Part shown: positions 1-64,000 of the stretch, in pieces | Layout: the number at the start of each line of letters is the position of its first letter | How positions within the stretch are numbered: the first letter of the stretch is position 1 | Assembly (NCBI GenBank): GCA_036400935.1 | Contig: DASWWW010000001.1 | Span: 118,375-182,374 of the forward strand | DNA: 64,000 bases | From: Minisyncoccota bacterium | Lineage (GTDB): Bacteria > Patescibacteriota > Minisyncoccia > Phycocordibacterales > UBA6065 | Direction of reading: 5' to 3' | Notes under the pieces: model-generated | Told to the model about the DNA's origin: nothing | The model's database searches: none | What the model saw: only the letters and a program-made list of their open reading frames with translations | Made by a program: the position numbers and the translations under genes

Positions 1-426
1 GCTCAGGTTCCCGCGCCCTCGAAGTTGATCAATATCTCCGTCCAGGTGCCGATTACCGATGAGTACACCTCGGCAACCGCGGGATTCGTTATCCGCGGCG
101 ATACGGTCAAGAAGGTGCTCATCCGCGCCGTCGGCCCCGGCCTGGCTCCGTTCGGTGTGACCAAGTTCAATCCCGATCCCCGCCTCACCCTGTACAACTC
201 CGCCGGCGCGCAGATCGGCATGAGCGACGACTGGGGCCAGTTCGTCGGTGATGCTGAGGCCACCAGCCGCGTCGCGGCAAGCGTCGGCGCGTTCGCCCTG
301 ACGCCCGGCAGCAATGATGCGGCCCTCGTAGCCAATCTTGGTCCCGGCGCCTACACCGTAAAGGTGGAGGGTGCCCGGAGCGGCGACAAGGGTATCATCC
401 TTATCGAGGCATACGACGCTCCTTGA
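1..426 (+). CDS. 3' end of a secreted repeat protein (PPC-like 'NDDW' beta-sandwich repeat); the 5' end lies outside the window
   Basis: The open frame runs from the window edge. The domain motif (GFVIRGD..KKVLIRAVGPGL..FGV..DPRLTLY....IGMSDDWGQ ... GPGAYTVKVEG..G..ILIEAYD) recurs in 629..1438 and in 23831..24751. A hairpin terminator follows at 438..467. Confidence 0.6.
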   Translation, partial: AQVPAPSKLINISVQVPITDEYTSATAGFVIRGDTVKKVLIRAVGPGLAPFGVTKFNPDPRLTLYNSAGAQIGMSDDWGQFVGDAEATSRVAASVGAFALTPGSNDAALVANLGPGAYTVKVEGARSGDKGIILIEAYDAP

Positions 427-437
427 GAGCGGCGCAA

Positions 438-467
438 GCCCGGTCACAAGTGACCGGGCTTTTTTTC
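438..467 (+). terminator. rho-independent terminator (CCCGGTCAC-AAG-GTGACCGGG plus T7)
   Basis: A perfect 9 bp stem followed by a T-run sits directly after the stop codon at 426. Confidence 0.7.
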
Positions 468-484
468 TTGCCCAAACCATGATA

Positions 485-513
485 TTGACATTTATGTTAT
501 TTTATGCTAATTT
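485..513 (+). promoter_or_regulatory. sigma70-like promoter TTGACA-17-TAATTT
   Basis: A consensus -35 and an AT-rich -10 lie upstream of the 629 start. Confidence 0.45.
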
Positions 514-628
514 CCAGAACGTAAGGCCCAGCAACGGCTTATGCTCTTTAAAATCGACGTACGAAATTTCAGGCAATAGGTTGCCGAAAAAGCGTCTTTG
601 GACAGGAGCTTTGGGAACTGTTTTCTCC

Positions 629-1438
629 ATGAAGATCAAATCGGTCAGCGGCATCATCGCGTGGGCGCTCGCGCTCATTGCTTTCACCAACCTCAATGCG
701 GCGACCACCAGGGTCGTCCACTCAAGCTCAATCATCAGCGAGCGCAGCCCGTTCATGTCCATCACCTTTCAGGTGGCGGACGCTCCAAGGGGCGCACGCA
801 TCCTGATCCAGGCGAAGGGCATCGAGGAGAAGGGGATCGAGGGCAAGCTCGATCCCGAGATCTGGCTCTTCGCGAGCACCAGGCAGGGGCTTCGGCTTAT
901 CTGCGGCAACGACGATTGGCGTCGCGGGTGGGCGTTGGGCGACGTCACAACGCCAGCAACTGTGGACGGGGTGGTCAGCTATCAGGGTATCACCGGCGCG
1001 TCCACGCTCGACCGTACCGACGCCGCGCTCGCCTTGCTGGCGAGCAACGGCGAGTACACCGTGATGGTTTACGGATGGGGAAGCTCTGTTGGCTTGGCCA
1101 ACGTATCCATCTACGAGATCAACGAGGCGCCGAGCGCTCCCCAGATCAGCAGGCTGTTCCAGCCGGTCCTGCCGGTGGGCGACGGCCTGCTGATGGCTGT
1201 AAGGGCGTCCGATCCTGACGGGGACGATGTCGAGATGCTCTATGATCTCGATGGCGACGGCAAGGCGGACTTCGTGTCCACTCGCCTCGCTCCCGACACG
1301 TGGCACTGGCCGAACTTTATCCGGTTCCAGGAGACGGGCACGAAAGTCATCAAGATCTGGGCTCGCGATTCCAAAGGAGCGGTCTCAAATCCGGTTACCA
1401 TTCAGGTTGAAGTCGAGAACAAGCCCGACAAGGGTTAG
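629..1438 (+). CDS. secreted protein with a PPC-like 'NDDW' repeat domain and an Asp-rich (DPDGDD..DLDGDGKAD) Ca-binding-like segment
   Basis: The ATG at 629 starts a signal peptide (MKIKSVSGIIAWALALIAFTNLNA). The ICGNDDWRRGW and GEYTVMVYGWG motifs are paralogous to 1..426 and 23831..24751. The earlier start of the ORF track at 371 overlaps the upstream gene and terminator, so it was rejected. Confidence 0.6.
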   Translation: MKIKSVSGIIAWALALIAFTNLNAATTRVVHSSSIISERSPFMSITFQVADAPRGARILIQAKGIEEKGIEGKLDPEIWLFASTRQGLRLICGNDDWRRGWALGDVTTPATVDGVVSYQGITGASTLDRTDAALALLASNGEYTVMVYGWGSSVGLANVSIYEINEAPSAPQISRLFQPVLPVGDGLLMAVRASDPDGDDVEMLYDLDGDGKADFVSTRLAPDTWHWPNFIRFQETGTKVIKIWARDSKGAVSNPVTIQVEVENKPDKG

Positions 1439-1677
1439 TTCGTTCGTCGCATCGGCCCAAGGCCGCACATTCGTTCATTCGAAAGTGCGGCTTTTTTCTT
1501 GCTGATACCCGCCCTGTTGCGCACCTGTGTATAACTTGTCTTGCGCCCCTTTGCTAAACGCGAGATACTATTCCCGTGAGTCTCTGAAAAGAACTCGCCC
1601 AAACACTTTGAACTCGTTAGAGTAGTTGGGCGAGTTTTTGTTTTTTATAAATGCGGTTTTATTTAAATAAGTAGCAC

Positions 1678-4524
1678 ATGTCAAAGAAGATCGTAGTCGG
1701 CCTTGTAGCAGCATTGTTCATTTTCGGAGCTTCATTCGGTACGGTACGTGCGCAGGAGGCCCAGTCGGGCATCAGCTTCGCTCAGCTCATCGAGCTTCTC
1801 ATCGGCTCGGGCTTGATCGCGCCTGAGAGGGCAGCGAATGCCCGCGCCATGATCTCATCCCAGCCTTTGCCCGTAGGATACGTCGCGTCTCCTGCCTATG
1901 CCACGACGACTATCGGCACCTCGACCGTCGCTACTTCGACCGGCCCTATGGTCGACCTCAAGGTCAGCGGTCTCGACAGCGTAAGCGTAAACAACCGAAC
2001 TACCGTCCGGGTATCTTGGACATCGACCGGCACCCGATCGTGTAATGCAAGCGGATCCTTGCTTTCTATCGCGAACGGGGGACAGTGGGGCTACAACGGC
2101 CTCCTCGGAACTTCGGGCAGCGAGCTGCTCGTCGCGGCGACCTCGGGCTCGCTCCCTTCGACAGTGATCGTAGGCATCCAGTGTTTCACTAATACGGGAA
2201 GCTCCGTTAGCGACAGCGTGCCCGTGACAATTACCGCTTCTGGCAATCTTACGACCGGCACTACCTCGGTCGCGAGCAATCCTTTCGTCGTAACATATCC
2301 GACGAGCGCAAATACTCTTTACATCGGGCCGACTCACACCGTCGTCTTCCGCGGCGGCGACTCCGACGTCCGCAGCTATTCCGTGTATCTCGTCGGCGGC
2401 GCCCTTGGGTCTACCGGTTCACGGTACCTCGGCACCGCATATCCCCAGACGCCTGGAGGAGCTGGAACCTTTGCGATCGTCATTCCTTCGGACATTCAGC
2501 CGGGCAATGGTTATCAGATCCAATTCAGCGGCGCTCGAGCTTCGGGAGGAAACAGCGCCTCATTCGGAATCGTTCGTCCTCCTCAGAATACTATCGCCTC
2601 GAGCACGATCTGGGACATAAATAATCGCGCGGCATCCGGCGTTCAGATCGCTGACGGCACAATCTCAGCAAATATCGCGGGCGCATCTACCATTCAGGTA
2701 AATGCGGGAGACAGCATGACGACCCTCGCAAGGATAAATATCTCTGCGGCAGGATCGGACGTGAGCATCCAGAGAATCAAGATGAATCTCGGATCGGTTT
2801 CTCCTTACAACAAGGTATTCAAGACCATATACTTCACCGATTCGAACGGAACGGTTCTCGCACAGGCGGACATAAACGCGAACACTGTTCCATTAGACGG
2901 CGGAAGCTATACATTGAACCTCGGAGGCTTCAGCAAGAACGTCTCAAGGAATACGACCCATACTTTCAACATAAAGGCGGATATCTATTCTTCTATTCCG
3001 TCGGCCAATCAGGGATACCAGACCATCTCTGTCGGTGCGAGCGGCATTCGAGGAATGGACGCTTCGGGAATAGACCGATACGCTCCCGCATCAGGTATAA
3101 GCCAGACGCTCAACGTCATCGGCGCTCCGATCTCGCCGGTTAGCCTTGTGAACGGCATCACTTATTCGTCTGTTCCTTCATCGGTCGTAGCCGGCTCGAC
3201 ATTCAATGTCACGATCGCGAACTCGGGGACAAAGCAGTGGGGAGCATGGCACGATATCGCGATCTCGGCTAACGACCTCTCCTTCAATACCCAGATGGTC
3301 ACGCTCAGCAGCACTCCTGTCGGATCGTCTAAGACAGTTACCTTCACCGCGCCTACGACTCCGGGTACCTACAAGATCCGCGCGGTAGAGCAGGGCGTCG
3401 AGTGGTTCGGCGGAACTCGATCCTTTACAGTCACCTCGTCGAATACTCAGACTCAGTCTCGACCGATCTCAGGATCTCTCTCGGTCGCATCTACTTGCGT
3501 TGTTCCCGGAGCAAGCTTCAACGTGCAGGGATCGGTTGCGGGCGACGGAGTGAATTCCGTAGTCCTTGAAAAGGACAGCAACCAGGACGGCGTCTTTGGT
3601 ACGGCTGCTACATGGGGATCGACAGGGGGCTCTTTCAATTCTAACGAAGGCGGTTCATACAGCGGGCGCCTCGATTTCAGGCTCGTGGTGAACGGCACTG
3701 TCAGGGATTCAAAGAGTGTCACCGTCTCGACTGCCTGCGGACCGCAGACTCAGCAGTACAGCCAGTCGTGCGCCGGCACCCAGCCTTCAGGCGAGGGAGT
3801 GGTAAAGGGATACTCTTCATACACTTCAGGCTATGGCACCACCAATTGGACATTCGTCTCGGCTAACCCTCAGGCCTGCCAGTGGTCATGTGCGAGCGGA
3901 TACGGCGTGACGGGCAATACCTGCCAGCCGACTACCCAGACTTCGCAGCCTGCTCAGATCACCTATCAGGCATGTTCGGGAACTGAGCCTTCAGGATCAA
4001 ACGTAACAAAGGGCGGCGGCATGTACTCGACCGGCTACGGCACTACAAACTGGACCTACGTCTCTAGCAACCCTCAGGCCTGCCAGTTCACATGTTCGGG
4101 CGGCGCGACATGGAACGGAGCGGCTTGCGTACTGCCAACCCCTACGGTCTCTTTGACCGCGGATACGAGCTGCGCGGTTCCGGGCTCGACCATTACCGTC
4201 ACAAGCTACGTGACCGGTTCGCCAATCACATCTAACTATATAGAGAGGGATACCCCTGCGGAGAATTCCCAGTACGGAGATGGTATATTCGGCGGAAAGG
4301 CTGACTACGGTACTTCGGGAGGCTCTCACAGCTACTCTCAGACTACCGAAAGGGAGGGCTACTACGACTTCAAGGCCGTTGTGAACAACAGCATCACGTC
4401 ATCGGTTCGCGTCTACGCCTCGCAGTCTTGCGGACAGTCATCGGCGGCGCCGGCCATGACTAACCTCGGATCGGCTATTGTAGGCTTTGATTCTCTGGTA
4501 AGGCTCCTTGAATTATTAAAATAA
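1678..4524 (+). CDS. large secreted cell-surface protein (948 aa); Ser/Thr/Gly-rich with several internal Cys-bounded repeats
   Basis: It has a signal peptide and a conserved post-signal module (SFAQLIELLIGSGLIAPERAANARAMI) shared with the 6418 protein. It carries two roughly 90 aa repeats (CVVPGASFNV...LEKDSNQDGVFG...CGP and CAVPGSTITV...CGQ) that are homologous to repeats in 38231..39589, and two roughly 55 aa repeats (CAGTQPSGEG...YGTTNWTFVS.NPQACQW.C). Confidence 0.75.
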   Translation: MSKKIVVGLVAALFIFGASFGTVRAQEAQSGISFAQLIELLIGSGLIAPERAANARAMISSQPLPVGYVASPAYATTTIGTSTVATSTGPMVDLKVSGLDSVSVNNRTTVRVSWTSTGTRSCNASGSLLSIANGGQWGYNGLLGTSGSELLVAATSGSLPSTVIVGIQCFTNTGSSVSDSVPVTITASGNLTTGTTSVASNPFVVTYPTSANTLYIGPTHTVVFRGGDSDVRSYSVYLVGGALGSTGSRYLGTAYPQTPGGAGTFAIVIPSDIQPGNGYQIQFSGARASGGNSASFGIVRPPQNTIASSTIWDINNRAASGVQIADGTISANIAGASTIQVNAGDSMTTLARINISAAGSDVSIQRIKMNLGSVSPYNKVFKTIYFTDSNGTVLAQADINANTVPLDGGSYTLNLGGFSKNVSRNTTHTFNIKADIYSSIPSANQGYQTISVGASGIRGMDASGIDRYAPASGISQTLNVIGAPISPVSLVNGITYSSVPSSVVAGSTFNVTIANSGTKQWGAWHDIAISANDLSFNTQMVTLSSTPVGSSKTVTFTAPTTPGTYKIRAVEQGVEWFGGTRSFTVTSSNTQTQSRPISGSLSVASTCVVPGASFNVQGSVAGDGVNSVVLEKDSNQDGVFGTAATWGSTGGSFNSNEGGSYSGRLDFRLVVNGTVRDSKSVTVSTACGPQTQQYSQSCAGTQPSGEGVVKGYSSYTSGYGTTNWTFVSANPQACQWSCASGYGVTGNTCQPTTQTSQPAQITYQACSGTEPSGSNVTKGGGMYSTGYGTTNWTYVSSNPQACQFTCSGGATWNGAACVLPTPTVSLTADTSCAVPGSTITVTSYVTGSPITSNYIERDTPAENSQYGDGIFGGKADYGTSGGSHSYSQTTEREGYYDFKAVVNNSITSSVRVYASQSCGQSSAAPAMTNLGSAIVGFDSLVRLLELLK

Positions 4525-4539
4525 GGAGCGTATAGAGCA

Positions 4540-4576
4540 GGAAATGCCGCGGGCGCGTAGCGCCCGCGGCATTTCC
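4540..4576 (+). terminator. long perfect hairpin (GGAAATGCCGCGGGCGC / GCGCCCGCGGCATTTCC)
   Basis: A 17 bp inverted repeat lies immediately after the stop at 4524. The T-tract is weak, so it may act as a stabiliser or terminator. Confidence 0.5.
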
Positions 4577-4578
4577 GT

Positions 4579-4606
4579 TTGACTTTGGTTTCCGCTCTGC
4601 TATTAT
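4579..4606 (+). promoter_or_regulatory. sigma70-like promoter TTGACT-16-TATTAT upstream of tuf
   Basis: It is a consensus-like hexamer pair. A roughly 140 nt 5' UTR then leads to an AGGAGG RBS at about 4726. Confidence 0.5.
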
Positions 4607-4744
4607 ACGGTGTACGCATTTTGCGACCTTTTTCATTACCTTTGTAAGTTATTGAAAGAGTTTAAAAGCTTAGAACATTAATTTTTAAGCACCCTGGATT
4701 TGCAACCATCTCGCGCGCAGATCTAGGAGGCTTACCAAAACGTT

Positions 4745-5938
4745 ATGGCAGAATTTGCACGAACAAAGCCTCACGTAAACGTAGGAACCATCGGTCACGT
4801 CGACCACGGAAAGACTACGCTTACTACGGCTATTCTCGCGACTCAGGCTCGCGACGGTCTCGCAGTAGGTAAGGCATACGCCGACATTGCAAAGGGAGGT
4901 ACGGTCCGCGACGCATCTAAGGTCGTTACCATCTCTCTCGCGCACGTAGAGTACGAGTCAAACACTCGACACTACGCTCACATCGACGCCCCTGGTCACG
5001 CCGACTACATTAAGAACATGATTACCGGTGCCGCTCAGATGGACGGCGCTATCCTCGTGGTATCTGCGATTGACGGCCCAATGCCACAGACTCGAGAGCA
5101 TATCCTCCTCGCAAAGCAGGTTGGAGTGCCAAAGATCGTGGTTTTCCTCAACAAGTGCGACGCGGTAGAGGACAAGGATCTCATCGACCTCGTTGAGGGC
5201 GAAGTCCGAGACCTCCTCACCAAGTACGGCTACGACGGCGCAAACACTCCAGTTATCCGCGGATCGGCCCTCAAGGCCCTCGAAGCGGCTAACAACACCG
5301 ACGAGTGGGCAATGAAGGTCAAGGACCTCATGAACACTCTCGACTCTTACATCCCTATGCCAGAGCGAGCTACGGACAAGCCTTTCCTTATGCCTATCGA
5401 GGACATCTTCTCGATCGAAGGACGAGGAACCGTGGTTACGGGACGAATCGAGCGAGGACAGATCAAGGTCGGTGAGGAAGTCGAGATCATCGGTATCAAC
5501 CCGACATCAAAGACAACCATCACTGGTATCGAAATGTTCAACAAGCAGCTCCAGTCCGGTATGGCAGGAGACAACGCAGGACTCCTCCTCCGAGGTACTG
5601 CAAAGGACGCGGTTACTCGCGGACAGGTTCTCGCAAAGGCGGGATCTGTTACTCCTCACACAGAGTTCGAGGCTGAGGTTCTCATCCTCAAGAAGGAAGA
5701 GGGAGGCCGACATACCCCATTCTTCAACGGCTACAAGCCACAGTTCTACGTTCGAACTACGGACGTTACTGGTGAGGTAACCCTCGCCCCTGGAGTAGAG
5801 ATGGTTATGCCTGGAGATACCGTTACCTTCAAGGTAAAGCTCCACGCTCCTATCGCCCTTGAGGACAAGCAGCGCTTCGCTATCCGAGAAGGAGGCAAGA
5901 CTGTCGGAGCAGGCGTCGTAACCAAGATCATCGCGTAA
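4745..5938 (+). CDS. tuf: elongation factor Tu
   Basis: It has the [11 protein letters not shown]-loop, DCPGHADY and NKCD motifs over its full length, and an AGGAGG RBS. Confidence 0.97.
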
Positions 5939-5981
5939 AAGCTTGCTAAATCGGACAAAATAAGTAGACTGAACATTATAT

Positions 5982-6350
5982 ATGGCAGAAGCAACAACAA
6001 AGAAGAAAGTAGTGAAGGCAAAGGCAGCTCCAAAGGCTGATGCGTCTCCACGACTTCGCATCCGTGTCCGAGCGTACGAGAGCAAGATTCTCGACGCTTC
6101 GGTCAAGCAGATCATAGACACGGCTCTCCGCTATGATGTCCAGGTTCTCGGTCCGGTACCGCTCCCTACGGAGATCAAGAAATATACGGTGAACCGCTCG
6201 TCGTTCGTGTATAAAAATGCGCGAGAGCAGTTTGAGATGCGAGTGCACAAGCGCCTCATCGATATCTTGAATCCTAACGCAAAGATCATCGAAGCCCTTA
6301 CGAATATGTCATTGCCATCAGGCGTGAACATCGACGTAAAGATGATTTAA
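5982..6350 (+). CDS. rpsJ: 30S ribosomal protein S10 with a Lys/Ala-rich N-terminal extension
   Basis: The S10 core (RIRVRAYESKILD...) is present. Confidence 0.93.
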   Translation: MAEATTKKKVVKAKAAPKADASPRLRIRVRAYESKILDASVKQIIDTALRYDVQVLGPVPLPTEIKKYTVNRSSFVYKNAREQFEMRVHKRLIDILNPNAKIIEALTNMSLPSGVNIDVKMI

Positions 6351-6354
6351 GAAA

Positions 6355-6390
6355 AAGCAAAAGCCCGCCGCAAGGCGGGCTTTTGCTTTT
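6355..6390 (+). terminator. rho-independent terminator after rpsJ
   Basis: The hairpin GCAAAAGCCCGCC-GCAA-GGCGGGCTTTTGC is followed by a T-run. Confidence 0.7.
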
Positions 6391-6417
6391 GGCGGATACT
6401 CGGCGTATGCTTGCCTT

Positions 6418-8004
6418 ATGACTAAGAAAATCATCGTCTCGGCCCTTTTCGCAGCCGTACTCTTGGGCGGAGTCCAGAGAGCGGAAGCAATGTCTTTCTC
6501 GGAGCTTATTGAGTTTCTTATAAACGCCGGAATTATAGCGCAGAATAAGGCTGCCGAAGCTCGCGCGGCCATAGCCGTAGGCACGGGTCAGCAGTCGAAC
6601 TGCCATATGTTCAATTCGAACTTTGGGGTAGGGTCGGGCGGGCCGGACGTAGCCGCCTTGGGCAAGATCCTTGCCAAGGAGGGGCTGCGTAGCGTTGCTG
6701 GCAATTCCTATGATGAGGAAATGGCCGCTTCAGTCGTGAGCTTTCAGGCGCGCTACGGCATACCATCGACAGGATATGTTGGTCCGCTTACTAGGGCGCA
6801 TCTCAATCAGGTGTCGTGCTCGCCTGCGTCGAGCTCGAAATCTGCGCCAGCGGCCAGTTCGATCCCTGCTTCTGTTCCAGCAAAGCCGGCGGCCACTATC
6901 ATTTCCGCTCCGGTCGTGCTCGCGCCCGCGCCGGGCAGCGTTTGGGACGTAAACGGGAACTATACCGTCAAAATCCAGTTTCCATCGCAAGAATCGGGAA
7001 AAGTCGCGAAGCTTGGCCTAAGCATTTGCCCCGCAACATTTGGCAGCTGTTACATTTTGGAATCGTATGACTCGAGGCTGCCTCTCGGTCAGAATCCCAT
7101 AGCCGAAGTCCCATGGTCCTCGATCAGGGAAATGAATACGAGCATTGCTCCTGGAAAGTACAAGCTTGCCGTCGTCGTGAACGATTCCGATCACTACAAC
7201 AACATATCGGTTGATGGCGGGGAATTCACCGTGACCGGCAGCTTTACACGGCAGGCTTCGCAACAGCCGCAGCCTTCTGGTGACTCGAGCTCGATGGCAC
7301 AGGACTGGTCGGCAACGTCGTTTGTTGGATACTCTCTCGTGAGGGACCTTTCGATTGGTTCTTTGGGGCGCGACGTCGCAATCCTCCAGGATTTTCTTTG
7401 GACAAAATCTTTCTTGCAGATGAGTTCCGGCGTCGTGCACGGCTCTTTTGATCAGGCTACGGCCGATGCGCTTTCCAGGTACCAGGTTTCTGTTGGACTC
7501 TCAGCAAGCGGTTCCGTAGGATCTCTTACGAGGGCGTCTCTCAATACGGCTTTTACATCACAGGCCCCCAATTCTGTTGCCGTTCCCGCTTCAAATCCAG
7601 CAAGCAGTCCGATGCCGCAGGTGTCATGTCCTCAGTCCGTGAGTCTCCCGGGATTTACGCTCACCCTTGAGCCGTGTGAGATTGTTAATGCTTCCTTGAC
7701 CGACGAGCAAGGGGATTTGAAGTTCAAGGTAAGGATCACCGCGAGCGATCCGGGCGCTTCTTTTTCCTTCTATGCATCCTATGCCTCAACTGTCGGTTTT
7801 CCGCCCTATTCGGTTTTGATGGGATCGGGCGCCACTGTGGGCGGCGCAGAATTCGACCTGACTTTCGTTGAAGGTATGCTTTCGGCTAACGGATCTGAGC
7901 CGCGAACATATAGCGGCTATTTGCCAATAACCGTCCTCGATCCCAAGGAGAACAAAGCTTATCTTTATATGAGGCTCAACCTTACGGTAAATCCTGCGAA
8001 CTAG
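6418..8004 (+). CDS. secreted protein with two PG_binding_1 (peptidoglycan-binding) domains, inserted between rpsJ and rplC
   Basis: It has a signal peptide and a conserved N-terminal module (SFSELIEFLINAGIIAQNKAAEARAAI). It also has PG-binding-like segments (GPDVAALGKILAKEGL...GYVGPLTRAHL and GRDVAILQDFLW...VGSLTRASL). Confidence 0.75.
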   Translation: MTKKIIVSALFAAVLLGGVQRAEAMSFSELIEFLINAGIIAQNKAAEARAAIAVGTGQQSNCHMFNSNFGVGSGGPDVAALGKILAKEGLRSVAGNSYDEEMAASVVSFQARYGIPSTGYVGPLTRAHLNQVSCSPASSSKSAPAASSIPASVPAKPAATIISAPVVLAPAPGSVWDVNGNYTVKIQFPSQESGKVAKLGLSICPATFGSCYILESYDSRLPLGQNPIAEVPWSSIREMNTSIAPGKYKLAVVVNDSDHYNNISVDGGEFTVTGSFTRQASQQPQPSGDSSSMAQDWSATSFVGYSLVRDLSIGSLGRDVAILQDFLWTKSFLQMSSGVVHGSFDQATADALSRYQVSVGLSASGSVGSLTRASLNTAFTSQAPNSVAVPASNPASSPMPQVSCPQSVSLPGFTLTLEPCEIVNASLTDEQGDLKFKVRITASDPGASFSFYASYASTVGFPPYSVLMGSGATVGGAEFDLTFVEGMLSANGSEPRTYSGYLPITVLDPKENKAYLYMRLNLTVNPAN

Positions 8005-8010
8005 TTTGAG

Positions 8011-8040
8011 AAAGCCGCCCGCAAGAGCGGCTTTTTCTTT
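8011..8040 (+). terminator. rho-independent terminator
   Basis: The hairpin AAAGCCGCCCGCAAGAGCGGCTTTTT follows the stop. Confidence 0.7.
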
Positions 8041-8066
8041 GACAAATGCTGCTAGAAGAGTAGTCT
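8039..8066 (+). promoter_or_regulatory. promoter-like TTGACA-16-TAGTCT
   Basis: It lies upstream of the ATG at 8079. Confidence 0.35.
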
Positions 8067-8078
8067 ACATACCGGCAC

Positions 8079-8447
8079 ATGAAGCAAAAAATAGCGGTCA
8101 TTGACTACCAATTGGGTCGGCTCGAGCCTCTGCGCCAGCTGCTCGCAGGCGCTGGGTATGAGGTGCTCCCGATCCTTATCGAGGAGGGAACGTACTACGA
8201 ATCGATAAATAAGGTAAAGGTGTTCGGTCCGGATCTTATCCTGACGGTGCATGTCCTCGGTATCGACGGCGTGAACGGCAGCCACGTATCGCGTGCGCTC
8301 GACTTGCCCAAAACCAGGCTCGTGGGCACTGACGAAAGCAAGGTGGCACAGCCGTACTGCGCGGCACGGTTCGATATCAAGGGCGTGCACGCTTCGGACA
8401 GTTCCAAGCGCAAGTTCATAGCCTTCATCAAAGCGGCCCTCTCCTAA
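8079..8447 (+). CDS. small CheY-like pseudo-receiver domain protein that lacks the phospho-acceptor Asp
   Basis: It has a receiver-like beta-alpha pattern (KIAVIDYQ...GPDLILTVHVLGIDG...LVGTDES...K). The position aligned with CheY D57 is Val, and the acidic pair is DY instead of DD. A terminator hairpin at 8433..8464 overlaps the stop. Confidence 0.5.
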   Translation: MKQKIAVIDYQLGRLEPLRQLLAGAGYEVLPILIEEGTYYESINKVKVFGPDLILTVHVLGIDGVNGSHVSRALDLPKTRLVGTDESKVAQPYCAARFDIKGVHASDSSKRKFIAFIKAALS

Positions 8448-8473
8448 AGGGGCCGCTTTTTTCTTGCCGAATC

Positions 8474-8502
8474 TTGCATAATCCGCCCTTTTGAGGTAAT
8501 AT
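8474..8502 (+). promoter_or_regulatory. sigma70-like promoter TTGCAT-17-TAATAT followed by a roughly 90 nt leader upstream of rplC
   Basis: Hexamers and spacing are consensus-like. The leader may be an r-protein autoregulatory target. Confidence 0.5.
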
Positions 8503-8592
8503 CTTTGCCACTGAAGCAAGGGGCTTCTGGTCAGTTTTAATAGGTCAGTTAAGAGAGCCTACGGAGTCTCATACTCCGCGCTCGTCCAAACA

Positions 8593-9219
8593 ATGAAGAA
8601 ATTCATCCTCGGCACGAAAAAGGCTATGACTCAGGTCTTCGACGCTGACGGTATCGCATATCCTGCGACCGTCCTGTCGGCAGGTCCTGTCGTCGTAACC
8701 CAGGTTAAGACGGTAGAGAATGACGGTTATGCTGCTCTTCAGGTAGGTTTCGGCCTCCAGAAGGAACAGCGCCTTACAAAGGCGGTAAAGGGCCACGTAA
8801 AGCAGCTCGGATTCTTCCGACACATCGCGGAGTTCTGCGTTGATGCGGCAGAGGTTGCAAAGGCAAAGGTAGGCGACAAGATCGACCTCAGCACTTTCGC
8901 TGCGGGCGACCTCGTTACTGTCCGATCGCAGGCAAAAGGAAAGGGCTTCCAGGGTGCCGTCAAGCGACATCACTTCGGTGGAGGACGCCGATCTCACGGT
9001 CAGAAGCACTCTGAGCGAGAAGTTGGTTCTATCAACGGCGGAGGCCGCGTAGGATCTGGACGCGTCGCAAAGGGCAAGCGAATGCCAGGACGCATGGGAA
9101 ATGACATGGTCACTGTAAAGAATCTCAAGGTTCTCCAGGTTCGCCCTGAGTCGAACGAGATCGTTATCCACGGATCCCTTCCTGGTCGAAAGGGCGTACT
9201 CGTATCTATCGTTGCGTAA
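8593..9219 (+). CDS. rplC: 50S ribosomal protein L3
   Basis: L3 homology runs the full length. Confidence 0.93.
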   Translation: MKKFILGTKKAMTQVFDADGIAYPATVLSAGPVVVTQVKTVENDGYAALQVGFGLQKEQRLTKAVKGHVKQLGFFRHIAEFCVDAAEVAKAKVGDKIDLSTFAAGDLVTVRSQAKGKGFQGAVKRHHFGGGRRSHGQKHSEREVGSINGGGRVGSGRVAKGKRMPGRMGNDMVTVKNLKVLQVRPESNEIVIHGSLPGRKGVLVSIVA

Positions 9220-9237
9220 TATTTTTATATCAAACAT

Positions 9238-9948
9238 ATGAAAACTGAAACCAAGACAAAGAAGGCGGTTAAGGCAACGAAGACAAATCTCGAGGCGACC
9301 ATCTACGACAAGGCAGGCAAGTCAGTAGGCACAGCGACCCTCGCTGAGTCAGCTTTCGGCCTCTCATGGAACGCCGACCTCGTTCACCAGGTCATGCTCT
9401 CGATGAACTCGACAGCTCGACAGCCTATCGCTCACACCAAGACTCGCGGAGAAGTTCGCGGAGGAGGCAAGAAGCCATGGCGACAGAAGGGAACAGGCCG
9501 CGCTCGACACGGATCTACCCGATCTCCATTGTGGGTCGGAGGAGGCGTGGCGCACGGACCTCGAAACGACAAGAACTACGATCGAAAGATCAACAAGGGC
9601 ATGAAGGCCAAGGCTTTCCTCACGCTTCTCTCAAAGAAGTGGCGAGACGGCGAGATCCTCTTCGTGGACTCTCTCTCGTTCAAGGCTCCAAAGACAGCTG
9701 ACGCTATGTCTGCTCTCTCAACCCTTTCAAAGGTAAAGGGCTTCGAGAAGCTTTCTACGAAGCGAAAGAACTCTGCTTTCATCGCATTGGCGAAGAAGGA
9801 CGTCGCTACCGAGAAGAGCTTCCGAAACATCGGATCCGTCACTATCGACGAGACTCGAAACCTCAACCTTCTCGACCTCTTGAAGTACACCTTCATCGTT
9901 ATCGAGAATCCGGTCGAATCAGTCAAAGTAATCGAAGCTAAACTCTAA
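9238..9948 (+). CDS. rplD: 50S ribosomal protein L4
   Basis: L4 motifs (GGGKKPWRQKGTGRAR) are present. Confidence 0.93.
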   Translation: MKTETKTKKAVKATKTNLEATIYDKAGKSVGTATLAESAFGLSWNADLVHQVMLSMNSTARQPIAHTKTRGEVRGGGKKPWRQKGTGRARHGSTRSPLWVGGGVAHGPRNDKNYDRKINKGMKAKAFLTLLSKKWRDGEILFVDSLSFKAPKTADAMSALSTLSKVKGFEKLSTKRKNSAFIALAKKDVATEKSFRNIGSVTIDETRNLNLLDLLKYTFIVIENPVESVKVIEAKL

Positions 9949-9952
9949 TTTT

Positions 9953-10435
9953 ATGGCGCTATTTGGACAAAAAACAAAGGTAAACGACTCTTCGGCTGAG
10001 AAGGCTCAGTCAACGAAGGATAAGTCTTCAAAGAAAGCACTTATCAAGAAGACTCCAGTAAAGGCAGAGAAGCTTCCTAAGGCTGAGAAGGTGGCAGAGG
10101 CAAAGACCAAGGAGAAGAACAAGTCGGAGAAGCGCGCTGAGGCCGCTGCCGGCGTATCGTTCCCTAAGGGTTCTGCAGTCATCAAGCCCCGCGTAACCGA
10201 GAAGTCAGGACTCCTTTCACAGAAGGGAATCTACACGTTCGACGTTCGCGTAGACGCTAACACCCGCCAGATCGCGGCCGCTATCGTCGCGGCTTACAAG
10301 GTGACCCCTGTAAAGGTCTCTATCGCTCCTGTTCCTGCAAAGGCCATGTTCGTCCGCGGCAAGTCAGGCTCGACTTCTGCAGGCAAGAAGGCCTACGTCT
10401 ACCTCAAGAAGGGCGACACTATCGAATTCATCTAA
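9953..10435 (+). CDS. rplW: 50S ribosomal protein L23 with a long Lys-rich N-terminal extension
   Basis: The C-terminal L23 core is present at the expected operon position. Confidence 0.88.
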   Translation: MALFGQKTKVNDSSAEKAQSTKDKSSKKALIKKTPVKAEKLPKAEKVAEAKTKEKNKSEKRAEAAAGVSFPKGSAVIKPRVTEKSGLLSQKGIYTFDVRVDANTRQIAAAIVAAYKVTPVKVSIAPVPAKAMFVRGKSGSTSAGKKAYVYLKKGDTIEFI

Positions 10436-10453
10436 TTTATAACCATTACCAAC

Positions 10454-11308
10454 ATGAAAACATATCGACCAACAAGCCCGGGACGACGCCAGATGCAGAC
10501 GGTCAACTTCAAGGAGTACATCACCAAGAAGGACCCGTTGAAGGCCCTCACCCGAGGACGAAAACGAGACGTAGGACGAAACTCTGCGGGACGCGTGACC
10601 GTACGACACAAGGGAGGCGGACACAAGAGGCTCTATCGAGAGATCTCGTTCATGTTCGACAAGAAGGACATCCCGGCGACGATCCAGTCTGTCGAGTACG
10701 ATCCTAACCGATCAGGATTCATCGGCCTCGTCGCGTATCGCGACGGCGAGCGACGCTACGTTCTCCTTCCAAAGGCGGCAAAGGTAGGCGGAACCATCAT
10801 CGCTGGCGCAACTGCTCCTATCGAGCCAGGAAACGCCCTTCCTTTGAAGAAGATCCCAGTAGGTACATTCATCTACAACATCGAGCTCAAGCCTAACTCA
10901 GGCGCAAAGGCGGCTCGAGCGGCGGGTATCTTCGCTCAGGTCATCGGTAACGACGCAAGCTACACCATGATCAAGATGCCATCGACCGAGGTCCGAAAGG
11001 TCCACGAGGAGGCATACGCTATGATTGGCCAGGTATCGAACGACGAGCACTGGTTGGTAAACTCAGGCAAGGCAGGACGCTCACGATGGCTCGGCATTCG
11101 ACCGACCGTCCGAGGTACAGCCCAGAACCCTGTAGATCATCCATACGGAGGAGGTGAAGGACGACAGGGACGAGGCCTTCGACGACTCAAGACCCGCTGG
11201 GGTAAGCCAGCAGGAAAGGGCCAGAAGACTCGAACCCCAAAGAAGTACTCGAACGTCTTCATCGTTTCTCGCCGAAAGGTCGGAAAGGACCGAAACTCGA
11301 TCCAGTAA
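10454..11308 (+). CDS. rplB: 50S ribosomal protein L2
   Basis: L2 motifs are present throughout. Confidence 0.95.
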   Translation: MKTYRPTSPGRRQMQTVNFKEYITKKDPLKALTRGRKRDVGRNSAGRVTVRHKGGGHKRLYREISFMFDKKDIPATIQSVEYDPNRSGFIGLVAYRDGERRYVLLPKAAKVGGTIIAGATAPIEPGNALPLKKIPVGTFIYNIELKPNSGAKAARAAGIFAQVIGNDASYTMIKMPSTEVRKVHEEAYAMIGQVSNDEHWLVNSGKAGRSRWLGIRPTVRGTAQNPVDHPYGGGEGRQGRGLRRLKTRWGKPAGKGQKTRTPKKYSNVFIVSRRKVGKDRNSIQ

Positions 11309-11321
11309 ATCTAAATTTTCT

Positions 11322-11357
11322 AAAGCAAAGCGCCCGAAAGGGCGTTTTTGCTTTGCC
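11322..11357 (+). terminator. rho-independent terminator after rplB
   Basis: The hairpin AAAGCAAAGCGCCCGAAAGGGCGTTTTTGCTTTGCC follows the stop. Confidence 0.7.
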
Positions 11358-11381
11358 TGAAAGCGGTGCTAGACTGTTCGC

Positions 11382-11912
11382 ATGGAAAACAATACACATC
11401 AGAACGCATTTACTCAGGCTAATCCGGCTTCAGCCCCGGCGTCAGTCGCTCCAGCTTCTGGCAAAAGCTCTTTCTGGAAGGGCGTAGCGGTCGGTGCGGT
11501 AGGCATAGTCGTGCTCATGATCCTCGTCTCTATCCTTGCGGCAGGCTTTGCCTACTCGAGGGTCCAGCCCGCCCTCAACAATGCCCAGATCAAGGGCAAT
11601 CTTGCGGCGGTGCGTGCCAATCTCTCCAATCTGCGTGCCGAGGCCGAGGTGTATTATGACCGCAATAACGGCTCGTACGCGGGAGTCTGCAGGAGCGACA
11701 ATTTCGATGCTACCCTTAATAGCATCGTGTCGCCGATCGCTCTCAACGGTGACGTTATGTGCGCCGCTAACGCCCAGGAATACATTGCCGCGGCGACCGT
11801 TCAGGATGTCGACGGCATAAGGATGGTCTGCGTGGACAGCACGGGCGCAGCGACCTCTAATTTTGGAAGGGCGAAGGACCATTTCGCGGCGGAAAAAATG
11901 ACCTGCAACTAG
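11382..11912 (+). CDS. N-terminally anchored pilin-like protein (a type IV pilin-like helix with a C-terminal Cys pair but no prepilin cleavage motif), inserted between rplB and def
   Basis: A long TM helix is followed by a pilin-like segment (AAVRANLSNLRAEAEVYYDRNNGSYAG) and C-terminal cysteines (MCAAN...MVCVD...MTCN). There is no G/FTLIE class III signal. Confidence 0.5.
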   Translation: MENNTHQNAFTQANPASAPASVAPASGKSSFWKGVAVGAVGIVVLMILVSILAAGFAYSRVQPALNNAQIKGNLAAVRANLSNLRAEAEVYYDRNNGSYAGVCRSDNFDATLNSIVSPIALNGDVMCAANAQEYIAAATVQDVDGIRMVCVDSTGAATSNFGRAKDHFAAEKMTCN

Positions 11913-11913
11913 C

Positions 11914-12474
11914 ATGAGCAAGCAGAAGCCGACACTCTTGCGCATCGCCGAAATAGGAAACCCGGTCCTTCGCGCTATCGCGGCCCCTGTCGCCGATCCG
12001 AAGGCTCCCGAGATCCAGCACCTGATCGACAGCATGATAGCGACGTGCGCCGAGCAGGGAGGTGTCGGCATGGCCGCACCTCAGGTGCATGAGTCATCCC
12101 GCCTGATGATCATCGCCTCTACGCCCACTCCGGCGTATCCGGACGCGCCGAAGGTAAAGCCCTTTGCCGTCATAAACCCGGAGCTTATCGCTTCGTCGAA
12201 AGAGACAGAGCTCGGCTGGGAAGGGTGCATGAGCGTGCCCAATATCCGCGGGCAGGTGGATCGCAACGTGTGGGTGAAGGTTAGCTATACCGACCGTGCG
12301 GGCAAAAAGACCCAAAAGCGCTTTACTGGCCTCATCGCTCGCATATTCCAGCACGAGCTCGATCATTTGAACGGCCTCTTCTTCCTCGATCGGGCGAATC
12401 CAAAGACGCTCGTATCGAATGCGGAGTTCCAGAAGATTATGGCTAAGGGTAAGAAACCTAAGAATAAGAAATAA
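11914..12474 (+). CDS. def: peptide deformylase
   Basis: The GVGMAAPQ, EGCMS and QHELDHLNG (HExxH) motifs are present. Confidence 0.92.
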   Translation: MSKQKPTLLRIAEIGNPVLRAIAAPVADPKAPEIQHLIDSMIATCAEQGGVGMAAPQVHESSRLMIIASTPTPAYPDAPKVKPFAVINPELIASSKETELGWEGCMSVPNIRGQVDRNVWVKVSYTDRAGKKTQKRFTGLIARIFQHELDHLNGLFFLDRANPKTLVSNAEFQKIMAKGKKPKNKK

Positions 12475-12476
12475 TC

Positions 12477-12902
12477 ATGAAATTCCTCCTCAATACCTCG
12501 GAAAAGATAGGGAACTTCGGCTTTTGGCGCATCCTTACCAATTTCTGGACGGTAGTGTTCTATATCGCCATCACGTACGATTTCTTTTCTCATAACGCCC
12601 TCGATGAGAATCACATAATCCTCGCGGTCGCTGGAATATACTGTGCGTCGCTCGCCATCTACAGCGCCGAGAAGGAATTCCGCCGCTGGCATCACATGCA
12701 TCAGACTATGCACCCGGGTGAGATGTACGCCTTGCTCTGGACGCTTTTCATAATCGCGCTCATCACCGCCCAGGTCACGACAGGCGTCGAATATCACATG
12801 CCGCCGGAAGTCAGCGCCTCGTACATCGCCGTGATCTCGATCTTGGCCCTCACGCGCGAGTCTAAGAACATGTATAAGAGGAAAGGAGGGAAGAGGAATT
12901 AA
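12477..12902 (+). CDS. small integral membrane protein (hypothetical, about 4 TM)
   Basis: It has hydrophobic segments, and its start overlaps the def stop (ATAATCATG). Confidence 0.5.
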   Translation: MKFLLNTSEKIGNFGFWRILTNFWTVVFYIAITYDFFSHNALDENHIILAVAGIYCASLAIYSAEKEFRRWHHMHQTMHPGEMYALLWTLFIIALITAQVTTGVEYHMPPEVSASYIAVISILALTRESKNMYKRKGGKRN

Positions 12903-12907
12903 AGATA

Positions 12908-12934
12908 CCCGCCTCGGCATTTTGCCTTGGCGGG
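12908..12934 (+). terminator. rho-independent terminator
   Basis: The hairpin is CCCGCCTCGGCATTTTGCCTTGGCGGG. Confidence 0.55.
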
Positions 12935-12943
12935 TAGGGTAAT

Positions 12944-12972
12944 TTGACATTTCACGCCCCTTCCGCTAGTAT
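12944..12972 (+). promoter_or_regulatory. sigma70-like promoter TTGACA-17-TAGTAT for the rpsS-rplE block, followed by a palindrome-rich leader (12980..13096)
   Basis: It has the same hexamers and spacing as the rpsZ promoter at 17151. The leader holds the palindromes CTAGATCGAATCTAG and AACCTAGGTT. Confidence 0.55.
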
Positions 12973-13096
12973 GTCCAAACCAGTTCGAAATAGGGTATCT
13001 AGATCGAATCTAGGCTTATAAACCTAGGTTTTTCATTTCTAGAGCTGTCACACCATGACACCCTAGCCGCTCGAGCTTATAATTTATTGTCTCTAA

Positions 13097-13450
13097 ATGA
13101 CACGATCACTCTCAAAAGGCCCTTACGTAGACGAACGCGTTCTCGCAAAGATCGCAGGAAAGAAGCCACAGGAAACTGGGGTTATTAAGACTTGGTCACG
13201 AGCATGCCACATCTCTCCTGAGATGGTCGGCTTTAAGTTCGGCGTACATAACGGCAAAGACTTCATCGAGGTATTGGTGGCAGAGGACATGGTGGGCCAC
13301 CGACTCGGTGAATTTTCTTTGACCCGAAAGTTCTCGAAGCACGGAGGAAAGATGCAGAAGGAGCTCGAGATGAAGAAGAAGGAGAGCGAGGTCGCGGCAG
13401 CTCAGGCGGCAAAGGGCGCGGCTACTGATAAGAAGGCAGCAGCAAAATAA
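13097..13450 (+). CDS. rpsS: 30S ribosomal protein S19 with a Lys/Ala-rich C-terminal extension
   Basis: The S19 core (GPYVDERVL...HNGK) is present. Confidence 0.93.
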
Positions 13451-13459
13451 TCCAAATAT

Positions 13460-13822
13460 ATGGTTACCGCAACACTTTCAAACTATCGACAGGCTCCGCG
13501 CAAAGTGCGCCTCGTCGCGAATCTCATCAAGGGCAAGACCGTGCCTGCGGCTCTCAACATGCTTATGGTTACGACCAAGCGTGCTTCTGACCCATTGGTA
13601 AAGCTCCTCGAATCTGCAGTCGCCAACGCAAAGGACCGCGGCGTAGCAGTAGAGGGGCTTTTCGTTAAGGAGATCCGCGTAAACCAGGGTCTCGTCATGC
13701 GCCGCATGATGCCAGGAGCTCGCGGTACTGGATTCCCGATCCGAAAGAAGACCAGCCACGTCCACATTACCCTCGACACCAAGGCAGTAAAGGCACCAAA
13801 GGCTAAGAAGGCAACCAAATAA
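13460..13822 (+). CDS. rplV: 50S ribosomal protein L22
   Basis: L22 homology is present. Confidence 0.93.
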   Translation: MVTATLSNYRQAPRKVRLVANLIKGKTVPAALNMLMVTTKRASDPLVKLLESAVANAKDRGVAVEGLFVKEIRVNQGLVMRRMMPGARGTGFPIRKKTSHVHITLDTKAVKAPKAKKATK

Positions 13823-13826
13823 ATCT

Positions 13827-14507
13827 ATGTCACACACCGTACACCCATACGCTCATCGCCTCGGCATCATCAGGGACTGGAAGTCTCGATGGTTCGCTCC
13901 TCGCGGCAAGTACCAGGAATTCCTCAAGTCTGACGTCCTTTTGCGAGAGTACCTCTCGAAGAAGTTCCGCGGCATGTATGTCGCTGACGTGAACATCGAG
14001 CGAACGGAGAAGGCTATCCGCGTCATCATCGCTACATCCCGACCGGGCGTCATCATCGGCCGACAGGGAGAGGGCGCAATGAAGCTCAAGACCGACATTC
14101 TCGCTTTCATGCAGAAGAACGGCTCGAAGCTCCTCAAGAACCAGGAGCTCAAGATCGATATCGAGGAGATCCGCACTCCAGAGGCGAACGCAGCTATCGT
14201 GGCTTACATGATCGCTGAGGGCCTCGAGAAGCGCCTTCCGTTCCGCCGCGTCATGAAGCAGATGATCGAGAAGGTCATGGCTAACCGCGAGGTGAAGGGA
14301 ATCCGCATCTTTTTGGGCGGACGCCTCGGAGGCGCCGAGATGGCACGCGTAGAGGACATGAAGAAGGGCCAGATCCCTCTCCAGACTTTCCGCGCGAACA
14401 TCGACTACGCTCGAGAGAAGGCTCACATGACCTATGGAGACATCGGCATCAAGGTGTGGATCTATACCGGCGAAGTCTTCGATAAGAAGCCAGTAGCAAC
14501 CAAATAA
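13827..14507 (+). CDS. rpsC: 30S ribosomal protein S3
   Basis: The KH and S3-C domains are present. Confidence 0.93.
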   Translation: MSHTVHPYAHRLGIIRDWKSRWFAPRGKYQEFLKSDVLLREYLSKKFRGMYVADVNIERTEKAIRVIIATSRPGVIIGRQGEGAMKLKTDILAFMQKNGSKLLKNQELKIDIEEIRTPEANAAIVAYMIAEGLEKRLPFRRVMKQMIEKVMANREVKGIRIFLGGRLGGAEMARVEDMKKGQIPLQTFRANIDYAREKAHMTYGDIGIKVWIYTGEVFDKKPVATK

Positions 14508-14518
14508 TTTACACATAT

Positions 14519-14944
14519 ATGCTCGTCCCTAAAAAAGTAAAATACCGAAAGTGGCATGTGATGCGAAAGAATCCTTCGAAGGTAGGATTCGAGACTCGCG
14601 GCACGCTCCTCTCATTCGGATCATTCGGCCTCAAGGCAACGACAGCAGAGCGAATCCGCTCTGAGCAGATCGAGTCTGCCCGAAAGGTCATCTCTCGAGA
14701 GGTCGGCAAGAACGGCAAGATCTGGATCAGGATCTTCCCAGACATGCCTTACACCCAGAAGCCAGCCGAAGTAAAGCTCGGAAAGGGTAAGGGAGACCTC
14801 GCAGGATACTGCGCTCCGGTAAAGCCGGGCCGAGTACTGTTCGAAGTCGACGGCGTAGACGAGGCTGTCGCTCGAGAAGCTCTCCGAAAGGGCGCTACCA
14901 AGCTTCCTACGAAGTGCATCATCGTAACTCGCGAACTCCTCTAA
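14519..14944 (+). CDS. rplP: 50S ribosomal protein L16
   Basis: L16 homology (KYRKWHV...) is present. Confidence 0.93.
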   Translation: MLVPKKVKYRKWHVMRKNPSKVGFETRGTLLSFGSFGLKATTAERIRSEQIESARKVISREVGKNGKIWIRIFPDMPYTQKPAEVKLGKGKGDLAGYCAPVKPGRVLFEVDGVDEAVAREALRKGATKLPTKCIIVTRELL

Positions 14945-14955
14945 TCCACACATAT

Positions 14956-15252
14956 ATGTCTCTATTTACTAAGAAAACAAAAGAAAAGAAGGCGGTAGCG
15001 GCCAAGGCAGAGGTAAAGGTTACCGAGCCAAAGCAGCTCACGGGCATCGTCACATCTACCAAGATGAAGGACACCATCGTCGTCCGAGTGAACCGATTCG
15101 TAAAGCACGCAAAGTACGAGCGATTCGTGAAGATCTCGAAGAAGTACAAGGCTCACGACGCGGGCAACACCAAGAAGGAAGGCGAGACCGTTACCATCGT
15201 CGAGTGCGCTCCGATCTCAAAGGACAAGCACTTCAAGGTCCTTGCCGCATAA
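14956..15252 (+). CDS. rpsQ: 30S ribosomal protein S17 with an N-terminal extension; it follows rplP directly, with no rpmC in between
   Basis: The S17 core (GIVTSTKMKDTIVVRV...) is present. The ATG at 14956 is chosen over the ORF start at 14914, which overlaps rplP. Confidence 0.9.
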   Translation: MSLFTKKTKEKKAVAAKAEVKVTEPKQLTGIVTSTKMKDTIVVRVNRFVKHAKYERFVKISKKYKAHDAGNTKKEGETVTIVECAPISKDKHFKVLAA

Positions 15253-15273
15253 TAATTTTTAACAACAACTCCC

Positions 15274-15645
15274 ATGCTACAACCACGCTCAATAGTCCAG
15301 ATCGCCGACAACTCAGGCGCCAAAGTAGGCCGCATCTTCAAGGTGCTCGGATCTGCCGCAAAGCGCTATGCGTACATCGGAGACATCGTAGTGCTCTCGG
15401 TCCAGAAGGCGGAGCCTCGAAAGTCCGTTAAGAAGAAGGACGTCCTCCACGCGGTAGTCGTTCGCTCTCGAAACGCTACAAAGCGAGCTGACGGCTCATA
15501 CATCCGCTTCGACGAGAACGCGGTAGTTATCCTCGAAAAGACCAAGAAGGAGCCTCTCGCAGGACGCGTATTCGGTCCTATCCCACGCGAGCTCGCTGAA
15601 ATGGGCTTCCAGACTATCGCTTCTCGAGCTGCAGAAATCGTATAA
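15274..15645 (+). CDS. rplN: 50S ribosomal protein L14
   Basis: L14 homology (MLQPRS.V.IADNSGAK) is present. Confidence 0.95.
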   Translation: MLQPRSIVQIADNSGAKVGRIFKVLGSAAKRYAYIGDIVVLSVQKAEPRKSVKKKDVLHAVVVRSRNATKRADGSYIRFDENAVVILEKTKKEPLAGRVFGPIPRELAEMGFQTIASRAAEIV

Positions 15646-15662
15646 CCTTCATCACCAAATTT

Positions 15663-15881
15663 ATGCATATCAAAAAAGGAGATAAGGTAGTGGTACTCGC
15701 GGGAAAGGATAAGGGCGCGACAGGCGAAGTCCTCGCGGCTTTCCCAAAGGAGAACAAGGTCATCGTTTCAGGCGCTAACAAGTCCAAGCGACACCTCCGA
15801 CCTACGAAGCAGGGCGGAAAGGGCCAGGTGGTAGAGAAGGAGATGCCTCTTCACGCTTCGAACGTAGCTCTCAAGAAATAA
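15663..15881 (+). CDS. rplX: 50S ribosomal protein L24 (short form)
   Basis: The KOW motif (IKKGDKVVVLAGKDKG) is present. Confidence 0.9.
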   Translation: MHIKKGDKVVVLAGKDKGATGEVLAAFPKENKVIVSGANKSKRHLRPTKQGGKGQVVEKEMPLHASNVALKK

Positions 15882-15899
15882 TTCCCTTAACGCATTATT

Positions 15900-16448
15900 A
15901 TGAAAACTCTCAAAGAAAAGCAGGCAGACGCATACGAGGTGATGAAGAAGCAGTTCGGCTTCACCAACGCGATGCAGGCTCCAAAGATCCTCAAGGTTGT
16001 CGTCTCTGCGGGCGTCGGATCTTTCGGCGACAAGAAGAAGGTAGAACTCGCTGGCGACCGATTGATGAAGATCACCGGTCAGAAGGCTGTCCTTCGCGGC
16101 GCGAAGAAGTCTATCGCTTCGTACAAGAGCCGAGAAGGCGATCCTATGGGCTACCAGGTCACCCTCCGAGGCGCAAAGATGTGGCACTTCCTCGAGAAGC
16201 TCGTCAACATCGCTCTCCCTCGAACAAAGGACTTCCGCGGACTCCCATCTACATCGGCTGATGGAATGGGCGGATACTCTATCGGAATCAAGGAGACCTC
16301 TATTTTCCCTGAGTGCTCTGAAGAAGAGTTGAAGGACGTATTCGGCCTCGGCATTACTGTCGTAACGAACGTAAAGCCGAAGGATCAGACAAAGAAGTTC
16401 CTCGAGCTCCTCAATTTCCCGATCAAGAAGGTAGAAGCATCAAAATAA
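15900..16448 (+). CDS. rplE: 50S ribosomal protein L5
   Basis: L5 homology is present. Confidence 0.93.
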   Translation: MKTLKEKQADAYEVMKKQFGFTNAMQAPKILKVVVSAGVGSFGDKKKVELAGDRLMKITGQKAVLRGAKKSIASYKSREGDPMGYQVTLRGAKMWHFLEKLVNIALPRTKDFRGLPSTSADGMGGYSIGIKETSIFPECSEEELKDVFGLGITVVTNVKPKDQTKKFLELLNFPIKKVEASK

Positions 16449-16463
16449 ATCTCAAAAAGTAGA

Positions 16464-16492
16464 AAAAGCCACCTCGAACAGGTGGTTTTTTC
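16464..16492 (+). terminator. rho-independent terminator after rplE
   Basis: The hairpin is AAAAAGCCACCTCGAACAGGTGGTTTTTT. Confidence 0.75.
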
Positions 16493-16499
16493 TTGCCTA

Positions 16500-16527
16500 T
16501 TGACTATTTTATGATATGTGCTATAGT
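16500..16527 (+). promoter_or_regulatory. promoter TTGACT-16-TATAGT firing into the non-coding island
   Basis: A consensus-like hexamer pair sits immediately after the terminator, and no credible ORF lies downstream. Confidence 0.45.
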
Positions 16528-16534
16528 GCACAGG

Positions 16535-17145
16535 CCAGATTAGTGATGCGTAGATAGGTGCCGGACATTCGAGCCCGCCTGTCGAAATCAGCGAATCGGT
16601 ATTTGGACCTGTTATTGGGAATGTATATGGTCCAAATGCTAGCGTTCCCACACATCTAGTCAGACAGCCAATGATCGCTCGGAAGATGTGTTGCTCTTTG
16701 GAAGATGACGGATTAGCGAGTGATCTAGCGCATGAATAAGACCGGTTGCTTACACTTTGGGACCGGAACCCCACTTAGTCATGTTGAATCGTGATAGCGT
16801 TTGACGTCTTGGCTTCTCGGACGTCTGAAACGGCTTGAGGACAAAAAGATGGCTTCTTCTTCGCGAAAGCCTACTTGTCGCTGCGACGAGAATATACATT
16901 AGAGCGAAGTCTGCAGCTTCTGCAGATTTGCCCGAAAGGGCAGAAAGGGGGCGTGTCACCATGTGTGCCACGCTCTTTTACGTTATGGTACGACTTTACT
17001 TAGGTAAAAATTGATGAGGTGTTCATCCCTTCCTCCCTATATTTCGCCTGAATAGGGGCTCACGGAGGCCGGCGGGCCGAGCGTGAAGGCGTTCCGTCCA
17101 TCGGAACGACCTGGACCCTAGGCAGGCGAAATATAGGGAGGAAGT
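16535..17145 (+). ncRNA. candidate structured non-coding RNA or regulatory island between rplE and rpsZ, identity unknown
   Basis: About 600 nt have no protein-like ORF. A 22 bp perfect inverted repeat (CTTCCTCCCTATATTTCGCCTG at 17019..17040 and CAGGCGAAATATAGGGAGGAAG at 17123..17144) encloses a GC-rich structured loop. Further hairpins are present (GACGTC..GACGTC, CTGCAGCTTCTGCAG). It has its own upstream promoter. Confidence 0.3.
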
Positions 17146-17150
17146 GGGGT

Positions 17151-17179
17151 TTGACACCTCGCAATTCATTTGCTAGTAT
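17151..17179 (+). promoter_or_regulatory. sigma70-like promoter TTGACA-17-TAGTAT for rpsZ-rpsH-...-secY
   Basis: It is identical in architecture to the promoter at 12944. Confidence 0.55.
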
Positions 17180-17227
17180 GCCCAGACAAGCTTTTTTCAA
17201 GGCTTTTTTATTTACATCAGGGAAAAA

Positions 17228-17413
17228 ATGGCAAAAACATCAGTAATAGCGCGGTCACAGAAGAAACCAAAGTTCTCTACGAGGACTGTACGACGATGCT
17301 TCCGCTGCGGCCGAAAGAACGGCTTTATGCGAGATTTCGGAGTATGCCGAATCTGTTTCCGCGAGCTTGCTAACGACGGCCTCATCCCTGGTATAAAGAA
17401 ATCGTCTTGGTAG
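17228..17413 (+). CDS. rpsZ: 30S ribosomal protein S14 type Z (zinc-binding, 61 aa)
   Basis: It has the CxxC...CxxC pattern ([20 protein letters not shown]). Confidence 0.93.
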
Positions 17414-17487
17414 ACATTATTATTTAGGCAGTAGGGCGCGGGTGAATGCATAAAACCACCACAGCCGCGAACTAGACGCTAAACAAC

Positions 17488-17877
17488 ATGCAAGATTCAA
17501 TCTCACATCTCATCATTCAGATAAAGAACGGCTCCGCTGCAAAGAAGGAGACCGTCACCATGCCGCACTCGAATTTCACCGAGTCTGTCGCCATGGCTCT
17601 CGCTCGAAAGGGCTACGTAAAGCCAGCCGTTAAGAAGGGCAAGGGCGTCCAGAAGTCGATCGAGATCGGCCTCATCTACGTCAACGGCGCGGCTCGCGTC
17701 AACGACGTAAAGCGCATCTCGAAGCCTTCGAAGCGACTTTACAAGGGCTATTCTGAGATCCATCAGGTAAAGCAGGGCTACGGCTCTACCTTCGTCTCTA
17801 CTCCAAAAGGCATCCTTTCGGACGATGAGGCGCGCAAGGAAAAGGTCGGCGGCGAGGTACTCTTCCAGATCTGGTAA
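17488..17877 (+). CDS. rpsH: 30S ribosomal protein S8
   Basis: S8 homology is present. Confidence 0.92.
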   Translation: MQDSISHLIIQIKNGSAAKKETVTMPHSNFTESVAMALARKGYVKPAVKKGKGVQKSIEIGLIYVNGAARVNDVKRISKPSKRLYKGYSEIHQVKQGYGSTFVSTPKGILSDDEARKEKVGGEVLFQIW

Positions 17878-17901
17878 TATTTCATATTTAACAAAACTTC
17901 T

Positions 17902-18429
17902 ATGTCACGCGTTGCAAAAAAACCAATCGTAATACCAGAGAAGACTACCGTCTCTTATGACAACGGTACTGTCACCGTAAAGGGCCCTATGGGCGAGATG
18001 GTCCGTGCTTTCAAGCAGGGAGTCGATTTCAAGATCGAGAACGGCGCAGTCGTAGTGTCTCTCAAGCGACCTGAGGACTACATGCTCGTCGGCACCTATG
18101 CTTCTCACTTGAAGAACATGATCAAGGGCGTTACCGCCGGCTTCACCAAGAAGCTCATCATCGAGGGAATCGGATTCAAGTCCGACGTAAAGGGAACCAA
18201 GCTCGACCTCGCTCTCGGTTTCTCGCACCCAATCTCTCTTCCTATCCCAGCAGGCCTCAAGGTAACTGCGGAGAAGAACGTTGTCACTATCAGCGGCGTC
18301 TCGAACGAGGCCGTAGGCGAGTTCGCATCGAAGATCCGAGCCTTGAAGAAGCCAGAGCCGTACAAGGGCAAGGGTATTCGCTACGAGGGCGAAGTTATCA
18401 GGCGAAAGCAGGGTAAGAAAGCCGCGTAA
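17902..18429 (+). CDS. rplF: 50S ribosomal protein L6
   Basis: L6 homology is present. Confidence 0.93.
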   Translation: MSRVAKKPIVIPEKTTVSYDNGTVTVKGPMGEMVRAFKQGVDFKIENGAVVVSLKRPEDYMLVGTYASHLKNMIKGVTAGFTKKLIIEGIGFKSDVKGTKLDLALGFSHPISLPIPAGLKVTAEKNVVTISGVSNEAVGEFASKIRALKKPEPYKGKGIRYEGEVIRRKQGKKAA

Positions 18430-18447
18430 TCTGATTAAACTATATTT

Positions 18448-18795
18448 ATGGCAAATCCTAACATTAAGAGGCAGAAGCGAGTGCGACGACACGTCAAGAT
18501 CCGAACAAAGGTTTCGGGTACTGCCACCATGCCTCGACTCGCGGTATTCCGCTCTAACAAGTTCATGTACGCTCAGCTCATCGATGACGTAGCTGCAAAG
18601 ACTCTCGTCTCTGCCTCTTCTCTCGAGTCTAAAGGCAAGAAGTCCGAGGCTGCGTTCGCGGTAGGAAAGGAGATCGCAAAGAAGGCTCTCGCCCTCAAGG
18701 TAGAGACCGTGATCTTCGACCGAGGAGGCTTCGGATACAAGGGCCGAGTAAAGGCCCTCGCAGACGGCGCACGAGAAGGCGGGCTTAAGTTCTAA
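18448..18795 (+). CDS. rplR: 50S ribosomal protein L18
   Basis: L18 homology is present. Confidence 0.92.
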
Positions 18796-18803
18796 ATTAT
18801 TAT

Positions 18804-19418
18804 ATGAATCCAGAAACAACAACTAATACGGCAGCAGCTCCAGTCGCACCAGCGGCTCCTGCAACCCAGGCTCCAGGCGCTTTCGACAATCGCGTTCCTC
18901 GCGGCGCGCGACCAGGATCACGCGGCCCACGAAAGCCAGACTCTCGCGCTCCTCGCGCAAAGCCTGAGTACGACAGCGTCATGCTCAACATCCGACGCGT
19001 ATCTCGAACCGTTTCTGGCGGACGACGATTCGCATTCTCAGTAGCTCTCGTCGCAGGAAACCGAAAGGGACTCGTAGGCGTAGGCCTCGGAAAGGCGGGC
19101 GACACAGCTCTCGCGATCGACAAGGCTACCCGAAACGCAAAGAAGAACATGGTCAAGGTAAACGCGACCAAGGAGATGTCTATCCCTCACGAAGTGTCTG
19201 CAAAGTACTCTTCGGCTCGCGTAACCGTACGACCTGTTAAGGACCGAGGCCTCGTAGCCGGATCGGCTTGCCGAACCGTGCTCGAGCTCGCCGGCCTTAC
19301 GAACGTCGCCGCAAAGATCATCTCTCCTTCAAAGAACAAGCTCAACATCGCTCGCGCTACTATCATGGCTCTCGAGGGGCTTACTCTCAGCCGACCTACT
19401 TCGTCGAAGAAAGCATAA
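18804..19418 (+). CDS. rpsE: 30S ribosomal protein S5 with an Ala/Pro/Arg-rich N-terminal extension
   Basis: The S5 dsRBD and C-terminal domains are present. rplO follows directly, with no rpmD. Confidence 0.92.
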   Translation: MNPETTTNTAAAPVAPAAPATQAPGAFDNRVPRGARPGSRGPRKPDSRAPRAKPEYDSVMLNIRRVSRTVSGGRRFAFSVALVAGNRKGLVGVGLGKAGDTALAIDKATRNAKKNMVKVNATKEMSIPHEVSAKYSSARVTVRPVKDRGLVAGSACRTVLELAGLTNVAAKIISPSKNKLNIARATIMALEGLTLSRPTSSKKA

Positions 19419-19433
19419 TTTAATACCAATCAT

Positions 19434-19877
19434 ATGAAACTTCACGATCTAAAGAGGAAGACGCCTAACTACAAAGCAGCCCAGGTGGGACGCGGAGGAA
19501 AGCGAGGCAAGACATCGGGCCGAGGAACGAAGGGACAGGACTCCCGATCGGGCCACAAGAAGCGCCCAGAGCTTCGAGACTTCATCAAGAAGGTTCCGAA
19601 GATGCGAGGACGAGGAAAGAACTCCTTCAAGTCATTCGCTGAGCGAGCTACCGTAGTTCCATTGTCGGCTATCGACAAGGTCTACAAGGACGGCGAGCGA
19701 GTAGAGCCGGCAACCCTCGTAAAGAAGGGACTTGTCGAGCGAACCGAAGGAAATTTCCCGCGAATCAAGATCCTCCTCTCAGGAGAAATTACAAAGAAGG
19801 TTACCGTTTCCGGCGTCGAGATCTCAGCATCGACAAAGGCGGCGATCGAGAAAGCAGGCGGCACAGTTCACGCTTAA
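19434..19877 (+). CDS. rplO: 50S ribosomal protein L15
   Basis: L15 homology is present. Confidence 0.92.
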   Translation: MKLHDLKRKTPNYKAAQVGRGGKRGKTSGRGTKGQDSRSGHKKRPELRDFIKKVPKMRGRGKNSFKSFAERATVVPLSAIDKVYKDGERVEPATLVKKGLVERTEGNFPRIKILLSGEITKKVTVSGVEISASTKAAIEKAGGTVHA

Positions 19878-19948
19878 GCGCCAACATCCCGCCAAAACGG
19901 GATGTTTCGCTATTTTAAAGAATCATTACAAGAGCTAAAAACACAGAC

Positions 19949-21220
19949 ATGAACGCATTCGTAAGCAAGGTTTCGCACATATTCCGCGACAAGAGCCTCC
20001 GAAAGAGGATTCTTTTCGTGGTTCTCGCCCTCGTGGTCTTCCGACTGCTCACCAATATCCCGATCCCAGGAATCGATACCGCGAAGCTCGCGAGCCTCTT
20101 TGCAGGCAGCCAGTTCCTCGGCCTCTTGAACGTCTTCTCCGGAGGCGGATTGGCGAACCTCTCGATCGTCATGCTTGGCGTCGGACCGTACATCACGGCT
20201 TCGATCATCATGCAGCTCCTCACCATCATGTCTCCTTCGATGAAGGCCATGTACCAGGAGGAGGGCGAGGCAGGCAGGGCGAAGTTCGCGCAGTACTCGC
20301 GCCGATTGGCTTTGCCTCTCGCATTGCTCCAGGCTTTCAGCTTCATCATCATCTTCCAGAAGCAGGGGATCATTCCTGACCTTACGCTCCTCTCGCTCAT
20401 CCTCAATGTTCTCGTGATCTCGGCCGGCTCGATGCTCCTCATGTGGATCGGCGAGCTCATTACCGAGTTCGGACTCGGGAACGGTACGTCCCTCATCATC
20501 TTCGCGGGTATCGTGGCGAGCCTTCCTCAGGGCATCCTCGGCGCATTCCAGGCATACGATCCTTCGCAGCTTCCTATCTATATCGGCGTTATCGCCCTCG
20601 CCCTCATCATCATCTACGCGGTCGTGGTGGTGACAGAGGCAGAGCGACCGATCCCTGTGACCTACGCAAAGCAGGTTCGCGGCATGAAGGTCTACGGCGG
20701 CGTCTCTACATACCTCCCGTTGCGCCTCAACCAGGCCGGAGTTATTCCGATCATCTTCGCTCTCTCTATCCTCCTTTTCCCTCAGATGATCTTCAACTTC
20801 TTCGCCGCTTCAGCTAACGCGACCCTCAACAGCATAGCAACGGTCGGCCTCGGTCTCCTCAACAATCATTGGTTCTATAACTCGTTCTATTTCCTCCTCG
20901 TATTCGTATTCACGTACTTCTACACGGCGGTCACGTTCGATCCGACCATGATCTCGGAGAATCTCCAGAAGTCCGGCGCATTCATCCCAGGCGTCCGACC
21001 AGGGCAGTCTACGGCCGAGCACCTCTCGAAGATCGTTACCCGAATCACACTCGTGGGCGCGCTCTTCCTCGGCATCATCGCGGTGCTTCCTCTCATTCTC
21101 AAGTCGGTCTCGGGCATTACCGCTATCGCGATCGGAGGAACGTCTCTCCTCATCGTGGTATCCGTAGTCCTCGATGTCGTAAAGAAGCTCGACGCGCAGC
21201 TGTCGATGCGGGAGTACTAA
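19949..21220 (+). CDS. secY: preprotein translocase subunit SecY
   Basis: It has 10 TM segments with SecY motifs. Confidence 0.95.
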   Translation: MNAFVSKVSHIFRDKSLRKRILFVVLALVVFRLLTNIPIPGIDTAKLASLFAGSQFLGLLNVFSGGGLANLSIVMLGVGPYITASIIMQLLTIMSPSMKAMYQEEGEAGRAKFAQYSRRLALPLALLQAFSFIIIFQKQGIIPDLTLLSLILNVLVISAGSMLLMWIGELITEFGLGNGTSLIIFAGIVASLPQGILGAFQAYDPSQLPIYIGVIALALIIIYAVVVVTEAERPIPVTYAKQVRGMKVYGGVSTYLPLRLNQAGVIPIIFALSILLFPQMIFNFFAASANATLNSIATVGLGLLNNHWFYNSFYFLLVFVFTYFYTAVTFDPTMISENLQKSGAFIPGVRPGQSTAEHLSKIVTRITLVGALFLGIIAVLPLILKSVSGITAIAIGGTSLLIVVSVVLDVVKKLDAQLSMREY

Positions 21221-21415
21221 TATCCCTTCTGGACTCGTTAGAGAACACACAAAACCGATCCGGCGATCGGTTTTGTTCTGTCCTCGGCTCGCATCCGTCA
21301 AGGACAGACCGTTGACGGAACCGTGCTGCTCGCCTGCGGAGTTTCTCTAACGAGTCCGGAAGGGCAACTGTGTCGCTTTGCTGCAATCAGGGACGGTGGT
21401 AGAGTTGGAGAAGCG

Positions 21416-21724
21416 ATGAAAACCTTGTTCCTGTCGGTGTTACTGACGGTATTGCCGCTTCAAGCGTTGTCTGCCCAGACTACCGAAAAGCCCATTGAGA
21501 GGATCGGCGAAGTAAAGAAGGAGGTGATCCTCATTTATGAGGGAGTTACCTACAGAATTTGCGTCTCGGGCCGCGCATTCCATTCAAGGGCGGTTCAGAA
21601 GTTGACGAAAGACGGTGCGTGGGAGTCGGCAAGCGATAAGGAGGAGAAGATGCTCAAGGAATTAGGCTCAGACCTTTCCATGGCATCGGTTAAGGGCCAG
21701 CTCCTATTCTTCAAGAAAAAATGA
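21416..21724 (+). CDS. small secreted protein (hypothetical) inserted between secY and adk
   Basis: The ATG at 21416 has a GGAGAAG RBS and a signal peptide (MKTLFLSVLLTVLPLQALSA). Terminators flank both sides. Confidence 0.5.
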   Translation: MKTLFLSVLLTVLPLQALSAQTTEKPIERIGEVKKEVILIYEGVTYRICVSGRAFHSRAVQKLTKDGAWESASDKEEKMLKELGSDLSMASVKGQLLFFKKK

Positions 21725-21795
21725 AGTTTTACCAAGCCTCTCTGCACCACGCAAAGAGGCTTTTTTATTTTCCGGGATCGGGTAGACTGTAGTTC

Positions 21796-22383
21796 ATGCA
21801 TCACACACTTATCTTCATAGGCAAATCGGGGACCGGAAAGGGGACCCAGGTAAAGCTTTTGGAAAAATACCTCTCGGCAAAGGATCCTAACACCCCGATA
21901 ATCCCTCTGGAGACCGGCGACTTCCTGCGCCAGTATTTCGCGAGCGGCACGTACTCGAGCGAGATATCGAAAAAGATCACGGAATCGGGTGGCCTTCAGC
22001 CAGAATTCATAACAGTAAACATGTGGTCGAACTTCCTCCTGAAGTTCATGAAGCCGGACACGCACATTTTCGTCGACGGAACGCCTCGTAGGCTTCATGA
22101 GGCCGAGGTTTTCGATTCAGCGGTCAGGTTTTATGATCGCAAGAATCCCGTCGTGATCCTTATCAACGTGCCTCAGGACGTTCTGACCGAGCGCCTTATG
22201 AAGAGGGGACGCACCGACGATACGGTTAGCGGCATCAAGAAGCGCATGTCCTGGTTCGAGGAGAATGTCATGCCGTGCGTTGAATACTACAGGAACAACC
22301 CTCACTACAAGTTCGTAGAGATCGACGGCGATCAGACTGTCGAGTCGGTGCACGCCGATATCCTTAAGGCTATTGGAATTTAA
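21796..22383 (+). CDS. adk: adenylate kinase-like P-loop kinase
   Basis: It has the GKSGTGKGTQ P-loop and sits at the canonical position after secY. Confidence 0.8.
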   Translation: MHHTLIFIGKSGTGKGTQVKLLEKYLSAKDPNTPIIPLETGDFLRQYFASGTYSSEISKKITESGGLQPEFITVNMWSNFLLKFMKPDTHIFVDGTPRRLHEAEVFDSAVRFYDRKNPVVILINVPQDVLTERLMKRGRTDDTVSGIKKRMSWFEENVMPCVEYYRNNPHYKFVEIDGDQTVESVHADILKAIGI

Positions 22384-22386
22384 ATA

Positions 22387-23157
22387 ATGGCAATTAACAT
22401 CAAAAAACCCGAAGAGATAGAGATCCTGCGCGAAGGAGGGAAGCGCCATGCTTTTATATTGAAGGAGCTTTCAAAGATGGTAGCTCCCGGAGTCTCGACA
22501 AAGGACATCGATGACGCGGCGGCCAAAATGATCGCCGAGGGCGGCGACACGTCGGCCTTCCTCAACTACAAGCCGTACGGCGCAAAGAGGCCGTTCCCGG
22601 CATCGATTTGCATGTCGGTAAACGATGCGGTCGTTCACGGCATTCCGAACGAGACGCCGTATATTCTCAAGGAGGGCGATATCGTCACTCTCGACATTGG
22701 CCTTGTCCATAAGGGTATGATTACCGATGCCGCCGTAACCTTGCCTGTGGGCAAGGTGGACGCCGATTCGGCGCGACTTTTGAAGGATACGAAGCAGGCC
22801 TTGGCCCTAGGCATAAAGGCGGCTAAAGGAGGCAATACTACGGGCCATATAGGAGAGGCTATAGAGCTCTATATTGGCCCTAAAGGCTATGGAATCGTCG
22901 AGGAGCTCGCTGGGCACGGCGTAGGCTATAAAGTGCATGAAGACCCGTATGTGCCCAATTACGGCATTGCAGGCGAGGGCGACAAATTGGTCCCTGGAAT
23001 GGTCATTGCTATCGAGCCGATCGTCAATTTGGGAACAGAGAAGATAAGGCTCGACAAGGACGGCTATACCTACAGGACAGCGGATGGCAGGAATAGCGCT
23101 CATTTCGAGCATACCGTCGTCATTACCGAGAAGGGCTGCGAAGTGCTTACTCAATAA
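22387..23157 (+). CDS. map: methionine aminopeptidase type I
   Basis: It has the MetAP fold with the metal ligands D, D, H, E, E. Confidence 0.92.
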   Translation: MAINIKKPEEIEILREGGKRHAFILKELSKMVAPGVSTKDIDDAAAKMIAEGGDTSAFLNYKPYGAKRPFPASICMSVNDAVVHGIPNETPYILKEGDIVTLDIGLVHKGMITDAAVTLPVGKVDADSARLLKDTKQALALGIKAAKGGNTTGHIGEAIELYIGPKGYGIVEELAGHGVGYKVHEDPYVPNYGIAGEGDKLVPGMVIAIEPIVNLGTEKIRLDKDGYTYRTADGRNSAHFEHTVVITEKGCEVLTQ

Positions 23158-23168
23158 ATAATTTACAT

Positions 23169-23774
23169 ATGCATCCAAAGAAAGAGCGAACGCTTGTATT
23201 CGTGAAGCCTGACGGTGTTCAGAGGTCTCTTGTGGGCGAGATTATCGGGCGCTTTGAGAGGATCGGACTAAAGATGGTCGCCCTGAAGATGGCGGCGCCT
23301 TCGCTTGATTTTGTCGAGAAGCACTGCACGCTCGATTCCACATGGAAGCACAATGTGGGCACGAAATCCATAAAGGCATATACGGACAAGGGCGAGCAGC
23401 ACCCTGCGGGCAGCGATCCTTTGAAGGTTGCCGACATCATCCTGAACAAGCTCAAGAAGTATCTGACCAGCGGGCCTGTGGTCGTTATGGTCCTGGAGGG
23501 CGCTCACGCCGTATCCGTAGTCCGCAAGCTCGTCGGCTCGACTGAGCCTCTGTCGTCAGATGTCGGAACTATTCGCGGAGACTTTGTCCTCGATTCGTAT
23601 TTCATGTCGGATGTGGACAAGAGGGCGGTGCGAAATTTGATCCATGCGTCAGGGTCGCCAGCAGAGGCCGAGATGGAGATAGCGCACTGGTTCTCGAAGG
23701 ATGAGGTTATTGACTATCGTCACGTTCAGGAGAAGATCCTCTATGATGTGAATATGGACGGGAAGACTGAATAG
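23169..23774 (+). CDS. ndk: nucleoside diphosphate kinase (long form with an insertion)
   Basis: It has the KPDGV motif and the NLIHASGS..AE.EI..WF active-site region. Confidence 0.8.
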   Translation: MHPKKERTLVFVKPDGVQRSLVGEIIGRFERIGLKMVALKMAAPSLDFVEKHCTLDSTWKHNVGTKSIKAYTDKGEQHPAGSDPLKVADIILNKLKKYLTSGPVVVMVLEGAHAVSVVRKLVGSTEPLSSDVGTIRGDFVLDSYFMSDVDKRAVRNLIHASGSPAEAEMEIAHWFSKDEVIDYRHVQEKILYDVNMDGKTE

Positions 23775-23830
23775 AAATAGGTCGCTTTCATAAAAAAGGC
23801 CCGCGCATGCGCGGGCCTTGCTGATTTTGG

Positions 23831-24751
23831 TCAGCGGTTCTGGATCACGTACAGCTCTGCGAGGGCGTTGCCGTTCCCGTTGTCTTCGATAAAGACGTCG
23901 CGCCGAGTCGGACCTTTGACGGTAACGGGCGCGACTAACGCGGAATCCATCGAGTTGGCAGGGAATCGGAATGCGCCGACCTGATCGAATGTGGCCCAGG
24001 TCGCATTGCCCGTGCTCCAGCCCGAGTTCCGACCGAGGACGACTGTCCCTGTAGGAGTCTTCTCGAGGAGGAGGAGTCGCGGATTCGCCATGACGTTGGT
24101 AACGCCGAATGCCGCAAGCGAAGGCCCTGCGGCTCGCACTAGGAGGTTCCGCACGCCGTCGCCCGCGAATATGACTCCGAGGATGATCGGTGAGCCTGTC
24201 GAGCCGGCCAATCGGATCGAGGCATTGAATATCTCGCTTCCGACGTTCCGATTCTGGCCCCGCTGGTATGACAGGTCATAGACCTCTACCTGGCATACGC
24301 CCGCTGGCGTATTGCCTTTGGGCTTCGCCGTTATGGTGTATGCGCCGGGCGGGAGGTCCAGCACGACTGCGGCATCCTTGCCTCCGGCCGCGATAGCGTA
24401 AGCCCCTGCTTGCAGCATGGCCAGCTTGTTCGCGTCCGTCGCGGCCCAATCGTCATTTCTGGCGATCTCGCGGCTTTCGCTGTTGTAGACGGCGAGCTCG
24501 GGGTCGGGCATAGTGCCTGGGACTCCGAACGTAGGGTCAGCCAATGTCGGCCCGACTACGCGGATGACCACGGTCTTTACCCGCGGCCCGCCGATGACGA
24601 ACCCCGCGTGAAGCTCGTTCGCCGACGTACCTGACGCGAATGCTCGCACCGAGAAGTTTATGAGCTGAGGAATATCCGTAGCACCAGATGCCGCATTGGC
24701 ACCGAAGAAGGCGATCGCGAGGACTGCCTTGAGGGGACTGAATTTATTCAT
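23831..24751 (-). CDS. secreted protein with two PPC-like 'NDDW' beta-sandwich repeats
   Basis: It has a signal peptide. Two copies of the motif LINFSVRAF....GFVIGGPRVKTVVIRVVGPTL..FGV...DPELAVY....IARNDDW are paralogous to 1..426 and 629..1438. Confidence 0.7.
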   Translation of the reverse strand: MNKFSPLKAVLAIAFFGANAASGATDIPQLINFSVRAFASGTSANELHAGFVIGGPRVKTVVIRVVGPTLADPTFGVPGTMPDPELAVYNSESREIARNDDWAATDANKLAMLQAGAYAIAAGGKDAAVVLDLPPGAYTITAKPKGNTPAGVCQVEVYDLSYQRGQNRNVGSEIFNASIRLAGSTGSPIILGVIFAGDGVRNLLVRAAGPSLAAFGVTNVMANPRLLLLEKTPTGTVVLGRNSGWSTGNATWATFDQVGAFRFPANSMDSALVAPVTVKGPTRRDVFIEDNGNGNALAELYVIQNR

Positions 24752-24925
24752 GTTAATGTCTGTCGTTCGGGAGTTGGGAAGTGATCTGACTCAAAGAACT
24801 ATGTTGCAAATACTACATATTTAATGACGTTTGTCAATGATGGGTAATTACAAATCGGCCCTGTTTTGGCAATAAAAAAGCCCCGCATCGTGTTAGATGT
24901 GGGGCGGTAGCCGGTAGGCCGGGCG

Positions 24926-25387
24926 CTATTCGTTGCGCGCGACCTTGGAGGGCTTGGTCAGGATGACCGTGACGGCGTTGCGGCCGAGCTTGTAGCCGTT
25001 CTCGGTGCCGTGGCCGACGCCGAGGGTGGTCGCGGCGCGGTACAGGTTGTCCTTGCCGTGGGCCTGGTTGAGCGCGGCAATCTCGTCCTGGGTCGCAGCG
25101 CGGCAGGGCACCTTCAGCACCTTGTTGGCGTGCTCGATGGCCTTGGCCTCGTCGCCGAACTTGTCGTGGCTGTAGAAGAGCACATCGCCGGTCTTGTTGC
25201 CGGGGATTTTGTGCTGCAGGCCGGCGAACACGATGTCGGGCGCTGCCTTCTGGACGGCCGCCGTGGCCGCGGTGGGCTTGGTGGCGGTATTCGCATCCTT
25301 GGACTGGGTTTGGGCGCTAACGGTCAGGCCGAAGACCAGACCGGTCGCGAGGATGCTGATTTTGCGGGCGATGTTGAGCTTTTTCAT
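24926..25387 (-). CDS. small secreted protein (hypothetical)
   Basis: It has a signal peptide (MKKLNIARKISILATGLVFGLTVSA). A terminator hairpin on the minus strand lies at 24876..24912. Confidence 0.55.
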   Translation of the reverse strand: MKKLNIARKISILATGLVFGLTVSAQTQSKDANTATKPTAATAAVQKAAPDIVFAGLQHKIPGNKTGDVLFYSHDKFGDEAKAIEHANKVLKVPCRAATQDEIAALNQAHGKDNLYRAATTLGVGHGTENGYKLGRNAVTVILTKPSKVARNE

Positions 25388-25608
25388 GTTTTTGGAGCCT
25401 GCTCGTGAGAGCAGATTTTAAGGCTCTATTAAGCCCTAAAATCTGCCCTCACTGTATCCCTTTATGTTAAGGGCGCTCCGTGCGAGCGCCGTCCTATTTG
25501 TGACATTAACATAGGTTATAAATATGTCAACTGCATCAAAAATGCAATAAAAAACACCTCCTGGAGGGAGGTGGAACGATCCCGTGAGGGATCGGCTGGT
25601 CTGGCCGA

Positions 25609-26223
25609 CTAGGCAGCGGCGAGCTGGCCCGTGTCGGTCACCTGGCGCGCGCTGGCGGTCTCGAAGTTCTGCAAGCTCGCGGCAATTTCGGTCACACCGT
25701 TGGTGGTGGCGCCGTAATCGCTGTGGGTTCGCGTATTGGAGATCTGGCCGTCGCCCGTATTGTTGACCGCGAGGTTGCCGAAGGTATTGATGGCGCTGCC
25801 GCGGGCGATGTTGCCGTTTTTGGCCGTCGTGAGGATCGTGGGGGTAGCCGCCGTAACCATACCGGCACCGCCGTTGTCCTTGATGGCGTGCGGGGAGACG
25901 TCGATCGTCGCGCCGGTGCTGATACCGCTGAGGCCCACGTTGGTCTCGGTCGAGGAGGTCGAGATCGTCACTGCGAGCACCAAAGCCGGACTGGCCGTGG
26001 AGCGCGAGGTGTCGGAAGCGAAATCGCTGACGTCGAGCTTGCCGGGAGCGGCATTGCACTGGATGTTGATGGCCGGCCCTGCCGTGGTGGCGTTGGGCAC
26101 GGTGTATTCGGTGGTCTGGTTGAGGGTGGACTTGATGCTGACAAGTGACGCGTTCGCGGAAGCGAAGCACGTACCGAGGAGGGCGACGAGGCCCACGAGC
26201 AGTCGGGAATTCCGAGTGATCAT
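25609..26223 (-). CDS. secreted Thr/Ser/Asn-rich surface protein (hypothetical, pilin/adhesin-like)
   Basis: It has a signal peptide (MITRNSRLLVGLVALLGTCFASANA). The start was chosen at the internal Met; 26247 is an alternative. A strong minus-strand terminator lies at 25548..25590. Confidence 0.5.
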   Translation of the reverse strand: MITRNSRLLVGLVALLGTCFASANASLVSIKSTLNQTTEYTVPNATTAGPAINIQCNAAPGKLDVSDFASDTSRSTASPALVLAVTISTSSTETNVGLSGISTGATIDVSPHAIKDNGGAGMVTAATPTILTTAKNGNIARGSAINTFGNLAVNNTGDGQISNTRTHSDYGATTNGVTEIAASLQNFETASARQVTDTGQLAAA

Positions 26224-26624
26224 GATTTTCGAGACGCTACCTTGCATTGAAAGCCCTTTTGTACCAATCCTTGCGGACCGTACGGTGAAATGGAAAGAGC
26301 TTGATGGATTCACTCTACCAGCCGCCCGATTTTCCGCAAATGAAGTTATCCACCGCATTTTACTCTTCAGTTTTTTCGTTTTGTATCCGTTATCCATGGT
26401 TGCGGGGAAGCGGGTCGGCTTTATAATGACTATAGGGTTATTCAAAATATTAACTCTATAACATTTTTTGAGGGAGATTTATATCGGTGCATACCCTTGG
26501 GTATCGCATCTGCGATCACCCACCTAGGTAATCCTAGGGACAATATTTTGAATGACCCCCTAAGGACGCCCGCGAAAGCGGGTTTTCTTAATAGAGGCCA
26601 AATTTTGAATGCTATACTAATCCC

Positions 26625-27026
26625 ATGTTCTGGAACCGATATTTCATCCCGTCCTTCGTGCTCATGGTCATAATCGCGGCCTTGCATTGGGTCGGATCGC
26701 TCTCGGATTACTATTCGGCAGACTCGTTGTTCGATGTCCCGATGCATTTCATGGGTGGGGCATGGGTGGCGCTCTTTGCGCTCTGGTTTATCGCTACGCA
26801 GTACGGCGCCTTTCTGCGAAAATTCCTGTCTGTCCGCAATCTTCTTGTCTTTGTATTCGTGTTCGGCGTCGCTTGGGAGTTTCTCGAGCTCGCCCTGAAG
26901 TTCAATACCATATACGACACCGGCTACGGCTTTGATACGACGGTCGACCTTATCATGGACATGATCGGAGCGACGGTCGTCGTGCGATTGTACGGAAAAT
27001 ATTTCTCTAATCAAGAGATCAAATAA
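26625..27026 (+). CDS. small integral membrane protein (hypothetical, VanZ-like topology)
   Basis: It has four hydrophobic segments. Confidence 0.5.
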   Translation: MFWNRYFIPSFVLMVIIAALHWVGSLSDYYSADSLFDVPMHFMGGAWVALFALWFIATQYGAFLRKFLSVRNLLVFVFVFGVAWEFLELALKFNTIYDTGYGFDTTVDLIMDMIGATVVVRLYGKYFSNQEIK

Positions 27027-27027
27027 T

Positions 27028-28401
27028 ATGAAAGGCTACACGCTCACAGGCTGCGGGGGAATAGGCAACGCCACGGGCGCCAATTTTCTGCTGAAGACCC
27101 CTGACATGAAGATCCTCGTCGATTGTGGCCTTGTGCAAGGGTCGAAAGAGCAGTCTCTCGAGAACCGCGACGCCTTTCCGTATCAGGCTGGCGACATCTC
27201 GTACCTTTTGGTCACGCACGCTCACATGGATCATATCGGCCGCATCCCAAAGCTCGTGAGGGAGGGCTTTGCGGGAACGATCTATTCGACAGCCGAGACC
27301 AGGGAGCTCGCCGCTATCATGCTCGAGGACGCCCAGATGCTCCTTGCCCGCGAGGCAAAGAACGGGGGATACGAGCCGCTGTACGAAAAATCGCATATCT
27401 TCGAGGCGATGGCTCTCTGGAAGACCGTGCCGTACCATCAGAATTTTTCTATCTCGAAGAACATCTCTTTCTATCTCAAAGATGCTGGCCACATACTCGG
27501 TTCGGCAATAGTGGAAATGACGATTACGACCGATGAGGGGCAGAAGAAGATCGCCTTTACCGGCGATCTCGGCAACTCTCCGACGCCGCTTTTGCGCGAT
27601 ACCGAATACGTTACCGACGCCGATTTCATGGTGATCGAGAGCGTATACGGTGACAGGAATCATGAGCCAAAAGACCAGCGCGACGCTAAGCTGAAGAGGA
27701 TTTTGCTCGAAACGCTCAATCGCGGCGGCACCGTGGTCATCCCCGCATTCTCGCTCGAGCGCACCCAGGTGATCCTGTATGAAGTGAACAATCTCGTCGA
27801 GAGGAAGGAGCTTCCCGCCGTCCCGGTATTTATGGACGCGCCGCTCGGCAGTAAGGCGACCGAGATATACAAGGCTCACATAGAGAATTTCAATAAGGCG
27901 GTCCAGGACGCCATCATGGCGGGCGACGACATCTTCGATTTCCCGGGATTGCGCATGGTCCGCAATCCGGACGAGTCCCGCGCCATCCATTCGATGAAGG
28001 AGCCAAAGATAATTATTGCCGGTTCAGGCATGTCCGTCGGCGGGCGAGTGCTCAGCCATGAGAAGTTCTATCTGGAAGACGCCAATGCCACCATTCTCCT
28101 CGTCGGCTATCAGGTGCCGGGCAGCCTCGGCCGCAAGATCGAGGAAAAGGTTCCGGATCTCGTCATTGAGGGCGAAAAGGTCAAAGTCCGCGCGCGTATC
28201 GAGAAAATCTCGGGCTACTCGTCGCACAAGGACTCGAACAATCTCGTCGAATTCGTATCTCATACCGCGCAGAAATTGCAGAGGATATTTGTGGCCATGG
28301 GTGAGACCAAGTCATCATCGTTCCTCGCGCAGCGATTGCGCGCCGAAGTCGGCGTCGACGCAGTCGTGCCGGAGAAGAATAGGGAATACGAGCTGTTTTA
28401 G
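27028..28401 (+). CDS. beta-CASP family metallo-beta-lactamase-fold ribonuclease (RNase J/CPSF-like)
   Basis: It has the HAHMDH(IG) motif plus downstream beta-CASP Asp/His motifs and an RNA-specificity C-terminal region. Confidence 0.8.
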   Translation: MKGYTLTGCGGIGNATGANFLLKTPDMKILVDCGLVQGSKEQSLENRDAFPYQAGDISYLLVTHAHMDHIGRIPKLVREGFAGTIYSTAETRELAAIMLEDAQMLLAREAKNGGYEPLYEKSHIFEAMALWKTVPYHQNFSISKNISFYLKDAGHILGSAIVEMTITTDEGQKKIAFTGDLGNSPTPLLRDTEYVTDADFMVIESVYGDRNHEPKDQRDAKLKRILLETLNRGGTVVIPAFSLERTQVILYEVNNLVERKELPAVPVFMDAPLGSKATEIYKAHIENFNKAVQDAIMAGDDIFDFPGLRMVRNPDESRAIHSMKEPKIIIAGSGMSVGGRVLSHEKFYLEDANATILLVGYQVPGSLGRKIEEKVPDLVIEGEKVKVRARIEKISGYSSHKDSNNLVEFVSHTAQKLQRIFVAMGETKSSSFLAQRLRAEVGVDAVVPEKNREYELF

Positions 28402-28581
28402 GACGTCATTTGCATTCGGGAAAGGGTGTGCTATAAATATCCTTACCTATGAAATATAAACATAGAGCATTACTCAAAAATTCCCTCGCAGGAATTGTGT
28501 TCTATAGCTAAACCGCCAGAAATGGCGGTTTTTGCTTTTTAATAGGTGAAATTAGAGGCGCGGTTATAATTAGTTAACTGT

Positions 28582-30381
28582 ATGAAACAAGACAAAGCCG
28601 TATTGTTAGAGGGTCTCAAGGCAAAAGTCGGCGAGGTTCAGGGCAAGATCGAGGCCGAGAAGGGCCGCATCAAAGGTCTGGCCACAAAGACGGGCTCTCA
28701 GATCAAGGCGCTCGAGAATGACGACCGCATGGTCTACCTGAACCTGCGCGCCTATACCGAGGAGCGCCTGATCGAGCTCGCGCAGCTCTTTGGTTCGCCA
28801 TTCTTCGTGAAGTGCGACCTTGTGTACAAGAAGACGGGCAAGCAACGGTCTTTGTATTTCGCAAAGAATTCCTTTATCGAGGAGGGGATATACTCATGGG
28901 TCGCGCCGGTATCATCCGTGCGCTTCGAGAGCCCGGGCAAGGTCACATACAAGCTGCCGAACGGATCAGTAGAGGAGGCGATGATGGTCAAGAAGGAGCA
29001 GTACATGATCGTCGACGGCAAGATCATGTTCTTCGCCACAGAGACTGTCGATTCTCCACGGGAACTCATACATCAGGAGCATCTCGCATCGCGCAAATCA
29101 GGCTTCATGCTGCCTGAAATCGTTGCTCTTATGGAAAAGGCGCAGGATGCCGTCATTCGCGCCCATCACAAGGGATCGTTCGTGATCTCCGGTCCTGCGG
29201 GATCCGGAAAGACCACACTTGCTCTGCATCGCGTGGCGTATCTCATCCAGTCGCCGGATAGCGCCCATCTGTACCACGACAATTCCGTCATCGTATTTGT
29301 CCAGGACAATGGCACCAAGGACTACTTCTCGCACCTCTTGCCGGAACTGGGCATCAACAGGGTTCGTATCACGACGTTCTTCGAATGGGCGGATGAAATA
29401 CTTGATCTGAAGGGTGCGAAATATGTGCCGACGCTCGACCTTGCTGGCGAAGGTGCCGAGACGTTTGAATACGAGAAGCTCAAGATTCTGCGAGGGACGG
29501 GCTCGCCGAAGTGGTCTGGAAATTATGTCGCGTATCTGGATCAGGCGTACAAGAAGTTGCCGCCCGCGCATGCCGCGCTCTGGCTTGAGCAGAAAAAGAC
29601 CGGCGCTATCGACCGCATCGATCTTACCTTGCTCATGAAGGCCCTGCACAAGACCGAGGGAGGGGTGAAGGTCATCCGAAACTACCAGTCATACAAGAAC
29701 GGCAAGTACTCGCCGATAAAAAGAACGATTCCAGTCGAGTACCGGCTGATGATCATCGACGAGTTCCAGAATTATATGCCCGAGCAGCTCGCCGTGCTCA
29801 AAAGTTGCCTTTCCGAAGAGACGCAGTCGGCCGTATTCGTGGGCGATATGGCTCAGCAGGTTTACCGCGGGACTATCAGGTCGTGGGAGCAGATCGGCGA
29901 AGTCGTTCCGCTTGATCGCAACGTCAGGCTTCACAAGGTGTACCGAAACACACGCCAGATTCTGGAATATATTCGCGGATTAGGATATGCGGTCGAGATA
30001 CCGGAAGGCATAAAAGACGGGCCGAAAGTCGCCGAAAAAGATGTTGACGTCATGGGCGCACGTGTCCACGTCGCCGAGCTCATAAAAAGCAATCCAGGTA
30101 AAATGGCTGGTCTTATCTTTGCCGACGCAAGAGATATCGAGTTCTATAAGAAGGAATACGACGGCAGCGAATCGGTCCGCATAGCGACCATGATCGAGAC
30201 GCAGGGCGTCGAGTTCGATATTACATGCCTGATTGGAATGCCGAAGAGCGGGGGAGAGACCCAGCATATGGCGACGCTTTCGAATGATCAAATAAAAGAA
30301 GAGGAGAAAATCCGGAAGGATCTCATGTATGTGGCACTTACCCGCGCCATGAGCGAGATGCATGTGCTCAGGATCTTGTAG
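28582..30381 (+). CDS. UvrD/Rep/HelD-like superfamily 1 helicase with a coiled-coil N-terminal domain
   Basis: It has Walker A (GPAGSGKTTLALHR), Walker B (IIDEFQN) and motif VI (YVALTRA). Confidence 0.75.
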   Translation: MKQDKAVLLEGLKAKVGEVQGKIEAEKGRIKGLATKTGSQIKALENDDRMVYLNLRAYTEERLIELAQLFGSPFFVKCDLVYKKTGKQRSLYFAKNSFIEEGIYSWVAPVSSVRFESPGKVTYKLPNGSVEEAMMVKKEQYMIVDGKIMFFATETVDSPRELIHQEHLASRKSGFMLPEIVALMEKAQDAVIRAHHKGSFVISGPAGSGKTTLALHRVAYLIQSPDSAHLYHDNSVIVFVQDNGTKDYFSHLLPELGINRVRITTFFEWADEILDLKGAKYVPTLDLAGEGAETFEYEKLKILRGTGSPKWSGNYVAYLDQAYKKLPPAHAALWLEQKKTGAIDRIDLTLLMKALHKTEGGVKVIRNYQSYKNGKYSPIKRTIPVEYRLMIIDEFQNYMPEQLAVLKSCLSEETQSAVFVGDMAQQVYRGTIRSWEQIGEVVPLDRNVRLHKVYRNTRQILEYIRGLGYAVEIPEGIKDGPKVAEKDVDVMGARVHVAELIKSNPGKMAGLIFADARDIEFYKKEYDGSESVRIATMIETQGVEFDITCLIGMPKSGGETQHMATLSNDQIKEEEKIRKDLMYVALTRAMSEMHVLRIL

Positions 30382-30390
30382 AAATCCAAC

Positions 30391-30425
30391 AAAAAAACCG
30401 CCGAGTGGCGGTTTTTTTATTGTTT
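30391..30425. terminator. bidirectional terminator (AAAAAAACCGCCGAGTGGCGGTTTTTTT)
   Basis: The hairpin is flanked by an A-run and a T-run, between convergent genes. Confidence 0.7.
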
Positions 30426-30768
30426 ATTTTACCTGTGAGACGAATCGGTCGAATGTCTCTGGGTTGTTGTGAGCGATGTCGGCGAGGATCTTTCGATCTA
30501 CTGCGATGCCCATTTTCTTTACCTGGCCCATGAACTTCGAGTAAGAGATGCCTTTTGCGTCGAGAGCCGCATTGATCTTGGTGATGTTGAGGCTTCGTCG
30601 GTCAGACTTCTTGTCGCGGCGGTGGGCGAAAGCCGATGCGCCTGCGTGTGAGATTGCCTCGTACGCTGCTCGCTCGTTAGTCGATCGGCGGAATCGGAAG
30701 CCCTTTGCCGCCTTGAGGATATTCTTTCGTGTCTTGAGTGCGTTTACGCCCTTTTTTACTCGTGCCAT
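30424..30768 (-). CDS. rplT: 50S ribosomal protein L20
   Basis: L20 homology is present. Confidence 0.92.
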   Translation of the reverse strand: MARVKKGVNALKTRKNILKAAKGFRFRRSTNERAAYEAISHAGASAFAHRRDKKSDRRSLNITKINAALDAKGISYSKFMGQVKKMGIAVDRKILADIAHNNPETFDRFVSQVK

Positions 30769-30789
30769 GGTGGTTCTTGTTAATTAAAA

Positions 30790-30978
30790 TTATTTGATTC
30801 CTGAGAGGAAGCGAGACTTGTCCTTCATAGTCATGTGGAAGACGGTAAGGGTGCCTTTCTTGATCTGAGATCGGCCGCTTTCTTTTGCGTTGAAGTGGTT
30901 CTGGCCAGGGCGTCGGGCAAGGATCTTGCCGTTCTTCGTGACCTTGAGCCTCTTTGCGTATGATTTGTTAGTCTTCAT
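30790..30978 (-). CDS. rpmI: 50S ribosomal protein L35
   Basis: L35 homology is present. Confidence 0.88.
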   Translation of the reverse strand: MKTNKSYAKRLKVTKNGKILARRPGQNHFNAKESGRSQIKKGTLTVFHMTMKDKSRFLSGIK

Positions 30979-31073
30979 GACTTTTTGAGAAAAAATAAGA
31001 GCCCATTTGAGTACCGGGCTGTTAGGGGACAGTCTAACAGATTCTGGCGATTTGTCCAGCTTTTGGCCCTGAT

Positions 31074-31586
31074 TTAGGCCTTTTCGATAACGATAGTGAG
31101 GCCTTTAGGGCTTTTTGTAGGCTTTTCAGCCACTTTGTGGTTCTCCGTAATGAGGGTAAGCACGCGCTGGAGCCTTTCCTCGAGGAATTTCGGATCCATG
31201 TATTTCGATCGGCCGGGGAGGAAGAGGTCGATCTTGATGCGGTGGCCTTCCTTGAGCCATTCCGAAGCCTTCTTGGCCTTGAGGCCGAGGTCGTGGTCGC
31301 CAGTGCCGATCTTTACCTGGAGGGTCTTGAGCTCGATGGTGTGAGCCTTTGCCTTTGCTGCCTTTTCCTTCTTGCTCTCCTCGTACGCGAACTTGCCGTA
31401 GTCGGTGATCTTTGCCACCGGAGGCATGGCGTTAGGGGAGATCTCGATCAGGTCGAGTCCCGCGTCGTGAGCCTTCTGGAGGGCTTCGCTGATGGTAAGG
31501 ATGCCGTAATTCTCGCCTTCAGGGCCGATTACGCGCACCTGAGGGACTTTGATCTGATGATTTATTCGTGTTCTGTCTTTTGCCAT
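31074..31586 (-). CDS. infC: translation initiation factor IF-3; the start is ambiguous (31586, 31604 or 31634)
   Basis: The IF3 N- and C-domains are present and the gene sits in the infC-rpmI-rplT order. IF3 often uses atypical start codons. Confidence 0.85.
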   Translation of the reverse strand: MAKDRTRINHQIKVPQVRVIGPEGENYGILTISEALQKAHDAGLDLIEISPNAMPPVAKITDYGKFAYEESKKEKAAKAKAHTIELKTLQVKIGTGDHDLGLKAKKASEWLKEGHRIKIDLFLPGRSKYMDPKFLEERLQRVLTLITENHKVAEKPTKSPKGLTIVIEKA

Positions 31587-31689
31587 GTCCCATGATTTAA
31601 GCATATTTTGGGGGTTTGGGCAATTTGGCTCCATTCCGCCAAAGACACTGTCCGGTTTCGCACAGTGGTCCGCTGGCCGGATCCAGATA

Positions 31690-31713
31690 TGTAAAGTTTA
31701 CTTTACATAGTAT
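31690..31713 (+). promoter_or_regulatory. operator palindrome TGTAAAGT-TT-ACTTTACA abutting a -10 TAGTAT, upstream of the XRE gene
   Basis: It is a perfect 8 bp inverted repeat with a 2 bp spacer that overlaps the promoter, 20 nt before the ATG. Confidence 0.55.
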
Positions 31714-31731
31714 CCTTGCTATCATGGCAGC

Positions 31732-31938
31732 ATGGCACAAGAATCAGTTCGGAACAGCGTATACGAGTTGAGGTCAAAAAAAGGCGCCACTCAGGAGGAT
31801 CTGGCACAGGCGGCTGGCGTGACGCGCCAGACTATTATAGCCATTGAAAAGGGCAACTACGTGCCTTCGGTATTATTGGCGCTGAAGCTGGCCCGCTTTT
31901 TCAGAGTCCGGGTCGAAGAGGTTTTTAAAATTTCATAA
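31732..31938 (+). CDS. XRE-family HTH transcriptional regulator (YozG-like, 68 aa)
   Basis: It has the HTH motif (ATQEDLAQAAGVTRQTIIAIEKG). Confidence 0.85.
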   Translation: MAQESVRNSVYELRSKKGATQEDLAQAAGVTRQTIIAIEKGNYVPSVLLALKLARFFRVRVEEVFKIS

Positions 31939-31942
31939 TCTT

Positions 31943-32293
31943 ATGGCAAAAGACATACTCGTACCTGCGGTTTTCATAGCATTGCTCGCGCTCCTTCTTG
32001 AGCCGTTCGGTTTCATGCCATCGATGGCCGTCATGACCGTACTTATCCTTTGCGTCGCGGCATTTGCCCTGTTCGCGCTCTTTATCTGGAGGGAGAAAGG
32101 CGATGATGAAAGGGAGCGGGTGCATATCAATCGCGCTGACAGGATCGGTTTCATTTTCGGCGCCGTGGTCCTGCTTGCGGCTATCGTGGCTCAGTCGCTT
32201 GCGCATATGCTTTCGCCTTGGCTCGTGGCCGCTCTCGTCGCCATGGTCGCGGCAAAGGCGGTAGCGCTTATTTATCAGAAAAATACTAACTAA
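31943..32293 (+). CDS. small membrane protein co-transcribed with the XRE regulator (DUF2178-like pairing)
   Basis: It has 3-4 TM segments and sits 4 nt after the XRE stop. Confidence 0.55.
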   Translation: MAKDILVPAVFIALLALLLEPFGFMPSMAVMTVLILCVAAFALFALFIWREKGDDERERVHINRADRIGFIFGAVVLLAAIVAQSLAHMLSPWLVAALVAMVAAKAVALIYQKNTN

Positions 32294-32294
32294 T

Positions 32295-33002
32295 ATGATA
32301 GACGTATCTTTGCCCGTAGCCTTCCTTGCTGGCCTGGTGTCGTTCGCGTCACCGTGCGTCTTACCTATCATTCCCGGGTTTCTAGCCTATGTCGCCGGCA
32401 CGACTCTGGGAGAGAATGCGAAGAGGCGCGATATCTTCCTTGCCAGCCTGTTTTTCGTGCTCGGATTCTCTATCGTGTTCGCGCTGCTCGGAGTGCTTCT
32501 CAATACGGTGCTTGCGGGAGTCGCGTACGGGGCGCAAGCGTGGCTGTCCCGCATAGGGGGAGTGATCATTATCGTCTTTGGCCTCTATCTGACGGGGCTT
32601 CTGAGCATCCCTGCATTGTCCAGAGCCCATACGATGCACGTGAGCGTAAAGAAGCACTCGCGCTACCTTACTTCGTTCCTGTTTGGTTTCGCTTTCGCCG
32701 CGGGATGGACGCCGTGCGTTGGCGCGATACTTGGGGCGATCATTGCCTTGGCTGCATCTAATCCGGGTTCGGCCTTCGCGCTCCTTCTTTCGTATTCGAT
32801 CGGGCTCGGCGTGCCGTTCCTTCTTGTCGGCATTTTCGCTAGCCAGGCGACGGGATTTATCGCGCGGCACTCGAGGGCGTTCCAGACTCTCAGTAAAGTG
32901 TTCGGGGCGATCCTGGTCGTCTTGGGGATATTGGTATTCACCCAGGAACTCTCTCGCATCGCGAGCTTCGGCTTCGTGAACGAGCTTCTTTTAAAATTGT
33001 AA
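32295..33002 (+). CDS. ccdA: cytochrome c-type biogenesis / thiol:disulfide interchange membrane protein CcdA (DsbD TM domain)
   Basis: It has the two conserved Cys motifs (SPCVLP and WTPCVG) and 6 TM segments. Confidence 0.85.
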   Translation: MIDVSLPVAFLAGLVSFASPCVLPIIPGFLAYVAGTTLGENAKRRDIFLASLFFVLGFSIVFALLGVLLNTVLAGVAYGAQAWLSRIGGVIIIVFGLYLTGLLSIPALSRAHTMHVSVKKHSRYLTSFLFGFAFAAGWTPCVGAILGAIIALAASNPGSAFALLLSYSIGLGVPFLLVGIFASQATGFIARHSRAFQTLSKVFGAILVVLGILVFTQELSRIASFGFVNELLLKL

Positions 33003-33015
33003 TCATCCAAATAAT

Positions 33016-34215
33016 ATGATGGGAACGAAACAAATCGTCGGATTGCTGATCGCTGTCGTGGCAATCGTCGGAGCTATCCTGTATCTGGGCAATGGCAAGG
33101 CGAGGCCTTCGGCCTTTGCTGGGCCCGCGCAGGAGATCATTTTGCCGATAGCGGGCGATAGCATGGCGTACGCCTCCACAACCCTTGGCGGCGATTCGAT
33201 GGCGACAGATCGGGCGGACGGATCGCGCGTCGCGGCGAAATCCGCCCGTTACGCCCGGGCAAAGGAGCTTGTTGCGCCTGCCGGCTTTATCAATACGGGC
33301 GGAAAGCCAATAAAGATTGCCGACTACGTGGGAAAGAAGGTGATATTGCTCGATATCATGACGTACAGCTGCATCAACTGCATCCGCACGTTCCCATATG
33401 TTACTGACTGGTACGCGAAGTACGAGGACAAGGGGCTCGTCGTGATCGGCATCCATACTCCCGAATTCGAGTTTGAAAAGAGTATAGATAATGTAACGGC
33501 TGCGATGCAGAAATACGGCGTCAAATTTCCCGTCGTGCTCGACAATGATTACGGCACATGGACCGCATACAACAACATGTATTGGCCGCGCAAGTATCTT
33601 ATCGATATTGACGGGTTTATCAGGTATGACCATATCGGGGAGGGCGGCTATGCCGAGACGGAGAAGGTGATTCGGGATCTGTTGAGGGAGCGAGCGGAAG
33701 TTCTGGACCAGAAGGTCGACCTGGATGTATCGGTAACGAAAGGGCAGTCGGAAGGAGGGTCTATCGGTCAGAGCCCCGAGACGTATATCGGCGGGGCCCG
33801 CAATGCGCTCCTCGCGAACGGCGAGCCTGGAACGTCGGGCGTCCAAGACCTTGTCGTGCCGCGGGAGCTTTCGACGAGCAGGCTGTATCTTGGCGGCTCG
33901 TGGAATATCCAGCCTGAACACGCGGAAAGCGTCGGCGCGGGGTCGAGCATCGTCTATCCGTTCATCGCGAAGAAGGTTTTCCTCGTGATGTCTTCGGATA
34001 TCGCCATGGACGTCGAGGTGCTTGTTGACGGTAAGCCGGTGGCAGCAAGCGACAGGGGCGAGGACGTCAGGGCTTTTGGAAACAGGTCTGTAGTTACGGT
34101 TTCCGAATCCCGCCTCTATTCGCTGTATGCCGGCGCCGCGTCAGGCCGCCATACAATAACACTTATTGCGCCGGGCAAGGGCTTGAGAGCATTTGCCTTT
34201 ACGTTCGGCGGATAG
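33016..34215 (+). CDS. membrane-anchored thioredoxin-like (TlpA/ResA/Etrx-like) protein with an extra C-terminal domain
   Basis: It has an N-terminal TM, a CxxC motif (SCINC) in a redoxin fold, and a roughly 170 aa C-terminal beta-rich domain. Confidence 0.75.
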   Translation: MMGTKQIVGLLIAVVAIVGAILYLGNGKARPSAFAGPAQEIILPIAGDSMAYASTTLGGDSMATDRADGSRVAAKSARYARAKELVAPAGFINTGGKPIKIADYVGKKVILLDIMTYSCINCIRTFPYVTDWYAKYEDKGLVVIGIHTPEFEFEKSIDNVTAAMQKYGVKFPVVLDNDYGTWTAYNNMYWPRKYLIDIDGFIRYDHIGEGGYAETEKVIRDLLRERAEVLDQKVDLDVSVTKGQSEGGSIGQSPETYIGGARNALLANGEPGTSGVQDLVVPRELSTSRLYLGGSWNIQPEHAESVGAGSSIVYPFIAKKVFLVMSSDIAMDVEVLVDGKPVAASDRGEDVRAFGNRSVVTVSESRLYSLYAGAASGRHTITLIAPGKGLRAFAFTFGG

Positions 34216-34238
34216 GGATTTCTAATCACTATATTTCT

Positions 34239-34793
34239 ATGGACAATAAGAGCGCGGCGGTATTCGGCGGAGGCTGCTTCTGGTGCACGGAGGCGGTATT
34301 CAACATGCTCAAGGGCGTGTCGAAAGTCGTGCCTGGCTATTCGGGCGGAGCAAAGCCCAATCCGATATACGAGGAGGTCTGCAATGGTAACACCGGCCAT
34401 GTCGAGGTGGTGCGCGTTGAGTACGATCCTGCCTTGATCGACTATTCCGACCTGCTGACTGTATTTTTCGGCAGCCATGATCCGACTACGAAGGATCGGC
34501 AGGGAAATGACGTCGGTACGCAGTACCGATCTGTCATTTTCTATACGACGCCTGAGCAGAAGGTCGCGGCAGAGAAATTCATCGCCGATATAAACGCTTC
34601 GAGCGCGAATGGCAAGCCGATTGTTACCGTTGTCGAGCCTTTGGCGAATTTCTATGAGGCCGAGAACTACCATCACGACTATTTTGCCCGCAATCCTCAG
34701 AATCCGTATTGCGAAGTGATCATAAATCCGAAATTGGCGAAGGTTGAGAAGCAGTTTTACGCCCTTGTGAAGGACGACGCCAAGAAGAAATAG
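34239..34793 (+). CDS. msrA: peptide methionine sulfoxide reductase A
   Basis: The GCFWC motif is present. Confidence 0.93.
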   Translation: MDNKSAAVFGGGCFWCTEAVFNMLKGVSKVVPGYSGGAKPNPIYEEVCNGNTGHVEVVRVEYDPALIDYSDLLTVFFGSHDPTTKDRQGNDVGTQYRSVIFYTTPEQKVAAEKFIADINASSANGKPIVTVVEPLANFYEAENYHHDYFARNPQNPYCEVIINPKLAKVEKQFYALVKDDAKKK

Positions 34794-34806
34794 CTATCAG
34801 CTAATT

Positions 34807-35211
34807 TTGAAAATCAATATGAAAGATATCCCAAAGACGGAAGGTGAGTGGAAGAAGAATCTGACGCCCGAGCAGTATCAGGTCCTGCGCCAAAAGGGGA
34901 CAGAAGCGCCGTTTTCAGGAAGGCTCCTGCATGCCGACGCCGACGGCACGTATAAATGCACTGCTTGCGGCAATCCGCTGTTCTCGTCGGATGCGAAATT
35001 TGATTCGGGCACCGGTTGGCCGTCTTTTGATCAGGCTTTGCCCGGTGCTGTGAAGGAAATCACTGATGACTCGCATGGCATGCGACGCGTCGAGACCGTA
35101 TGCGCTCGCTGCGACTCGCACCTCGGTCACGTATTCGATGACGGCCCGACGGCGACAGGCAAGAGGTACTGCATGAATTCGGTTTGCCTCGATCTGGAGG
35201 AGAAGAAATAG
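34807..35211 (+). CDS. msrB: peptide methionine sulfoxide reductase B
   Basis: It has the CxxC..CxxC zinc site and the RxCxN-like catalytic region (VCARCDSHLGHVF). Confidence 0.92.
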   Translation: MKINMKDIPKTEGEWKKNLTPEQYQVLRQKGTEAPFSGRLLHADADGTYKCTACGNPLFSSDAKFDSGTGWPSFDQALPGAVKEITDDSHGMRRVETVCARCDSHLGHVFDDGPTATGKRYCMNSVCLDLEEKK

Positions 35212-35256
35212 AAAAGCCGCCCGCAAGGGCGGCTTTTGTCGGTAATCGCTTTGCGA

Positions 35257-36435
35257 TTAGTGGTGATGATGGCCGGCATACTCGAGGGCGTGGCGCTCCT
35301 TGTCGAGCGTGTCCGGGCTTGCCGCTTTGGCGCCCGTATTTTTAATGAGCATCAGTACGGCAACGACCGTCGTTACGGGAACGGCGAGGATGAGGCCGAT
35401 TGATCCGACGAGCGATCGCACGATCTCGGCCGAGAAGATCTCGCGGTTCACGATGACTGCCGCTGACTCGTTTGAAAGATAGAAGAGCAAGAGGAGGGGG
35501 AGAGAAGCTCCGACATAGGCGATGGCGAGGGTATTCACAAGCGCGCCGATATGCTCGCGGCCGATGCGGATAGCGCGCAGATAGATGGCCTTGCGAGTCA
35601 TGTGCGGGGCAACGCGATGCAGCTCCTCGACCGATATGGACTGGCCGATCGCCGCGTCGTACATCACTCCGAGGAGCCCAATGAGTATTCCGCCTAGGAG
35701 GAGGCCGGCGAGATCGATCGTGCCGCGCGAATTGAAATGCAGGTAGGTCGATTCGTCACTCTCAAAGCCGGTGAGGCCAGCCATATGTATGGAGAAGTGG
35801 GCAAAGAGGCCAATGAACGAGACGGTGGCGATCATGCCGATGACCGCTGCAGTCGTCGTCTTGTTGAAGCCGTGGGTAACGTACGAGCCGAGAATGATGA
35901 TGAGCGAGGAGACGCCGATCGAGACCCAGACGGGCGAGTAGCCATTCGCCATCGCCGGCAACAGCACGAAACCAATAAGGAGGAAGCTGCCGAAGAGGGA
36001 GAGGAGGCCGCGCACGCCCTGCTTGCCTCCGAATATGATCGTGAGCGCGATGAAGAGCACGGTGAGCCAGATCAGTGCAGGGGTTCGGTACGGCTCGGCT
36101 ACCGAATAGAGCTCGCTGCCGCCATCCCACCCTACGATGCGGCGCAGGTAGAACTTGTCGCCGGCCTCGAGCTCGGCGTAGTCGTTGTCCATCTCGATGG
36201 TCGAGCCCTTTATCTCACCTTCGAGCACTTCGGCCCGCAGGACTTGCACCATGTGAGAGGTGTCCGTTCCGGGAATGATCTCGATTTTCTGGTCTACGAT
36301 CTCGATGACGCGAGCTTTTACGATTTCCTGCTTGTCCTCGACGATCTCCTGGGCGTGCGCGACGGGGAAGGAGGCCGCCGTGACGGCGAGGGCGAGAGAG
36401 GCGAGCAGTCCTAGGGCGACGAGTGGTTTTTCCAT
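35257..36435 (-). CDS. YibE/F-like integral membrane protein (signal peptide, extracellular N-domain and multi-TM core)
   Basis: The architecture and length match the YibE/F family. It ends with a natural HHHH tail. Confidence 0.55.
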   Translation of the reverse strand: MEKPLVALGLLASLALAVTAASFPVAHAQEIVEDKQEIVKARVIEIVDQKIEIIPGTDTSHMVQVLRAEVLEGEIKGSTIEMDNDYAELEAGDKFYLRRIVGWDGGSELYSVAEPYRTPALIWLTVLFIALTIIFGGKQGVRGLLSLFGSFLLIGFVLLPAMANGYSPVWVSIGVSSLIIILGSYVTHGFNKTTTAAVIGMIATVSFIGLFAHFSIHMAGLTGFESDESTYLHFNSRGTIDLAGLLLGGILIGLLGVMYDAAIGQSISVEELHRVAPHMTRKAIYLRAIRIGREHIGALVNTLAIAYVGASLPLLLLFYLSNESAAVIVNREIFSAEIVRSLVGSIGLILAVPVTTVVAVLMLIKNTGAKAASPDTLDKERHALEYAGHHHH

Positions 36436-36504
36436 AGGGTAATATTATCTACTTGCAAGTAATTTGCAATTACTATATAGTGGCATACATATCATAACAA
36501 AAAC

Positions 36505-37233
36505 ATGACGCTTACACTTATAGCAATCGGAGCATTCGTGGCGACCCTTCTTGGCGGATTACTGGCTATCAAGTGGAGCGACAAGCTGCATCTCGTCCTC
36601 GGCTTCAGCGCGGGCGCCCTCATAGGCGTCGCCTTCTTCGACCTCTTGCCGGAGGCGCTCGAGATCGGCGGCCAGTTCTTCGACTCCTCTGCCATATTGC
36701 TCGCGACCGCTATCGGATTCGTCCTGTATCTCTTGCTCGACCGGACATTCTTTACCCACTGCCATGAGGAGGGGCACAGCCATCACAGCAAGAGCCGCGG
36801 CACGTTCGGGGCGGGGAGCCTTTCGTTCCATAGCTTTCTCGACGGCGTGGCCGTAGGTATCGCTTTTCACGTATCGCCGGCGATGGGCGCAGTCGTAGCG
36901 GCAGCAGTCCTTGCTCATGATTTCTCTGACGGCATCAATACCGTTTCCATGATCCTGCGACACGGCGGATCAAAGAAGGCGGCCATGAAATGGCTCGCGA
37001 CCGACGCGATCGCTCCTGTCCTCGGTATCGCTTCGACATTCCTTTTTACTATTCCCGAGTCGTTCGTCGGCATCATCCTCGCCGTATTCTGCGGATTCTT
37101 CCTTTATATAGGAGCGAGCGACCTCTTGCCTGAGAGCCATCACAATCATCCGACGCACTGGACGACGATAGCGACGATTGTCGGTATGGCGGTCATATAC
37201 GTAGCGATTCATTTTGCTCACGCCCACGGGTAG
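36505..37233 (+). CDS. zupT: ZIP family metal (Zn/Fe) permease
   Basis: It has the HSFLDGVA and LAHDFSDGI signature motifs and 8 TM segments. Confidence 0.85.
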   Translation: MTLTLIAIGAFVATLLGGLLAIKWSDKLHLVLGFSAGALIGVAFFDLLPEALEIGGQFFDSSAILLATAIGFVLYLLLDRTFFTHCHEEGHSHHSKSRGTFGAGSLSFHSFLDGVAVGIAFHVSPAMGAVVAAAVLAHDFSDGINTVSMILRHGGSKKAAMKWLATDAIAPVLGIASTFLFTIPESFVGIILAVFCGFFLYIGASDLLPESHHNHPTHWTTIATIVGMAVIYVAIHFAHAHG

Positions 37234-37256
37234 TCGCTGCCAAAAAATAGTTTGCA

Positions 37257-37288
37257 TAAAAAAGCCCGCTCCTATGAGTGGGCTTTGC
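37257..37288. terminator. bidirectional terminator (AAAAAGCCCGCTCCTATGAGTGGGCTTT)
   Basis: The hairpin lies between convergent genes. Confidence 0.65.
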
Positions 37289-38123
37289 GCAGATTGAGCT
37301 TTACCATGCCGGTATAGCTCCACAGCGATAGGATCCAGTGCGTCACGTCGGTGAGCTTTTCCTGCCAGGTGATGGCCTGGGCCTCGAACGCCTGCTGGTG
37401 ATGATGGTTGTTGTGCCATCCCTCGCCGATGGTGAGGATGTTGAGCCATCCGCAGTTCCTACTCTCGTCGCCGGTCTGAAACCTCTGGGTCCCGAACATG
37501 TGGGCGAGCGAGTTGATGCAGAACGTACCGTGATACAGGAGGAATGTCGAGGTGAAGAAGGCCATGAGGCAGGGGAGGCCGCCGAAATGCATGCATGCCA
37601 TGCCGATAAGGACTGGCACGAACAGGTATCCGACGGGCCGCTCCAGAAACATGAGCTCCTTGCAACTCGAGAAGTCCCTTACCTCGTCGTAATCCGCCGT
37701 GCGAAACTTGCTGCACAGTATCCAGCCGACATGCGACCAGTACAGGCCGTGCAGCTTGCGCGAGTGGACGTCTTCGGGCCCATCTGAGTGCCTGTGGTGG
37801 TGCCTGTGCCAGGCTGCCCACCAGAGCGGGCCCTTTTGAACTGTCGACGTGACGCAGAGCGCCATGACGAACTGAACAGAGCGTCGCCACGCCTCACTGC
37901 CCTGAATCCTGAAGGACCGGTGTGAGAAGAAGCGATGCTGGAATCCCGTTACGAAGAACATTCGTACGTAATAGAGGATGGCTGCCGTCAGAAAGACGCG
38001 CCAATCCTGAACTACCCAATACAAGCCTGCTATGCCCAGCAGGTTTATGAGAAAGAAGGGGATGGAAGCTGCAAATTCGAGCTTTTCTTCCGGCCCTCTC
38101 TCGCCTGAGTGCGAGCTGATCAT
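37272..38123 (-). CDS. membrane acyl-lipid/acyl-CoA delta-9 fatty acid desaturase
   Basis: It has three His boxes (HRFFSH, HRHHHRH, HNNHHH) in 4-TM topology. Confidence 0.85.
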   Translation of the reverse strand: MISSHSGERGPEEKLEFAASIPFFLINLLGIAGLYWVVQDWRVFLTAAILYYVRMFFVTGFQHRFFSHRSFRIQGSEAWRRSVQFVMALCVTSTVQKGPLWWAAWHRHHHRHSDGPEDVHSRKLHGLYWSHVGWILCSKFRTADYDEVRDFSSCKELMFLERPVGYLFVPVLIGMACMHFGGLPCLMAFFTSTFLLYHGTFCINSLAHMFGTQRFQTGDESRNCGWLNILTIGEGWHNNHHHQQAFEAQAITWQEKLTDVTHWILSLWSYTGMVKLNLRKAHS

Positions 38124-38230
38124 GGTGATAAACCTTTCCGAGTTTGAGGTTGCGATTCAGGCCTCATCGTATCACGTCTTGTAATAAGCGGTGCCGAACC
38201 TACGTCTAGGGGGTATTAAATATATATTAA

Positions 38231-39589
38231 ATGAAAAAGACCCTGCCTTTGATCGGTTTGTGCTCGCTCACGTTGGTTGCCGGAATGACTTTCTTTACGA
38301 GCGGCGACCCTGCGTCCGCAGCTATCGAGACCTGCGATGCTGGTTCCGACATGAGCTATCACCAGGCCAAGGAGGCTATGGCGAGCGGGGAGCTTTCCCT
38401 GACGTATAATCCCGATACGTCGGCAAACAGGGTAACGGTAAACATTCAGAACAACACTCCGTGCTCAGTGCCACTCAGCCTCAGCACCTATAGGATGTTC
38501 GGACCATACGATCCGGCCACCCAGTCCCAGCAGCAGTTCTATGCCGGCACGGGCGTTTTCAACGTAGCGGCAAACTCGGGAGCGACATTGGAGGCTGACA
38601 TTCCAACTTGCGCCGCTCAGTACGACGTATGGTATGGATCAGCCCCTCAGGTCATCCCTGACAACGAGGTCTATGGCAGCATCATGTTCGGCGATCATGT
38701 CCGACAGGATCAGTACTGCCAGCTTCCCCCAGCGACTCCGGTGACCGCGACCCTTTCGGCGAATGCGTCTTGCATCGTCCCTGGCGCGACCGTCCAATTC
38801 ACGGCTAATTTCGCGGGAGGCTCGATCGGCTCAAAGACCCTCGAGAAGGATACCAATGCCGATGGGGCATACGGCGAGGTTGCGTCATGGGGACCTGGGC
38901 CTGGAACTCATGTGTATACCGAGGTTACTGATGCGAACTATTCGGGAATCTATTCTGCTCGACTGATGGCGGACGGCACCGAGATCGTGCGGACGAATGT
39001 CACGGTTGACGCGTCGTGCGCGCCGGTCGTGCCGCCTCCCGTAGTCCCTCCGCCGGTCGCAGCTCCTATCACGGCGAACCTCGCTCCTGAATCCGTCTGC
39101 ATTGTCCCTGGCGCTGTCGTATCGTTCACCGCGAATGTGAATGGGGACGGCATCTCGTCGAAGACTTTGGAGAAGGATACCAATGCTGATGGGTCATTCG
39201 GCGAAGTCGTAGCCTGGGGAGCGGGTGCGGGCACTCATACATATACCGAGGGTCTCGACGCAAGCTACACGGGCGTCTACACCGCACGCCTCATGGTCAA
39301 CGGCAATGAGATGTCTCGCCAGAATGTGACAGTAGATACGGCCTGCGGACCGGCTGTAGTCGTTCCGCCTCCAGTAGTACCTCCGCCGCCAGTCGTCCCA
39401 CCTCCTGTCGTCCCTCCGCCAGAGCCGCCGATCGTCCCTACCAATACGGGAGACGGCCCGATCACTCCTCGCGGAGGCGGCAGCGGACGCAGCGGAGGAC
39501 GAAGCACTCCAGTTCAGCCGGTGGTCATAACTACAACTGATTTCGTTCCGGGCCTTCCTGATACCGGACTTCCTCCACGAAGGCGCTAA
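38231..39589 (+). CDS. secreted surface protein with two homologous Cys-bounded repeats, Pro-rich (PPPVVPPP) linkers and a C-terminal LPDTG motif that lacks a hydrophobic anchor
   Basis: It has a signal peptide. Two roughly 95 aa repeats (C.VPGA.V.FTAN..G..I.SKTLEKDTNADG.[FY]GEV..WG.G.GTH.YTE..DA.Y.G.Y.ARLM..G.E..R.NVTVD..C.P) match repeats in 1678..4524. The protein ends ...FVPGLPDTGLPPRRR. Confidence 0.75.
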   Translation: MKKTLPLIGLCSLTLVAGMTFFTSGDPASAAIETCDAGSDMSYHQAKEAMASGELSLTYNPDTSANRVTVNIQNNTPCSVPLSLSTYRMFGPYDPATQSQQQFYAGTGVFNVAANSGATLEADIPTCAAQYDVWYGSAPQVIPDNEVYGSIMFGDHVRQDQYCQLPPATPVTATLSANASCIVPGATVQFTANFAGGSIGSKTLEKDTNADGAYGEVASWGPGPGTHVYTEVTDANYSGIYSARLMADGTEIVRTNVTVDASCAPVVPPPVVPPPVAAPITANLAPESVCIVPGAVVSFTANVNGDGISSKTLEKDTNADGSFGEVVAWGAGAGTHTYTEGLDASYTGVYTARLMVNGNEMSRQNVTVDTACGPAVVVPPPVVPPPPVVPPPVVPPPEPPIVPTNTGDGPITPRGGGSGRSGGRSTPVQPVVITTTDFVPGLPDTGLPPRRR

Positions 39590-39600
39590 TATCACCTCCT

Positions 39601-40200
39601 ATGTCCAAGCTCTCATTAGGCGCTCTCATAGCTTTCATTATCCTGTGCGCCTTGTCGCCGATCGCCCTCTTCTTTATCGTGCCTCGCGCCAATGTCGAGG
39701 CGCGGGCCGCGACTGCGGTGACGGCGGCTATCGAAAAGCCGGCAGAGGAGATCGTGCGCGCCGAGCTTCCGTCCCGCATCCGCATCCCGCGATTGGGCAT
39801 CAATGCGCACCTCGAGCATGTCGGCATAAAGGCTGATGGCTCGCTCGACGCGCCAAAGGATCCGTTCAATGCGGCGTGGTTTGCCGGCGGCCCTCGCCCT
39901 GGCGAGATCGGCAGCGCCGTCATCGACGGCCATTACGGATGGATAGACGACGTGCCTGCGGTTTTCGACAACCTCAACTCGATCGTGAAAGGGGACAGGA
40001 TATACGTCATTGACGTCACGGGCTCGACTACGGCTTTCACGGTGACGGAAGTCCGCGTATTCGATAAGGATGCCGACGCCACGTCTGTATTCGTATCGAA
40101 TGACGGCAAAGCCCGCCTCAACCTGATTACCTGCGAGGGGGCGTGGAACGAGACGACTCAGAAGTACTCCGGACGGCTCGTAGTTTTCGCCGAAAAATAA
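39601..40200 (+). CDS. sortase (membrane-anchored transpeptidase)
   Basis: It has an N-terminal TM anchor, a catalytic His (VIDGHYG), a TLxTC-type Cys (NLITCEG) and a downstream Arg. Confidence 0.85.
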   Translation: MSKLSLGALIAFIILCALSPIALFFIVPRANVEARAATAVTAAIEKPAEEIVRAELPSRIRIPRLGINAHLEHVGIKADGSLDAPKDPFNAAWFAGGPRPGEIGSAVIDGHYGWIDDVPAVFDNLNSIVKGDRIYVIDVTGSTTAFTVTEVRVFDKDADATSVFVSNDGKARLNLITCEGAWNETTQKYSGRLVVFAEK

Positions 40201-40201
40201 T

Positions 40202-40993
40202 ATGTTCATCATTCCATTCTCAATGCCTATGTTCCCGCCGACCGAGCAGATAGCCTACTCGGAGATCCGCTCGCCATCGAGCGTGCCTCAGGGCTTGCCT
40301 GTGCGGCTGAAGATTCCCGATATCGGCGTCGATTCCTTGATCGAGGATGCTCTCGTTACTTCCGACGGACGCATGGATGTTCCTGCGGGATCAAAGAATG
40401 TCGCGTGGTACGCCCTTGGCCCAAAGCCGGGCGAAGTGGGGAGCGCCGTCATCGGCGGCCACTACGGCATCAGCAACGGCGTGAAATTCGTTTTCTATGA
40501 TCTCGACAAGCTCACTATCGGCGATATCGTGCAGGTCGTCGACGATAAGGGCGACATTCTGACATTCAAAGTCAGGGCAGTAAAATTGTACAAGCGCGAC
40601 GCCGACGCCACTGAGGTATTCACCTCGCGTGATGGCCTGGCGCACCTCAACGTGATTACCTGCGAGGGCGCATGGAATCAGAAGAACGGCACGTACGACG
40701 ACCGCCGCGTGGTATTTACCGACCTCGTGACCGAGGGCAAGGTAGCGGGCGCCGCAACCTCGAAGGCTGAGGTGTTTCCGCGAGAGCTGTCGCTCGGTAT
40801 GAGTGGATCGGACGTCGCGGCCCTCCAGCTTATCCTCGAGAACAAGGGTTTCCTGAAGATTCCGCCGGGCACGAAAAAAGGCTACTTCGGCGTGATGACC
40901 AAAGCAGCCCTTGTGACGTATCAGAGGATCGCGAGCCTGCCGGCGACCGGCTATTTCGGCCCGCTGACCAAGTCCAAGATGCTCGGACTCTAG
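40202..40993 (+). CDS. sortase-domain protein fused to a C-terminal PG_binding_1 domain; no N-terminal TM segment
   Basis: The sortase core (VIGGHYG...NVITCEG) is paralogous to 39601..40200. The C-terminal region (LSLGMSGSDVAALQLILENKGFL...GYFGPLTKSKM) is peptidoglycan-binding-like. Confidence 0.75.
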   Translation: MFIIPFSMPMFPPTEQIAYSEIRSPSSVPQGLPVRLKIPDIGVDSLIEDALVTSDGRMDVPAGSKNVAWYALGPKPGEVGSAVIGGHYGISNGVKFVFYDLDKLTIGDIVQVVDDKGDILTFKVRAVKLYKRDADATEVFTSRDGLAHLNVITCEGAWNQKNGTYDDRRVVFTDLVTEGKVAGAATSKAEVFPRELSLGMSGSDVAALQLILENKGFLKIPPGTKKGYFGVMTKAALVTYQRIASLPATGYFGPLTKSKMLGL

Positions 40994-40994
40994 A

Positions 40995-42662
40995 TTAGTG
41001 CTGGCTCTCCTCGTATTCGCTTATCCTGTCCACGCGAGCGCCGTCGTTTATGTCTTTCGTGACGGTTGCTTCGCCTCGGTAGAGGATTCGCGCTCCGTCG
41101 CTCGCTGTGGCGTCGATGGATTCGGACGCGTGGACCTTGATGGTCGATCCGTCTCGGGCGAGGGCTTTGACAGTCTTGGTCCTGAGGCTGCTCGCATCTA
41201 TGCGGCTGCCGTTCCACGCCTCGACCGTCGTCGAGGCGGCATTTCCAGTGATGGCGAGGTAAGAGCCTTCGGCAGCCTTGAGGCTGAGATTCGCCATATC
41301 GACGTTGACCTCTGCGTGAGAACCGTCGGTTATTTCGATAGAGAGCGGGCTTGCGCTCGAATATTTTGCCATGTCGAGGTTCGAACCGCTGCGTACCGTT
41401 ATCGCCGACATGTTCGGGACGGTCAGCGTGTACCGCGCTCGGCGATAGTCGCAGAAGACGCAGTTCTTTGCCTTTTCAGTGCTCTTGAAGGCAAGGGTCG
41501 AGCCGTCGACCGACGCTACGTATCGCTCGATGTCTACGGTTCGTCCCTCGGCGACGAGGCTCTGGATAGGTCCCTGAACGATAGTGACGTTTACGCCGCG
41601 ATCGATGACGAGGGAAGAGATCGGCGAGGAAAGGGGGATGGTCTCGGTGACCGACTTGTAGCGAGGATTCGTCTGGGTGTAGTCCGAGTATGACATGCCG
41701 GTACGGATGCCGAGGGCGCCGCCGATGACGAGCGAGAGGCACCATAGGCCGAGGAGGCCGAATCCGACCGACGAGCTGACGATGTTCTTCTTGCGCAGGA
41801 GCCCGATCGCGAAGATTAGGATGAAGACAAGGGGGATGATCAGCGCGAGGTATGCTGCGGCGATGAGGCCGTACGCGTGCGTCGTGCTCATGATGTCGGT
41901 GATAGGGAACTCGACGTACCGGTCGAGGGGCGATACGAAGATCGTCGCCGCGAATGTCGAGAGGGCGACCGCTCCGGCGAGCGCCCATATGGTCAGGATT
42001 ACCCCGAGGGTTACGCGGACGATCGGCACGATCCTCGCTCCTATGCCGTTAAGGATGGTTTGGATCATGGCGCCGAGCTTCTTGAAGAATCGCGCGAACT
42101 TGCTCTTGTCTACCTCCTGGAATTTCTCGCGCATAGTGTCGCTGAGGGTTTCCAGGTTGATAGGGCTGCCTGACATCTCGAGCTTTTGCGAAGGGGTCTT
42201 GGCCTCGGGGATCGCGATCCAGAGGATGAGGTAAATGACGATGCCGAATCCAGTCGAGAGGGTGAGGATGACGAAGAGGAGGCGTATCCAAAGGGCGTCG
42301 ATGCCGAAATATTTCGCTATGCCCGCCGACACTCCGCCGATGACGGCATTGTCGGTGTCGCGATAGAGCTTCTTCGCTCCGGCCTTTCGCTCTGCGCCCG
42401 TCGATTCCTCTCCGCCGAGGTCCTGGGCGAGGCCCATGGCCTTGATCACCGTATCTACCTCATTCATGGTGATTATCGCCTTGCCCGATTCGGTGAACTG
42501 CTCGGCGATGCGGCCCTCGATGTCGGCCACGATGTCGTCCTTGCCCTCGGTGTTCGCGAAATGCGCCCTCACGGATTCGAGATAGGCGGAAAGTCGATTG
42601 TACGCGTCCTCCTCTATGGTGAAGAGGGTTCGGGCGAGACTGATCTGTAGTGCTTTTTTCAT
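40995..42662 (-). CDS. PspC-domain membrane protein with a DUF1700-like N-terminal domain and a C-terminal DUF4097-like beta-helix (putative stress sensor/adhesin)
   Basis: It has the PspC motif (DNAVIGGVSAGIAKYFGIDALWIRLLFVILT), multiple TM segments and a C-terminal repetitive beta-rich domain. A PadR gene lies directly upstream. Confidence 0.7.
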   Translation of the reverse strand: MKKALQISLARTLFTIEEDAYNRLSAYLESVRAHFANTEGKDDIVADIEGRIAEQFTESGKAIITMNEVDTVIKAMGLAQDLGGEESTGAERKAGAKKLYRDTDNAVIGGVSAGIAKYFGIDALWIRLLFVILTLSTGFGIVIYLILWIAIPEAKTPSQKLEMSGSPINLETLSDTMREKFQEVDKSKFARFFKKLGAMIQTILNGIGARIVPIVRVTLGVILTIWALAGAVALSTFAATIFVSPLDRYVEFPITDIMSTTHAYGLIAAAYLALIIPLVFILIFAIGLLRKKNIVSSSVGFGLLGLWCLSLVIGGALGIRTGMSYSDYTQTNPRYKSVTETIPLSSPISSLVIDRGVNVTIVQGPIQSLVAEGRTVDIERYVASVDGSTLAFKSTEKAKNCVFCDYRRARYTLTVPNMSAITVRSGSNLDMAKYSSASPLSIEITDGSHAEVNVDMANLSLKAAEGSYLAITGNAASTTVEAWNGSRIDASSLRTKTVKALARDGSTIKVHASESIDATASDGARILYRGEATVTKDINDGARVDRISEYEESQH

Positions 42663-42665
42663 ATA

Positions 42666-43001
42666 TTAGTTAGTGAGGCTATTAATCGATTCTGCGAGTG
42701 ATTTCCACGTGGCTTTCAGATGGGTAAGGTTTTCGCGGCCGAGTTTCGTGAGGGTGTAGTACTTTCGCGGGGGGCCGGATTTCGATTCCTCCCAGACGTA
42801 CTCGACCAGGGCGTCAGCCCGGAGGCGGGCGAGCAGGGGATAGAGGGTGCCTTCCACGACGATGAGGTCGGCGGCTTTTAATTTCTTCAGGATATCGCTC
42901 GCGTACGCCTGCTCCTGCGAGATGATGAGCAGGATGCAGTACTCGAGCATTCCGCGTCGCATGCTGGATTTCGACTCTTCTAATGTGATTGCTTTTGGCA
43001 T
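42666..43001 (-). CDS. PadR-family transcriptional regulator
   Basis: It has a winged HTH (MLEYCILLIISQEQAYASDILKKL...EGTLYPLLARL). The start at 43001 (MPKAITL) is preferred over 43037. The upstream region carries the direct repeat CATAGTAC and the palindrome GTATATAC. Confidence 0.75.
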   Translation of the reverse strand: MPKAITLEESKSSMRRGMLEYCILLIISQEQAYASDILKKLKAADLIVVEGTLYPLLARLRADALVEYVWEESKSGPPRKYYTLTKLGRENLTHLKATWKSLAESINSLTN

Positions 43002-43100
43002 AGGTACAGTATATACGCATAGTACTATGTTATGCAAGGTACTATGTAGATAATTATAAATTGCAGTTTTTGTGTGGCGTTTATGTGCTAAATTTAGGCC

Positions 43101-43745
43101 ATGAAACCTACGATACTTCTCTTCGGCGACAGCATCACGCGTGGCGCTTTTGATACCGAGCAGGGCGGGTGGGGCGATAGGCTAAAAGCCGTCGCTAATA
43201 GGAAAAGCGTCGAGAACAAGCTTCAGCCGGTGGTCGGTGTGTTGAATCTGGGGATAGGCGGAAACACCTCCGCCGATCTTGTCAAAAGATTCCGTTTTGA
43301 GACCGAACAGCGCGCGGTGAAGGGGAGCACGTTCTTCGTCTTTTCGTTTGGGACAAATGACGCCGCGGTCATCGCCTCGACCAAGGCTTTCGCTGTCGAC
43401 AAGGACTCTTACATCAAGAATATGAAGCGGGCGATATCCGAAGCGCGGGCGTTTTCTCAGGAGATACTTTGTCTTACGAGCGCTCCAGTCAACGAGGCGA
43501 TCACGAAGAATACGAGCCTGATAGGCAAGAGCAGGATTAATGCGGATATCGATGCGTATAACGCGGCGCTCGTTGAGCTGTGCGAGTCGGAAGGCATCGA
43601 CTATCTCGACATTAATGCGCTCTTCAAGAGGGAGGGTGATTACTCTCGCTTGCTATTCGCGGACGGACTCCATCCGGTAAGCGAAGGGCATGTTCTTATC
43701 TTCGACGCGGTAAGGAAATATTACGAAAACAAGGGCATCCTGTAG
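43101..43745 (+). CDS. SGNH/GDSL hydrolase
   Basis: It has a GDSIT block I, a GGNTS block II and a DGLHP block V. Confidence 0.8.
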   Translation: MKPTILLFGDSITRGAFDTEQGGWGDRLKAVANRKSVENKLQPVVGVLNLGIGGNTSADLVKRFRFETEQRAVKGSTFFVFSFGTNDAAVIASTKAFAVDKDSYIKNMKRAISEARAFSQEILCLTSAPVNEAITKNTSLIGKSRINADIDAYNAALVELCESEGIDYLDINALFKREGDYSRLLFADGLHPVSEGHVLIFDAVRKYYENKGIL

Positions 43746-43803
43746 GATTCGTAGCTAATAAATGTCCGAATAAAAAGCACCCTGTTGGGTGCGCGCGAGA
43801 ACG

Positions 43804-44106
43804 TCAGTTGCCGTCGCTGACAAGTTCTGCTGGTGTTACCGGGGTCCCGTATGCGGGGCCTTTCCAGTTAGGATCGCAGCCTGGGCAATGCAGGTGTCCG
43901 ACTTGCACGACCCTGCCTGAGCCAGTGCCGGGGAATGGGCCGTCATGGAGCGAGCGCCCGATCGTCTCGACTTCGATGTCTGCCCCGGTTTTCTTGCAGA
44001 CCCAGCCGTCACGCTTGTGCTCGGCATGTCCGGGAAGCCATTCGGCATTAGACTTGAGTATGTACATAAAAGGCGATTCCTTTCCTTGTAGGAGGAGACT
44101 ATCCAT
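43804..44106 (-). CDS. small Cys/His-containing protein (hypothetical, possibly DUF3565-like)
   Basis: The ORF contains a HCPGCDPNW motif. A bidirectional terminator lies at 44138..44165. Confidence 0.4.
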   Translation of the reverse strand: MDSLLLQGKESPFMYILKSNAEWLPGHAEHKRDGWVCKKTGADIEVETIGRSLHDGPFPGTGSGRVVQVGHLHCPGCDPNWKGPAYGTPVTPAELVSDGN

Positions 44107-44168
44107 TAATGGCTCGATGTCAAATGGTCTCTGAATAAAAAAGCCGCCAATATTAGTTGGCGGCGGGC

Positions 44169-54210: not shown

Positions 54211-54684
54211 ATGCAATCGCTCAATGTCGACAACATCGTTCAGCGGCCGTTTTGGTCGCTTGTGTATAGCGTCGCTTATCCCTTGGCGGAACCGGAGGCG
54301 GGCGAACCTCTTCCCAGGCTTTGGCTCATGGCAAGAGCGCTTGCCTTTGTGGCCGCGGGAGTGTGGCTCGCCCTCATGATAATCTGCATTGTCGCGGGCG
54401 CGGCTCTCTTGGGCAGGTATCCGGCCATCATGGGGAGGAGCGATGGCCACCTTTTCTCCCGCTACTGGCTTCCGCATATCAATGGCATCCGCTTCTTGCC
54501 GATCTATATTCTGCCGCTGATTGCCTTGATGGTCTGGCCGCACGCCATGTTTCATCCTGACGAGTTTCAGGACGCGCGAACGGCCATCGGAGGCGTGGTT
54601 ACTCTTATGGCCTTGGCGGGCGGGATTGCCGCATTGGTTAGGATGAGCAATTGCTCATCCTCGAACTGGCCCGCCGGCCGGTAA
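54211..54684 (+). CDS. hypothetical integral membrane protein
   Basis: It has four hydrophobic segments. The start is taken at the internal Met at 54211. Confidence 0.4.
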   Translation: MQSLNVDNIVQRPFWSLVYSVAYPLAEPEAGEPLPRLWLMARALAFVAAGVWLALMIICIVAGAALLGRYPAIMGRSDGHLFSRYWLPHINGIRFLPIYILPLIALMVWPHAMFHPDEFQDARTAIGGVVTLMALAGGIAALVRMSNCSSSNWPAGR

Positions 54685-54715
54685 TCGCACCCCTGCCCAG
54701 GGTGTTTTTTATTTT

Positions 54716-55354
54716 CTACAGCTCCGTCTCTTTGCCCAATTCGAGGGCGATGAACTGGATGCCGGCTTTCGGCAGGAAGATTCCAGGGAGGCGGACGGTG
54801 ATTCCATTCTGTCGGACGAGGTTCCCGTCATGTACGGGGAAGGCGACGCGGGGTTTTACATCAAGGACGTAATCCATGGCCTCGGAAATCTTGCACCAAG
54901 GAGCGGTGACGGGGAAAGCGAGGATATCGACAGGGGATTCCGGCTTGTAGAAGGCGTCGCCCGGATAGAAGAGCTTGCCGTCAAAGAAGTAGCCGGTGTT
55001 CTCGACCTGCTCGTAGTCGGTATAGATAGGAGCGTGCTTGAGCCCTTCGCCCGAGATGGCGACGCCTTTCACCGTCGTGCTCTGCTTGTGAGCGACGCAT
55101 GTGTAGGGGATCGATTCCTTCTCGAGGATCTTGCCGACAGATGCGTTCGATATGACGACGGCTCCCGGATTGTTCTTGAGCACGGTCTTGAGCGACTCGA
55201 CGTGGAGGTGGTCGGTGTGCTCGTGACTCACGACTATGCAGTCGATATTCTTGGCCTCGTTCTGGGCGGTCGTATACGAGCCTGGATCGGTCAGGAATCG
55301 CGTTCCGCGGATTTCGATCACCAGGCAGCAGTGTCCAAGTTTTGTTATTTTCAT
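54716..55354 (-). CDS. MBL-fold metallo-hydrolase
   Basis: The VSHEHTDH motif is present. Confidence 0.75.
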   Translation of the reverse strand: MKITKLGHCCLVIEIRGTRFLTDPGSYTTAQNEAKNIDCIVVSHEHTDHLHVESLKTVLKNNPGAVVISNASVGKILEKESIPYTCVAHKQSTTVKGVAISGEGLKHAPIYTDYEQVENTGYFFDGKLFYPGDAFYKPESPVDILAFPVTAPWCKISEAMDYVLDVKPRVAFPVHDGNLVRQNGITVRLPGIFLPKAGIQFIALELGKETEL

Positions 55355-55492
55355 ATTTTAATTATAGCAAAGTAGATGGCCGGCTGGTCGGCGATGGGCG
55401 CCGTCGGAGCACTTTTCTCGTCATGGGTGTTTTGTAGTAAAAAATACTACAAAACCCACTAGGCAGAAAAAACAATAAGCTTGACCGTAGTT

Positions 55493-56317
55493 CTACGCCC
55501 GAATCGGCTCGTCCATGAATCCTTCTTTGACGAGGCTATCGATATTTTTATCAACATCGTGCTCGGTTTTGCCGATATGCGCGATTATTTCGGCGCGAGT
55601 GGGCGCCGCTGCTCCCGCCTGCGTTTTGGCTAGTACGAGTTTCAGGATGCGCGAGCGCACCTCGCGATTCGATCCCTTGAAGGAGGATTGTCGCGCGTGA
55701 TGTGCGCTTTTGCGCGACGGGTTGGGGAGGGTCTGTTTCAAATGCACTCCATAGTCCATGAGCGCGTAATACCAGTCGCGAGGATTCTTTTGGTCGAGAG
55801 TTTCCTCGATAAGTGGCATGAGGTCGCGATCATGGATTCTCGTTGAGTCGCCGAAAAAGTGATGTATGTATATCGCCCTGATATTCGTCTCTATGAACGG
55901 GGTGGGCAGGCCAAAGGCGAAAGCCATGATGGCGCCTCGGGTGGATTGGCCGATTCCGGACAGCGACTCGAGCTCGTCGGCCATTTTTGGGAATTTGCCG
56001 CCGAAATCGCGCATGACTGTCTCGGCTGCTCGCTTCAGATTCAAAGCGCGGCGATTGTATCCAAGACCTTGCCACATTTTCAGTACGTCAGGGACCGACG
56101 CGTCGGCGAGCGCCGCTGCTGTGGGGAATTTCGCCAGAAAATCGGACCACTTCGTAGTGACTCGCGACACCTGCGTCTGCTGCAGCATGATTTCCGAGAC
56201 GAGAATCTCGTACGGGTCGCGCGTCTTCCTCCACGGCAAAGAATGGCGGCCATTCTTCTCGTAATAGTCCCAAATCGTCTCTTTGAATTTCGCGATAGCG
56301 CGCTTTTGTGGATTCAC
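55493..56317 (-). CDS. HhH-GPD family DNA glycosylase (MutY/Nth-like catalytic domain without the 4Fe-4S Cys cluster) with a C-terminal wHTH-like tail
   Basis: The N-terminal region (PYEILVSEIMLQQTQVSRV) and an HhH-GPD loop are present. There is no C-x6-C-x2-C-x5-C motif. Confidence 0.65.
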   Translation of the reverse strand: MNPQKRAIAKFKETIWDYYEKNGRHSLPWRKTRDPYEILVSEIMLQQTQVSRVTTKWSDFLAKFPTAAALADASVPDVLKMWQGLGYNRRALNLKRAAETVMRDFGGKFPKMADELESLSGIGQSTRGAIMAFAFGLPTPFIETNIRAIYIHHFFGDSTRIHDRDLMPLIEETLDQKNPRDWYYALMDYGVHLKQTLPNPSRKSAHHARQSSFKGSNREVRSRILKLVLAKTQAGAAAPTRAEIIAHIGKTEHDVDKNIDSLVKEGFMDEPIRA

Positions 56318-56343
56318 GCGTTTTACTATATCCTTAATAGCCT

Positions 56344-58101
56344 ATGAAAGAAAAGACTGAAGAGAAGAAGGCGGGACGAAGGCGGGGGCCGTCCGGTCCG
56401 AGCATTTTCGCCATATTGAAGCCGTACAAGGGCCTCATTCTGATTCTCCTTGCGATCACGGTCGCAGGCAATGCGCTCCAGCTCGTCGTGCCAAAGCTGA
56501 TCTCGCGAGGCATCGATACGTACGCTGCCGGATCGTTCGATATGAGTGCTCTCTCCATCCAATTCACGGCCGTTGCCGTGGCGATTTTCATCTTTACCTA
56601 CCTGCAGGGAATCATGCAGACGTACGCCGCCGAAAAAGCGGCTCGAGATATGCGCAACAACCTCGCGGCCAAGATCGCGGATTTCAGCTTTTCGCGATTG
56701 GTCCAGGAGACCGAGGCGAAATTGCTCACCAATCTCACTTCCGACATCGATGCGGTAAAGACGTTCATCTCGCAGGCCGTGGTGATTCTCATCTCGTCTG
56801 TTGTGCTCATCGTCGGATCGGCGATACTCCTTATTATGAGCAACTGGAAGCTCGCCCTCGCCGTACTCGCCATACTGCCGCTCATCGGCCTCATGTTCTT
56901 CTTAGTATTCTCGCGCCTCGGGCCGCTTTTCAAGAAGTCGCAGGAGGTTATCGACCGCCTCAATGCCACGATCAGCGAGAGCATCATCGGGGCGGCGCTC
57001 GTGCGCGTCTTTAGCTCCGAAAAGAAGGAGCTCGAGAAGTTCGGAACGGAGAATGCCGCTGCTCGTGATACTGGCCTGAAGATCCTCAAGATTTTCTCGG
57101 TCGTCATTCCGACTATCGGCATCATCGCGCAGCTTGCCATGCTCGTCATCCTCGCCCTCGGAGGAAAGTTCGTCATAGCGGGGGACATGAGCCTGGGAGA
57201 GTTCACGGCATTCAACAGCTACGTTGGCATTCTCATTTTCCCGATCATCATGATGGGCGTGGTTTCCAATATCATTTCCCGCGCGCAGCAGTCGTACGTC
57301 CGAATCGCCACCGTGCTCAATATGCCTGCTGAAAAGGAGACGGGCACTATCGATCGCGTGGCCAAGGGCGATATCGAGGTTCGAAATCTCGATATTTCGT
57401 TCGGGGACAAGCATGCATTGAAGGACGTCTCGTTCTCTATAAAAGCGGGGACCAGGAACGCTATTATCGGGCCGACGGCGGCGGGCAAAACGCAGCTTCT
57501 CTATGCGCTTATCGGCCTTGCTCAGCCTTCATCAGGCGAGGTCCTCTATGATGGCAGGCCTTTGACCGAGTACAAGAAGGAGGCCATCCATTCGCAGGTC
57601 GCGCTCGTGTTTCAGGACAGCGTCATGTTCAATCTGAGCCTGCGCGAGAATATCGCCTTTAGCGCGACGGCGAGCGAGGCAGACCTGAAGAAGGCGATAG
57701 AGACTGCGGAGCTTTCCGATTTCGTCGCGTCATTGCCACAGGGCCTCGAGACGTCGGTTTCGGAGCGCGGCACGAGCCTTTCCGGAGGCCAGAAGCAGCG
57801 CGTCATGCTTGCCCGAGCGCTTTCTATCAATCCGCGCGTGATTCTGCTCGATGACTTTACCGCTCGCGTCGATCAGGCGACCGAAAAGAAGATCCTCGCC
57901 AACGTCGAGAAGAACTATCCGGGCATCACCATCGTTTCCGTCACCCAGAAGGTCCGATCGGTCGAGCATTTCGACAATATCGTCCTCCTCATGGAGGGGG
58001 AGGTGCTGGCGCAGGGAACTCATGCGCAGCTGTCGGCATCGTCGCCCGAGTATGCCCAGATAATCGAGTCGCAGAAGAGCACTCACGCTTATGAAAACTA
58101 A
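56344..58101 (+). CDS. ABC exporter, fused permease and ATPase subunit (heterodimer partner 1)
   Basis: It has 6 TM segments plus a Walker A and the LSGGQKQRVMLARAL signature. Confidence 0.9.
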   Translation: MKEKTEEKKAGRRRGPSGPSIFAILKPYKGLILILLAITVAGNALQLVVPKLISRGIDTYAAGSFDMSALSIQFTAVAVAIFIFTYLQGIMQTYAAEKAARDMRNNLAAKIADFSFSRLVQETEAKLLTNLTSDIDAVKTFISQAVVILISSVVLIVGSAILLIMSNWKLALAVLAILPLIGLMFFLVFSRLGPLFKKSQEVIDRLNATISESIIGAALVRVFSSEKKELEKFGTENAAARDTGLKILKIFSVVIPTIGIIAQLAMLVILALGGKFVIAGDMSLGEFTAFNSYVGILIFPIIMMGVVSNIISRAQQSYVRIATVLNMPAEKETGTIDRVAKGDIEVRNLDISFGDKHALKDVSFSIKAGTRNAIIGPTAAGKTQLLYALIGLAQPSSGEVLYDGRPLTEYKKEAIHSQVALVFQDSVMFNLSLRENIAFSATASEADLKKAIETAELSDFVASLPQGLETSVSERGTSLSGGQKQRVMLARALSINPRVILLDDFTARVDQATEKKILANVEKNYPGITIVSVTQKVRSVEHFDNIVLLMEGEVLAQGTHAQLSASSPEYAQIIESQKSTHAYEN

Positions 58102-59878
58102 TATGAATTACTCTCTTTCAAAGGATCAGGAGGACAAGAAGGTTCCGCTTAAGGCGGCATTCCTGAAGATGGCGCCGATGCTCTCGGACGAGAAGGCGAA
58201 GCTCGTCGTGTCTTTTATTATGGTGCTTCTCAACTCGGGCCTCGCCCTTGTCGGCCCATTGATGGTCGGATACACCATCGATACCGCTATCGCTAACGGC
58301 GACTACGGCGCGGTGCTCGTGAATTCGGCGATCCTCCTCGGCATATACCTTGCTGCGTACGCGACGAGCTACATCCAGATGAAGACCATGGGAGGCGTGG
58401 CCCAGAGGATGCTCTTCAAGCTCCGAAACGAGGTGTTCGGAAAGCTCCAGAGCCTGCCGCTCGCATTCTTCAACCAGAACAAGGCCGGCGACCTGATCTC
58501 GCGCATCAACAGCGACACGGAAAAGCTCAATATGTTCTTTTCCCAGGGCCTCATGCGATTCGTGGGCAATATCGTGCTCACGGTCGGCGCGGGAGTATTC
58601 ATCCTCTTCATCAATTGGAAGCTCGCTCTCGCGGCATTGATCCCGGGAGTCGTCATCATCATATTCACTCAGGCTATGAGCCGTTGGGTAAAGAGCGCCA
58701 ATGCCAAGAGCCTTTCGGCTACCGGCCTCTTGTCCGCCGAGATCCAGGAAAGCATCGCCAATTTCAAGGTCATCCTGGCATTCAATCGCCGCGACTATTT
58801 CAAGGCGCGCTTTGGCGAGGCTAACCAGAAGAACTACAAGGGCGCTCTCGGCGCGGGCATGGCGAACGAATTGTTCTCGCCGGTATACGAGCTGTGCGGA
58901 AATATCGCGCTCCTCATCGTCCTCGGCTATGGCATCAGCCTCATCGCCCAGGGCCAGTTCGCAGTCGGCCTTTTGGTGAGCTTCGTGCTCTATGTCACGC
59001 GATTCTACGACCCTCTCCGCGAAATGGCGCGACTCTGGTCGATGTTCCAGGTCGCTATGGCCGCATGGGACCGCATCGGCGTCATCCTCCATATGGAATC
59101 GAATCTCATCGTCATCGAGGAATCGGCTGCGCACAAGAAGTCGACGCATCCTGATGCCGTCATGGAGTTCAAGAATGTCTCGTTCGGCTACGATAACGGC
59201 AAGAAGGTCCTGAACGACATCAACTTCACCTTCGAGAAGGGCAAGACGTACGCGCTCGTCGGCCCGACTGGAGGGGGCAAGACAACGACGGCGTCGCTCG
59301 TATCGCGACTCTTTGACCCGACTGAGGGAACGGTATTCTTGCATGGCAAGGATATCCGCTCGTACAGCCTACCTGACCGCGCGCAGAAGATTGGATTCAT
59401 TCTGCAGGAGCCTTTCATGTTCACGGGAACCGTTCGCGAGAACCTCCTATACGGCAATCCGCATTTCACCAAGGATGCGGCGGGGAATGGCGCGGATCTC
59501 GAAGCTCGTCTCAAGGAGACCGGGCTTGATTCGCTCCTCTCACGCTTTAGCAAGGGTCTCGACACGCCGATCGGCGCTACCACAAGCCTCTCGCTCGGCG
59601 AAAAGCAGCTTATCGCATTCATCCGCGCCGTACTGCGCAAGCCCGACATCCTCATTCTCGATGAGGCGACTGCTAATATCGACACTGTGACCGAGGAACT
59701 TTTGCAGACCGTGCTCGACAAGCTGCCAAAGGAAACCACCCGCATCGTCATCGCGCATAGGCTCAATACTATCGAGAACGCCGACGACATCTTCTTCGTA
59801 AACGGCGGGGAGGTCGTCGAAGCGGGATCAATGGAGCATGCCGTGGACATGCTTTTGCACGGCAAGAGGAAGAGCTAG
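58091..59878 (+). CDS. ABC exporter, fused permease and ATPase subunit (heterodimer partner 2)
   Basis: It has 6 TM segments plus Walker A (GPTGGGKTT) and a signature motif. It overlaps the upstream gene by 11 nt. Confidence 0.9.
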   Translation: MKTNMNYSLSKDQEDKKVPLKAAFLKMAPMLSDEKAKLVVSFIMVLLNSGLALVGPLMVGYTIDTAIANGDYGAVLVNSAILLGIYLAAYATSYIQMKTMGGVAQRMLFKLRNEVFGKLQSLPLAFFNQNKAGDLISRINSDTEKLNMFFSQGLMRFVGNIVLTVGAGVFILFINWKLALAALIPGVVIIIFTQAMSRWVKSANAKSLSATGLLSAEIQESIANFKVILAFNRRDYFKARFGEANQKNYKGALGAGMANELFSPVYELCGNIALLIVLGYGISLIAQGQFAVGLLVSFVLYVTRFYDPLREMARLWSMFQVAMAAWDRIGVILHMESNLIVIEESAAHKKSTHPDAVMEFKNVSFGYDNGKKVLNDINFTFEKGKTYALVGPTGGGKTTTASLVSRLFDPTEGTVFLHGKDIRSYSLPDRAQKIGFILQEPFMFTGTVRENLLYGNPHFTKDAAGNGADLEARLKETGLDSLLSRFSKGLDTPIGATTSLSLGEKQLIAFIRAVLRKPDILILDEATANIDTVTEELLQTVLDKLPKETTRIVIAHRLNTIENADDIFFVNGGEVVEAGSMEHAVDMLLHGKRKS

Positions 59879-59934
59879 CCGTCAGGCTCTTCCGCTAGAA
59901 AAACAGGTGCCGGTATGATATTGTCTTTGCACAC

Positions 59935-60024
59935 GGAGACGTGTCAGAGTGGTCGAACGTACCTCTTTGCTAAAGAGGCATACCCTTTAAAAAGGTATCG
60001 AGGGTTCGAATCCCTCCGTCTCCG
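59935..60024 (+). tRNA. tRNA-Ser (anticodon GCU) with a long variable arm
   Basis: The fold is acceptor GGAGACG/CGTCTCC, anticodon stem CCTCT/AGAGG with loop TTGCTAA, variable arm ATACC-CTTTAAAAA-GGTAT and T-arm GAGGG-TTCGAAT-CCCTC. Confidence 0.8.
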
Positions 60025-60028
60025 CAAG

Positions 60029-60062
60029 ACAAACCGCGAAAGCGGTTTTTGTCTTGCGGAGA
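60029..60062 (+). terminator. terminator hairpin after tRNA-Ser (GCAAGACAAACCGC-GAAA-GCGGTTTTTGTCTTGC)
   Basis: A long stem is followed by a T-run. Confidence 0.65.
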
Positions 60063-60283
60063 CGAGCGGGCGCAGTGCGCCCGCGTGAGGGATTCGAAGC
60101 CCGATTGAGATTTTATCGAGCTGTCCTCGGCGAAGGTAAAATCCAATCGCGGGTACTGGCCCTGTAAGGGTCGAATCCCTCCGTCTTTTGACAAATCCCT
60201 ACTCGGGTGTAGTATGAAACCGTAAATCTTTCGTCTAATTTTTATGCCTATTCGGGCATGACGAATAGATCCAGAACCTTCAA

Positions 60284-60883
60284 TTGGAGGATCCTATGAC
60301 GTCATCGTCATTTCTAGCGTCAGCTCCCACGACCGCCCTTCAAACGCCTTCTTCCAAGCACCGCCTGGTGCTCGGTTGGACGCCTACCCAGGAGGTCATC
60401 CCCGCAGTGCCCGGTGAGTTCTATGCCTATCCGGCGGACTTTACCAAGACGCACCCGCTCTATCCGCTCCTCAAGTGCAAGTCGAACAAGGCCCGCGCCA
60501 TTTCCGACGCCGCCGGCCTCGGCAGCGAGGCCAATCTGGTCTTTCATCCCGATACCGCCCAATGGGCGCGTGTCAGCACGGCCAAGATCGAGCTGGCCCA
60601 CGGCCTGTTCCGCGCCATCGCCAGCCAGCCGTTCGGCGATACGTGGATCAAGGCGATCAACATGTCGCCTGACGAGTTCTACGGCATTTGCCAGCGCCGC
60701 GACGCGGCTTCGCTCAAGGAGATCTGCCAGGAGGCTTGCGCGCAGCACGAGGTGCACGCCGATCTCCAGCGCGGTACCGTGGTCGCCATGATGACTGACG
60801 GCGGCAAGTACGGCCTCTTCCTCGTGACCGAACTCACGCCCGAGTTGGTCGCCATCGACGCTTGCCACGTCCTTTTGCCCTAG
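60284..60883 (+). CDS. hypothetical protein; markedly more GC-rich than its neighbours
   Basis: The ORF shows GC-rich codon usage and lies directly downstream of tRNA-Ser and a tRNA-like remnant. Confidence 0.45.
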   Translation: MEDPMTSSSFLASAPTTALQTPSSKHRLVLGWTPTQEVIPAVPGEFYAYPADFTKTHPLYPLLKCKSNKARAISDAAGLGSEANLVFHPDTAQWARVSTAKIELAHGLFRAIASQPFGDTWIKAINMSPDEFYGICQRRDAASLKEICQEACAQHEVHADLQRGTVVAMMTDGGKYGLFLVTELTPELVAIDACHVLLP

Positions 60884-60970
60884 GCAGAAGGCATCGCAGC
60901 GCACTGCTGAGACAACCTCTCTGCAGTTTTTTATTTTTAAAAATATCAGTACGGGTATACAATAATCCGC

Positions 60971-61957
60971 ATGAAATCAATTTACCCAGAAAGGCTTAAA
61001 AAAGGCGATAAAATCGTAGTAATAGCGCCGTCTAACTCGTGGAGCTTCGCTTCGGAGGAGGTGGGCCGCATCGCGCGTGAGAGATTCTCGGACATGGGAA
61101 TCGAAGTGTCTTTTTCCAAAAATGTGAACGAGACTGATGAGTTTGACTCATCGAGCATCGAATCAAGGATCAGCGATTTGCATGCGGCTTTTTCTGACAA
61201 GAGCGTAAAGGGCATAATCGCGGCATATGGGGGTTTCAATACGAACCAACTTCTGCGCCACCTAGACTGGAAGCTCATAAAGAAGAATCCGAAAGTGCTT
61301 ATCGGCTACTCCGATATAACCGCTTTGCAGAATGCGATATATGCCAAGACCGGTCTAGTCACATATTCCGGACCCCTCTATTCGACATTCGGCCAAAAGC
61401 TCTATTTCGATTACACGCTTGAACACTTCAAGAAGTGCGTGCTGGAGGACGGCGAGTTTGGCATCCTGGCGAGCGCGACGCGCAGCGACGACGGCTGGCT
61501 TGCGGATCAGGACAAGCGCAAGCTTCTCAAGAACGACGGGTGGCTCGTAATCAATGAGGGATCGGCGAAAGGGAGGATCTTGGGAGGGAATATCTGTACG
61601 ATCAATCTTCTCCAGGGCACTGAATATATGCCCGACATCGCAGGCTCGATCCTGTTCCTCGAGGATGACGCTGATTCCAAGGCGGTAAATTTTGACCGCG
61701 ATCTTCAGTCGATTCTGCACCTTCCGGATTTCCGCAAGGTAAAAGGTCTCGTGATCGGTCGATTCCAGACCAAGAGCGCGATAACGGATGAGCAGCTGAT
61801 CAAGATCATCAAGACAAAAAAGGAGCTCGAAAACATACCTGTATTGGCAAACGTCGACTTCGGGCATTCGGAGCCGATGATCACGTATCCGATTGGTGGG
61901 GAGGCGGAGCTGGTCGTTTCGAAGGAGAGGTCCGTCTTGCGCATCATCAAGCACTAG
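60971..61957 (+). CDS. ldcA: LD-carboxypeptidase (peptidase S66, muramoyl-tetrapeptide carboxypeptidase)
   Basis: It has the GDKIVVIAPS... motif, the nucleophile region IGYSDITAL and the S66 length. Confidence 0.8.
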   Translation: MKSIYPERLKKGDKIVVIAPSNSWSFASEEVGRIARERFSDMGIEVSFSKNVNETDEFDSSSIESRISDLHAAFSDKSVKGIIAAYGGFNTNQLLRHLDWKLIKKNPKVLIGYSDITALQNAIYAKTGLVTYSGPLYSTFGQKLYFDYTLEHFKKCVLEDGEFGILASATRSDDGWLADQDKRKLLKNDGWLVINEGSAKGRILGGNICTINLLQGTEYMPDIAGSILFLEDDADSKAVNFDRDLQSILHLPDFRKVKGLVIGRFQTKSAITDEQLIKIIKTKKELENIPVLANVDFGHSEPMITYPIGGEAELVVSKERSVLRIIKH

Positions 61958-61962
61958 CCTTA

Positions 61963-62523
61963 ATGAAAAAAGTCTTCATCATCCACGGCTATAACGGAAC
62001 TCCCAATGGGAGCTGGCTTCCTTGGCTCATGGGAGAGCTCAAGAGGCAGGGTGTCTATGCCTGCTCGTTGGCTATGCCTACGCCGGCAGATCCTGTTTGC
62101 TCCGAATGGGTCAAAGAGATCGCGAGGCACGTGGATCAGTGCAAGAACGACGATGTCTACCTCGTCGGCCACAGTCTTGGGGTTGCCGCTATTCTTAATT
62201 ACCTTCAGTCGGATCTCGCTACGCATGTCATCAATGGGGTGGTCGCGGTCTCGGGCAGGTGTATAAAATCAGACAATCCCAAAACCGCAGGTTTCTATGG
62301 TGATTTCGATTTTGAAAAGATAAAGAAATCCGCTGAGGCATTCGCTGTTATCCATGGAGATAATGATCAGATCGTCCCATTCGCGAACGGCGAGAAGCTT
62401 TCTGTCGCCCTTGGCGTGCCTCTGATTGCCATAAAGGGCGGAGGCCATTTTACTGGATCCGAAGGGTGCTATGCGCTGCCTCAGGCCTTTGAGGCGCTCA
62501 AAACCATACTTATAGGCAAATAA
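61963..62523 (+). CDS. alpha/beta-hydrolase, YdeN/RBBP9-like serine hydrolase
   Basis: It has the IIHGYNG motif and a GHSLG nucleophile elbow. Confidence 0.75.
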   Translation: MKKVFIIHGYNGTPNGSWLPWLMGELKRQGVYACSLAMPTPADPVCSEWVKEIARHVDQCKNDDVYLVGHSLGVAAILNYLQSDLATHVINGVVAVSGRCIKSDNPKTAGFYGDFDFEKIKKSAEAFAVIHGDNDQIVPFANGEKLSVALGVPLIAIKGGGHFTGSEGCYALPQAFEALKTILIGK

Positions 62524-62526
62524 TTT

Positions 62527-63267
62527 ATGATTCTCAAAAACAAAATCGCTCTTATTACCGGAGCTTCAAAAGGAATAGGTGCAGCAACAGCAATAGCCTT
62601 CGCAGGGGAAGGTTGCTCGGTCATCATAAACTTCAAATCCGATGAGAAGGGCGCACGGAAAGTGCTTAAGGAGTGCGACGCCCTCTCAAAAGGCAATATC
62701 GTCATGCGGGCTGATATTTCTAATGAAGAAGACGTGGCTAGGATGTTCAAGGAAGTCGGCCAGAAATTCTCATATCTCGACGTTCTCGTAAACAATGCGG
62801 GAATTTTTGACGAGTCAGACAGTTACTCAAATCTCGCCGCTTTCGACAATATTTATAAAAACAATTTCCTTGGCTGCGTAATGGTGACCAGGGAGGCTAT
62901 TCCGCTTATGAAGGAAGGGAAGATCATCAACGTATCGTCCATAAACGGGCGATTGGGCCAGGGAAGGCCCCGATCTATCGCGTACTCGGCGTTCAAGGCG
63001 GCACTCGATAGCTATTCGGCAAACCTCGCCAAGGCTCTCGCTCCGAAAATCCTCGTAAACACGGTCGCTCCGGGTCGCGTCGCTACGCCTATGTGGGGAA
63101 GCCCTGATGCCGAGGAGCAGGATGAGCTCGGCCAGGTACACCTGACGAAGCGCATGATCCAGCCGGAGGAAGTAGCCGATGCAATTGTGTTTTTGGCTAA
63201 GAATGACGCGATGTGCGGCGAGGTCCTCACAATCGATGGCGGAATGAATCTTAATATTATCGACTAA
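62527..63267 (+). CDS. short-chain dehydrogenase/reductase (FabG-like)
   Basis: It has a TGASKGIG Rossmann motif and the YxxxK catalytic pair. Confidence 0.85.
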   Translation: MILKNKIALITGASKGIGAATAIAFAGEGCSVIINFKSDEKGARKVLKECDALSKGNIVMRADISNEEDVARMFKEVGQKFSYLDVLVNNAGIFDESDSYSNLAAFDNIYKNNFLGCVMVTREAIPLMKEGKIINVSSINGRLGQGRPRSIAYSAFKAALDSYSANLAKALAPKILVNTVAPGRVATPMWGSPDAEEQDELGQVHLTKRMIQPEEVADAIVFLAKNDAMCGEVLTIDGGMNLNIID

Positions 63268-63268
63268 T

Positions 63269-63940
63269 ATGAAACTCCTTCTCACGTCAGCTGGTCTTTC
63301 GAATTCATCAATAGCAAAAGCCTTAATCGAGCTAGTCGGCAAGCCCGCCTCCGCGACGAAAATCGCCTTTATTCCTACTGCCATGAATGTCGACGGCGGA
63401 CATAAGGGTTGGTTTATTAAAGATTTGATTAACATCGACAAGCAAAATTTTGCCAGCGTCGATATCGTGGATATTTCCTCACTGTCCCGCACCATCTGGG
63501 AACCACGCCTCAGGGATGCCGACGTGCTTTTCTTTTCGGGCGGCAATACGACGCACCTTATGCGCTGGATAATCGAGTCAGGCTTGAACGAGCTGCTCCC
63601 TGAATGGATGAAGACGAAGGTGTGGGCCGGCATCAGCGCGGGGAGCATGGTGACGAATCCGAATCTGTCGTTCAGCAGTGGAGATAACAAGATATATTAT
63701 GCGGAAGTCCCTGGGTACAAGAGCGAGAAGGCTCTTGGATTCGTGGATTTCTATGTCCGCCCACATTTCAATTCGCCGGATTTTCCTAATGCCAACAAGG
63801 CGTATCTGACCGAGGTGGCAAAGGACATCAAGGGCACTATCTATGCGCTCGACGATATGTCTGCGCTGAAAGTCGTCGATGGCAAAGTCGATATCGTCAG
63901 CGAGGGAGAGTATCTCGTGCTGAATCGGGCGCCAGCCTAG
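63269..63940 (+). CDS. peptidase S51 family (dipeptidase E/cyanophycinase-like)
   Basis: The S51 fold motifs (LLLTSAG...GGNT..L......G.SAGS) are present. Confidence 0.7.
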   Translation: MKLLLTSAGLSNSSIAKALIELVGKPASATKIAFIPTAMNVDGGHKGWFIKDLINIDKQNFASVDIVDISSLSRTIWEPRLRDADVLFFSGGNTTHLMRWIIESGLNELLPEWMKTKVWAGISAGSMVTNPNLSFSSGDNKIYYAEVPGYKSEKALGFVDFYVRPHFNSPDFPNANKAYLTEVAKDIKGTIYALDDMSALKVVDGKVDIVSEGEYLVLNRAPA

Positions 63941-64000
63941 CCGACAAGATCCCTGATGAATCGTTTCGTGTCCTCTACTTCCTTTACGTGGACGCAGTAT

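Follow-up and report, generated by a model that had tools for sequence, protein, structure and literature searches.

A Cys-bounded Ig-like domain of Patescibacterial cell-surface proteins, probably a remote relative of PKD domains

The analysed stretch of DNA from an uncultured, ultra-small Minisyncoccota bacterium of the Patescibacteria, or CPR (the window, 64 kb) encodes two large secreted proteins, A and B, in each of which an earlier note made from the sequence alone had recognised two copies of a Cys-bounded repeat. The locus raises the question of whether these repeats are a true domain, to which known families they are related and what they contribute to the proteins that carry them.

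Four copies of one domain

The four repeats, two in each protein (Table 1), are a real, homologous domain. In a BLASTP comparison of B with A under composition-based statistics, B2 and A1 share 45.8% identity over 96 residues (E = 1.7e-21) and B1 and A1 37.5% (E = 8e-16), while both B copies align with A2 at 30–32% identity (E = 2e-10 to 4e-10); the two B copies are 61% identical to each other. These values bear out the proposed arrangement of 2 + 2 copies in two large secreted proteins, and an HMM of the four copies, run against all six reading frames of the window, found no fifth one, the next best match having an E-value above 1. The domain is indeed bounded by two cysteines, but its proposed size of 90–95 residues needs correction, as the Cys-to-Cys segment measures 81–87 residues and the whole domain, which includes a β-strand ahead of the first cysteine, approximately 96–102. 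Copy A2 has a six-residue insertion (PAENSQ) within its DG loop and represents a separate subtype. The motif skeleton described for the window recurs as the consensus of the whole family of 45 copies, in the form C-x2-PG, LEKD-x-N-x-DG-x-[FY]G, WG, Y-G-Y, L-x-V-NG, VTV and C.

Table 1 Features of the two domain-bearing genes and of the adjacent sortase locus.
Feature	Position in window	Strand	Description
ORF A	1678..4524	+	948 aa, secreted multi-domain surface protein
Copy A1	3466..3753	+	aa 597–692; Cys607 3496–3498, Cys687 3736–3738; subtype 1
Two different four-cysteine repeats	3745..4137	+	about 60 aa each, between A1 and A2; aa 690–751 and 760–820
Copy A2	4141..4446	+	aa 822–923; Cys832 4171–4173, Cys918 4429–4431; subtype 2
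ORF B	38231..39589	+	452 aa, secreted, likely sortase substrate
Head domain of B	38330..38719	+	N-terminal, aa 34–163, four conserved Cys
Copy B1	38741..39034	+	aa 171–268; Cys181 38771–38773, Cys263 39017–39019; subtype 1
Proline-rich linker B1–B2	39023..39067	+	PVVPPPVVPPPVAAP
Copy B2	39068..39364	+	aa 280–378; Cys290 39098–39100, Cys372 39344–39346; subtype 1
Long proline-rich region	39350..39439	+	3′ of B2
LPDTG sortase motif	39554..39568	+	aa 442–446
Sortase gene 1	39601..40200	+	class-F-like, N-terminal TM helix, LITC active-site motif; PF04203, E = 1.3e-21
Sortase gene 2	40202..40993	+	fused to peptidoglycan-binding domain; PF04203, E = 4e-18; PF01471, E = 3.9e-12

An exhaustive HMMER scan of 1.84e9 representative proteins gave 51 matches at E ≤ 1e-3, of which 31 reach E ≤ 1e-10, and the family comprises only about 30 representative clusters. 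With an HMM of 45 copies, the 31 best matches lie at 1.8e-11 or better and the remaining ones, generic repeat proteins, at 3.4e-10 and weaker. A word-indexed search of 5.8e9 proteins returned 1 and 8 matches. All members are secreted, multi-domain proteins, and the labelled genomes that carry them are Saccharibacteria or Paceibacterota MAGs, in agreement with the suggestion of a lineage-specific surface module; the family appears to be restricted to the Patescibacteria (CPR). The contig name of one member points to a groundwater origin.

The proteins are rich in Ser, Thr, Gly and Val, weak HMM matches extend to many repeat proteins and the F-G hairpin part of the profile is generic, all of which could be taken to mean that the copies resemble each other by composition or chance, as secreted proteins of such make-up might. 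However, the E-values above were obtained with composition correction, the invariant residues stay in register across 45 copies in about 30 proteins, and the fold is predicted with confidence. On the BLASTP E-values, the exhaustive search and the in-register residues we reject a chance resemblance, to which we give practically no credence.

Predicted fold and relation to PKD domains

The AlphaFold2 model, made from copy B2 (pLDDT 88.3), is an all-β, seven-strand sandwich whose structural neighbours are Ig-like, MG, CARDB and PKD domains, with MG domains on top; a porphyran-binding CBM (8wae) and the FedF lectin domain are also among the Foldseek neighbours. The model supports the Ig-like or β-sandwich character suggested earlier, and its Greek-key, two-sheet arrangement and structural similarity to known members place the domain within the Ig-like/E-set superfamily.

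A named family, which the earlier note could not assign, was not found either: the window proteins and ten other family members gave no above-threshold match in Pfam-A (2025), NCBIfam or the PDB sequences. That note had named a confident match to a BIG or cadherin-like domain as the result that speaks against novelty, and the searches gave none. The best, though sub-threshold, Pfam match of the family is to PKD (PF00801/PF18911, E-set clan). Protein B matches PF00801 at 13.5 bits (E = 0.074), below the gathering threshold of 23.5 bits, and the best single copy at E = 0.04, whereas the family consensus reaches a likewise sub-threshold 17.2 bits (E = 0.0051) in a full-length alignment of positions 3–87 to 2–75 of 80. 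In hhalign, the family aligns with the Pfam-PKD-positive repeats of the protein P0036 (probability 90.9%, E = 1.2e-6), placing DTNxDG opposite the DC..DG within Y-K-F-D-C-x-x-D-G-x-F-E. The two families also have in common a seven-strand Ig-like sandwich of about 80–90 residues, the conserved D-G in the C-C′ loop, the F-strand motif Y-x-G-x-Y-x-[VL]-x-L-x-V and the tandem use, here presumably as spacers, in extracellular multi-domain surface proteins.

With PKD as the top match, the domain might simply be a divergent canonical PKD domain that annotation has missed, its cysteines being an incidental feature of the lineage. We consider this quite improbable, as every score lies below the gathering threshold, none of the roughly 30 members is recognised by Pfam over the region, solved PKD domains were not found by sequence with the family profile, and the top structural neighbours are MG rather than PKD domains. 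Compared with the PKD signature WDFGDG, the family sequence [LI]EKD[TS]NxDGx[FY]G retains the D and the DG, but has no Trp and forms a longer loop. The terminal Cys pair, also unlike PKD, is invariant and not incidental, and the family seems confined to the Patescibacteria. Judged by its sequence, the family is probably a remote and previously unannotated relative of the PKD domains; what is new is a family of sequences within a superfamily, PKD/Ig-like, that is itself well known, and the fold is not new.

Repeat proteins of the Big_9 and cadherin-like families (Big_9, Cadherin_4 and Cadherin_5; PF17963, PF17803 and PF17892) account for the weakest matches of the exhaustive scan; they too occur in tandem in surface proteins and share the F-G hairpin pattern G-x-Y/F...V-N-D/G...V-x-V. 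Their acidic loops bind Ca2+, and they have no Cys pair. With the Big_9 repeats of P0019, hhalign covers only the 46 columns of this hairpin (probability 72%), and PF17963 and PF17892 gave neither a Pfam match nor a full-length profile match. Cna_B gave no Pfam match at E ≤ 10, and K36 and N78, both conserved, are predicted to sit at opposite ends of strands C and F, which on topological grounds speaks against a CnaB-type isopeptide bond.

Domain architectures and the sortase locus

Both genes are intact. ORF A encodes a Sec-type signal peptide, several β-sandwich modules, A1 and A2, and a conserved C-terminal tail, and has orthologues in P0003, P0012, P0018, P0020–22 and L002. The four-cysteine repeats between A1 and A2 have no Pfam match and lie outside the Cys-bounded domain, yet co-occur with it in the A-type proteins, being present also in P0003, P0012, P0018, P0021 and P0022. 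Companion domains across the family are wall or surface modules, namely PG_binding_1, Kre9_KNH Ig-like and Gly_rich_2.

ORF B, of which an identical protein with a confirmed stop codon is present in five independent assemblies, consists of a Sec-type signal peptide, a four-Cys head, B1, a proline-rich linker, B2, a proline-rich region that presumably spans the wall, and LPDTG. The head, a β-sandwich that also contains a single helix, resembles no known structure closely. Both sortase genes follow directly downstream, and a sortase gene lies directly 3′ of a B-type gene at four independent loci (window/L007, L001, L004 and L005/6). With the LPXTG motif, this arrangement makes the B-type proteins likely sortase substrates. 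The motif varies among the orthologues as LPDTG, FPKTG, FPDTG, FPSTG or YPNAG and is followed in P0013, P0004 and P0014 by a classical TM-plus-basic tail. In B the C-terminus reads LPDTG-LPPRRR-stop, and because B, like several orthologues, lacks the hydrophobic stretch that a canonical sorting signal contains, covalent anchoring of B itself to the wall is uncertain.

Between the conserved head and the proline-rich linkers, the B-type proteins carry zero (P0053), one (P0013, P0014 and P0017), two (B, P0004 and P0052) or three (P0002) copies of the domain. P0054, a distant relative, has PKD_4 domains at the position of the Cys-bounded copies.

Cysteines, the DG loop and the proposed role

Among 43 complete copies, C11, D37, D41 and C93 are invariant and P14, G26, S31, K36, G42, G45 and N78 are conserved in at least 90%. 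The conservation of the surface loops (EKDTNxDG, WG) exceeds the needs of a passive spacer and could mark a binding site. The loop D37-x-N39-x-D41-G42, present in subtype 1 and part of subtype 2, is a possible Ca2+-binding site; since the insertion-bearing A2-like copies carry Pro in place of N39, any such site is not universal.

The two invariant cysteines probably form an intradomain disulfide, as suggested by their strict conservation, by an even number of cysteines past the signal peptide in 23 of the 31 full-length family proteins (p = 0.005, an optimistic value given that the proteins are related) and by P0023, whose only two cysteines are those of the domain. A further indirect hint is that, in L003, a family member is followed 400 nt downstream by a DsbB gene. 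Evidence against the bond comes from the 64-kb window, where no DsbA, MdbA, DsbB or VKOR gene was found and the sole thiol-redox genes are a reductive CcdA, thioredoxin-like and MsrAB cluster. MdbA-like oxidoreductases, VKOR and sortases are enriched in CPR genomes (PMC6744442), and paired cysteines occur in the Ig-like folds of the CPR PamA/B pilins (bioRxiv 10.64898/2026.03.03.709456). By analogy, the actinobacterial pilins FimA and SpaA are secreted Ig-like proteins of monoderms that obtain their disulfides from dedicated oxidoreductases (MdbA/VKOR), however, both these and the Pam proteins are polymerising pilin subunits, linked by sortase or donor strand, whereas the domain described here forms tandem beads in one polypeptide.

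On balance we favour the domain as a PKD-remote, Ig-like CPR family that acts as a disulfide-stapled, rigid spacer or stalk module of cell-surface proteins, and hold this to be somewhat better than an even bet. The first cysteine lies in the A′ region just past the first strand, and the second three to four residues beyond the last strand, G, so that a disulfide would covalently staple the A′/G interface. [quoted passage not shown] The stapled domain would thus be a spacer resistant to proteases and force, to which Ca2+ bound in the D-x-N-x-D-G loop may add stiffness. In the B-type proteins, up to three such copies alternating with polyproline linkers would raise the head away from the sortase-processed C-terminus; in A-type proteins and the remaining architectures, the domain would be one β-sandwich bead among several in wall-associated proteins, some of which contain PG_binding_1.

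As epibionts, CPR bacteria require adhesins (PMC6744442), and the domain might instead itself bind a ligand, with the EKDTNxDG loop and the aromatic W50 and Y67 forming a surface that recognises some component of the host cell or matrix, in the manner of the PKD and CBM-like Ig domains of some hydrolases and adhesins. The very strong conservation of the loop across architectures, the CBM and lectin neighbours and the location distal to an N-terminal PG_binding_1 anchor in P0005, P0006, P0015 and P0016 are consistent with such a function, but the likeness to characterised binding domains does not exceed the generic fold level, copy number varies from zero to three among close B orthologues, P0053 retains head and LPXTG with no copy at all, and generic PKD domains take its place in P0054. 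A ligand-binding role is accordingly rather unlikely, and the inferred spacer role is preferred.

The spacer role invites a comparison with the CnaB stalks. In CnaB and Spy0128, a covalent cross-link between the first and the last strand within the domain confers mechanical and proteolytic resistance. Like B, the stalk proteins of Gram-positive MSCRAMMs and pilins have a signal peptide, a head, a variable number of Ig-like repeats, a proline-rich wall-spanning region, LPXTG and an adjacent sortase; unlike CnaB, which is unrelated in sequence and in Pfam, the present domain would be cross-linked by a disulfide and not by a Lys-Asn isopeptide. A more speculative extension, of which we are doubtful, is that the Patescibacteria evolved a stalk chemistry of their own, in which the disulfide would replace the A′/G clamp and make the module function like the isopeptide-bonded CnaB repeats that Firmicutes and Actinobacteria possess, a TM-less signal of [LFY]P[DSN][TA]G[LFY][AP]P, R/K and a stop would be read by the adjacent class-F-like sortase, and the module would mark the epibiont attachment apparatus in a subset of CPR lineages.

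The domain reveals neither a new fold nor a new kind of system. However, most CPR proteins lack annotation, and attachment to host cells is likely mediated by those at the surface; the module is compact and easily recognised, and as the 45-copy HMM is specific, it offers a handle for annotating surface proteins and finding sortase-dependent display loci. The terminal disulfide, if true, would represent a simple natural design for protein beads that withstand force, of use to protein engineering, and would further indicate that oxidative folding forms an integral part of the CPR cell surface.

The Cys-bounded copies and their relatives

BLASTP of ORF B against ORF A, two secreted proteins encoded in the window, returns four significant local alignments, in which B residues 279-374 match A 596-689 with 45.8% identity (E 1.7e-21), B 170-265 match the same segment with 37.5% identity (E 8e-16), and A 817-927 matches each B copy with 30-32% identity (E 2e-10 to 4e-10). 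The two copies within B, B1 and B2, are 61% identical. Every copy in the window opens with a short beta-strand followed by a cysteine, and a second cysteine closes the domain 81-87 residues on (A 607/687 and 832/918, B 181/263 and 290/372); the totals are 14 cysteines in A and 8 in B, clustered domain by domain. When the window is translated in all six frames, an HMM of the four copies detects no fifth one. Five Logan assemblies, drawn from six samples, contain protein B in identical form. The repeats are real and were rightly described in the earlier note, which had proposed a novel domain in 2 + 2 copies.

With the four-copy profile as query, a word-indexed search through 5.8e9 proteins recovers one fragment, P0001 (P numbers denote proteins from the searches), an orthologue of the C-terminus of ORF A. 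Exhaustive HMMER scanning of 1.84e9 cluster representatives yields 51 proteins at E<=1e-3, 31 at E<=1e-10, and each of the top 29 (P0001-P0030 minus P0019) contains 1-3 full-length copies, which together with the window gives 45 copies. In their alignment, numbered after the B2 segment, C11, D37, D41 and C93 are invariant, and conservation is 90% or higher at P14, G26, S31, K36, G42, G45 and N78. The consensus, C-x2-P-G ... G-x2-[IV]-x-S-x2-L-E-K-D-[TS]-N-x-D-G-x-[FY]-G ... W-G ... Y-x-G-x-Y-x2-[RK]-L-x-V-N-G ... V-x-V-x3-C, agrees with the motif skeleton that had been drawn from the window copies. Of the two main subtypes, subtype 1 comprises 29 copies, A1, B1 and B2 among them, and subtype 2 comprises 11, including A2, frequently with a 6-residue insertion ahead of the DG.

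Within the vast PKD/Ig-like superfamily the domain forms a small unannotated sequence family. Over the domain region, neither Pfam-A (models up to 2025) nor NCBIfam offers an entry that reaches threshold in A, B, single copies or ten other members, the precomputed Pfam annotation of the B orthologues is blank, and both profiles retrieve chance antibody matches alone (E >= 0.5) from all PDB sequences, in line with the initial remark that the domain could not be mapped to a named family; nor did literature searches find it described. The closest curated family is PKD, which in Pfam matches B with E 0.074, one single copy with E 0.04, and the family consensus over its full length with E 0.0051 (17.2 bits, the cut-off being 23.5). 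Big_9, Cadherin_4/5, He_PIG and PKD repeat proteins make up the weak tail of the exhaustive scan. Local profile-profile comparison by hhalign with a 43-copy profile aligns the family to the Pfam-PKD-positive repeats of P0036 over 76 columns (90.9% probability, E 1.2e-6), pairing DTNxDGxxG with DCxxDGxFE, to the repeats of P0031 with 83%, and to Big_9 repeats with 72%, in the F-G hairpin alone.

Predicted fold and the terminal cysteine pair

AlphaFold2 models B2 from a five-sequence alignment (pLDDT 88.3, pTM 0.74) as an all-beta domain with strands at 2-7, (11-12), 17-25, 32-37, 45-49, 55-62, 69-77 and 80-89, followed by a short turn (91-93), and therefore as a generic Ig-like (E-set) sandwich, which bears out the original guess of such a fold. 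The earlier interpretation is essentially right in substance. No close match to the model was found among solved structures.

In the predicted topology Cys11 is located in the A' bridge and Cys93 directly past strand G. Since A' and G are parallel in PKD and I-set domains, both cysteines would lie at one end of the sandwich. A putative intradomain disulfide would join Cys11 to Cys93. Several observations point indirectly to such a bond. The pair is invariant, and the cysteines of A and B fall into domain-wise groups. In P0023 the mature part has only two cysteines, both of them the domain's, and counting past residue 32 gives an even cysteine number in 23 of the 31 full-length members (binomial p 0.005); these proteins share ancestry, and cysteines in TM tails or truncated N-termini account for some of the odd counts. 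At locus L003, from a Candidatus Paceibacterota MAG, the gene for a P0008-like family member of 1055 aa is followed about 400 nt downstream by a DsbB-family gene; L009 is the same locus, and the adjacency counts as one independent instance. CPR genomes reportedly show enrichment for MdbA-like thiol-disulfide oxidoreductases, VKOR and sortases (PMC6744442). Within the window no oxidising Dsb system is found, with no DsbB by phmmer and no [WF]CxxC by regular expression.

The window does encode an extracytoplasmic thiol-redox cluster (32295..35211), which is reductive. Its CxxC protein is thioredoxin-like, of the redoxin type, and sits within this CcdA-MsrAB cluster. The cluster and the fatty-acid desaturase hint at an oxygen-exposed lifestyle.

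Ig and PKD domains are mechanically clamped by A'/G or A-B-loop/G contacts (PMC2862302). Pulled from N- to C-terminus, a domain with a disulfide at the A'/G clamp would hardly extend at all. In this the putative disulfide would resemble the isopeptide bonds of CnaB stalk domains, a likeness of analogy alone. A K36-N78 isopeptide is disfavoured, if not rigorously, as the two residues are predicted at opposite ends of the antiparallel C and F strands and the domain has no Cna_B similarity.

Carrier proteins and their sorting signals

Sortase genes follow the gene for ORF B, and at three more independent loci (L001, L004 and L005/6) the B-type gene is immediately followed by one. Between head and tail, the B-type proteins differ in how many Cys-bounded copies they hold, with none in P0053, one in P0013, P0014 and P0017, two in B, P0004 and P0052, and three in P0002; a polyproline linker comes after each copy in the B orthologues, and in the distant homologue P0054 PKD_4 domains sit in place of the copies. 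Stalk or spacer repeats typically behave in this way.

Close to the C-terminus of B is an LPDTG motif, and the tail reads LPDTG-LPPRRR-stop (39554..39589), a sorting signal without a hydrophobic segment. A TM-less signal also occurs in P0002, P0053, P0017, P0052 and the L001 ORF 5476..6972; orthologue tails are LPDTGLPPRNRGSVHR, LPDTGYAPRRR, FPSTGFAPRWSK, YPNAGFAPRK and YPNAGFAPWK, and the classical TM-plus-basic tail is kept in P0013, P0004 and P0014. The stop codon of B is the same in 5 independent assemblies, and the sortase gene is adjacent all the same. A sortase signal lacking a TM segment would be unusual.

Features of the window and of one related locus
Feature	Location	Strand	Remarks
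ORF A	1678..4524	+	948 aa, intact ORF, typical Sec signal peptide
Two tandem four-Cys repeats	3745..3930, 3955..4137		about 60 aa each; ORF A aa 690-751, 760-820
CcdA/DsbD_TM	32295..33002
Membrane-anchored redoxin	33016..34215		CxxC protein; Thioredoxin_10 C-terminal domain
MsrA	34239..34793
MsrB	34807..35211
Fatty-acid desaturase	37272..38123
ORF B	38231..39589	+	452 aa, intact ORF, typical Sec signal peptide
Sortase gene 1	39601..40200		class-F-like, after B
Sortase gene 2	40202..40993		class-F-like, fused to PG_binding_1, after B
tmRNA	45857..46248
tRNA-Ile	49245..49319		anticodon TAT (UAU); ARAGORN
DsbB-family gene	L003 8404..8955 (= L009 6395..6952)		PF02600, E 1.3e-11

In the A-type proteins, a helix-like motif stands right after the signal peptide (ISFAQLIELLIGSGLIAPERAANARAMI; ORF A, 1771..1854), resembled by MSFSELIEFLINAGIIAQNKAAEARAAI at the N-terminus of the next secreted protein (ORF 6418..8004). 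Their extreme C-terminal tail, NLGxA[IV]VGFDxxxxLLxxL[KR] (ORF A, 4462..4521), is conserved in A, P0001, P0003, P0012, P0018 and P0020-22. Motif and tail have no Pfam match and may constitute a sorting/anchoring signal pair. A third conserved ending at the very C-terminus, [DST]KPx[FYM]Px[FY]xE[IEQ], is found in P0009, P0010, P0011 and P0024-P0026 (SKPLFPGYIEI, SKPRYPGFQEQ and TKPLMPNYKEI, for example) and may be another sorting signal.

The four-Cys repeats of ORF A (C-x35-C-x3-C-x10-C, with the motif YxxGYGTTxWT...ACQ[WF][ST]C) recur in P0003, P0012, P0018, P0021 and P0022; they have no Pfam match and are a second unannotated Cys-rich module. In the secreted protein upstream (371..1438) there is a PKD/FG-GAP-like 'DPDGD...DLDGDG' module that resembles the N-terminal repeats of the L003 protein, and a partial ORF at the window start (25..426) is similar to its N-terminal domain; neither ORF is matched by the family HMM.

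Distribution and possible role

Other architectures pair the domain with PG_binding_1, Kre9_KNH-like Ig, Gly_rich_2 or DUF642, as well as with further unannotated beta-sandwich modules, and the proteins concerned are all secreted and wall-associated. A back-translated LEKDTNAD scan of the GTDB species representatives yields three loci, labelled as two uncultured Candidatus Saccharibacteria MAGs and one Candidatus Paceibacterota, and two metagenome contigs also contain the peptide, one of them named Hain-H41-01um, presumably a 0.1-µm groundwater fraction. These three genome and two metagenome loci are a lower bound, because the scan covered that exact peptide only, taken from 8 close copies. 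The family is apparently specific to Patescibacteria. The window itself is assigned there by the MAG labels of homologous loci and by its genes, with a compact ribosomal-protein region, sortases and PG_binding_1 proteins that suit this lineage. The suggestion of a lineage-specific surface module fits both the secreted, wall-associated carriers and the Patescibacteria MAGs.

The domain would act as a disulfide-stapled rigid bead in surface proteins, a structural role that we favour because the copy number varies in a stalk-like manner and the carriers are secreted and wall-associated. Resemblance to DxDxDG loops makes the D-x-N-x-D-G loop a candidate Ca2+ site, and the strong conservation of the loop residues keeps ligand binding as the main rival to the structural bead.

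To a specialist the finding as a whole is unsurprising, the invariant terminal cysteine pair being a mildly interesting trait. Greater originality than that of the domain may lie in the TM-less sortase signals, the conserved termini (N and C) of the A-type proteins, the two extra unannotated Cys-rich modules and the tRNA-Ile, whose anticodon UAU is uncommon in bacteria; the family itself can serve to annotate CPR surface proteins.

Follow-up and report, generated by a model that had tools for sequence, protein, structure and literature searches.

Two secreted proteins with a common N-terminal module

The window (the whole stretch of DNA analysed, 64 kb long, from a MAG of an ultra-small bacterium of the Candidatus Paceibacterota) carries two genes that encode secreted proteins with the same short module behind the signal peptide (Table 1). 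In the 948-aa protein the module is followed by Ig-like domains (an assignment that is based on weak Pfam matches to Kre9_KNH and CARDB), two Cys-containing repeats of 68 aa and a conserved C-terminal tail, which according to a tail alignment and HMM recurs in seven other module-bearing proteins. The gene for the 528-aa protein sits between the genes for the ribosomal proteins S10 and L3. Here the module precedes a PG_binding_1 domain, a beta-rich region, a second PG_binding_1 domain and another beta-rich region, and the model of the first PG_binding_1 domain matches the N-terminal domain of SleB (6tci) as well as other peptidoglycan-binding domains. The description of the two proteins in the original prediction, as a Cys-repeat protein and a peptidoglycan-binding protein, is in line with these layouts.

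Table 1. Positions of the two genes and of their main features in the window
Feature	Position	Strand	Basis or annotation
Gene of the 948-aa secreted protein	1678..4524	+	ORF; NCBI name: hypothetical protein, Candidatus Paceibacterota MAG
Signal peptide region, 948-aa protein (residues 1-31)	1678..1770	+	Read from sequence; register compared with 54 N-terminal copies
Module copy 1, 948-aa protein (residues 32-61): ISFAQLIELLIGSGLIAPERAANARAMISS	1771..1860	+	HMM, 45.8 bits
C-terminal tail, 948-aa protein: ...MTNLGSAIVGFDSLVRLLELLK-COOH	4426..4521	+	Tail alignment and HMM; DNA pattern match 4462-4524
Gene of the 528-aa secreted protein	6418..8004	+	ORF; NCBI name: peptidoglycan-binding domain-containing protein
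Signal peptide, 528-aa protein (residues 1-24)	6418..6489	+	Sequence; fixed A-x-A register
Module copy 2, 528-aa protein (residues 25-54): MSFSELIEFLINAGIIAQNKAAEARAAIAV	6490..6579	+	HMM, 49.9 bits
First PG_binding_1, 528-aa protein (residues 75-129)	6640..6804	+	Pfam, E 1.4e-16; three-helix model

The match between the two modules is real and goes far beyond chance. As had been claimed, they align almost residue for residue: 16 of the 30 residues are identical and the ungapped BLOSUM62 score is 76, where the next best score among 17,115 sequence windows in the proteins of the 64-kb stretch is 21. The claim that the remainder of the proteins is unrelated also holds, as a BLASTP comparison of the full proteins yielded the N-terminal match (E 5e-6) and all other segments had E >= 1. 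A six-frame HMM scan of the 64 kb retrieved exactly two copies of the module. At the DNA level the copies are 56% identical and no exact seed of at least 10 nt was found between the two regions. Moreover, of the 16 identical residues only 4 are encoded by the same codon, which indicates that the module is old and conserved at the protein level, with selection acting on the protein. The module is missing from at least six further proteins of the window that have a signal peptide and is thus not a general feature of export.

Distribution and architectures

The family was collected by searching 1.84 billion proteins with a profile and by scanning GTDB genomes, and membership was defined as about 30 aa that match a profile built from 26 instances, a predicted helix-turn-helix and location in an extracytoplasmic protein. 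Both copies in the window score against the iterated profile (Table 1) and lie behind Sec signal peptides, and the hairpin is predicted by AlphaFold2 in the 528-aa protein. The protein search gave 23 matches at E < 1e-3, of which 21 were real, and the GTDB scan gave 31 loci; altogether about 79-80 distinct module sequences were gathered, with a median pairwise identity of 50% over 28 residues. All genome matches stem from Patescibacteria/Paceibacterota (Parcubacteria-type) or from unclassified bacterial MAGs, and most of the other matches carry no attached taxonomy. The family appears to be specific to extracytoplasmic proteins of the Patescibacteria (CPR), chiefly of the Paceibacterota/Parcubacteria.

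The recurrence in relatives that had been anticipated was indeed found, and the module is therefore not confined to the two proteins of the window. It is retained in P0014, the positional ortholog of the 948-aa protein (upstream of tuf), although the middle of that protein is reshuffled, and it is present on dozens of other surface proteins of Patescibacteria. At least ten architectures carry it, with PG_binding_1, PKD, Kre9_KNH Ig-like and dockerin/EF-hand domains as partners. PG_binding_1 is the commonest neighbour and often follows behind a short flexible linker. Not all carriers are large, as some measure only 144-270 aa.

The original prediction placed the module directly at the signal-peptidase site, and this register is found in 47 of the 54 distinct N-terminal copies: 47 have Ala at -3 and 47 have A, G or S at -1, with the conserved residue 1 next. 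These positional statistics do not represent independent samples, since a single locus, with the order ftsK, a gene for a protein of 250-400 aa and the module gene, accounts through its orthologs for 25 of the 31 genome loci. In most carriers the module would be the mature N-terminus, with a predicted signal peptidase I cut directly before residue 1. In the 528-aa protein the predicted cleavage (AEA|M) lies immediately before the module. In the 948-aa protein the canonical site VRA|Q follows residue 25 and leaves at most six residues (QEAQSG) in front of it.

The N-terminal position is not obligatory. The module also occurs in tandem arrays, at internal and C-terminal positions and in proteins that consist of a TM segment, a coiled coil and the module; in P0130 it is located at the distal end of a coiled-coil stalk that measures roughly 120 residues. 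The majority of carriers contain one copy, and the arrays range from two to seven copies without a preference for three. Tandem amplification has taken place inside one orthologous family (P0005 and P0015). These arrangements identify the module as a portable domain rather than an extension of the signal peptide, and an extended signal peptide of the ESPR/YSIRK type, in which the motif precedes or overlaps the hydrophobic core and is cleaved off with the signal peptide, was rejected on the same grounds together with the position of the module C-terminal to the A-x-A site. Thus, each of the two modules in the window is a copy of an autonomous domain that is about 30 residues long.

No dedicated partner gene was found among the loci examined. 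The only recurrent neighbours are ftsK and the gene for the 250-400 aa protein, which flank a single orthologous family, and neither a peptidase nor a secretion gene recurs beside the module genes. The C-terminal end of the 250-400 aa protein looks winged helix-like by eye.

Consensus and predicted fold

Counted from the mature N-terminus the consensus reads [VIML]1-[TS]-L-[SA]-[QE]-L-[VI]-[ED]8-L-[FL]-I-x-h-G14-[IV]-I-x-P18-[DE]-K20-A-x-x-A-R25-A, in which helix 1 spans approximately residues 3-12, the turn lies at G-h-I-x-P and the Ala-rich helix 2 comprises approximately residues 18-31. The module had been described as a single amphipathic helix; the models predict a helix-turn-helix hairpin instead, and helix 1 is just moderately amphipathic, its mean hydrophobicity being high (0.6-0.77) and its hydrophobic moment moderate. 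More specifically, the AlphaFold2 model of the 528-aa protein (mean pLDDT 79) has helices at residues 27-36 and 42-55, separated by a turn and followed by a low-confidence linker (pLDDT < 50) and PG_binding_1, and a natural array of four copies was modelled as four hairpins (pLDDT 77) without a supplied alignment. In seven copies across four proteins (P0004, P0006, P0008 and P0022) the hairpin ends are bracketed by Cys4 and Cys30, a putative disulfide that would fit an oxidising, extracytoplasmic location. No match to the module was found in Pfam, NCBIfam or the PDB, and the fold searches returned no specific analogue.

Proposed role and alternatives

Of the targeting, docking or anchoring role that had been suggested, a position-dependent targeting signal does not agree with the variable position of the module, and docking or anchoring stays plausible. 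We propose, at a probability of roughly 0.42, that the module docks non-covalently to a common partner in the envelope and so retains secreted proteins at the cell surface. The argument for a protein as partner is drawn from the sequence: large aliphatics constitute 9 of the first 16 residues, E/D8, K20 and R25 are the only conserved polar residues, and the module sequences lack a conserved patch of aromatic or polar residues of the sort usual in glycan binders. The hairpin alone would not be able to shield the wide aliphatic side of helix 1, which suggests that this side packs against a partner. The likeliest partner would be another module-bearing protein or a receptor protein, where the membrane-anchored coiled-coil proteins that end in the module are candidates, and the docking may keep and organise at the cell surface proteins that are otherwise unrelated. 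Several observations speak against this reading. Pairs of modules within a genome are no more alike than random pairs and hence give no co-evolution signal for homotypic pairing. No recurrent dedicated partner gene was found, most of the genome loci are orthologs of one another, and most of the other matches come without taxonomy. In addition, wall modules that bind a ligand with low affinity are just as often amplified in tandem and accompanied by PG_binding_1.

The latter point leads to an alternative that we consider unlikely, namely that the module binds an envelope ligand directly. Instead of a protein, the target would be a wall polymer or the cytoplasmic membrane at its outer leaflet. 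Helix 1 would then stay embedded in the plane of the membrane after cleavage, K20 and R25 would touch lipid or polymer phosphates, and PG_binding_1 would grip the wall just above. The hydrophobicity and moderate moment of helix 1 are consistent with this, as are the release of the module as mature N-terminus exactly at the membrane surface and the usual proximity of PG_binding_1. Moreover, the tandem copies in the P0005/P0015 family resemble the tuning of avidity by LysM, CW_7 and choline-binding repeats. However, an acidic residue (E/D8) is conserved in the middle of helix 1, the residues typical of glycan binding are not conserved, the predicted structure is a compact soluble hairpin, and the membrane of their own cell would be hard to reach for the copies at the stalk end of P0130 and at the C-terminus of large proteins.

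A more far-reaching form of the docking proposal, which we regard as improbable, would make the module the universal connector of a surface assembly specific to the Patescibacteria. The assembly could be a head-to-tail polymer, in which the N-terminal hairpin and the conserved C-terminal helix (...NLGSAxVGFDSLVKLLxxL[KR]-COOH) would form a three-helix bundle, or all module proteins could insert into coiled-coil stalks that are anchored in the membrane and carry the module at their end; in a further variant a pilin-like mature N-terminus would dock the module proteins onto type IV pili. Such a connector would build a surface layer or fibres for host contact by these episymbionts.

There is an equally slim chance that the module has no binding role and is a small structural cap or spacer at the start of many secreted proteins, spread by domain shuffling. 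The lack of a specific analogue in the fold searches would agree with this, but not the strong conservation across deeply diverged proteins and genomes, which extends to exposed aliphatic residues, nor the tandem amplification and the retention of the module in P0014.

We deem it very improbable that the module serves as a tag for sorting or processing, of which positions +1 to approximately +8 would be read by a dedicated signal peptidase, secretion step or maturation enzyme in analogy with the SipW-dependent processing of TasA/TapA or with sortase-type sorting signals. The fixed register between the A-x-[AGS] site and residue 1 and the restriction of the module to a part of the secretome could be expected from a tag. 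However, positions +1 to +30 are intact in internal, tandem and C-terminal copies that are not preceded by a cleavage site, the Cys4-Cys30 bracket is a sign of a folded domain, no processing or export gene accompanies the module genes, and the best site in the 948-aa protein is located six residues upstream.

Finally, it is hardly credible that the module derives from or mimics the alpha1 N-terminus of type IV pilins and docks Sec-exported adhesin-like proteins onto pili or their machinery: in register with the cleavage site, the module pattern x-[TS]-L-x-[QE]5-L-h...G14-h-h...P...A-R-A resembles F-T-L-I-E5-L-M...G14-I-L...P22...A-R-A of PDB pilins, and the abstract of PMC11623550 describes the type IV pili of Patescibacteria as well conserved, but hhalign gave a probability of 3.9% with a different register aligned, the pilin models of Pfam and NCBIfam did not match, the Sec-type leader with its hydrophobic core implies cleavage on the outer face of the membrane, and a hairpin is predicted where pilins have a long continuous helix.

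Comparison with known modules

The differences from type IV pilins (N_methyl, PF07963/TIGR02532) are also evident at the level of single residues. Both have a short hydrophobic helix as mature N-terminus, a residue pattern close to x-T/S-L-x-E/Q-L-h and a Gly at position 14. However, the module also occurs away from the N-terminus, and its leaders consist of an n-region and a hydrophobic core of about 20 aa that ends in A-x-A. A class III signal, which would have a short basic leader lacking a hydrophobic core, Gly at -1 and Phe or Met at +1, was rejected accordingly, with Ala at -3 in 47 but Gly at -1 in only 12 of the 54 N-terminal copies; the residues at +1 are V, I, M or L, and F does not occur there. 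The pilin Glu5 combined with a hydrophobic alpha1-N of at least 20 residues was rejected as well, as 29 of the 54 copies have Q at +5 and only 22 have E, and the hydrophobic run of about 16 residues is interrupted by E/D8, is over at +17 and turns polar from +18.

PG_binding_1 (PF01471) is likewise a small, all-helical and wall-associated domain, but it is a three-helix bundle, and the module also occurs in proteins without it, such as the 948-aa protein. Identity was rejected: the first PG_binding_1 match in the 528-aa protein does not include the module, which is separated from it by the low-confidence linker, and the Foldseek matches (SleB, CtpB, endolysin) mostly cover approximately 63-85 of 117 columns, consistent with the three-helix part alone. 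The helix-hairpin-helix motif (HhH; h-x-x-h-x-G-h-G-x-x-x-A) is set apart by its residue pattern and by Pfam: the module has no second Gly, the first is replaced by E/D in a large subfamily (FIALEVIP), and the module proteins searched have no Pfam match of the HHH family.

SLH motifs (PF00395) are similar in being terminal, helix-loop-helix-based modules right behind the signal peptide in numerous surface proteins that are unrelated to each other, in the local helix 1 pattern h-I-x-x-L-h-x-x-G-h-I and in their non-covalent attachment to the envelope, which for the module is a presumed property. They differ in length (about 55 aa), in acting as a trio and in having the Trp, the G-x-x-DG-x-F-x-P loop and the TRAE motif that binds pyruvylated wall polymer, all of which the module lacks. 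Identity with SLH was rejected, as Pfam gave no match in the two proteins of the window (E <= 1) or in ten further module proteins (E <= 0.1) and hhalign against the SLH motifs of PDB 3pyw and 8bz2 gave a probability of 4.1% over 12 aligned columns; a pseudo-trimeric SLH domain does not agree with the observed copy numbers.

Dockerin/cohesin, CWB2, LysM and CW_7 have no sequence or structure match to the module. Dockerins have Ca-binding EF-hand loops that are absent from it, and LysM (beta-alpha-alpha-beta) and CW_7 (three helices, about 42 aa) are unlike it in size and fold. The likeness is of another kind, as these too are small, portable, terminal and sometimes tandem modules, which attach a range of catalytic or adhesive proteins to a shared scaffold or to the wall. 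The module is an undescribed domain, for which the proposed function is of a familiar kind: its role would be comparable to that of the SLH, CWB2 or dockerin modules of other bacteria.

The shared module and its family

The 948-aa and 528-aa secreted proteins of the window, which derives from a Candidatus Paceibacterota MAG, both carry a 30-residue module behind a Sec-type signal peptide. The N-termini quoted in the original prediction agree exactly with the window ORFs, and the proposed, almost residue-for-residue alignment of the two copies comprises 16 identities in 30 positions. The pair scores 76 in an ungapped BLOSUM62 comparison; the highest score among 17,115 other windows taken from the proteins of the stretch is 21. 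The remainder of the two proteins is indeed unrelated: the module constitutes the sole BLASTP match (E 5e-6) and no other fell below E = 1. A six-frame HMM scan found exactly two copies in the 64 kb.

Of the 16 identical residues, just 4 are encoded by the same codon in both copies, and the two regions have no DNA seed of at least 10 nt in common. Thus, the conservation is old and resides at the protein level. The same observations rule out a recent duplication, and diverged codons together with the lack of a joining DNA repeat rule out a recombination or phase-variation cassette. Concerted evolution within the genome was rejected as well, as the window pair is placed at the 59th percentile when all pairs are ranked.

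No Pfam or NCBIfam model covers the module stretch, and when both module profiles were run against PDB sequences, the matches were no better than chance. Searching 1.84 billion representative proteins with a two-sequence profile produced 23 matches with E below 1e-3: two ankyrin false positives and 21 with a clear consensus. A search with module-plus-PG_binding_1 N-termini added 19 further carriers, and a position-blind DNA pattern applied to one genome per GTDB species yielded 31 confirmed loci, all of which are labelled Patescibacteria, Parcubacteria, Paceibacterota, Taylorbacteria, Kaiserbacteria, 'uncultured Saccharibacteria' or unclassified bacterial MAGs. The 79 distinct 28-residue sequences gathered have a median pairwise identity of 50%, and single-linkage clustering joined most carriers through PG_binding_1. 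The word-indexed homolog search returned nothing for the 60-aa N-terminus of the 528-aa protein and only two matches for the module profile, the method being too insensitive for a 30-aa query. The viral contig scan returned no module, and the metagenome scan no module of the 948-aa-protein subtype.

The motif is not limited to the two window proteins, since orthologs keep it as well. In another MAG, the 948-aa protein has a positional ortholog, P0014, whose gene sits upstream of tuf within that same ribosomal cluster; P0014 has retained the module and the C-terminal third around a reshuffled middle. The module is a domain family of Patescibacteria surface proteins without a match in Pfam, NCBIfam or the PDB; the predicted feature is real and most of its original characterisation was correct.

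Features of the module family and of the window. Positions are window coordinates unless residues, proteins (P, module-bearing relatives from protein searches) or loci in other genomes (L) are given
Feature	Position or carrier	Strand	Remarks
ORF, 948 aa	1678-4524	+	NCBI name 'hypothetical protein'
ORF, 528 aa	6418-8004	+	NCBI name 'peptidoglycan-binding domain-containing protein'
Module copy, 948-aa protein	residues 32-61		ISFAQLIELLIGSGLIAPERAANARAMISS
Module copy, 528-aa protein	residues 25-54		MSFSELIEFLINAGIIAQNKAAEARAAIAV
C-terminal tail, 948-aa protein	4426-4521		also P0011, P0013, P0014, P0021, P0022, P0003, L030:3722-7588
68-aa Cys-containing unit, two copies in 948-aa protein	3763-4103		also P0011, P0013, P0014
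Ig-like / Cys-repeat proteins ending in the tail	948-aa protein, P0011, P0013, P0014		N-terminal module
Dockerin/EF-hand protein	P0021		N-terminal module
PKD protein	P0016		N-terminal module
Short PG-binding proteins	P0017, P0019		N-terminal module
Tandem modules	P0005, P0015		four to six or more
Cys-bracketed module pairs	P0006, P0008		after PG_binding_1
Module at extreme C-terminus	L019, P0003, P0004, P0005, P0015
N-terminal TM helix and long charged, probably coiled-coil segment, ending in module	P0130, P0131		judged from sequence
ftsK locus	L003-L031, e.g. L012:76-5794		25 of 31 genome loci
Secreted-protein genes inserted in str/S10 cluster	1678-9219; L035:8001-14436
Secreted protein, 452 aa, and two sortase genes	38231-40993		protein ends ...LPDTGLPPRRR
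Secreted proteins with common segment	25-426 and 23831-24751 (minus strand)		FVI.G...K.V.IR.VGP.L
tRNA-Ile, anticodon TAT (UAU), and tmRNA (minus strand)	49245-49319 and 45857-46248		ARAGORN; tmRNA tag peptide AKSSVSPFFGAKDFSFAYAIA

Position and architecture

The core L-[VI]-[ED]-L-[FL]-I served to align 54 distinct N-terminal copies. Of these, 47 have Ala at position -3 and 47 have Ala, Gly or Ser at position -1; the samples behind these counts are not independent, since one locus accounts, through its orthologs, for 25 of the 31 genome loci. A conserved residue (V, I, M or L) at +1 directly follows the cleavage site, and the register is the same across clearly different architectures. This fixed register implies that the module forms the mature N-terminus in most carriers. 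In line with the original placement right at the signal-peptidase site, AEA/M abuts the module in the 528-aa protein; in the 948-aa protein, the best site (VRA/Q) leaves six extra residues. The module is not an extended signal peptide, given its tandem, internal and C-terminal copies. Because its position varies, and because the window has six or more other proteins with a signal peptide but no module, it represents a portable folded domain and not a general export feature.

The orthologous loci represent a conserved Paceibacteria locus, in which ftsK on the opposite (minus) strand is followed by a protein of 250-400 aa, with a C-terminal end that appears winged helix-like by eye, and then by a module protein of 630-1290 aa. 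The latter consists of a signal peptide, the module, PG_binding_1 and a beta-rich region. In a Paceibacteria metatranscriptome, proteins with PG-binding domains were among the most highly expressed secreted genes (PMC10936435), and the ftsK-adjacent module protein may be this very family.

Every tail-bearing protein seen also has an N-terminal module. The tail, located at the extreme C-terminus, has the consensus ...SSNLGSAxVG[FYI][DE]x[LV][IV][KR]LLxxL[KR]-COOH and is probably an amphipathic helix with a basic last residue. It has no LPXTG motif, TM segment, or Pfam or NCBIfam match, and a metagenome scan with a degenerate DNA pattern of it found none; it might act as a signal for anchoring or pairing at the C-terminal end. 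The Cys-containing unit of the 948-aa protein follows the pattern C..T.PSG...KG...Y..GYGTTNWT.V...PQACQ..C..G, and its two copies have diverged (76% DNA identity over 80 nt). P0014 and P0021 hold repeats of the type HSADT[ND]KDWKISDSEL.RVI.LYNYR, and P0021 matches Dockerin_1 / EF-hand (PF00404, E 9e-8), which suggests calcium-binding repeat units within this surface-protein family.

The str/S10 ribosomal gene cluster contains inserted genes for large secreted proteins. One of these, upstream of tuf, is conserved in the related MAG; another lies between S10 and L3, a slot that is occupied by ORF6N and HlyIII genes in the related MAG. Elsewhere in the window, the 452-aa secreted protein, a sortase substrate, is one of those without the module and ends only six residues after its sortase motif LPDTG, with no hydrophobic segment following. 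Its gene is directly followed by two sortase genes, the second fused to a C-terminal PG_binding_1. The two secreted proteins with a common segment have no Pfam match and look like an unannotated paralogous family. The tRNA-Ile with anticodon UAU is uncommon in bacteria.

Predicted fold

An AlphaFold2 model of residues 23-139 of the 528-aa protein, built with an alignment of 18 rows, has a mean pLDDT of 79. It shows a first helix (model residues 5-14), a turn of five residues and a second helix (20-33), then a linker with pLDDT below 50 and the three helices of PG_binding_1. In its Foldseek matches to the PG-binding domains of SleB, CtpB and endolysins, mostly ~63-85 of 117 columns are aligned, which fits the predicted three-helix part. 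The natural four-module array of P0005 was predicted without an alignment as four helix-turn-helix units (pLDDT 77, pTM 0.49). In place of the amphipathic helix proposed originally, the predicted structure is a two-helix hairpin, whose helix 1 is only moderately amphipathic, with large aliphatics on more than one face. The second helix is rich in Ala and conserves K20 and R25. In four proteins, a total of seven modules have a Cys at position 4 and another at position 30, a bracket that places the domain boundaries at ~+1 to +30. These two positions are the adjacent ends of an antiparallel hairpin, and the pair fits a disulfide that would staple them together in an oxidising environment outside the cytoplasm.

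Functional role

The nine large aliphatics within the first 16 residues cannot be buried on the Ala-rich helix 2, so the hairpin would have to pack against something else. Since the conserved residues are aliphatics, one acid and two bases, and not the aromatic/polar set of glycan binders, the composition points to a protein, or possibly lipid, partner. We infer, with a probability of about 0.4, that the module is a non-covalent docking or retention domain, on the basis of its terminal position, its usual wall-binding neighbour, its tandem amplification and the capping of probably coiled-coil membrane stalks. In this role it would link a variety of secreted proteins to one common partner in the envelope, which is most probably a module-bearing anchor or further module proteins. 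Module pairs within a genome are no more alike than random pairs, and thus provide no co-evolution signal for homotypic pairing. A partner gene near that of P0130, the TM-coiled coil-module protein, was considered and rejected, the neighbours being unrelated.

The main rival is direct binding of the module to the membrane or a wall polymer, a rather unlikely option that agrees well with the tandem copies and with a module set free right where the membrane surface lies. A cap devoid of function is improbable in view of the strong conservation, and a sorting or processing tag slightly more so, being contradicted by the internal and C-terminal copies. As for the docking domain, there is a small chance that it builds a lineage-specific surface assembly together with the conserved tail or the coiled-coil anchors.

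A large part of bacterial diversity belongs to the Patescibacteria, which live attached to other cells; to our knowledge, their cell-surface biology is almost unknown. The module overturns no principle, but it marks a defined subset of their secretome, including the widely conserved ftsK-adjacent protein. Its profile allows the cheap retrieval of candidate surface, adhesin or S-layer proteins from thousands of MAGs, supplies a missing entry for the domain databases and provides a concrete, testable handle on the envelope retention of surface proteins.

Comparison with known systems

The mature N-terminus of the module resembles that of type IV pilins in the pattern x-T/S-L-x-E/Q-L-h...G14. However, it follows a Sec-type leader, only a minority of copies have Gly at -1 or Glu at +5, and an acidic residue breaks its short hydrophobic run; with an hhalign probability of 3.9%, pilin homology was rejected, and mimicry of pilin-alpha1 is very improbable. 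An HhH motif was rejected on inspection and for the absence of a Pfam match. Homology to SLH motifs was likewise rejected: Pfam SLH does not match the module, hhalign gave a probability of 4% against the SLH motifs of PDB 3pyw and 8bz2, and the module lacks the Trp, DG loop, TRAE motif and threefold repetition that define SLH. SLH motifs nevertheless resemble the module in role, placement and the local pattern h-I-x-x-L-h-x-x-G-h-I, and its functional class, that of terminal docking or anchoring, is a familiar one.

Follow-up and report, generated by a model that had tools for sequence, protein, structure and literature searches.

A probable derived break between rpsJ and rplC in Paceibacteria, with a candidate ribosomal-protein leader upstream of rplC

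The separation of rpsJ from rplC in a Paceibacteria genome probably reflects a lineage-derived break in the ribosomal-protein supercluster, which has left two separate units, a structured leader in front of the second, and a hot spot for cargo genes between them. According to this proposal, the normally fused rpsJ-rplC pair would have been uncoupled in the ancestor of the clade. The tuf and rpsJ genes would have become a bicistronic unit that ends in a strong intrinsic terminator, and rplC-rplD-rplW-rplB would have gained a promoter of the sigma-70 type together with a structured ~85-nt leader. The spacer, free of any essential signal, could then have become a site where small self-contained genes are gained and lost, each with its own terminator. 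The cargo of the window is a secreted protein of the peptidoglycan-binding type plus a degenerate receiver with a single domain. Synteny in bacterial genomes is usually strongest in the ribosomal-protein supercluster, whose gene order is a near-universal syntenic marker that is used, for example, in the binning and phylogenomics of uncultured bacteria.

[quoted passage not shown] Gene calls and Pfam matches place 2,242 nt between the end of rpsJ and the start of rplC (Table 1), in agreement with the split of roughly 2.2 kb claimed in a preliminary description of this sequence. The gap holds two genes, ORF528 and ORF122, and three strong terminators that each consist of a hairpin and a U-run. 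The first of these closes the tuf-rpsJ unit and carries an A-tract and a U-tract in its arms. Both the strength of this terminator and the presence of a separate one behind the peptidoglycan-binding protein gene had been recognized in the preliminary description, and the values obtained here bear this out.

Table 1. Features of the window at and around the rpsJ-rplC junction
Feature	Position	Strand	Basis and remarks
Hairpin closing the surface-protein gene ahead of the tuf promoter	4540-4576		Very strong; -43 kcal/mol, z -7.9
Promoter-like site TTGACT-16-TATTAT, TG-extended, 5' of tuf	4579-4606	+	10/12 consensus matches
tuf (EF-Tu)	4745-5938	+	GTP_EFTU, E 1.7e-55; proposed first gene of the tuf-rpsJ unit
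rpsJ (S10)	5982-6350	+	Ribosomal_S10, E 2.5e-30; tuf-rpsJ spacer 43 nt
Terminator hairpin after rpsJ	6353-6390	+	17-bp perfect stem, GCAA loop, -31.5 kcal/mol, z -5.3
ORF528, secreted protein with two PG_binding_1 domains	6418-8004	+	E 1.4e-16
Terminator hairpin after ORF528	8008-8037	+	-19.1 kcal/mol, z -3.8
ORF122, predicted stand-alone CheY-like receiver fold	8079-8447	+	Remote homologs and AlphaFold model
Terminator hairpin after ORF122	8430-8459	+	-20.1 kcal/mol; overlaps the stop codon; terminator scan agrees
rplC promoter-like element, TTGCAT-17 nt-TAATAT	8474-8502	+	TTGCAT 8474-8479, TAATAT 8497-8502
rplC leader	8503-8592		~85 nt between the -10 element and the rplC ATG; two hairpins, P1 and P2
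Leader hairpin P1 (GAAGC/GCUUC)	8513-8527	+	Terminator scan silent on the window copy
Leader hairpin P2	8553-8585	+	Separated from the rplC ATG by 7 nt
rplC	8593-9219	+	Ribosomal_L3; followed by rplD, rplW and rplB
rplC-rplD-rplW-rplB unit	8593-11308	+	Closed by a terminator hairpin at ~11322-11350

Comparison with 76 related Paceibacteria species, in which rpsJ-rplC gaps of ≤150 nt were counted as fused and gaps of >150 nt as split, reveals that the pair is fused in 60 species and split in 16. The split layout is real and is found in roughly one in five related species, and the singular exception that had been assumed at first does not survive this count. A canonical terminator directly follows rpsJ in 11 of the 16 split species and in none of the 60 fused ones. 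In a neighbor-joining tree built from EF-Tu, S10, L3, L4, and L2, the window clade is nested within genomes in the fused state, and the split state arises in at least seven separate clades. Across 79 relatives, the median distance between tuf and rpsJ is 30 nt. Other junctions are affected as well, given that rplB and rpsS are more than 500 nt apart in 32 of the 49 species where this distance was measurable, and rplE and rpsN are also often separated. Thus, the supercluster of Paceibacteria is modular, with breaks at rpsJ|rplC, rplB|rpsS, and rplE|rpsN where accessory genes accumulate. A literature search for the organization of the S10 operon in Patescibacteria or Parcubacteria returned nothing relevant.

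Every member of the window clade is split, and the contents of the gap differ in each of five genomes. The window carries ORF528 and ORF122, relative L082 has two 133-aa genes, L002 encodes secreted proteins of 212 and 329 aa, and L003 has an opposite-strand gene for a multi-pass membrane protein together with a gene for a 189-aa protein. The gap in L001 measures 294 nt and contains no gene. Because five genomes carry five contents, the gap can be viewed as a hot spot of gene turnover that has a conserved transcription unit on either side. The idea that surface-protein genes are embedded in the supercluster holds for the window genome, but this is not a design that the clade conserves, as the closest relatives carry unrelated genes or none at this site. 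Integron-like cassettes were considered for L082, where the same palindrome follows each of the two genes, and were rejected: There is no integrase, and the palindromes are GC-rich terminators without an attC-like core.

The RNA between the promoter-like element and rplC is a candidate for a new ribosomal-protein leader, and we infer from its conservation that it acts as a cis-regulatory RNA. As would be expected for such a leader, it lies in the 5' UTR of a ribosomal-protein operon, 3' of a promoter-like element, and is conserved above neutral expectation. A run of five to six U residues directly follows P1 in five of six related genomes, which creates an attenuator-like site, with terminator-like scores for L082 and L002. 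Unlike in these relatives, the U-run of the window copy is interrupted (CUGGUCAGUUUU). Stabilization of P2 would hinder initiation of rplC translation, because this hairpin is only 7 nt from the start codon and the mRNA has no Shine-Dalgarno sequence, and attenuation would be the role of P1 and its U-run. As ligand, we propose one of the proteins encoded by the operon.

In P2, the inner 6-bp helix exhibits compensatory changes in four of its six pairs (six sequences, one clade) and is lengthened by a 14-nt insertion in L003. The covariation score of P2 is 0.32, compared to 0.17 for shuffled alignments and at most 0.13 for slid registers, and was reached by none of 500 shuffles, although the alignment comprises only six sequences from one clade that were fitted to the model, and shared ancestry alone can beat shuffles. 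Support for P1 pairing derives mainly from one register-shifted sequence, L084. A metagenome scan based on L3 added two usable leaders, those of L082 and L084, and its other matches were mostly from distant Firmicutes. A covariance model for this type-1 leader (R1) detected no further members in 91 sources, and the type is thus restricted to the clade.

It is rather unlikely that the conserved block is merely a promoter and an ordinary 5' UTR kept by recent common ancestry rather than a protein-binding RNA. The small alignment from a single clade would fit this explanation, as would the weak folding z-scores. Folding had been suggested at the outset as a check on the leader, and by thermodynamics alone the window sequence is no better than shuffled RNA (z -1.0; single-sequence range -0.65 to -2.0). 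Likewise, the P2 outer helix (GAGAGC/GCGCUC) is invariant across the six sequences and is uninformative on covariation because it never varies. At the gathering threshold, Rfam 15 finds just a tmRNA and two tRNAs in the whole window, and a permissive scan of positions 4500-8700 (E ≤ 10) yields no match within 8450-8600. Local alignment of the leader to E. coli 23S rRNA scores at the level of shuffles, a test of little power; the 23S rRNA of the host lies outside the window. However, the leaders are 60%-88% identical compared to 25%-60% at four-fold degenerate sites of rplC, and this is true of all 15 pairs. Relative to L084, synonymous sites in rplC are near saturation (25%-38% identity), yet the leader is still 60%-72% identical. 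Moreover, the inner helix of P2 retains pairing despite sequence change, and a leader built on the same plan has arisen independently in another split clade.

The leader of this other clade belongs to a second, unrelated family that is also found upstream of rplC, and its layout includes a promoter, a small hairpin with a U-run, and a long hairpin with six covarying pairs. The type-2 and type-3 leaders of other clades have no Rfam match either. Perhaps each uncoupling of rplC in Paceibacteria bred a new autoregulatory leader of the same design, in which a promoter precedes a short attenuator hairpin with a U-run and a long operator hairpin at the start codon, with an operon-encoded protein such as L4 as its ligand. 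The unrelated sequence families of this design would number at least two, perhaps three, none of them in Rfam, but this generalization is tentative and somewhat doubtful.

By analogy with known systems, the most likely ligand for the window leader would be L4. In E. coli, L4 acts through the S10 leader to drive both transcription attenuation and translational repression (PMC3616713, PMC10931766). The window leader resembles this element in being a structured 5' leader of an operon that encodes L4, and in its dual layout of a hairpin with a U-run (in five of six clade members) followed by a hairpin at the start codon. Unlike the E. coli leader, it precedes rplC rather than rpsJ, has two hairpins in ~85 nt instead of five in ~170 nt, and displays no similarity by sequence or covariance model. 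Furthermore, its host is a CPR bacterium and L4 is its putative ligand, whereas L4 control via the S10 leader has been documented only in Gammaproteobacteria (PMC3616713). For this reason there is no L4/S10-leader circuit to rewire, and the rewired regulation suggested in the preliminary description must be set aside; no Rfam family is found upstream of tuf, rpsJ, or rplC. A candidate L4 leader has also been reported in Archaeoglobi upstream of rplC-rplD-rplW-rplB (Eckert and Weinberg 2020, PMC7247131). Both that RNA and the window leader precede an L3-L4-L23-L2 operon that does not start with S10, and both are backed by comparative evidence only. The two come from different domains of life and have different structures, and the window leader has no Rfam match at E ≤ 10.

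The signals flanking the gap suggest that the tuf-rpsJ and rplC units are transcribed separately. An improbable alternative is that tuf through rplB form one long operon, in which leaky or RNA-stabilizing hairpins permit read-through from the tuf promoter to rplC, such that the cargo genes simply ride along and no uncoupling has occurred. All of these genes are co-oriented with short spacers, the candidate promoters of ORF528, ORF122, and rplC score poorly against the consensus, and the S10-spc-alpha genes of B. subtilis are mostly co-transcribed according to work cited in PMC3616713. Such an operon would have to pass three consecutive canonical terminators, the first of which has a perfect stem, and the terminator after rpsJ is restricted to genomes with enlarged gaps. 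In addition, one inserted gene in L003 is on the opposite strand, and the promoter-like element is present at fixed spacing in six genomes. The earlier claim that rplC has its own promoter and leader is supported, in that a promoter-like element and a leader were both located and are conserved in six genomes. By itself, the promoter-like sequence agrees with the consensus at just 7 of 12 positions, too few to reach the threshold of the promoter scanner. Its credibility comes from conservation in relatives and not from this score. The pattern TTGCRN-17 nt-TAnnAT occurs at a constant distance from the leader in the six related genomes, and both elements are kept even though the DNA further upstream differs completely.

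Another conceivable origin of the 2.2 kb is the insertion into an intact operon of a mobile element or islet that was recently gained by horizontal transfer. This origin is quite improbable. Although ORF528 and ORF122 are both species-specific and the cargo differs among close relatives, no integrase, transposase, or recombinase is present among the gene calls and Pfam matches, no flanking direct or inverted repeats occur beyond chance, and the nearest tRNA is 40 kb away. The GC content (0.51-0.58) is the same as that of the surroundings. The split with its terminator and its promoter and leader predates the cargo, as L001 is split without any cargo. A chimera from assembly or binning, in which unrelated contigs would have been joined between the two genes, is conceivable because the source is a metagenome-assembled genome. 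It can be dismissed almost entirely, because ORF122 has identical neighbors from a 948-aa gene through rpsS on seven contigs from independent assemblies, related species are independently split with conserved flanks, and there is no break in composition.

A derived split of this kind has partial parallels elsewhere. In Cyanobacteria, plastids, and Archaea, tuf is linked to rps10 and the L3 genes form a separate operon. The window has the corresponding features, namely a short tuf-rpsJ spacer, the terminator after rpsJ, and the promoter-like element before rplC, so that S10 is tied to EF-Tu and not to L3, with separate transcription deduced from these signals. Unlike the situation in those groups, the two units are adjacent, co-oriented, and only 2.2 kb apart, and the split is a derived state in a class where rpsJ and rplC are fused in most members. 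In bacterial pangenomes, variable islets are known to occupy conserved intergenic hot spots that separate core operons. The gap is similar to these islets with respect to its conserved flanks, the unrelated cargo in each close relative, and the separate terminator of each cargo gene, and is unlike them in being located inside the ribosomal-protein supercluster and in having no mobility genes.

We know of no ribosomal-protein feedback regulators in CPR bacteria. The conserved rplC leaders are concrete candidates for this role that can be tested without cultivating the organism. If a new leader did evolve with each uncoupling, no ribosomal-protein leaders would have been described earlier from the Candidate Phyla Radiation, and feedback by ribosomal proteins would have evolved convergently in nature. 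The freed junction would then be a cassette-like turnover site for surface and accessory genes beside the genes that the cell expresses most highly.

ORF122 has no Pfam match even at E ≤ 1, and a word-index protein search found no relatives. HMMER provided remote homologs, 9 of 15 of which match Response_reg, and no full-length relatives were found beyond the source genome. An AlphaFold model has a pLDDT of 93.7 and a CheY-like (βα)5 fold when based on a 15-sequence alignment, which is needed given that a single sequence yields a pLDDT of only 41. The top Foldseek matches for this model in the PDB are the receivers of PhoP, DivK, VicR, and MtrA (TM 0.67-0.72, probability 1.00). In a receiver domain (PF00072), β3 ends with a phospho-acceptor Asp and β1 is followed by two acidic residues, a pattern that ORF122 lacks. 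The near-invariant Asp of the family (LLDH) is replaced by Val57 in ORF122 (LTVH), meaning the phospho-acceptor is gone, and the second acidic residue after β1 is also lost (DD to DY). Therefore, the pseudo-receiver label given previously is apt, and by its modeled fold ORF122 is a degenerate single-domain receiver.

ORF528 is likewise species-specific, as no full-length relatives were found beyond the source genome. The signal-peptide and peptidoglycan-binding assignments made for it in the preliminary description both hold. PG_binding_1 (PF01471) matches two stretches with 60.9 bits, well above the cutoff of 23, and the first domain spans aa 75-129. Judging by its sequence, which has a hydrophobic core and an AEA cleavage motif, the N-terminus (MTKKIIVSALFAAVLLGGVQRAEA) is a likely Sec signal peptide. 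Finally, a 60-aa N-terminal module is common to ORF528 and the 948-aa surface protein encoded at 1678-4524.

The interruption of the S10 operon in this Candidatus Paceibacterota (CPR/Patescibacteria) metagenome-assembled genome is real and typical of its lineage. In the gene order obtained from ORF calling and Pfam searches, in which the protein-coding genes listed below all lie on the plus strand, rpsJ and rplC are separated by 2,242 nt. The preliminary description, which had reported a 2.2 kb insertion holding two genes (here ORF528 and ORF122), was accurate in this respect. An assembly chimera can be dismissed as the origin of this arrangement, because the identical ORF122 protein occurs on seven contigs from independent assemblies. 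On one of these contigs the neighbors are the same, running from the 948-aa gene to rpsS; the remaining six are grouped with it by mostly the same neighboring genes. GC content is even across the insert junctions, and no flanking repeats, mobility genes, or nearby tRNA were found around the insert. A second break in the ribosomal-protein cluster lies between rplB and rpsS.

Coordinates of features in the window and in related Paceibacteria loci (L numbers)
Sequence	Feature	Coordinates	Strand
Window	Surface protein, 948 aa	1678-4524	+
Window	N-terminal module, 948-aa protein	1678-1860	
Window	tuf	4745-5938	+
Window	rpsJ	5982-6350	+
Window	Terminator U-tail after rpsJ through ORF528 ATG	6381-6420	
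Window	ORF528 (signal peptide, two PG_binding_1 domains)	6418-8004	+
Window	N-terminal module, ORF528	6418-6580	
Window	ORF528 stretch complementary to P2	7513-7528	
Window	ORF122 (NCBI locus VGE35_00710)	8079-8447	+
Window	rplC promoter-like element TTGCAT-17 nt-TAATAT	8474-8502	
Window	Matching stretch at the P2 5′ strand	8550-8565	
Window	rplC	8593-9219	+
Window	rplD, rplW, rplB	up to 11308	+
Window	rplB-rpsS interruption	11309-13096	
Window	Terminator after rplB	~11322-11350	
Window	Terminator U-tail after rplB through ORF176 ATG	11340-11384	
Window	ORF176, def, ORF141	11382-12902	+
Window	ORF141-rpsS interval	12903-13096	
Window	Promoter-like TTGACA-17-TAGTAT	12944-12972	
Window	Hairpin + U-run	13006-13031	
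Window	Promoter-like ATGACA-17-TATAAT	13055-13083	
Window	rpsS, rplV, rpsC, rplP ...	from 13097	+
Window	rplE-rpsN stretch	16449-17227	
Window	Terminator after rplE	16466-16492	
Window	Promoter-like TTGACT-17-TATAGT	16500-16528	
Window	24-bp inverted repeat	17027-17050 / 17123-17146	
Window	tmRNA	45855-46248	-
Window	tRNA-Ile	49245-49319	
L001	N-terminal module, 422-aa protein	13319-13500	
L082	Palindromic terminators	3324-3349, 3817-3840	
L015	Second-family leader	10763-10856	
L017	Second-family leader	7044-7141	
L032	Second-family leader	1654-1748	
L052	Second-family leader	4282-4378	
L053	Second-family leader	10651-10749	

Two parts of the earlier framing must be given up. Control by L4 through the S10 leader is not a general bacterial baseline but is confined narrowly to gammaproteobacteria (PMC3616713), and the split is not a singular rewiring. 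Among 80 species-representative loci retrieved by S10 protein, all from Paceibacteria-type CPR and with genes mapped by tblastn, the rpsJ|rplC junction was measurable in 76 species (median gap 44 nt). Gaps were at most 50 nt in 41 species, 51-150 nt in 19, 151-500 nt in nine, and above 500 nt in seven; one further locus has a gap exceeding 2.7 kb. When a simple terminator finder was applied directly 3′ of rpsJ, a canonical terminator was detected in 0 of 60 species with gaps of 150 nt or less versus 11 of 16 with larger gaps. These counts and the gap sizes argue for two discrete states, fused and split. In an approximate NJ tree built from the concatenation of five proteins, the split state appears in at least seven clades and the window's clade is nested among fused genomes. 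On this phylogenetic evidence, the split is a derived and recurrent state in this class.

The content of the gap differs in every genome of the window's clade. In L082, the closest relative, whose EF-Tu is 97% identical to that of the window, two unrelated 133-aa genes are present, with the same palindromic terminator (GGCGCGCCGTACCCGGCGCGCC plus a T-run) after each, which suggests a duplicated terminator module or cassette-like assembly. The gap in L001 is 294 nt without a gene. In L002 it encodes a putative lipoprotein of 212 aa and a secreted protein of 329 aa; in L003 it encodes a 189-aa protein and, on the opposite strand, a multi-pass membrane protein. Different genes again occupy the gap in other split clades: L071, for example, encodes a surface protein of 1,097 aa and L042 a protein of 581 aa. 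Unlike this cargo, the rpsJ terminator and the ~120 nt preceding rplC keep their positions throughout the clade. Judged from these comparisons, the gap is a gene-turnover hot spot with conserved flanks inside the ribosomal-protein supercluster, an observation that is modestly novel.

GC-rich hairpins with U-runs lie 3′ of rpsJ (-31.5 kcal/mol, z -5.3), ORF528 (-19.1 kcal/mol, z -3.8), and ORF122 (-20.1 kcal/mol, z -3.0). Only the last was picked up by a consensus terminator scanner; the A/U tracts of the other two pair and lengthen the stem. The promoter previously proposed for rplC is present at its site, but it is weak by consensus (7/12) and, taken alone, no better than chance. Among 24 gene starts examined (window 1678-19949), Shine-Dalgarno sequences are nearly absent and upstream regions are A/U-rich; the sole AGGAGG, at tuf, is unusually distant from the start (~14 nt). 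The terminator U-tails after rpsJ and rplB are both TTTTGCTTT, each followed 16-17 nt downstream by TAnnnT and, 6 nt on, by the ATG of ORF528 or ORF176. The -35 elements of these two genes may overlap the upstream terminator tail, yielding leaderless or near-leaderless transcripts. For ORF122 and rpsS, the spacer from a -10-like hexamer to the start is just 11-13 nt.

The earlier advice to examine the rplC leader proved productive. Six distinct sequences were compared (window, L082, L001 [identical to L083], L002, L003, and L084), and all carry the promoter-like element TTGCRN, exactly 17 nt, TAnnAT. In the ~85-nt leader, a small hairpin, P1 (GAAGC/GCUUC; AAGCAG/CUGCUU in L084), is followed by a U5-6 run in five of six. 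An A/U-rich linker then leads to a second hairpin, P2, composed of an outer helix (GAGAGC/GCGCUC) and a 6-bp inner helix, ending 7-20 nt before the ATG (7 nt in the window). Pairing in the inner helix is kept through two-sided changes in four of six pairs, and L003 has 14 extra nt that make the P2 helix longer without breaking pairing. The P2 covariation score is 0.32, versus 0.17 for shuffles (0/500 reach it) and at most 0.13 for slid registers. In 15 of 15 pairs, leader identity (60-88%) exceeds that at four-fold degenerate sites of rplC (25-60%), which argues that the block is under selection as nucleotide sequence. These data provide evidence that the leader is a selected RNA structure, as read from an alignment of six sequences only that was fitted to the structure model. 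Folding energies alone are not significant. The scanner rates P1 and its U-run as terminator-like in L082 and L002, and window P1 is not flagged because its U-run is interrupted. No Rfam family matches the leader, it does not resemble E. coli 23S rRNA, and a covariance model (R1) recovered no further copies in 1.3 Mb of related sequence, so the motif is restricted to the clade. This candidate r-protein leader, which precedes rplC in CPR bacteria and had not been described before, is also modestly novel.

Terminator-type hairpins bound each of tuf-rpsJ, the cargo genes, and rplC-rplB, and the rplC unit has its own conserved promoter-like element and conserved, partly covarying leader; these would be separate transcripts. 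Given the near-absence of Shine-Dalgarno sequences, initiation should rely on a start region free of structure. P2, 7 nt from the window ATG, could then hinder initiation when stabilized, and P1 with its U-run could attenuate transcription. The same two-level logic has been described for control of the E. coli S10 leader by L4 (PMC3616713, PMC10931766), and a candidate L4 leader in Archaeoglobi likewise precedes rplC (PMC7247131). By analogy with these precedents, L4 is the most likely candidate ligand, with L3, L23, and L2 also possible.

Another split clade, represented by L015, L017, L032, L052, and L053 with gaps of 222-689 nt, has an rplC leader that is unrelated in sequence but of the same design: TTGAnn-17-TAGTAT, a small hairpin with a U-run, and a long three-helix hairpin with six covarying pairs among four sequences. 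The internal loops of this hairpin, CUAGCGAA and CGCAAA, are conserved. Like the first leader, this second family matches nothing in Rfam. Upstream of rplC in L026, L071, and L080 lies a third block (CCAATGGGCNCAAACCGCG..., ACCAATGGGCNCAAACCGCG), and CGCAAACCG is common to leader types 2 and 3.

No full-length relative of ORF528 was found; other proteins match its PG-binding domain only. Its first 60 residues comprise a signal peptide and then SFxxLIExLIxxGxIAxxxAAxARA. The 948-aa protein encoded before tuf shares this module (E 3e-9), as does a 422-aa L001 protein at the rplB|rpsS junction. These three otherwise different surface proteins flanking ribosomal-protein genes have the consensus signal peptide then SFxxLIExLIxxGxIxPxKAxxARAxV. 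The module has no Pfam match and may serve for sorting or anchoring as a segment specific to the lineage. A 16-nt stretch of ORF528 coding sequence is 94% complementary to the P2 5′ strand, which is probably due to chance because many similar pairs occur in the region.

A word-indexed protein search with ORF122 returned only itself, and full HMMER uncovered 15 remote homologs, of which nine match Response_reg. The AlphaFold model built on this 15-homolog alignment (pLDDT 93.7) superposes on the PhoP, DivK, and MtrA receivers (TM ~0.7). The near-invariant Asp of the family (LLDH) is Val57 in ORF122, and the DD pair is DY; together with the receiver homologs and fold, these changes justify the earlier pseudo-receiver label. 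ORF122 is one of a small family, without a name, of receiver-like proteins that stand alone, are ~120 aa long, and have conserved KIAIIDD, PDxxLLDHxLG, IGTS, and YC motifs; Pfam Response_reg reaches just about half of the family, and five members also touch cREC_REC.

The rplB|rpsS junction, measurable in 49 species, has a median gap of 834 nt (32 above 500 nt), and in 14 further loci rpsS is absent from the remaining 0.7-7.6 kb past rplB. In the window, a terminator follows rplB, and the interval encodes ORF176 (membrane-anchored, with a helix resembling type IV pilins), peptide deformylase (def), and ORF141, a 4-TM protein that is conserved and occurs in L001, L002, and L082 as well. Between ORF141 and rpsS, a hairpin with a U-run sits between two promoter-like sites, an arrangement that could produce a very short transcript or an attenuated leader of the rpsS operon. 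A third variable junction in Paceibacteria is rplE|rpsN (loci L007-L075), where the gaps of the 25 measurable species span 31 nt to 3.6 kb. The supercluster seems to break at a few defined module boundaries.

The window's own rplE-rpsN (S14) interval, in the spc cluster, holds ~780 nt without a convincing ORF; the site spans just 109 nt in the close relative L001. A terminator and a promoter-like element follow rplE, and the ~600 nt downstream are highly structured (MFE -253.9 kcal/mol, z -5.8), ending in an inverted repeat after which TTGACA-17-TAGTAT precedes rpsN. This stretch has no Rfam match and could represent a large ncRNA of unknown kind or the remains of a decayed gene.

The str operon is dispersed too: within window 1-4744, tuf is preceded not by rpsL-rpsG-fusA but by a 355-aa ORF without a Pfam match and the 948-aa surface protein, and EF-G was not found among the 10 large ORFs scanned (at least 399 aa). 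The window also carries a tmRNA and a tRNA-Ile whose UAU anticodon is uncommon among bacteria.

Follow-up and report, generated by a model that had tools for sequence, protein, structure and literature searches.

Phylogenomic work on CPR bacteria is built on ribosomal-protein clusters, which are generally taken to be compact. In the window analysed here (the whole stretch of DNA, 64 kb, from a metagenome-assembled genome of an uncultured Candidatus Paceibacterota (CPR) bacterium), a pilin-like gene, a peptide deformylase gene and a small membrane-protein gene lie between rplB and rpsS. This locus raises the question of why such genes stand inside a ribosomal cluster, and what their position says about their function.

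Organization of the rplB-rpsS gap

All features of the gap lie on the forward strand. The preliminary description had listed rplB, a terminator, a 176-aa ORF, def, a 141-aa ORF, a promoter, a leader and rpsS in this order, and each was found where it had been reported. The rplB gene (L2; 10454..11308; Pfam Ribosomal_L2_N and Ribosomal_L2_C) closes the rplC-rplD-rplW-rplB unit and is followed by an intrinsic-terminator-type hairpin (11321..11355) composed of an A-tract, a GC stem, a GAAA loop and a U-tract, with a folding energy of -20.8 kcal/mol (z = -4.0). An equivalent hairpin with a T-run was present in all 11 related loci inspected in addition to the window. With a GC-rich hairpin directly followed by a U-tract at a conserved position, both sequence and comparison identify the end of rplB as a predicted intrinsic terminator.

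Downstream of the terminator, we read from the sequence an extended -10-like element, TGcTAGACT (11367..11375), 6 nt upstream of the ATG of the 176-aa ORF, which encodes a pilin-derived, N-anchored protein (11382..11912). The same layout (TGnTAnnnT, 6-7 nt, ATG) also occurs in related loci L012, L008, L044, L042, L040, L010, L083 and L082, and TAnnnT was found 5-8 nt upstream of the start codon in 20 of the 85 window ORFs, compared to 3.2% at random positions. The next two genes are def (peptide deformylase; 11914..12474) and the gene for a 141-aa membrane protein with four transmembrane segments (4-TM; 12477..12902). The short distance between the -10-like element and the ATG suggests a leaderless transcript that would span all three genes, and the gap would here form one compact, probably leaderless transcription unit. 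A strong hairpin lacking a U-tract follows the 4-TM gene (12906..12936; folding energy -21.9 kcal/mol, z = -3.7) and may possibly serve as a 3'-end or stability element.

The ribosomal genes resume with a sigma-70-type promoter, TTGACA-17-TAGTAT (12944..12972), a structured 5' leader RNA (12979..13084) and rpsS (S19; 13097..13450; Pfam Ribosomal_S19, 3.5e-31), which opens the downstream ribosomal-protein unit. The promoter, in the form TTGAC(A/T)-N17-(TG)nTAnnAT, was present in 22/22 aligned related loci and, by pattern, in 47/47 related loci, against a chance expectation of about 0.09 matches per locus. Motif and conservation together therefore assign to rpsS a conserved, predicted sigma-70 promoter of its own, followed by the structured leader, and the earlier view that terminator, promoter and leader are real is borne out by the comparison with relatives. 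A second promoter-like match inside the leader (ATGACA-17-TATAAT, 13055-13083) scores better than TTGACA-17-TAGTAT; it was rejected because relatives do not conserve it, and is probably fortuitous.

The break is conserved and its cargo changes

We compared the gap across about 45 related loci, 32 species-representative genomes and about 35 distinct lineages. The results showed that the break itself, the 4-TM gene, the rplB terminator and the rpsS promoter are conserved across the related loci. The closest relatives (rplB 95% identical) form a nested series with the window, consisting of rplB-4TM-rpsS in L012, rplB-def-4TM-rpsS in L010 and rplB-pilin-like-def-4TM-rpsS here. In other relatives, the slot holds PG_binding proteins, ParE toxin-antitoxin genes, HisKA kinases, a PLP decarboxylase, an aminotransferase, an NYN/S51 peptidase, PBP/YkuD proteins, a prepilin with a LamG protein, two prepilins, or unknowns. 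The canonical prepilins, which fill this slot in two other lineages, are unrelated to the 176-aa gene. Synteny thus gives a divided answer on whether the block is a common conserved arrangement, which would make it unremarkable: this holds for the interruption and the 4-TM gene, but for neither the pilin-like gene nor def.

These results indicate that the rplB-rpsS gap is a lineage-typical insertion slot and no sign of a particular tie of protein processing to ribosomes. As judged by synteny, the S10-type operon of this Paceibacteria lineage appears permanently split between rplB and rpsS. The gap, predicted to be transcriptionally insulated, normally houses a 4-TM gene that is lineage-specific and highly conserved, and it also takes in unrelated accessory genes, which vary even among close relatives. 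The overall explanation, that is, a split operon, an insulated slot with a resident 4-TM gene and changing cargo, an attenuator-type leader and an anchored pilin-like protein, is in our judgement probably correct. Accessory genes are tolerated at a transcriptional boundary of a translation-gene cluster; here the boundary falls within the S10 operon, is itself conserved and carries a resident conserved gene. In the literature searched, neither this split nor the leader is described for CPR bacteria. A stably split S10 operon in a large CPR class would make the break a safe harbour for fast-turnover genes such as surface proteins, kinases and toxin-antitoxin pairs, would aid the interpretation of synteny and binning in CPR genomes, and cautions that gene position inside a ribosomal cluster is a poor guide to function.

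A structured leader RNA precedes rpsS

The rpsS leader is about 105 nt long and folds into four helices (P1-P4); a U-rich tract comes after P1 (minimum free energy -31.3 kcal/mol, z = -3.2). All 15 relatives folded independently to the same shape, and 96-97% of cells were paired compared to 20-44% in slid controls. Six to seven pairs carried compensatory changes, a count drawn from 17 distinct but closely related sequences of one subclade in an alignment fitted to the model. Its internal loop is asymmetric and conserved, and the P3 sequence, which hardly varies, leads into a U-run. When the whole window and about 80 loci were searched with a covariance model, each locus contained one copy, always before rpsS, and no copies elsewhere. 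With Rfam, the region gave no match at gathering thresholds, nor at E <= 10, and no rRNA of this organism lies within the 64-kb window. With a conserved structure and covariation in the 5' UTR of a ribosomal-protein operon, the element is a candidate ribosomal leader, new here.

In E. coli, the S10 leader acts through L4-mediated attenuation. The L2 r-leader candidate of Alphaproteobacteria lies upstream of rplB-rpsS-rplV-rpsC (Eckert & Weinberg 2020, PMC7247131). The rpsS leader resembles both in being a conserved structured RNA in a ribosomal-protein operon 5' UTR and in having hairpins followed by U-tracts, which is compatible with attenuation. However, it differs from known ribosomal-protein leaders in matching no Rfam family by sequence or structure, and from these two in lying directly upstream of rpsS, a position inside the single S10 operon of other bacteria, and in being restricted to a Paceibacteria subclade.

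From its sequence features, the leader would most likely be a promoter-proximal attenuator formed by P1 and its U-tract, which a ribosomal protein encoded in the downstream operon might control. The chief alternative is that the structure only protects the 5' end, stabilising a long ribosomal-protein mRNA against 5'-dependent decay (e.g. by RNase J) with no regulatory sensor. Three observations would suit protection: in all clades no more than about 10 nt separate the predicted transcript start from the first hairpin, the short-leader clades retain just this hairpin, and the window encodes an RNase J-like Beta-CASP/RMMBL protein (27028-28401). Nevertheless, a simple stabiliser would need neither four helices nor the asymmetric loop, the nearly invariant P3 and the U-run, and the U-tract that follows the hairpin in every clade is attenuator-like. 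We consider pure protection possible but rather improbable. The leader is a testable candidate for balancing ribosomal-protein synthesis in organisms with reduced regulatory repertoires.

The 176-aa protein is pilin-like and lacks the prepilin motif

The 176-aa protein has a single hydrophobic segment (residues 30-59) and four cysteines, at positions 103, 127, 150 and 175, which are invariant or nearly so in homologues. Its predicted architecture comprises a cytoplasmic tail of about 30 aa with a 'MENN' start, an FWKG motif, a transmembrane helix continuous with alpha1 and a globular four-Cys head. An exhaustive phmmer search with the protein returned 1013 matches, while a word-index search gave only the protein itself and one pilin. 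The pilin-like call of the preliminary description proved correct, as the ORF is homologous to canonical CPR type IV pilins along its whole length; phmmer matched prepilins at E 1e-10 to 1e-12 over residues 41-160 and tblastn at 1e-12 to 1e-17. The homology to bona fide prepilins extends beyond the hydrophobic helix and includes conserved Cys pairs. A single-sequence AlphaFold prediction was useless (pLDDT 45), and the alignment-based model used instead contains the pilin fold, with a long N-terminal alpha-helix packed on a four-stranded antiparallel beta-sheet.

The description of the protein as lacking a prepilin-peptidase site is likewise supported, both the N-methylation motif and Glu5 being absent. 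PF07963 (class III signal peptide/N-methylation) gave no match at E <= 0.1 in the protein, and a regular expression for the prepilin motif (G|F-T-L-I-E pattern; PS00409-like) found none. In a gapless alignment, G41-IVVLM stands opposite the prepilin G-FTLIE, and a BLASTP alignment to prepilin P0002 places Met46 at mature position 5 instead of Glu. The further claim that an unprocessed pilin-like fold is unusual does not hold, as 69 of the 149 best representative homologues have no canonical prepilin motif.

Compared to type IV pilins (CPR PilA-type; Thermus thermophilus PilA4, PDB 6xxd; minor PilV, PilE and PilX), the 176-aa protein thus has no class III signal peptide/N-methylation motif and has Met46 in place of Glu5. 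It also carries an N-terminal extension of about 40 residues with the conserved 'MENN' start and FWKG, has a hydrophobic helix 7 residues longer, and is encoded outside any pilus gene cluster. A pilin fold without a conserved Glu5 is shared with the GspK-type E5-less tip/priming pseudopilins. The Ig-like pilins of the CPR 'Pam' pilus paper are unrelated to it. We infer that a pilin ancestor, after loss of the class III signal peptide, gave rise to a bitopic surface protein, most likely membrane-anchored with a disulfide-bonded pilin head outside, and not polymerised.

Alternatively, the protein could be a genuine pilus subunit, an E5-less priming or tip minor pilin that prepilin peptidase would cut behind Gly34 (FWKG|V) or Gly41. 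Both glycines could still permit cleavage, Gly41 being the gapless equivalent of prepilin Gly(-1). However, the lack of both the N_methyl Pfam match and the PS00409-like motif argues against this, as does the longer hydrophobic segment, and the residues that precede Gly41 are hydrophobic and lie in a helix of the predicted model. The extreme N-terminus 'MENN' is kept across the subfamily, which is unexpected of a discarded leader, and subfamily members such as P0125 do not retain the ancestral Gly(-1). Moreover, we found no pilus-machinery genes within the 64-kb window, and T2SSE, T2SSF and Peptidase_A24 were absent from the 30 ORFs scanned there. A pilus subunit is accordingly unlikely, and a non-polymerised anchored protein remains the preferred reading.

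Among the related loci, the pilin-like gene occupies the slot only in this lineage. A 136-aa gene in the same slot of the closest relative (L076-L079) was considered as its positional orthologue and rejected, the two being unrelated.

def is an ordinary deformylase in a variable slot

The def product matches Pep_deformylase (Pfam) at 4.4e-47 with 160 bits against a cutoff of 22.8, and TIGR00079 with 135 bits against a cutoff of 104; NF001159 is also above its cutoff. The catalytic motifs GVGMAAPQ, EGCMS and HELDH (GxGxAAxQ, EGCxS, HExxH) are intact. By motifs and above-cutoff scores, it is the same as an ordinary peptide deformylase (PF01327, TIGR00079), and only its position, beside the 4-TM gene in the ribosomal-protein cluster, differs from the common def-fmt pair (compare L011).

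The preliminary description had proposed that def couples N-terminal processing to ribosome genes, given that map is in the cluster too. The latter point is right: map (Peptidase_M24) lies at 22387-23157, after secY-adk. This is its normal spc-operon position in many bacteria, and it speaks against a recruitment of def to the cluster for co-expression of def and map with ribosomes. An intact def inside the cluster and its recurrence directly upstream of the 4-TM gene in the L004/L010 lineage would favour such recruitment. Yet def is walled off from both ribosomal operons, in its own unit between the terminator and the rpsS promoter; among about 35 distinct related lineages, just 2 have it there; L012, equally close, has no def there; and L011 retains def in the usual priA-def-fmt context. 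Because the slot cargo varies and def occurs in only two lineages, coupling is unsupported and appears very improbable. More plausibly, def would be an ordinary active deformylase, recently inserted or retained beside the 4-TM gene, and its regulation is probably independent of the ribosomal genes.

The block could hardly be an assembly or binning artefact placing accessory genes in the ribosomal cluster on a chimeric contig, for although the source is metagenome-assembled, six contigs with an identical 176-aa protein, including an independent 15.5 kb Logan assembly, share the same neighbours (6/6 assemblies with the same gene order, hence no assembly accident), the same break and 4-TM gene recur in dozens of related genomes, and the base composition shows neither a discontinuity nor, within the insert, an anomaly or horizontal-transfer signal.

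A conserved 4-TM protein resides in the slot

The 141-aa protein has four hydrophobic segments by hydropathy, and its family comprises 165 homologues with 57-79% identity, an invariant cytoplasmic loop, YSAEKEFRRWHxxHxxxHPGE, and an invariant C-terminal tail, ILAxTRESKN. It resembles DUF805 (PF05656; YhaH/YhaI-type small inner-membrane proteins) in size and in its four hydrophobic segments, and weak DUF805 matches were obtained for 15 of 30 family members (best E 1e-5). However, at 15.9 bits the window protein stays below the Pfam gathering threshold of 25.7, which places it outside DUF805, and the family is set apart by its own His-rich loop, its TRESKN tail and its fixed rplB-rpsS position. 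The family profile found no match among PDB sequences.

The 4-TM gene recurrently stands beside a gene for a sensor-less single-TM histidine kinase of about 260 aa. This adjacency suggests that the 4-TM protein may be an accessory partner of the neighbouring kinase, with a LiaF-like logic.

Tentatively, and with slightly more doubt than confidence, we propose for the junction as a whole that it joins a new CPR ribosomal-protein-responsive attenuator leader, a conserved His-loop 4-TM kinase partner and a non-polymerising 'MENN...FWKG' pilin lineage. If so, CPR bacteria would have a new ribosomal leader class of their own, serving the second half of a split S10 operon, and in the 'MENN...FWKG' proteins a pilin lineage would have turned into membrane-anchored, non-polymerising surface proteins. 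The 4-TM and the pilin-derived 'MENN' families, both conserved and uncharacterised, belong to organisms in whose episymbiotic lifestyle the cell surface plays a central part.

The 4-TM gene adjoins rpsS in 21 of the 32 species-representative genomes, where it lies downstream of rplB whenever the locus includes rplB, and the metagenome and assembly loci show the same placement. It is found elsewhere in the genome in the other species (11/32), so its association with rpsS is frequent but not obligatory.

Conserved interruption of the cluster between rplB and rpsS

We examined the rplB-rpsS interval of the window, whose source is, by its name, a Candidatus Paceibacterota (CPR) metagenome-assembled genome. 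ORF listing, sequence inspection and Pfam and NCBIfam scans bore out the gene layout of the preliminary description: rplB (10454-11308) is followed by a 176-aa pilin-like ORF (11382-11912), def (11914-12474; Pep_deformylase, 4.4e-47; TIGR00079 above cutoff), a 141-aa 4-TM ORF (12477-12902) and rpsS (13097-13450), with only 1-2 nt between neighbouring inserted genes. The block is not an assembly artefact, because six assemblies encode the identical 176-aa protein and its neighbours are the same in 6/6. The base composition of the insert was not unusual.

The 141-aa 4-TM protein had at least 165 homologues (57-79% identity), found in Paceibacterota, Taylorbacteria and Parcubacteria. The family is characterised by an invariant loop, YSAEKEFRRWHxxHxxxHPGE, and a tail, ILAxTRESKN, both predicted to be cytoplasmic from hydropathy and charge. 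Its similarity to DUF805 was weak and sub-threshold, and a profile search of PDB sequences found no solved structural relative. The family is distinct and related to DUF805 at most distantly. LiaF-TM was weakly matched by 5 of 30 4-TM proteins.

For the synteny comparison, about 90 loci were collected. The 4-TM gene adjoins rpsS in 21 of the 32 species-representative genomes (one of these loci ends just past the 4-TM gene, with rplB upstream) and lies elsewhere in 11, for example beside VanY or Mur-ligase genes. In the 21, the gene lies 110-3700 nt upstream of rpsS where the locus includes it, and wherever rplB is included, the gene lies downstream of rplB. Its neighbours in the slot between the two ribosomal genes vary even among close relatives: locus L012 has a minimal rplB-4TM-rpsS order, L004/L010 have rplB-def-4TM-rpsS, and the window carries the pilin-like gene in addition to def-4TM. 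Cargo at other loci comprised a PG_binding protein with a ParE toxin-antitoxin pair, a HATPase-like protein, unknown proteins of 72-213 aa, a PLP decarboxylase with an aminotransferase, an NYN/S51 peptidase and a PBP/YkuD enzyme. Among the loci compared, only the window has its pilin-like gene in the slot. A canonical prepilin-Laminin_G_3 fusion (L017:3745-4881, = L050) and two tandem canonical prepilins (L083:1939-2963, = L084) also lie there, 5' of the 4-TM gene, and their head domains are unrelated to the window's protein. The preliminary description had singled out the whole block; the comparison revealed that the interruption and the 4-TM gene are a common, conserved arrangement, and that the pilin-like gene and def are not. 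The interruption with its 4-TM resident is a conserved lineage feature, and def and the pilin-like gene are probably recent passengers. Other insertions are known at operon borders in the translation cluster; in this case the border falls within the S10 operon and has itself been conserved. Of greater interest than def or the pilin are the 4-TM resident, which is conserved, and the structured leader of rpsS.

A ~260-aa single-TM HisKA/HATPase histidine kinase was encoded on the opposite strand directly beside the 4-TM gene at at least 12 distinct loci (L007/L021/L052/L054, L022, L025/L056, L029, L037, L039, L048, L049, L057, L065, L066 and L071), upstream (divergent) in some and downstream (convergent) in others. 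At L066 it stands beside the 4-TM gene though no rpsS is near; the window contained no homologue of it. The kinase and the 4-TM protein may be functional partners.

Transcription signals and the rpsS leader

Transcriptional architecture was inferred from sequence and conservation. The predicted terminator 3' of rplB, a hairpin (11321-11355; -20.8 kcal/mol, z = -4.0), is flanked by both an A-tract and a U-tract; a hairpin with a T-run follows rplB in 11/11 loci inspected. A second strong hairpin, lacking a U-tract, lies 3' of the 141-aa ORF (12906-12936), upstream of the rpsS promoter TTGACA-17-TAGTAT (12944-12972). TTGAC(A/T)-N17-TAnnAT was present upstream of rpsS in all 22 loci aligned, and the promoter was recovered by pattern in 47/47 loci, with a chance expectation of ~0.09 matches per locus. 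Promoters of a similar kind lie before tuf (4579) and rpsN (17151; TTGACA-17-TAGTAT with TG), and TTGCAT-17-TAATAT precedes rplC; therefore, the cluster is cut into several units.

Directly past the rplB hairpin, an extended -10-like TGnTAnnnT stands 6-7 nt before the ATG of the first gene, be it the 4-TM gene (L012, L008, L044, L042, L040), def (L010), a prepilin (L083) or the pilin-like gene (window 11367-11375). Because -10-like TAnnnT elements lie 5-8 nt before the start codon at 20/85 window ORFs vs 3.2% at random positions, leaderless transcripts seem common in this genome, and the sequence suggests that leaderless or SD-independent initiation is widespread in it. Shine-Dalgarno sequences were not evident before the r-protein genes of the window.

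The 5' UTR of rpsS measures ~110-145 nt in the window's subclade. The window leader (12979-13084) folds at -31.3 kcal/mol (z = -3.2), and the leaders of 15/15 relatives, each folded independently, gave the same layout. The domain is closed by P1 (AGUUCGA/UCGAGCU in the window); the window's P2 is UAGGGU/ACCCUA, with UGGAC/GUCCA or UGGGC/GCCCA in other leaders; the P3 hairpin, CUAGG...CCUAG, hardly varies and has a U-run behind it; and the P4 hairpin does vary (GUCA/UGAC, GUUG/CAAC, GGUUUU/AAAACC and others). A covariance model built on 14 sequences found exactly one copy per locus, always 5' of rpsS, including three sequences outside those 14. Paired cells made up 96-97% of the alignment vs 20-44% with slid partners, and both-sided changes occurred at six to seven pairs. 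The covariation score exceeded all 500 shuffles, for an alignment fitted to the model and closely related sequences. The best-scoring promoter-like match of the region, ATGACA-17-TATAAT (11/12; 13055-13083), overlaps P4 and the 3' strand of P1 within the leader. Relatives do not conserve this match, which is probably fortuitous.

No Rfam family matched the leader at E <= 10, and the new ribosomal leaders surveyed in a 2020 paper include none for rpsS or CPR bacteria (PMC7247131). The element behaves like a ribosomal leader, yet matches no described one. In Taylorbacteria-type clades all that remains of it is a P1-like hairpin, AGCUC-UUCG-GAGCU, with a U-tract just past the promoter. We infer that the leader would act by attenuation close to the promoter, which an r-protein encoded in the downstream operon may modulate. 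The leader could instead be a purely protective 5' structure, a possible if somewhat unlikely reading.

Pilin-like protein

A word-indexed homology search with the 176-aa protein matched only itself and one prepilin, and an exhaustive phmmer search against 1.84 billion representatives returned 1013 homologues. Most were canonical type IV prepilins from CPR bacteria, ~145 aa long and carrying G|FTLIE near residue 8, a kind accounting for 80 of the best 149 representatives. Homology to them spans the whole protein, including the alpha1 helix motif SLNSAR.KG..A..ANL..R..AE.YYD..SY..VC, another Cys after it and the terminal CVDSTG...C, which upholds the earlier pilin call. The prepilin motif is missing in 69 of the same 149, all sharing the pilin head domain; 15 of these have Zn-ribbon-like N-termini and many are long multidomain proteins. 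Non-prepilin versions of the head domain are common, contradicting the statement that an unprocessed pilin-like fold is unusual. Among homologues P0130-P0270 the head domain often lies C-terminal to non-pilin modules (Zn-ribbon 'MFCxKCG' plus TM segments; 'MxPEQIxYV' domains), in proteins of up to 1074 aa.

By its fold and ancestry the protein is close to type IV pilins, yet two features that define the prepilin family, the N-methylation motif and Glu5, are missing from it. The Pfam scan gave no N_methyl match. In a gapless alignment, the ancestral G|FTLIE lies opposite G41|IVVLM, Met46 occupies the Glu5 position, and the preceding VAVGAV stretch is hydrophobic and helical. Gly34 and Gly41 would both leave room for cleavage, but processing at either residue and a role as an E5-less minor pilin appear improbable. 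No other pilin was found within the 64-kb window, nor any PilB, PilC or PilD among the 30 ORFs scanned there. Members of the small subfamily (P0123-P0128, P0154, P0182, P0272, P0273) share a 'MENN' N-terminus and FWKG at the membrane-helix start; the member at locus L082 has the same TGnTAnnnT layout before its ATG, in a context neither pilus nor ribosomal. The window's protein is most likely a bitopic surface protein of pilin descent that remains anchored in the membrane.

def and other features of the window

All three catalytic motifs of def are kept, and the gene encodes an ordinary member of the peptide deformylase family. It occupies the slot in only two lineages (the window and L004/L010), and L011 keeps canonical priA-def-fmt outside the slot; the comparison gives no support to the proposed coupling of def to ribosome genes. 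map (22387-23157) lies 3' of secY and adk, its ordinary spc-operon position.

The first interruption of the cluster, the rpsJ-rplC gap (6418-8593), varies in content between relatives. It contains genes for a 528-aa PG_binding_1 protein and, at 8079-8447, a 122-aa ORF; next come a terminator (8430-8459), the rplC promoter-like site and a leader of ~90 nt ahead of rplC. The 122-aa ORF resembles an ORF in the same gap of locus L077 (38% identity over 55 aa, E 1e-8). The rplE-rpsN interval (16448-17228, ~780 nt) has no convincing ORF and promoter-like sites at 16500 and 17151; relatives have a PemK toxin or a large gene at this position, and the interval could be another insertion slot or hold a non-coding RNA. 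A tmRNA lies on the minus strand (45855-46248), and a tRNA-Ile with anticodon UAU at 49245-49319; this anticodon is uncommon in bacteria for AUA, which usually needs lysidine-modified CAU.

Follow-up and report, generated by a model that had tools for sequence, protein, structure and literature searches.

Probable loss of rpmC from the S10-spc ribosomal protein cluster in a clade of Paceibacteria

The large-subunit protein uL30 is missing in all CPR bacteria (Brown et al. 2015, as cited in Tsurumaki et al. 2022, bioRxiv 10.1101/2022.01.07.475337), and some Peregrinibacteria are additionally described as being without L29 and L32 (Tsurumaki et al. 2022 and the review PMC9698310). No Parcubacteria lineage is named for L29 in the accessible portion of the former study. 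Among bacteria with tiny genomes, L29 alone is missing in 'Ca. Uzinura diaspidicola' and 'Ca. Walczuchella monophlebidarum', and L29 together with L30 in 'Ca. Fokinia solitaria'; L29 is also counted among the frequently lost surface ribosomal proteins (Nikolaeva et al. 2021, bioRxiv 10.1101/2021.01.31.429008). In the literature at large it likewise figures among the frequently lost or deletable ribosomal proteins. Here we describe a ribosomal protein locus in which neither the uL29 gene rpmC nor the uL30 gene rpmD is found at its canonical position.

The uL29 and uL30 sites of the locus

Judged by its protein matches, the window, i.e. the whole 64-kb stretch of DNA analyzed, comes from a bacterium of the Paceibacteria (Parcubacteria, CPR/Patescibacteria) and belongs to its S10-spc ribosomal protein cluster. 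Its S17 and L23 each have a match of 100% identity in 'Candidatus Paceibacterota bacterium' MAGs, the 98 aa S17 being identical to P0001, a database protein from 'Candidatus Paceibacterota' annotated as S17. The best 80 genome loci are mostly labeled as CPR (Parcubacteria, Paceibacterota, Taylorbacteria), with some labeled only 'bacterium'. The closest homologs are thus those of Paceibacteria/Parcubacteria, in agreement with the original prediction of a CPR-type bacterium. Many TPA MAGs among these 80 loci carry the mistaken label 'Saccharibacteria'.

All genes discussed here lie on the forward strand. The rplP gene (uL16; 14519..14944, 141 aa, stop TAA at 14942-14944) shows a full-length family match (PF00252, E=4e-43; 146.9 bits against a cut-off of 27.9). 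It is followed by rpsQ (uS17; 14956..15252, 98 aa, ATG at 14956), which matches its family (PF00366, E=1e-25; 90.1 bits against a cut-off of 25.9) with a domain spanning residues 30-96, residues 1-29 being N-terminal to it. An alternative GTG start for rpsQ at 14914 finds no support, because the MSLF N-terminus is conserved across relatives. The spacer between the two genes (14945..14955; TCCACACATAT) measures 11 nt and corresponds to the site occupied by rpmC in 60 of 80 related Paceibacteria loci; the proposed absence of rpmC from its canonical place therefore stands. An HMM derived from 60 Paceibacteria L29 proteins (all 33 members of a checked subset match PF00831) recovered no L29 in the six-frame translation of the entire window (best E = 7.9). 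Likewise, Pfam shows only the expected domains in L16, S17 and L23, with no L29 domain fused to any of them and nothing at E<=1 in the extensions of L23 and S17.

The second gap lies between rpsE (uS5; 18804..19418, 204 aa, stop TAA at 19416-19418), which combines the N and C domains PF00333 and PF03719 with a Pro/Ala/Arg-rich N-terminal extension of ~59 aa, and rplO (uL15; 19434..19877, 147 aa, ATG at 19434; PF00828, E=1e-13). The 15-nt spacer (19419..19433) corresponds to the site of rpmD in most non-CPR bacteria, and here too the gene is missing from its canonical place, as had been proposed. Searches with phmmer using the E. coli and B. subtilis L30 proteins gave no match at E<=10, neither in the window nor in the 80 related loci drawn from GTDB. 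L30 is absent in all ~65 related loci having both rpsE and rplO, and the S5-L15 spacers are 2-214 nt at every junction examined. These junctions all agree with the published CPR-wide state, which confirms the earlier statement that L30 loss is known for CPR-type lineages and accounts for the absence of rpmD here.

The notion that rpmC or rpmD is present but concealed by mis-assembly, a frameshift or an overlooked gene call has effectively been refuted already, and nothing was found in its favor. The spacers are just 11 and 15 nt, the six-frame HMM search is negative, and an independent assembly (Logan SRR11449186, locus L081) displays identical L16-S17 and S5-L15 junctions, which are therefore no artefact of assembly. 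Furthermore, the same junction is seen in 19 other related loci, comprising 17 GTDB species representatives and two metagenomic contigs.

Loss versus relocation of rpmC

The phyletic distribution of L29 was surveyed in 80 GTDB species-representative loci, fetched around S17 with +/-10 kb each. L29 lies directly between L16 and S17 in the 60 loci that retain it (HMM scores of 46-112 bits), and it is missing in the remaining 20, in which the L16-S17 spacers are 6-81 nt. In an NJ tree of 12 proteins, the window groups with 17 L29-less species representatives (L001-L016 and L043) in a monophyletic clade of 18 (bootstrap 100/100; L16-S17 spacers of 6-36 nt), with the L29-containing lineage L023/L025 placed as its sister (100/100). 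Identity over L16, the S17 core and L14 yields the same partition: all 20 loci that are at least 84% identical to the window (itself included) are L29-less, and those at 82% or below are all L29-containing among the matches listed. L16 and S17 are also adjacent in the metagenomic members L162 and L164, and the clade as a whole comprises, besides the window, at least 17 representatives at species level and ~80 S17 protein clusters at 90% identity. Two further independent losses, in L051+L060 and in L068, bring the number seen in the sample to three on the tree of loci.

The L29 gap is accordingly no peculiarity of one genome but is fixed throughout a monophyletic clade. The absence of L29 had initially been described as less usual; the gene is indeed gone from the locus, but the condition is clade-wide and has arisen independently in two other lineages of Paceibacteria. 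Losses of uL29 from particular CPR lineages have already been published, so the gap is less surprising than first thought.

The choice originally framed, between a relocated gene and genuine loss, captures the right alternatives. Under relocation, rpmC would be encoded elsewhere, outside the S10-spc cluster, and the ribosome would retain uL29. The visible part of the genome is only this 64 kb, on a contig that measures 206 kb or more, and relatives were covered within +/-10 kb of S17. The cluster is also plainly prone to rearrangement in this clade: foreign genes are inserted both between S10 and L3 and between L2 and S19, the L5-S14 spacer ranges from 19 to 4082 nt, and the infA-to-rplQ part is not downstream of map. 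However, HMM searches recovered no L29 in the six frames of the window or in the regions flanking the 20 L29-less loci, ~330 kb in total. The best 80 metagenomic L29 genes nearest to the sister-lineage L29 are without exception directly upstream of S17 (80/80, none free-standing), and for the 32 database L29 clusters most similar to it, no source contig equals any contig of the L29-less clade in length, both tests detecting only L29 genes that still resemble the sister-lineage version. The threefold recurrence of the loss, and the documentation of L29 loss in complete CPR genomes in the literature, also speak against relocation, which we regard as quite improbable.

Genuine loss of rpmC is hence the best reading, and we infer that L29 is absent from the rest of the genome beyond the window as well. 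With the absence of rpmD being a CPR-wide feature of this Paceibacteria S10-spc cluster, the overall evidence makes it likely that a single deletion removed rpmC in the ancestor shared by a sizeable clade of Paceibacteria. This deletion would have brought rplP to abut rpsQ, and the members of the clade most likely build 50S subunits without uL29. Such subunits are plausible, given that uL29 is peripheral on the ribosome and documented to be dispensable.

The N-termini of uS17 and uL23

The first eight codons of rpsQ (14956..14979; MSLFTKKT) encode a conserved N-terminal motif, M[AS][LI]F-x-KK[TS], which is foreign to S17 and among S17 proteins is confined to the L29-less clade. In 1.86 M six-frame residues, the strict form M[AS][LIE]F..K[TS] was encountered only in S17 (14), L23 (5) and L29 (4), and a related, broader N-terminal pattern starts 80 of the best 120 S17 clusters. 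This motif may be a candidate scar of the rpmC deletion, since in the sister lineage rpmC starts with MKDLIKKT(T/K)E and rpsQ with MKKT(T/S), giving an in-frame KKT repeat at both 5' ends. At these ends L023 has 13 nt and L167 has 9 nt of common in-frame sequence, and in L165 nucleotide differences break up the shared KKT codons. An in-frame deletion between the direct repeats, joining rpmC codons 6-8 to rpsQ codons 2-4, would mean that S17 now begins with what were once the start codon and first ~5 codons of rpmC (MSLFT followed by KKT). The recombinant predicted from the sister lineage, MKDLI-KKTTAEK, has KKT at residues 6-8, as does MSLFT-KKTKEKK. Also in favor of a scar, the S17 N-termini of the clade score higher against L29 N-termini (+6.6 bits) than against the S17 N-termini of L29-containing lineages (-4.0 bits). 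We regard such a deletion as plausible, if somewhat short of probable. Counting against it, the S17 N-terminus is closer to that of L23 (M[AS]LF) than to that of L29, the repeats at the rpmC and rpsQ 5' ends do not in general exceed those of control gene pairs in length, and these ends are A-rich and encode Lys-rich low-complexity segments in which short matches arise easily. Moreover, S17 starts with MFNKTTKK in L163, a genome that possesses L29.

These observations could also be understood if M[AS][LI]F-x-KK were a short motif with a function of its own, which S17 either took over from the uL23 N-terminus or evolved in convergence with it, and no remnant of rpmC. Its appearance together with L29 loss would in that case be a coincidence or an indirect effect, e.g. 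because rpsQ, no longer coupled to rpmC, required a new translation-initiation region. S17 and L23 agree in their first four residues (M-S/A-L/I-F), and in PSSM scoring the clade S17 N-termini reach +10.3 bits against L23 N-termini, more than the +6.6 bits against L29 N-termini. Strong purifying selection acts on the motif in both proteins, with L3 and F4 at least 90% conserved in 85 L23 homologs, and its synonymous codons vary, pointing to selection at the protein level; its presence at the start of two-thirds of those best S17 clusters also fits. On the other hand, the motif is seen in S17 only in the clade in which rpmC, immediately upstream, was deleted, its KKT register (residues 6-8) is that of L29 in the nearest L29-containing lineages and of the predicted recombinant, and there is no mechanism connecting rplW, 4.9 kb upstream, to the 5' end of rpsQ. 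Derivation from uL23 without an rpmC remnant is, in our estimate, a serious contender that nonetheless falls a little below an even chance. A combination of the two, in which a microhomology-mediated in-frame deletion left every S17 of the clade with a fossil pentapeptide of L29 that later evolved into the uL23-like M[AS][LI]F-x-KK signal, is conceivable, though we lean against it. If true, it would imply an undescribed functional N-terminal motif common to ribosomal proteins of these organisms, and the rpmC'-rpsQ chimera would illustrate neatly, and in a datable way, how a ribosomal protein gene is lost.

The extension of uL23 is a separate matter. The rplW gene (9953..10435) encodes a 160 aa protein, with the PF00276 domain at residues 75-159, and the preceding ~75 aa (9953-10183) form a Lys/Ala/Glu-rich extension that starts with MALFGQKTK. 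As uL23 is a direct neighbor of uL29 on the ribosome, this Lys-rich tail might fill the uL29 site at the tunnel exit, either as an analog or as a cryptic fusion. Its length accords with this proposal, being greatest in the L29-less main clade (62-79 aa in all members with data, compared with ~37 aa in its sister and 0-60 aa in other lineages), as does the conserved segment EKRAAAA-GV-FPKGSAVI within it. However, comparison of the extension with the L29 profile gives an hhalign probability of 0.2%, and Pfam finds nothing in it. In the AF2 model residues 9-52 have pLDDT<50, and the only helix is a weak one at residues 51-65, no helical hairpin being predicted; the tail is thus predicted to be disordered, and it is not L29-like. 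Extensions starting with MALF are already present in many L29-containing lineages and have been noted earlier (Tsurumaki et al. 2022, bioRxiv 10.1101/2022.01.07.475337); the extension hence predates the loss. Neither of the other L29-less lineages shows extra lengthening: L23 of L060 has 131 aa, in line with its L29-containing relatives, and that of L068 has 91 aa and is without an extension. The correlation with length reflects a single evolutionary event, and replacement of uL29 by the uL23 tail appears unlikely. The suggestion that an N-terminal extension of S17 or L23 could compensate for the missing protein thus finds no support, S17 moreover being a protein of the 30S subunit.

Another tunnel-exit protein, uL24 (rplX; 15663..15881), occurs in the window in a short form of 72 aa, with matches to KOW and to positions 2-33 of 65 of the ribosomal_L24 profile. 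A comparison of lengths across the loci indicates that this short form is not specific to L29-less lineages.

Comparison with known losses of uL29

At the tunnel exit, uL29 contributes to the platform on which trigger factor, SRP and SecYEG dock. The few bacteria whose natural ribosomes are without uL29 now probably include a second, well-delimited lineage of CPR, together with two smaller ones, and loss of the protein appears to be recurrent within Paceibacteria. This has a bearing on completeness estimates and marker-gene phylogenies that count L29, and the sister lineage with L29 and the clade without it furnish a natural series for asking how the exit site is remodeled. Lineage-specific ribosomal protein loss in CPR, that of L29 included, has already been published, so current understanding is not overturned: the loss is of a known kind, for which we found no report in this lineage.

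With respect to uL30, the locus is no different from other CPR, with S5 adjoining L15 without rpmD, which is the textbook condition of the group. The closest parallel to the uL29 loss is that in Peregrinibacteria, likewise a CPR lineage without rpmC in an otherwise conserved S10-spc cluster. In the present case the organisms are Paceibacteria/Parcubacteria with relatives labeled Taylorbacteria or Paceibacterota, and the loss characterizes a coherent lineage and not a single genome, being mapped to one well-supported clade (18 members, 100/100) and, independently, to two other lineages; rpsQ also carries a candidate deletion scar. The tiny endosymbiont genomes are similar in being reduced and in encoding ribosomes that naturally lack uL29, or uL29 together with uL30. 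They differ in belonging to obligate intracellular symbionts of eukaryotes from other phyla, whereas the loss described here spans numerous environmental species, from groundwater and freshwater, within a single CPR clade. Experimental uL29 knock-outs in model bacteria similarly demonstrate that a bacterial ribosome can work without uL29, but unlike the condition of the L29-less Paceibacteria clade they are not evolutionarily fixed.

The L16-S17 and S5-L15 junctions and their distribution

On reading the sequence, the originally predicted coordinates of both the rplP/rpsQ and the rpsE/rplO junction proved exact. The rplP gene (14519-14944; L16, 141 aa) ends with a TAA codon at 14942-14944, and a spacer of merely 11 nt (TCCACACATAT) separates it from the ATG at 14956 of rpsQ, which encodes a 98-aa S17. 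The rpsE gene (18804-19418; S5) ends with a TAA codon at 19416-19418, and rplO (L15) starts at 19434, 15 nt past the rpsE end. Pfam matches confirmed the identity of L16, S17, S5 and L15, and likewise that of the neighbouring L23, S3, L14, L24 and L18. A database entry from a 'Candidatus Paceibacterota' MAG (P0001) has exactly the sequence of the S17 read from 14956, and an exact-sequence look-up of the L16 gave no record. The same gene order and junctions are seen in an independent Logan assembly (L081, from SRR11449186), which excludes an assembly artefact. Directly 5' of the ATG, both rplP (14508-14518) and rpsQ (14945-14955) display ACACATAT, with no Shine-Dalgarno-like purine run upstream of either start; the corresponding element in relatives is A(C/T)ACATAT.

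Stop-to-stop translations of at least 25 aa from all six frames of the window and of every fetched locus were searched with L29 seeds from E. coli, B. subtilis and T. thermophilus and L30 seeds from E. coli and B. subtilis, as well as with an L29 HMM built iteratively from 60 L29 proteins of relatives, of which the 33 checked with Pfam all matched PF00831. This HMM scores 46-112 bits in the 60 related loci; its best match in the six frames of the 64-kb window is noise (E = 7.9), and no L30 seed match was obtained in any frame of the window and fetched loci. Pfam searches with about 50 further proteins of the window recovered L20, L35, IF3, S10 and EF-Tu, with no L29 or L30 among them, and the N-terminal extensions of L23 and S17 had no Pfam match at E<=1. 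An L29 hidden in another frame or fused to a neighbour was rejected, given that the six-frame HMM, Pfam (E<=1) and hhalign comparisons were all negative. The 11-nt spacer and the blank HMM search of the window thus bear out the claim that L29 is gone from its position between rplP and rpsQ.

Judging by its S17 and L23 homologues, the window belongs to the Paceibacteria/Parcubacteria (CPR). With each GTDB species represented by a single genome, scanning provided 80 loci around S17: 60 of these have L29 immediately flanked by L16 and S17, and the other 20, in which L16 adjoins S17 with spacers of 6-81 nt, lack it. In a neighbour-joining tree built on a 1673-column concatenation of 12 ribosomal proteins, the window, L001-L016 and L043 form one clade, all members of which lack L29, with the L29-containing L023/L025 as its sister lineage. 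Two more separate L29-less lineages, L051 with L060 and L068, are nested among L29-containing genomes, and all three key nodes received bootstrap values of 100/100. All 20 loci with at least 84% identity to the window across L16, the S17 core and L14 (the window included) lack L29, and all listed loci with at most 82% identity possess it. The L16-S17 adjacency is also present in two metagenomic contigs of the clade (L162 and L164). In a sizeable Paceibacteria clade the L29 gap has become fixed, and within this sample of loci L29 has been lost at least three times. S5 adjoins L15, at distances of 2-214 nt, in every locus holding both genes; the L30 gap is therefore a CPR-wide condition, in agreement with the original attribution of L30 loss to CPR-type lineages.

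Probable loss versus relocation, and the question of compensation

Taken together, the window, the related loci with their flanks and the literature make a genuine loss of L29 probable. Relocation of rpmC to another part of the genome is an improbable alternative, in that no L29 was found in the window or in the ~330 kb of flanks of the 20 L29-less loci. A metagenome scan with an alignment of eight L29 sequences as the query also argues against it: the 80 metagenomic L29 genes that most closely resemble that of the sister lineage all lie directly upstream of S17, with none free-standing, and none of the S17 proteins downstream of them has the N-terminal motif of the L29-less clade. Likewise, of the 32 L29 clusters in the database that come closest to the sister L29, none is on a contig equal in length to one from the L29-less clade. 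The recurrence of L29 loss in the neighbour-joining tree and precedents elsewhere further disfavour relocation: L29 is documented as deletable, and is absent from complete genomes of some Peregrinibacteria (CPR) (Tsurumaki et al. 2022, bioRxiv 10.1101/2022.01.07.475337; review PMC9698310) and from several tiny symbiont genomes (Nikolaeva et al. 2021, bioRxiv 10.1101/2021.01.31.429008).

The suggestion that an N-terminal extension of S17 or L23 might substitute for L29 gained no support for either protein. As a protein of the 30S subunit, S17 cannot fill a 50S site, and its extension is without a Pfam match. uL23 is a structural neighbour of uL29, and that of the window has a K/A/E-rich N-terminal extension of ~75 aa, with 62-79 aa being observed throughout the L29-less clade. 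This extension shows no similarity to the L29 profile (hhalign probability 0.2%), and its role as an L29 mimic was rejected because AlphaFold2 (85 homologues) predicts it to be disordered, with a pLDDT below 50 for residues 9-52 and only a weak helix at 51-65, against a confident L23 core. Furthermore, L23 extensions starting with MALF are already found in many L29-containing Paceibacteria; L23 measures 121-122 aa in the sister lineage and up to 152 aa in other L29-containing Paceibacteria. Among the other L29-less lineages, the L23 of L060 (131 aa) is no longer than that of its L29-containing relatives, and the L23 of L068 (91 aa) has no extension. Tsurumaki et al. (2022) had already described N-terminal additions to L23 for some of the CPR. 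It is possible that the L23 tail is draped over the vacated uL29 site, for which one correlated event can be cited. The uL24 of the window (15663-15881) is a short 72-aa form lacking about half of the C-terminal domain profile; a connection to L29 loss was rejected, since many L29-containing lineages have a 71-76-aa form. Other terminal elaborations include a Pro/Ala/Arg-rich N-terminal extension of ~59 aa in uS5 (18804-18980) and a Lys/Ala-rich C-terminal tail in uS19 (13370-13450).

The N-terminus of S17

S17 of the L29-less clade starts with M-[AS]-[LI]-F-x-K-K-[TS] (MSLFTKKTKEKK in the window), with MFTKKT, MFGKKT and MATLNKKT as variants; starts in L29-containing relatives are MKKT, MATKK, MEKK and similar. 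Across 1.86 million six-frame residues from 81 loci, the pattern M[AS][LIE]F..K[TS] is found in only three proteins, namely S17 (14), L23 (5) and L29 (4), and all 14 S17 matches are from the L29-less clade. Position-specific scoring concurs that the N-terminus of the clade is foreign to S17: it yields -4.0 bits against S17 N-termini of L29-containing lineages, +6.6 bits against L29 N-termini and +10.3 bits against extended L23 N-termini from L29-containing lineages.

One tentative explanation, drawn from sequence comparison, is that this N-terminus might be a remnant of the deletion that removed rpmC. Paceibacteria L29 proteins start with M-[KS]-[ED]-[FLY]-x-[KN]-K-[TS], and the three members of the sister lineage that were sampled have an rpmC starting with MKDLIKKT(T/K)E and an rpsQ starting with MKKT(T/S). 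Codons 6-9 of rpmC and 2-5 of rpsQ share an in-frame stretch in L023 (13 nt, AAAAAAACAACAG) and L167 (9 nt); in the third, L165, the nucleotide identity across the common KKT codons is interrupted. Deletion from one of these repeats to the other would eliminate rpmC and generate MKDLI-KKTTAEK, in which both the architecture and the position of KKT would correspond to the S17 of the L29-less clade. Alternatively, the motif may derive from L23 by copying or resemble it by convergence: the first four residues of this S17 are identical to the M[AS]LF of L23, which also scores higher than L29. This better L23 score, the control-like repeat lengths and the A/Lys-rich nature of the rpmC and rpsQ 5' sequences are the reasons for regarding the deletion scar as somewhat doubtful. 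The mean longest word shared by the two 5' ends in L29-containing Paceibacteria is 6.8 nt, versus 4.7-7.0 nt for control gene pairs, and the long in-frame repeat is confined to the sister lineage; direct repeats as a general deletion hot spot in L29-containing Paceibacteria were rejected.

The start M-[AS]-[LI]-F-x-[KQ]-K-[TS] followed by a Lys-rich tail is common to uL23 (9953-9979) and uS17 (14956-14982) of the window, and is also seen in L001-L016 and L043; no other of the ~60 genes of the window has an M[AS][LI]F-type start. Both proteins conserve the motif strongly, and selection acts on the peptide, given that synonymous codons vary.

Genomic context and comparison with published losses

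The S10 operon is interrupted twice (6418-8447 and 11382-12902). The first interruption, separating rpsJ from rplC, comprises a secreted protein of 528 aa, whose weak PG_binding_1 match was obtained from the identical L081 gene, and a 122-aa ORF; the second, separating rplB from rpsS, comprises a 176-aa protein with a predicted membrane helix, peptide deformylase (def) and a membrane protein of 141 aa. In the stretch 21221-23774, past secY, a 575-nt gap containing a 133-aa ORF assigned to no family is followed by adk, map and ndk, and the usual continuation infA-rpmJ-rpsM-rpsK-rpsD-rpoA-rplQ is not at this position. Further downstream, ARAGORN detects a tRNA-Ile with anticodon TAT (UAU) at 49245-49319, a species uncommon in bacteria, which would imply AUA decoding without lysidine. 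A gene-finder ORF (NUDIX, 49236-50048) overlaps this tRNA, and its real start is therefore further downstream.

The L5-S14 spacer is an insertion hot spot in Paceibacteria: it measures 19-4082 nt in the 80 loci, against less than 30 nt at most other cluster junctions. In the window it is a gene-free stretch of 780 nt (16449-17227) that had no Rfam match as an RNA gene and no Pfam match at E<=1 for its small ORFs; its last ~200 nt alone are conserved, and ~500 nt are unique to the species (fold z = -2.4). A terminator-like hairpin with a T-run just 3' of rplE (~16467-16497), a sigma70-like promoter (TTGACT-16-TATAGT, 16500-16527) and a second promoter (TTGACA-17-TAGTAT, 17151-17179), which is kept with its leader in many clade members, suggest that the spc operon is seemingly split into two transcription units here. 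The spacer also contains a near-perfect palindrome of ~125 nt (17023-17150), predicted to form a long branched hairpin (-85 kcal/mol, z = -10); with related copies at two separate sites in L002 (~7815-8020 and ~12611-12666), it resembles a dispersed palindromic repeat of the MITE/REP-like kind.

In terms of known systems, the L30 gap is textbook CPR biology, and the L29 gap is a further case of the published lineage-specific loss of uL29 in the CPR. Whereas the published loss concerns some Peregrinibacteria, the present one affects Paceibacteria relatives labelled Taylorbacteria or Paceibacterota, and beside the former case it offers a robust mapped clade, demonstrated recurrence and a candidate deletion scar.
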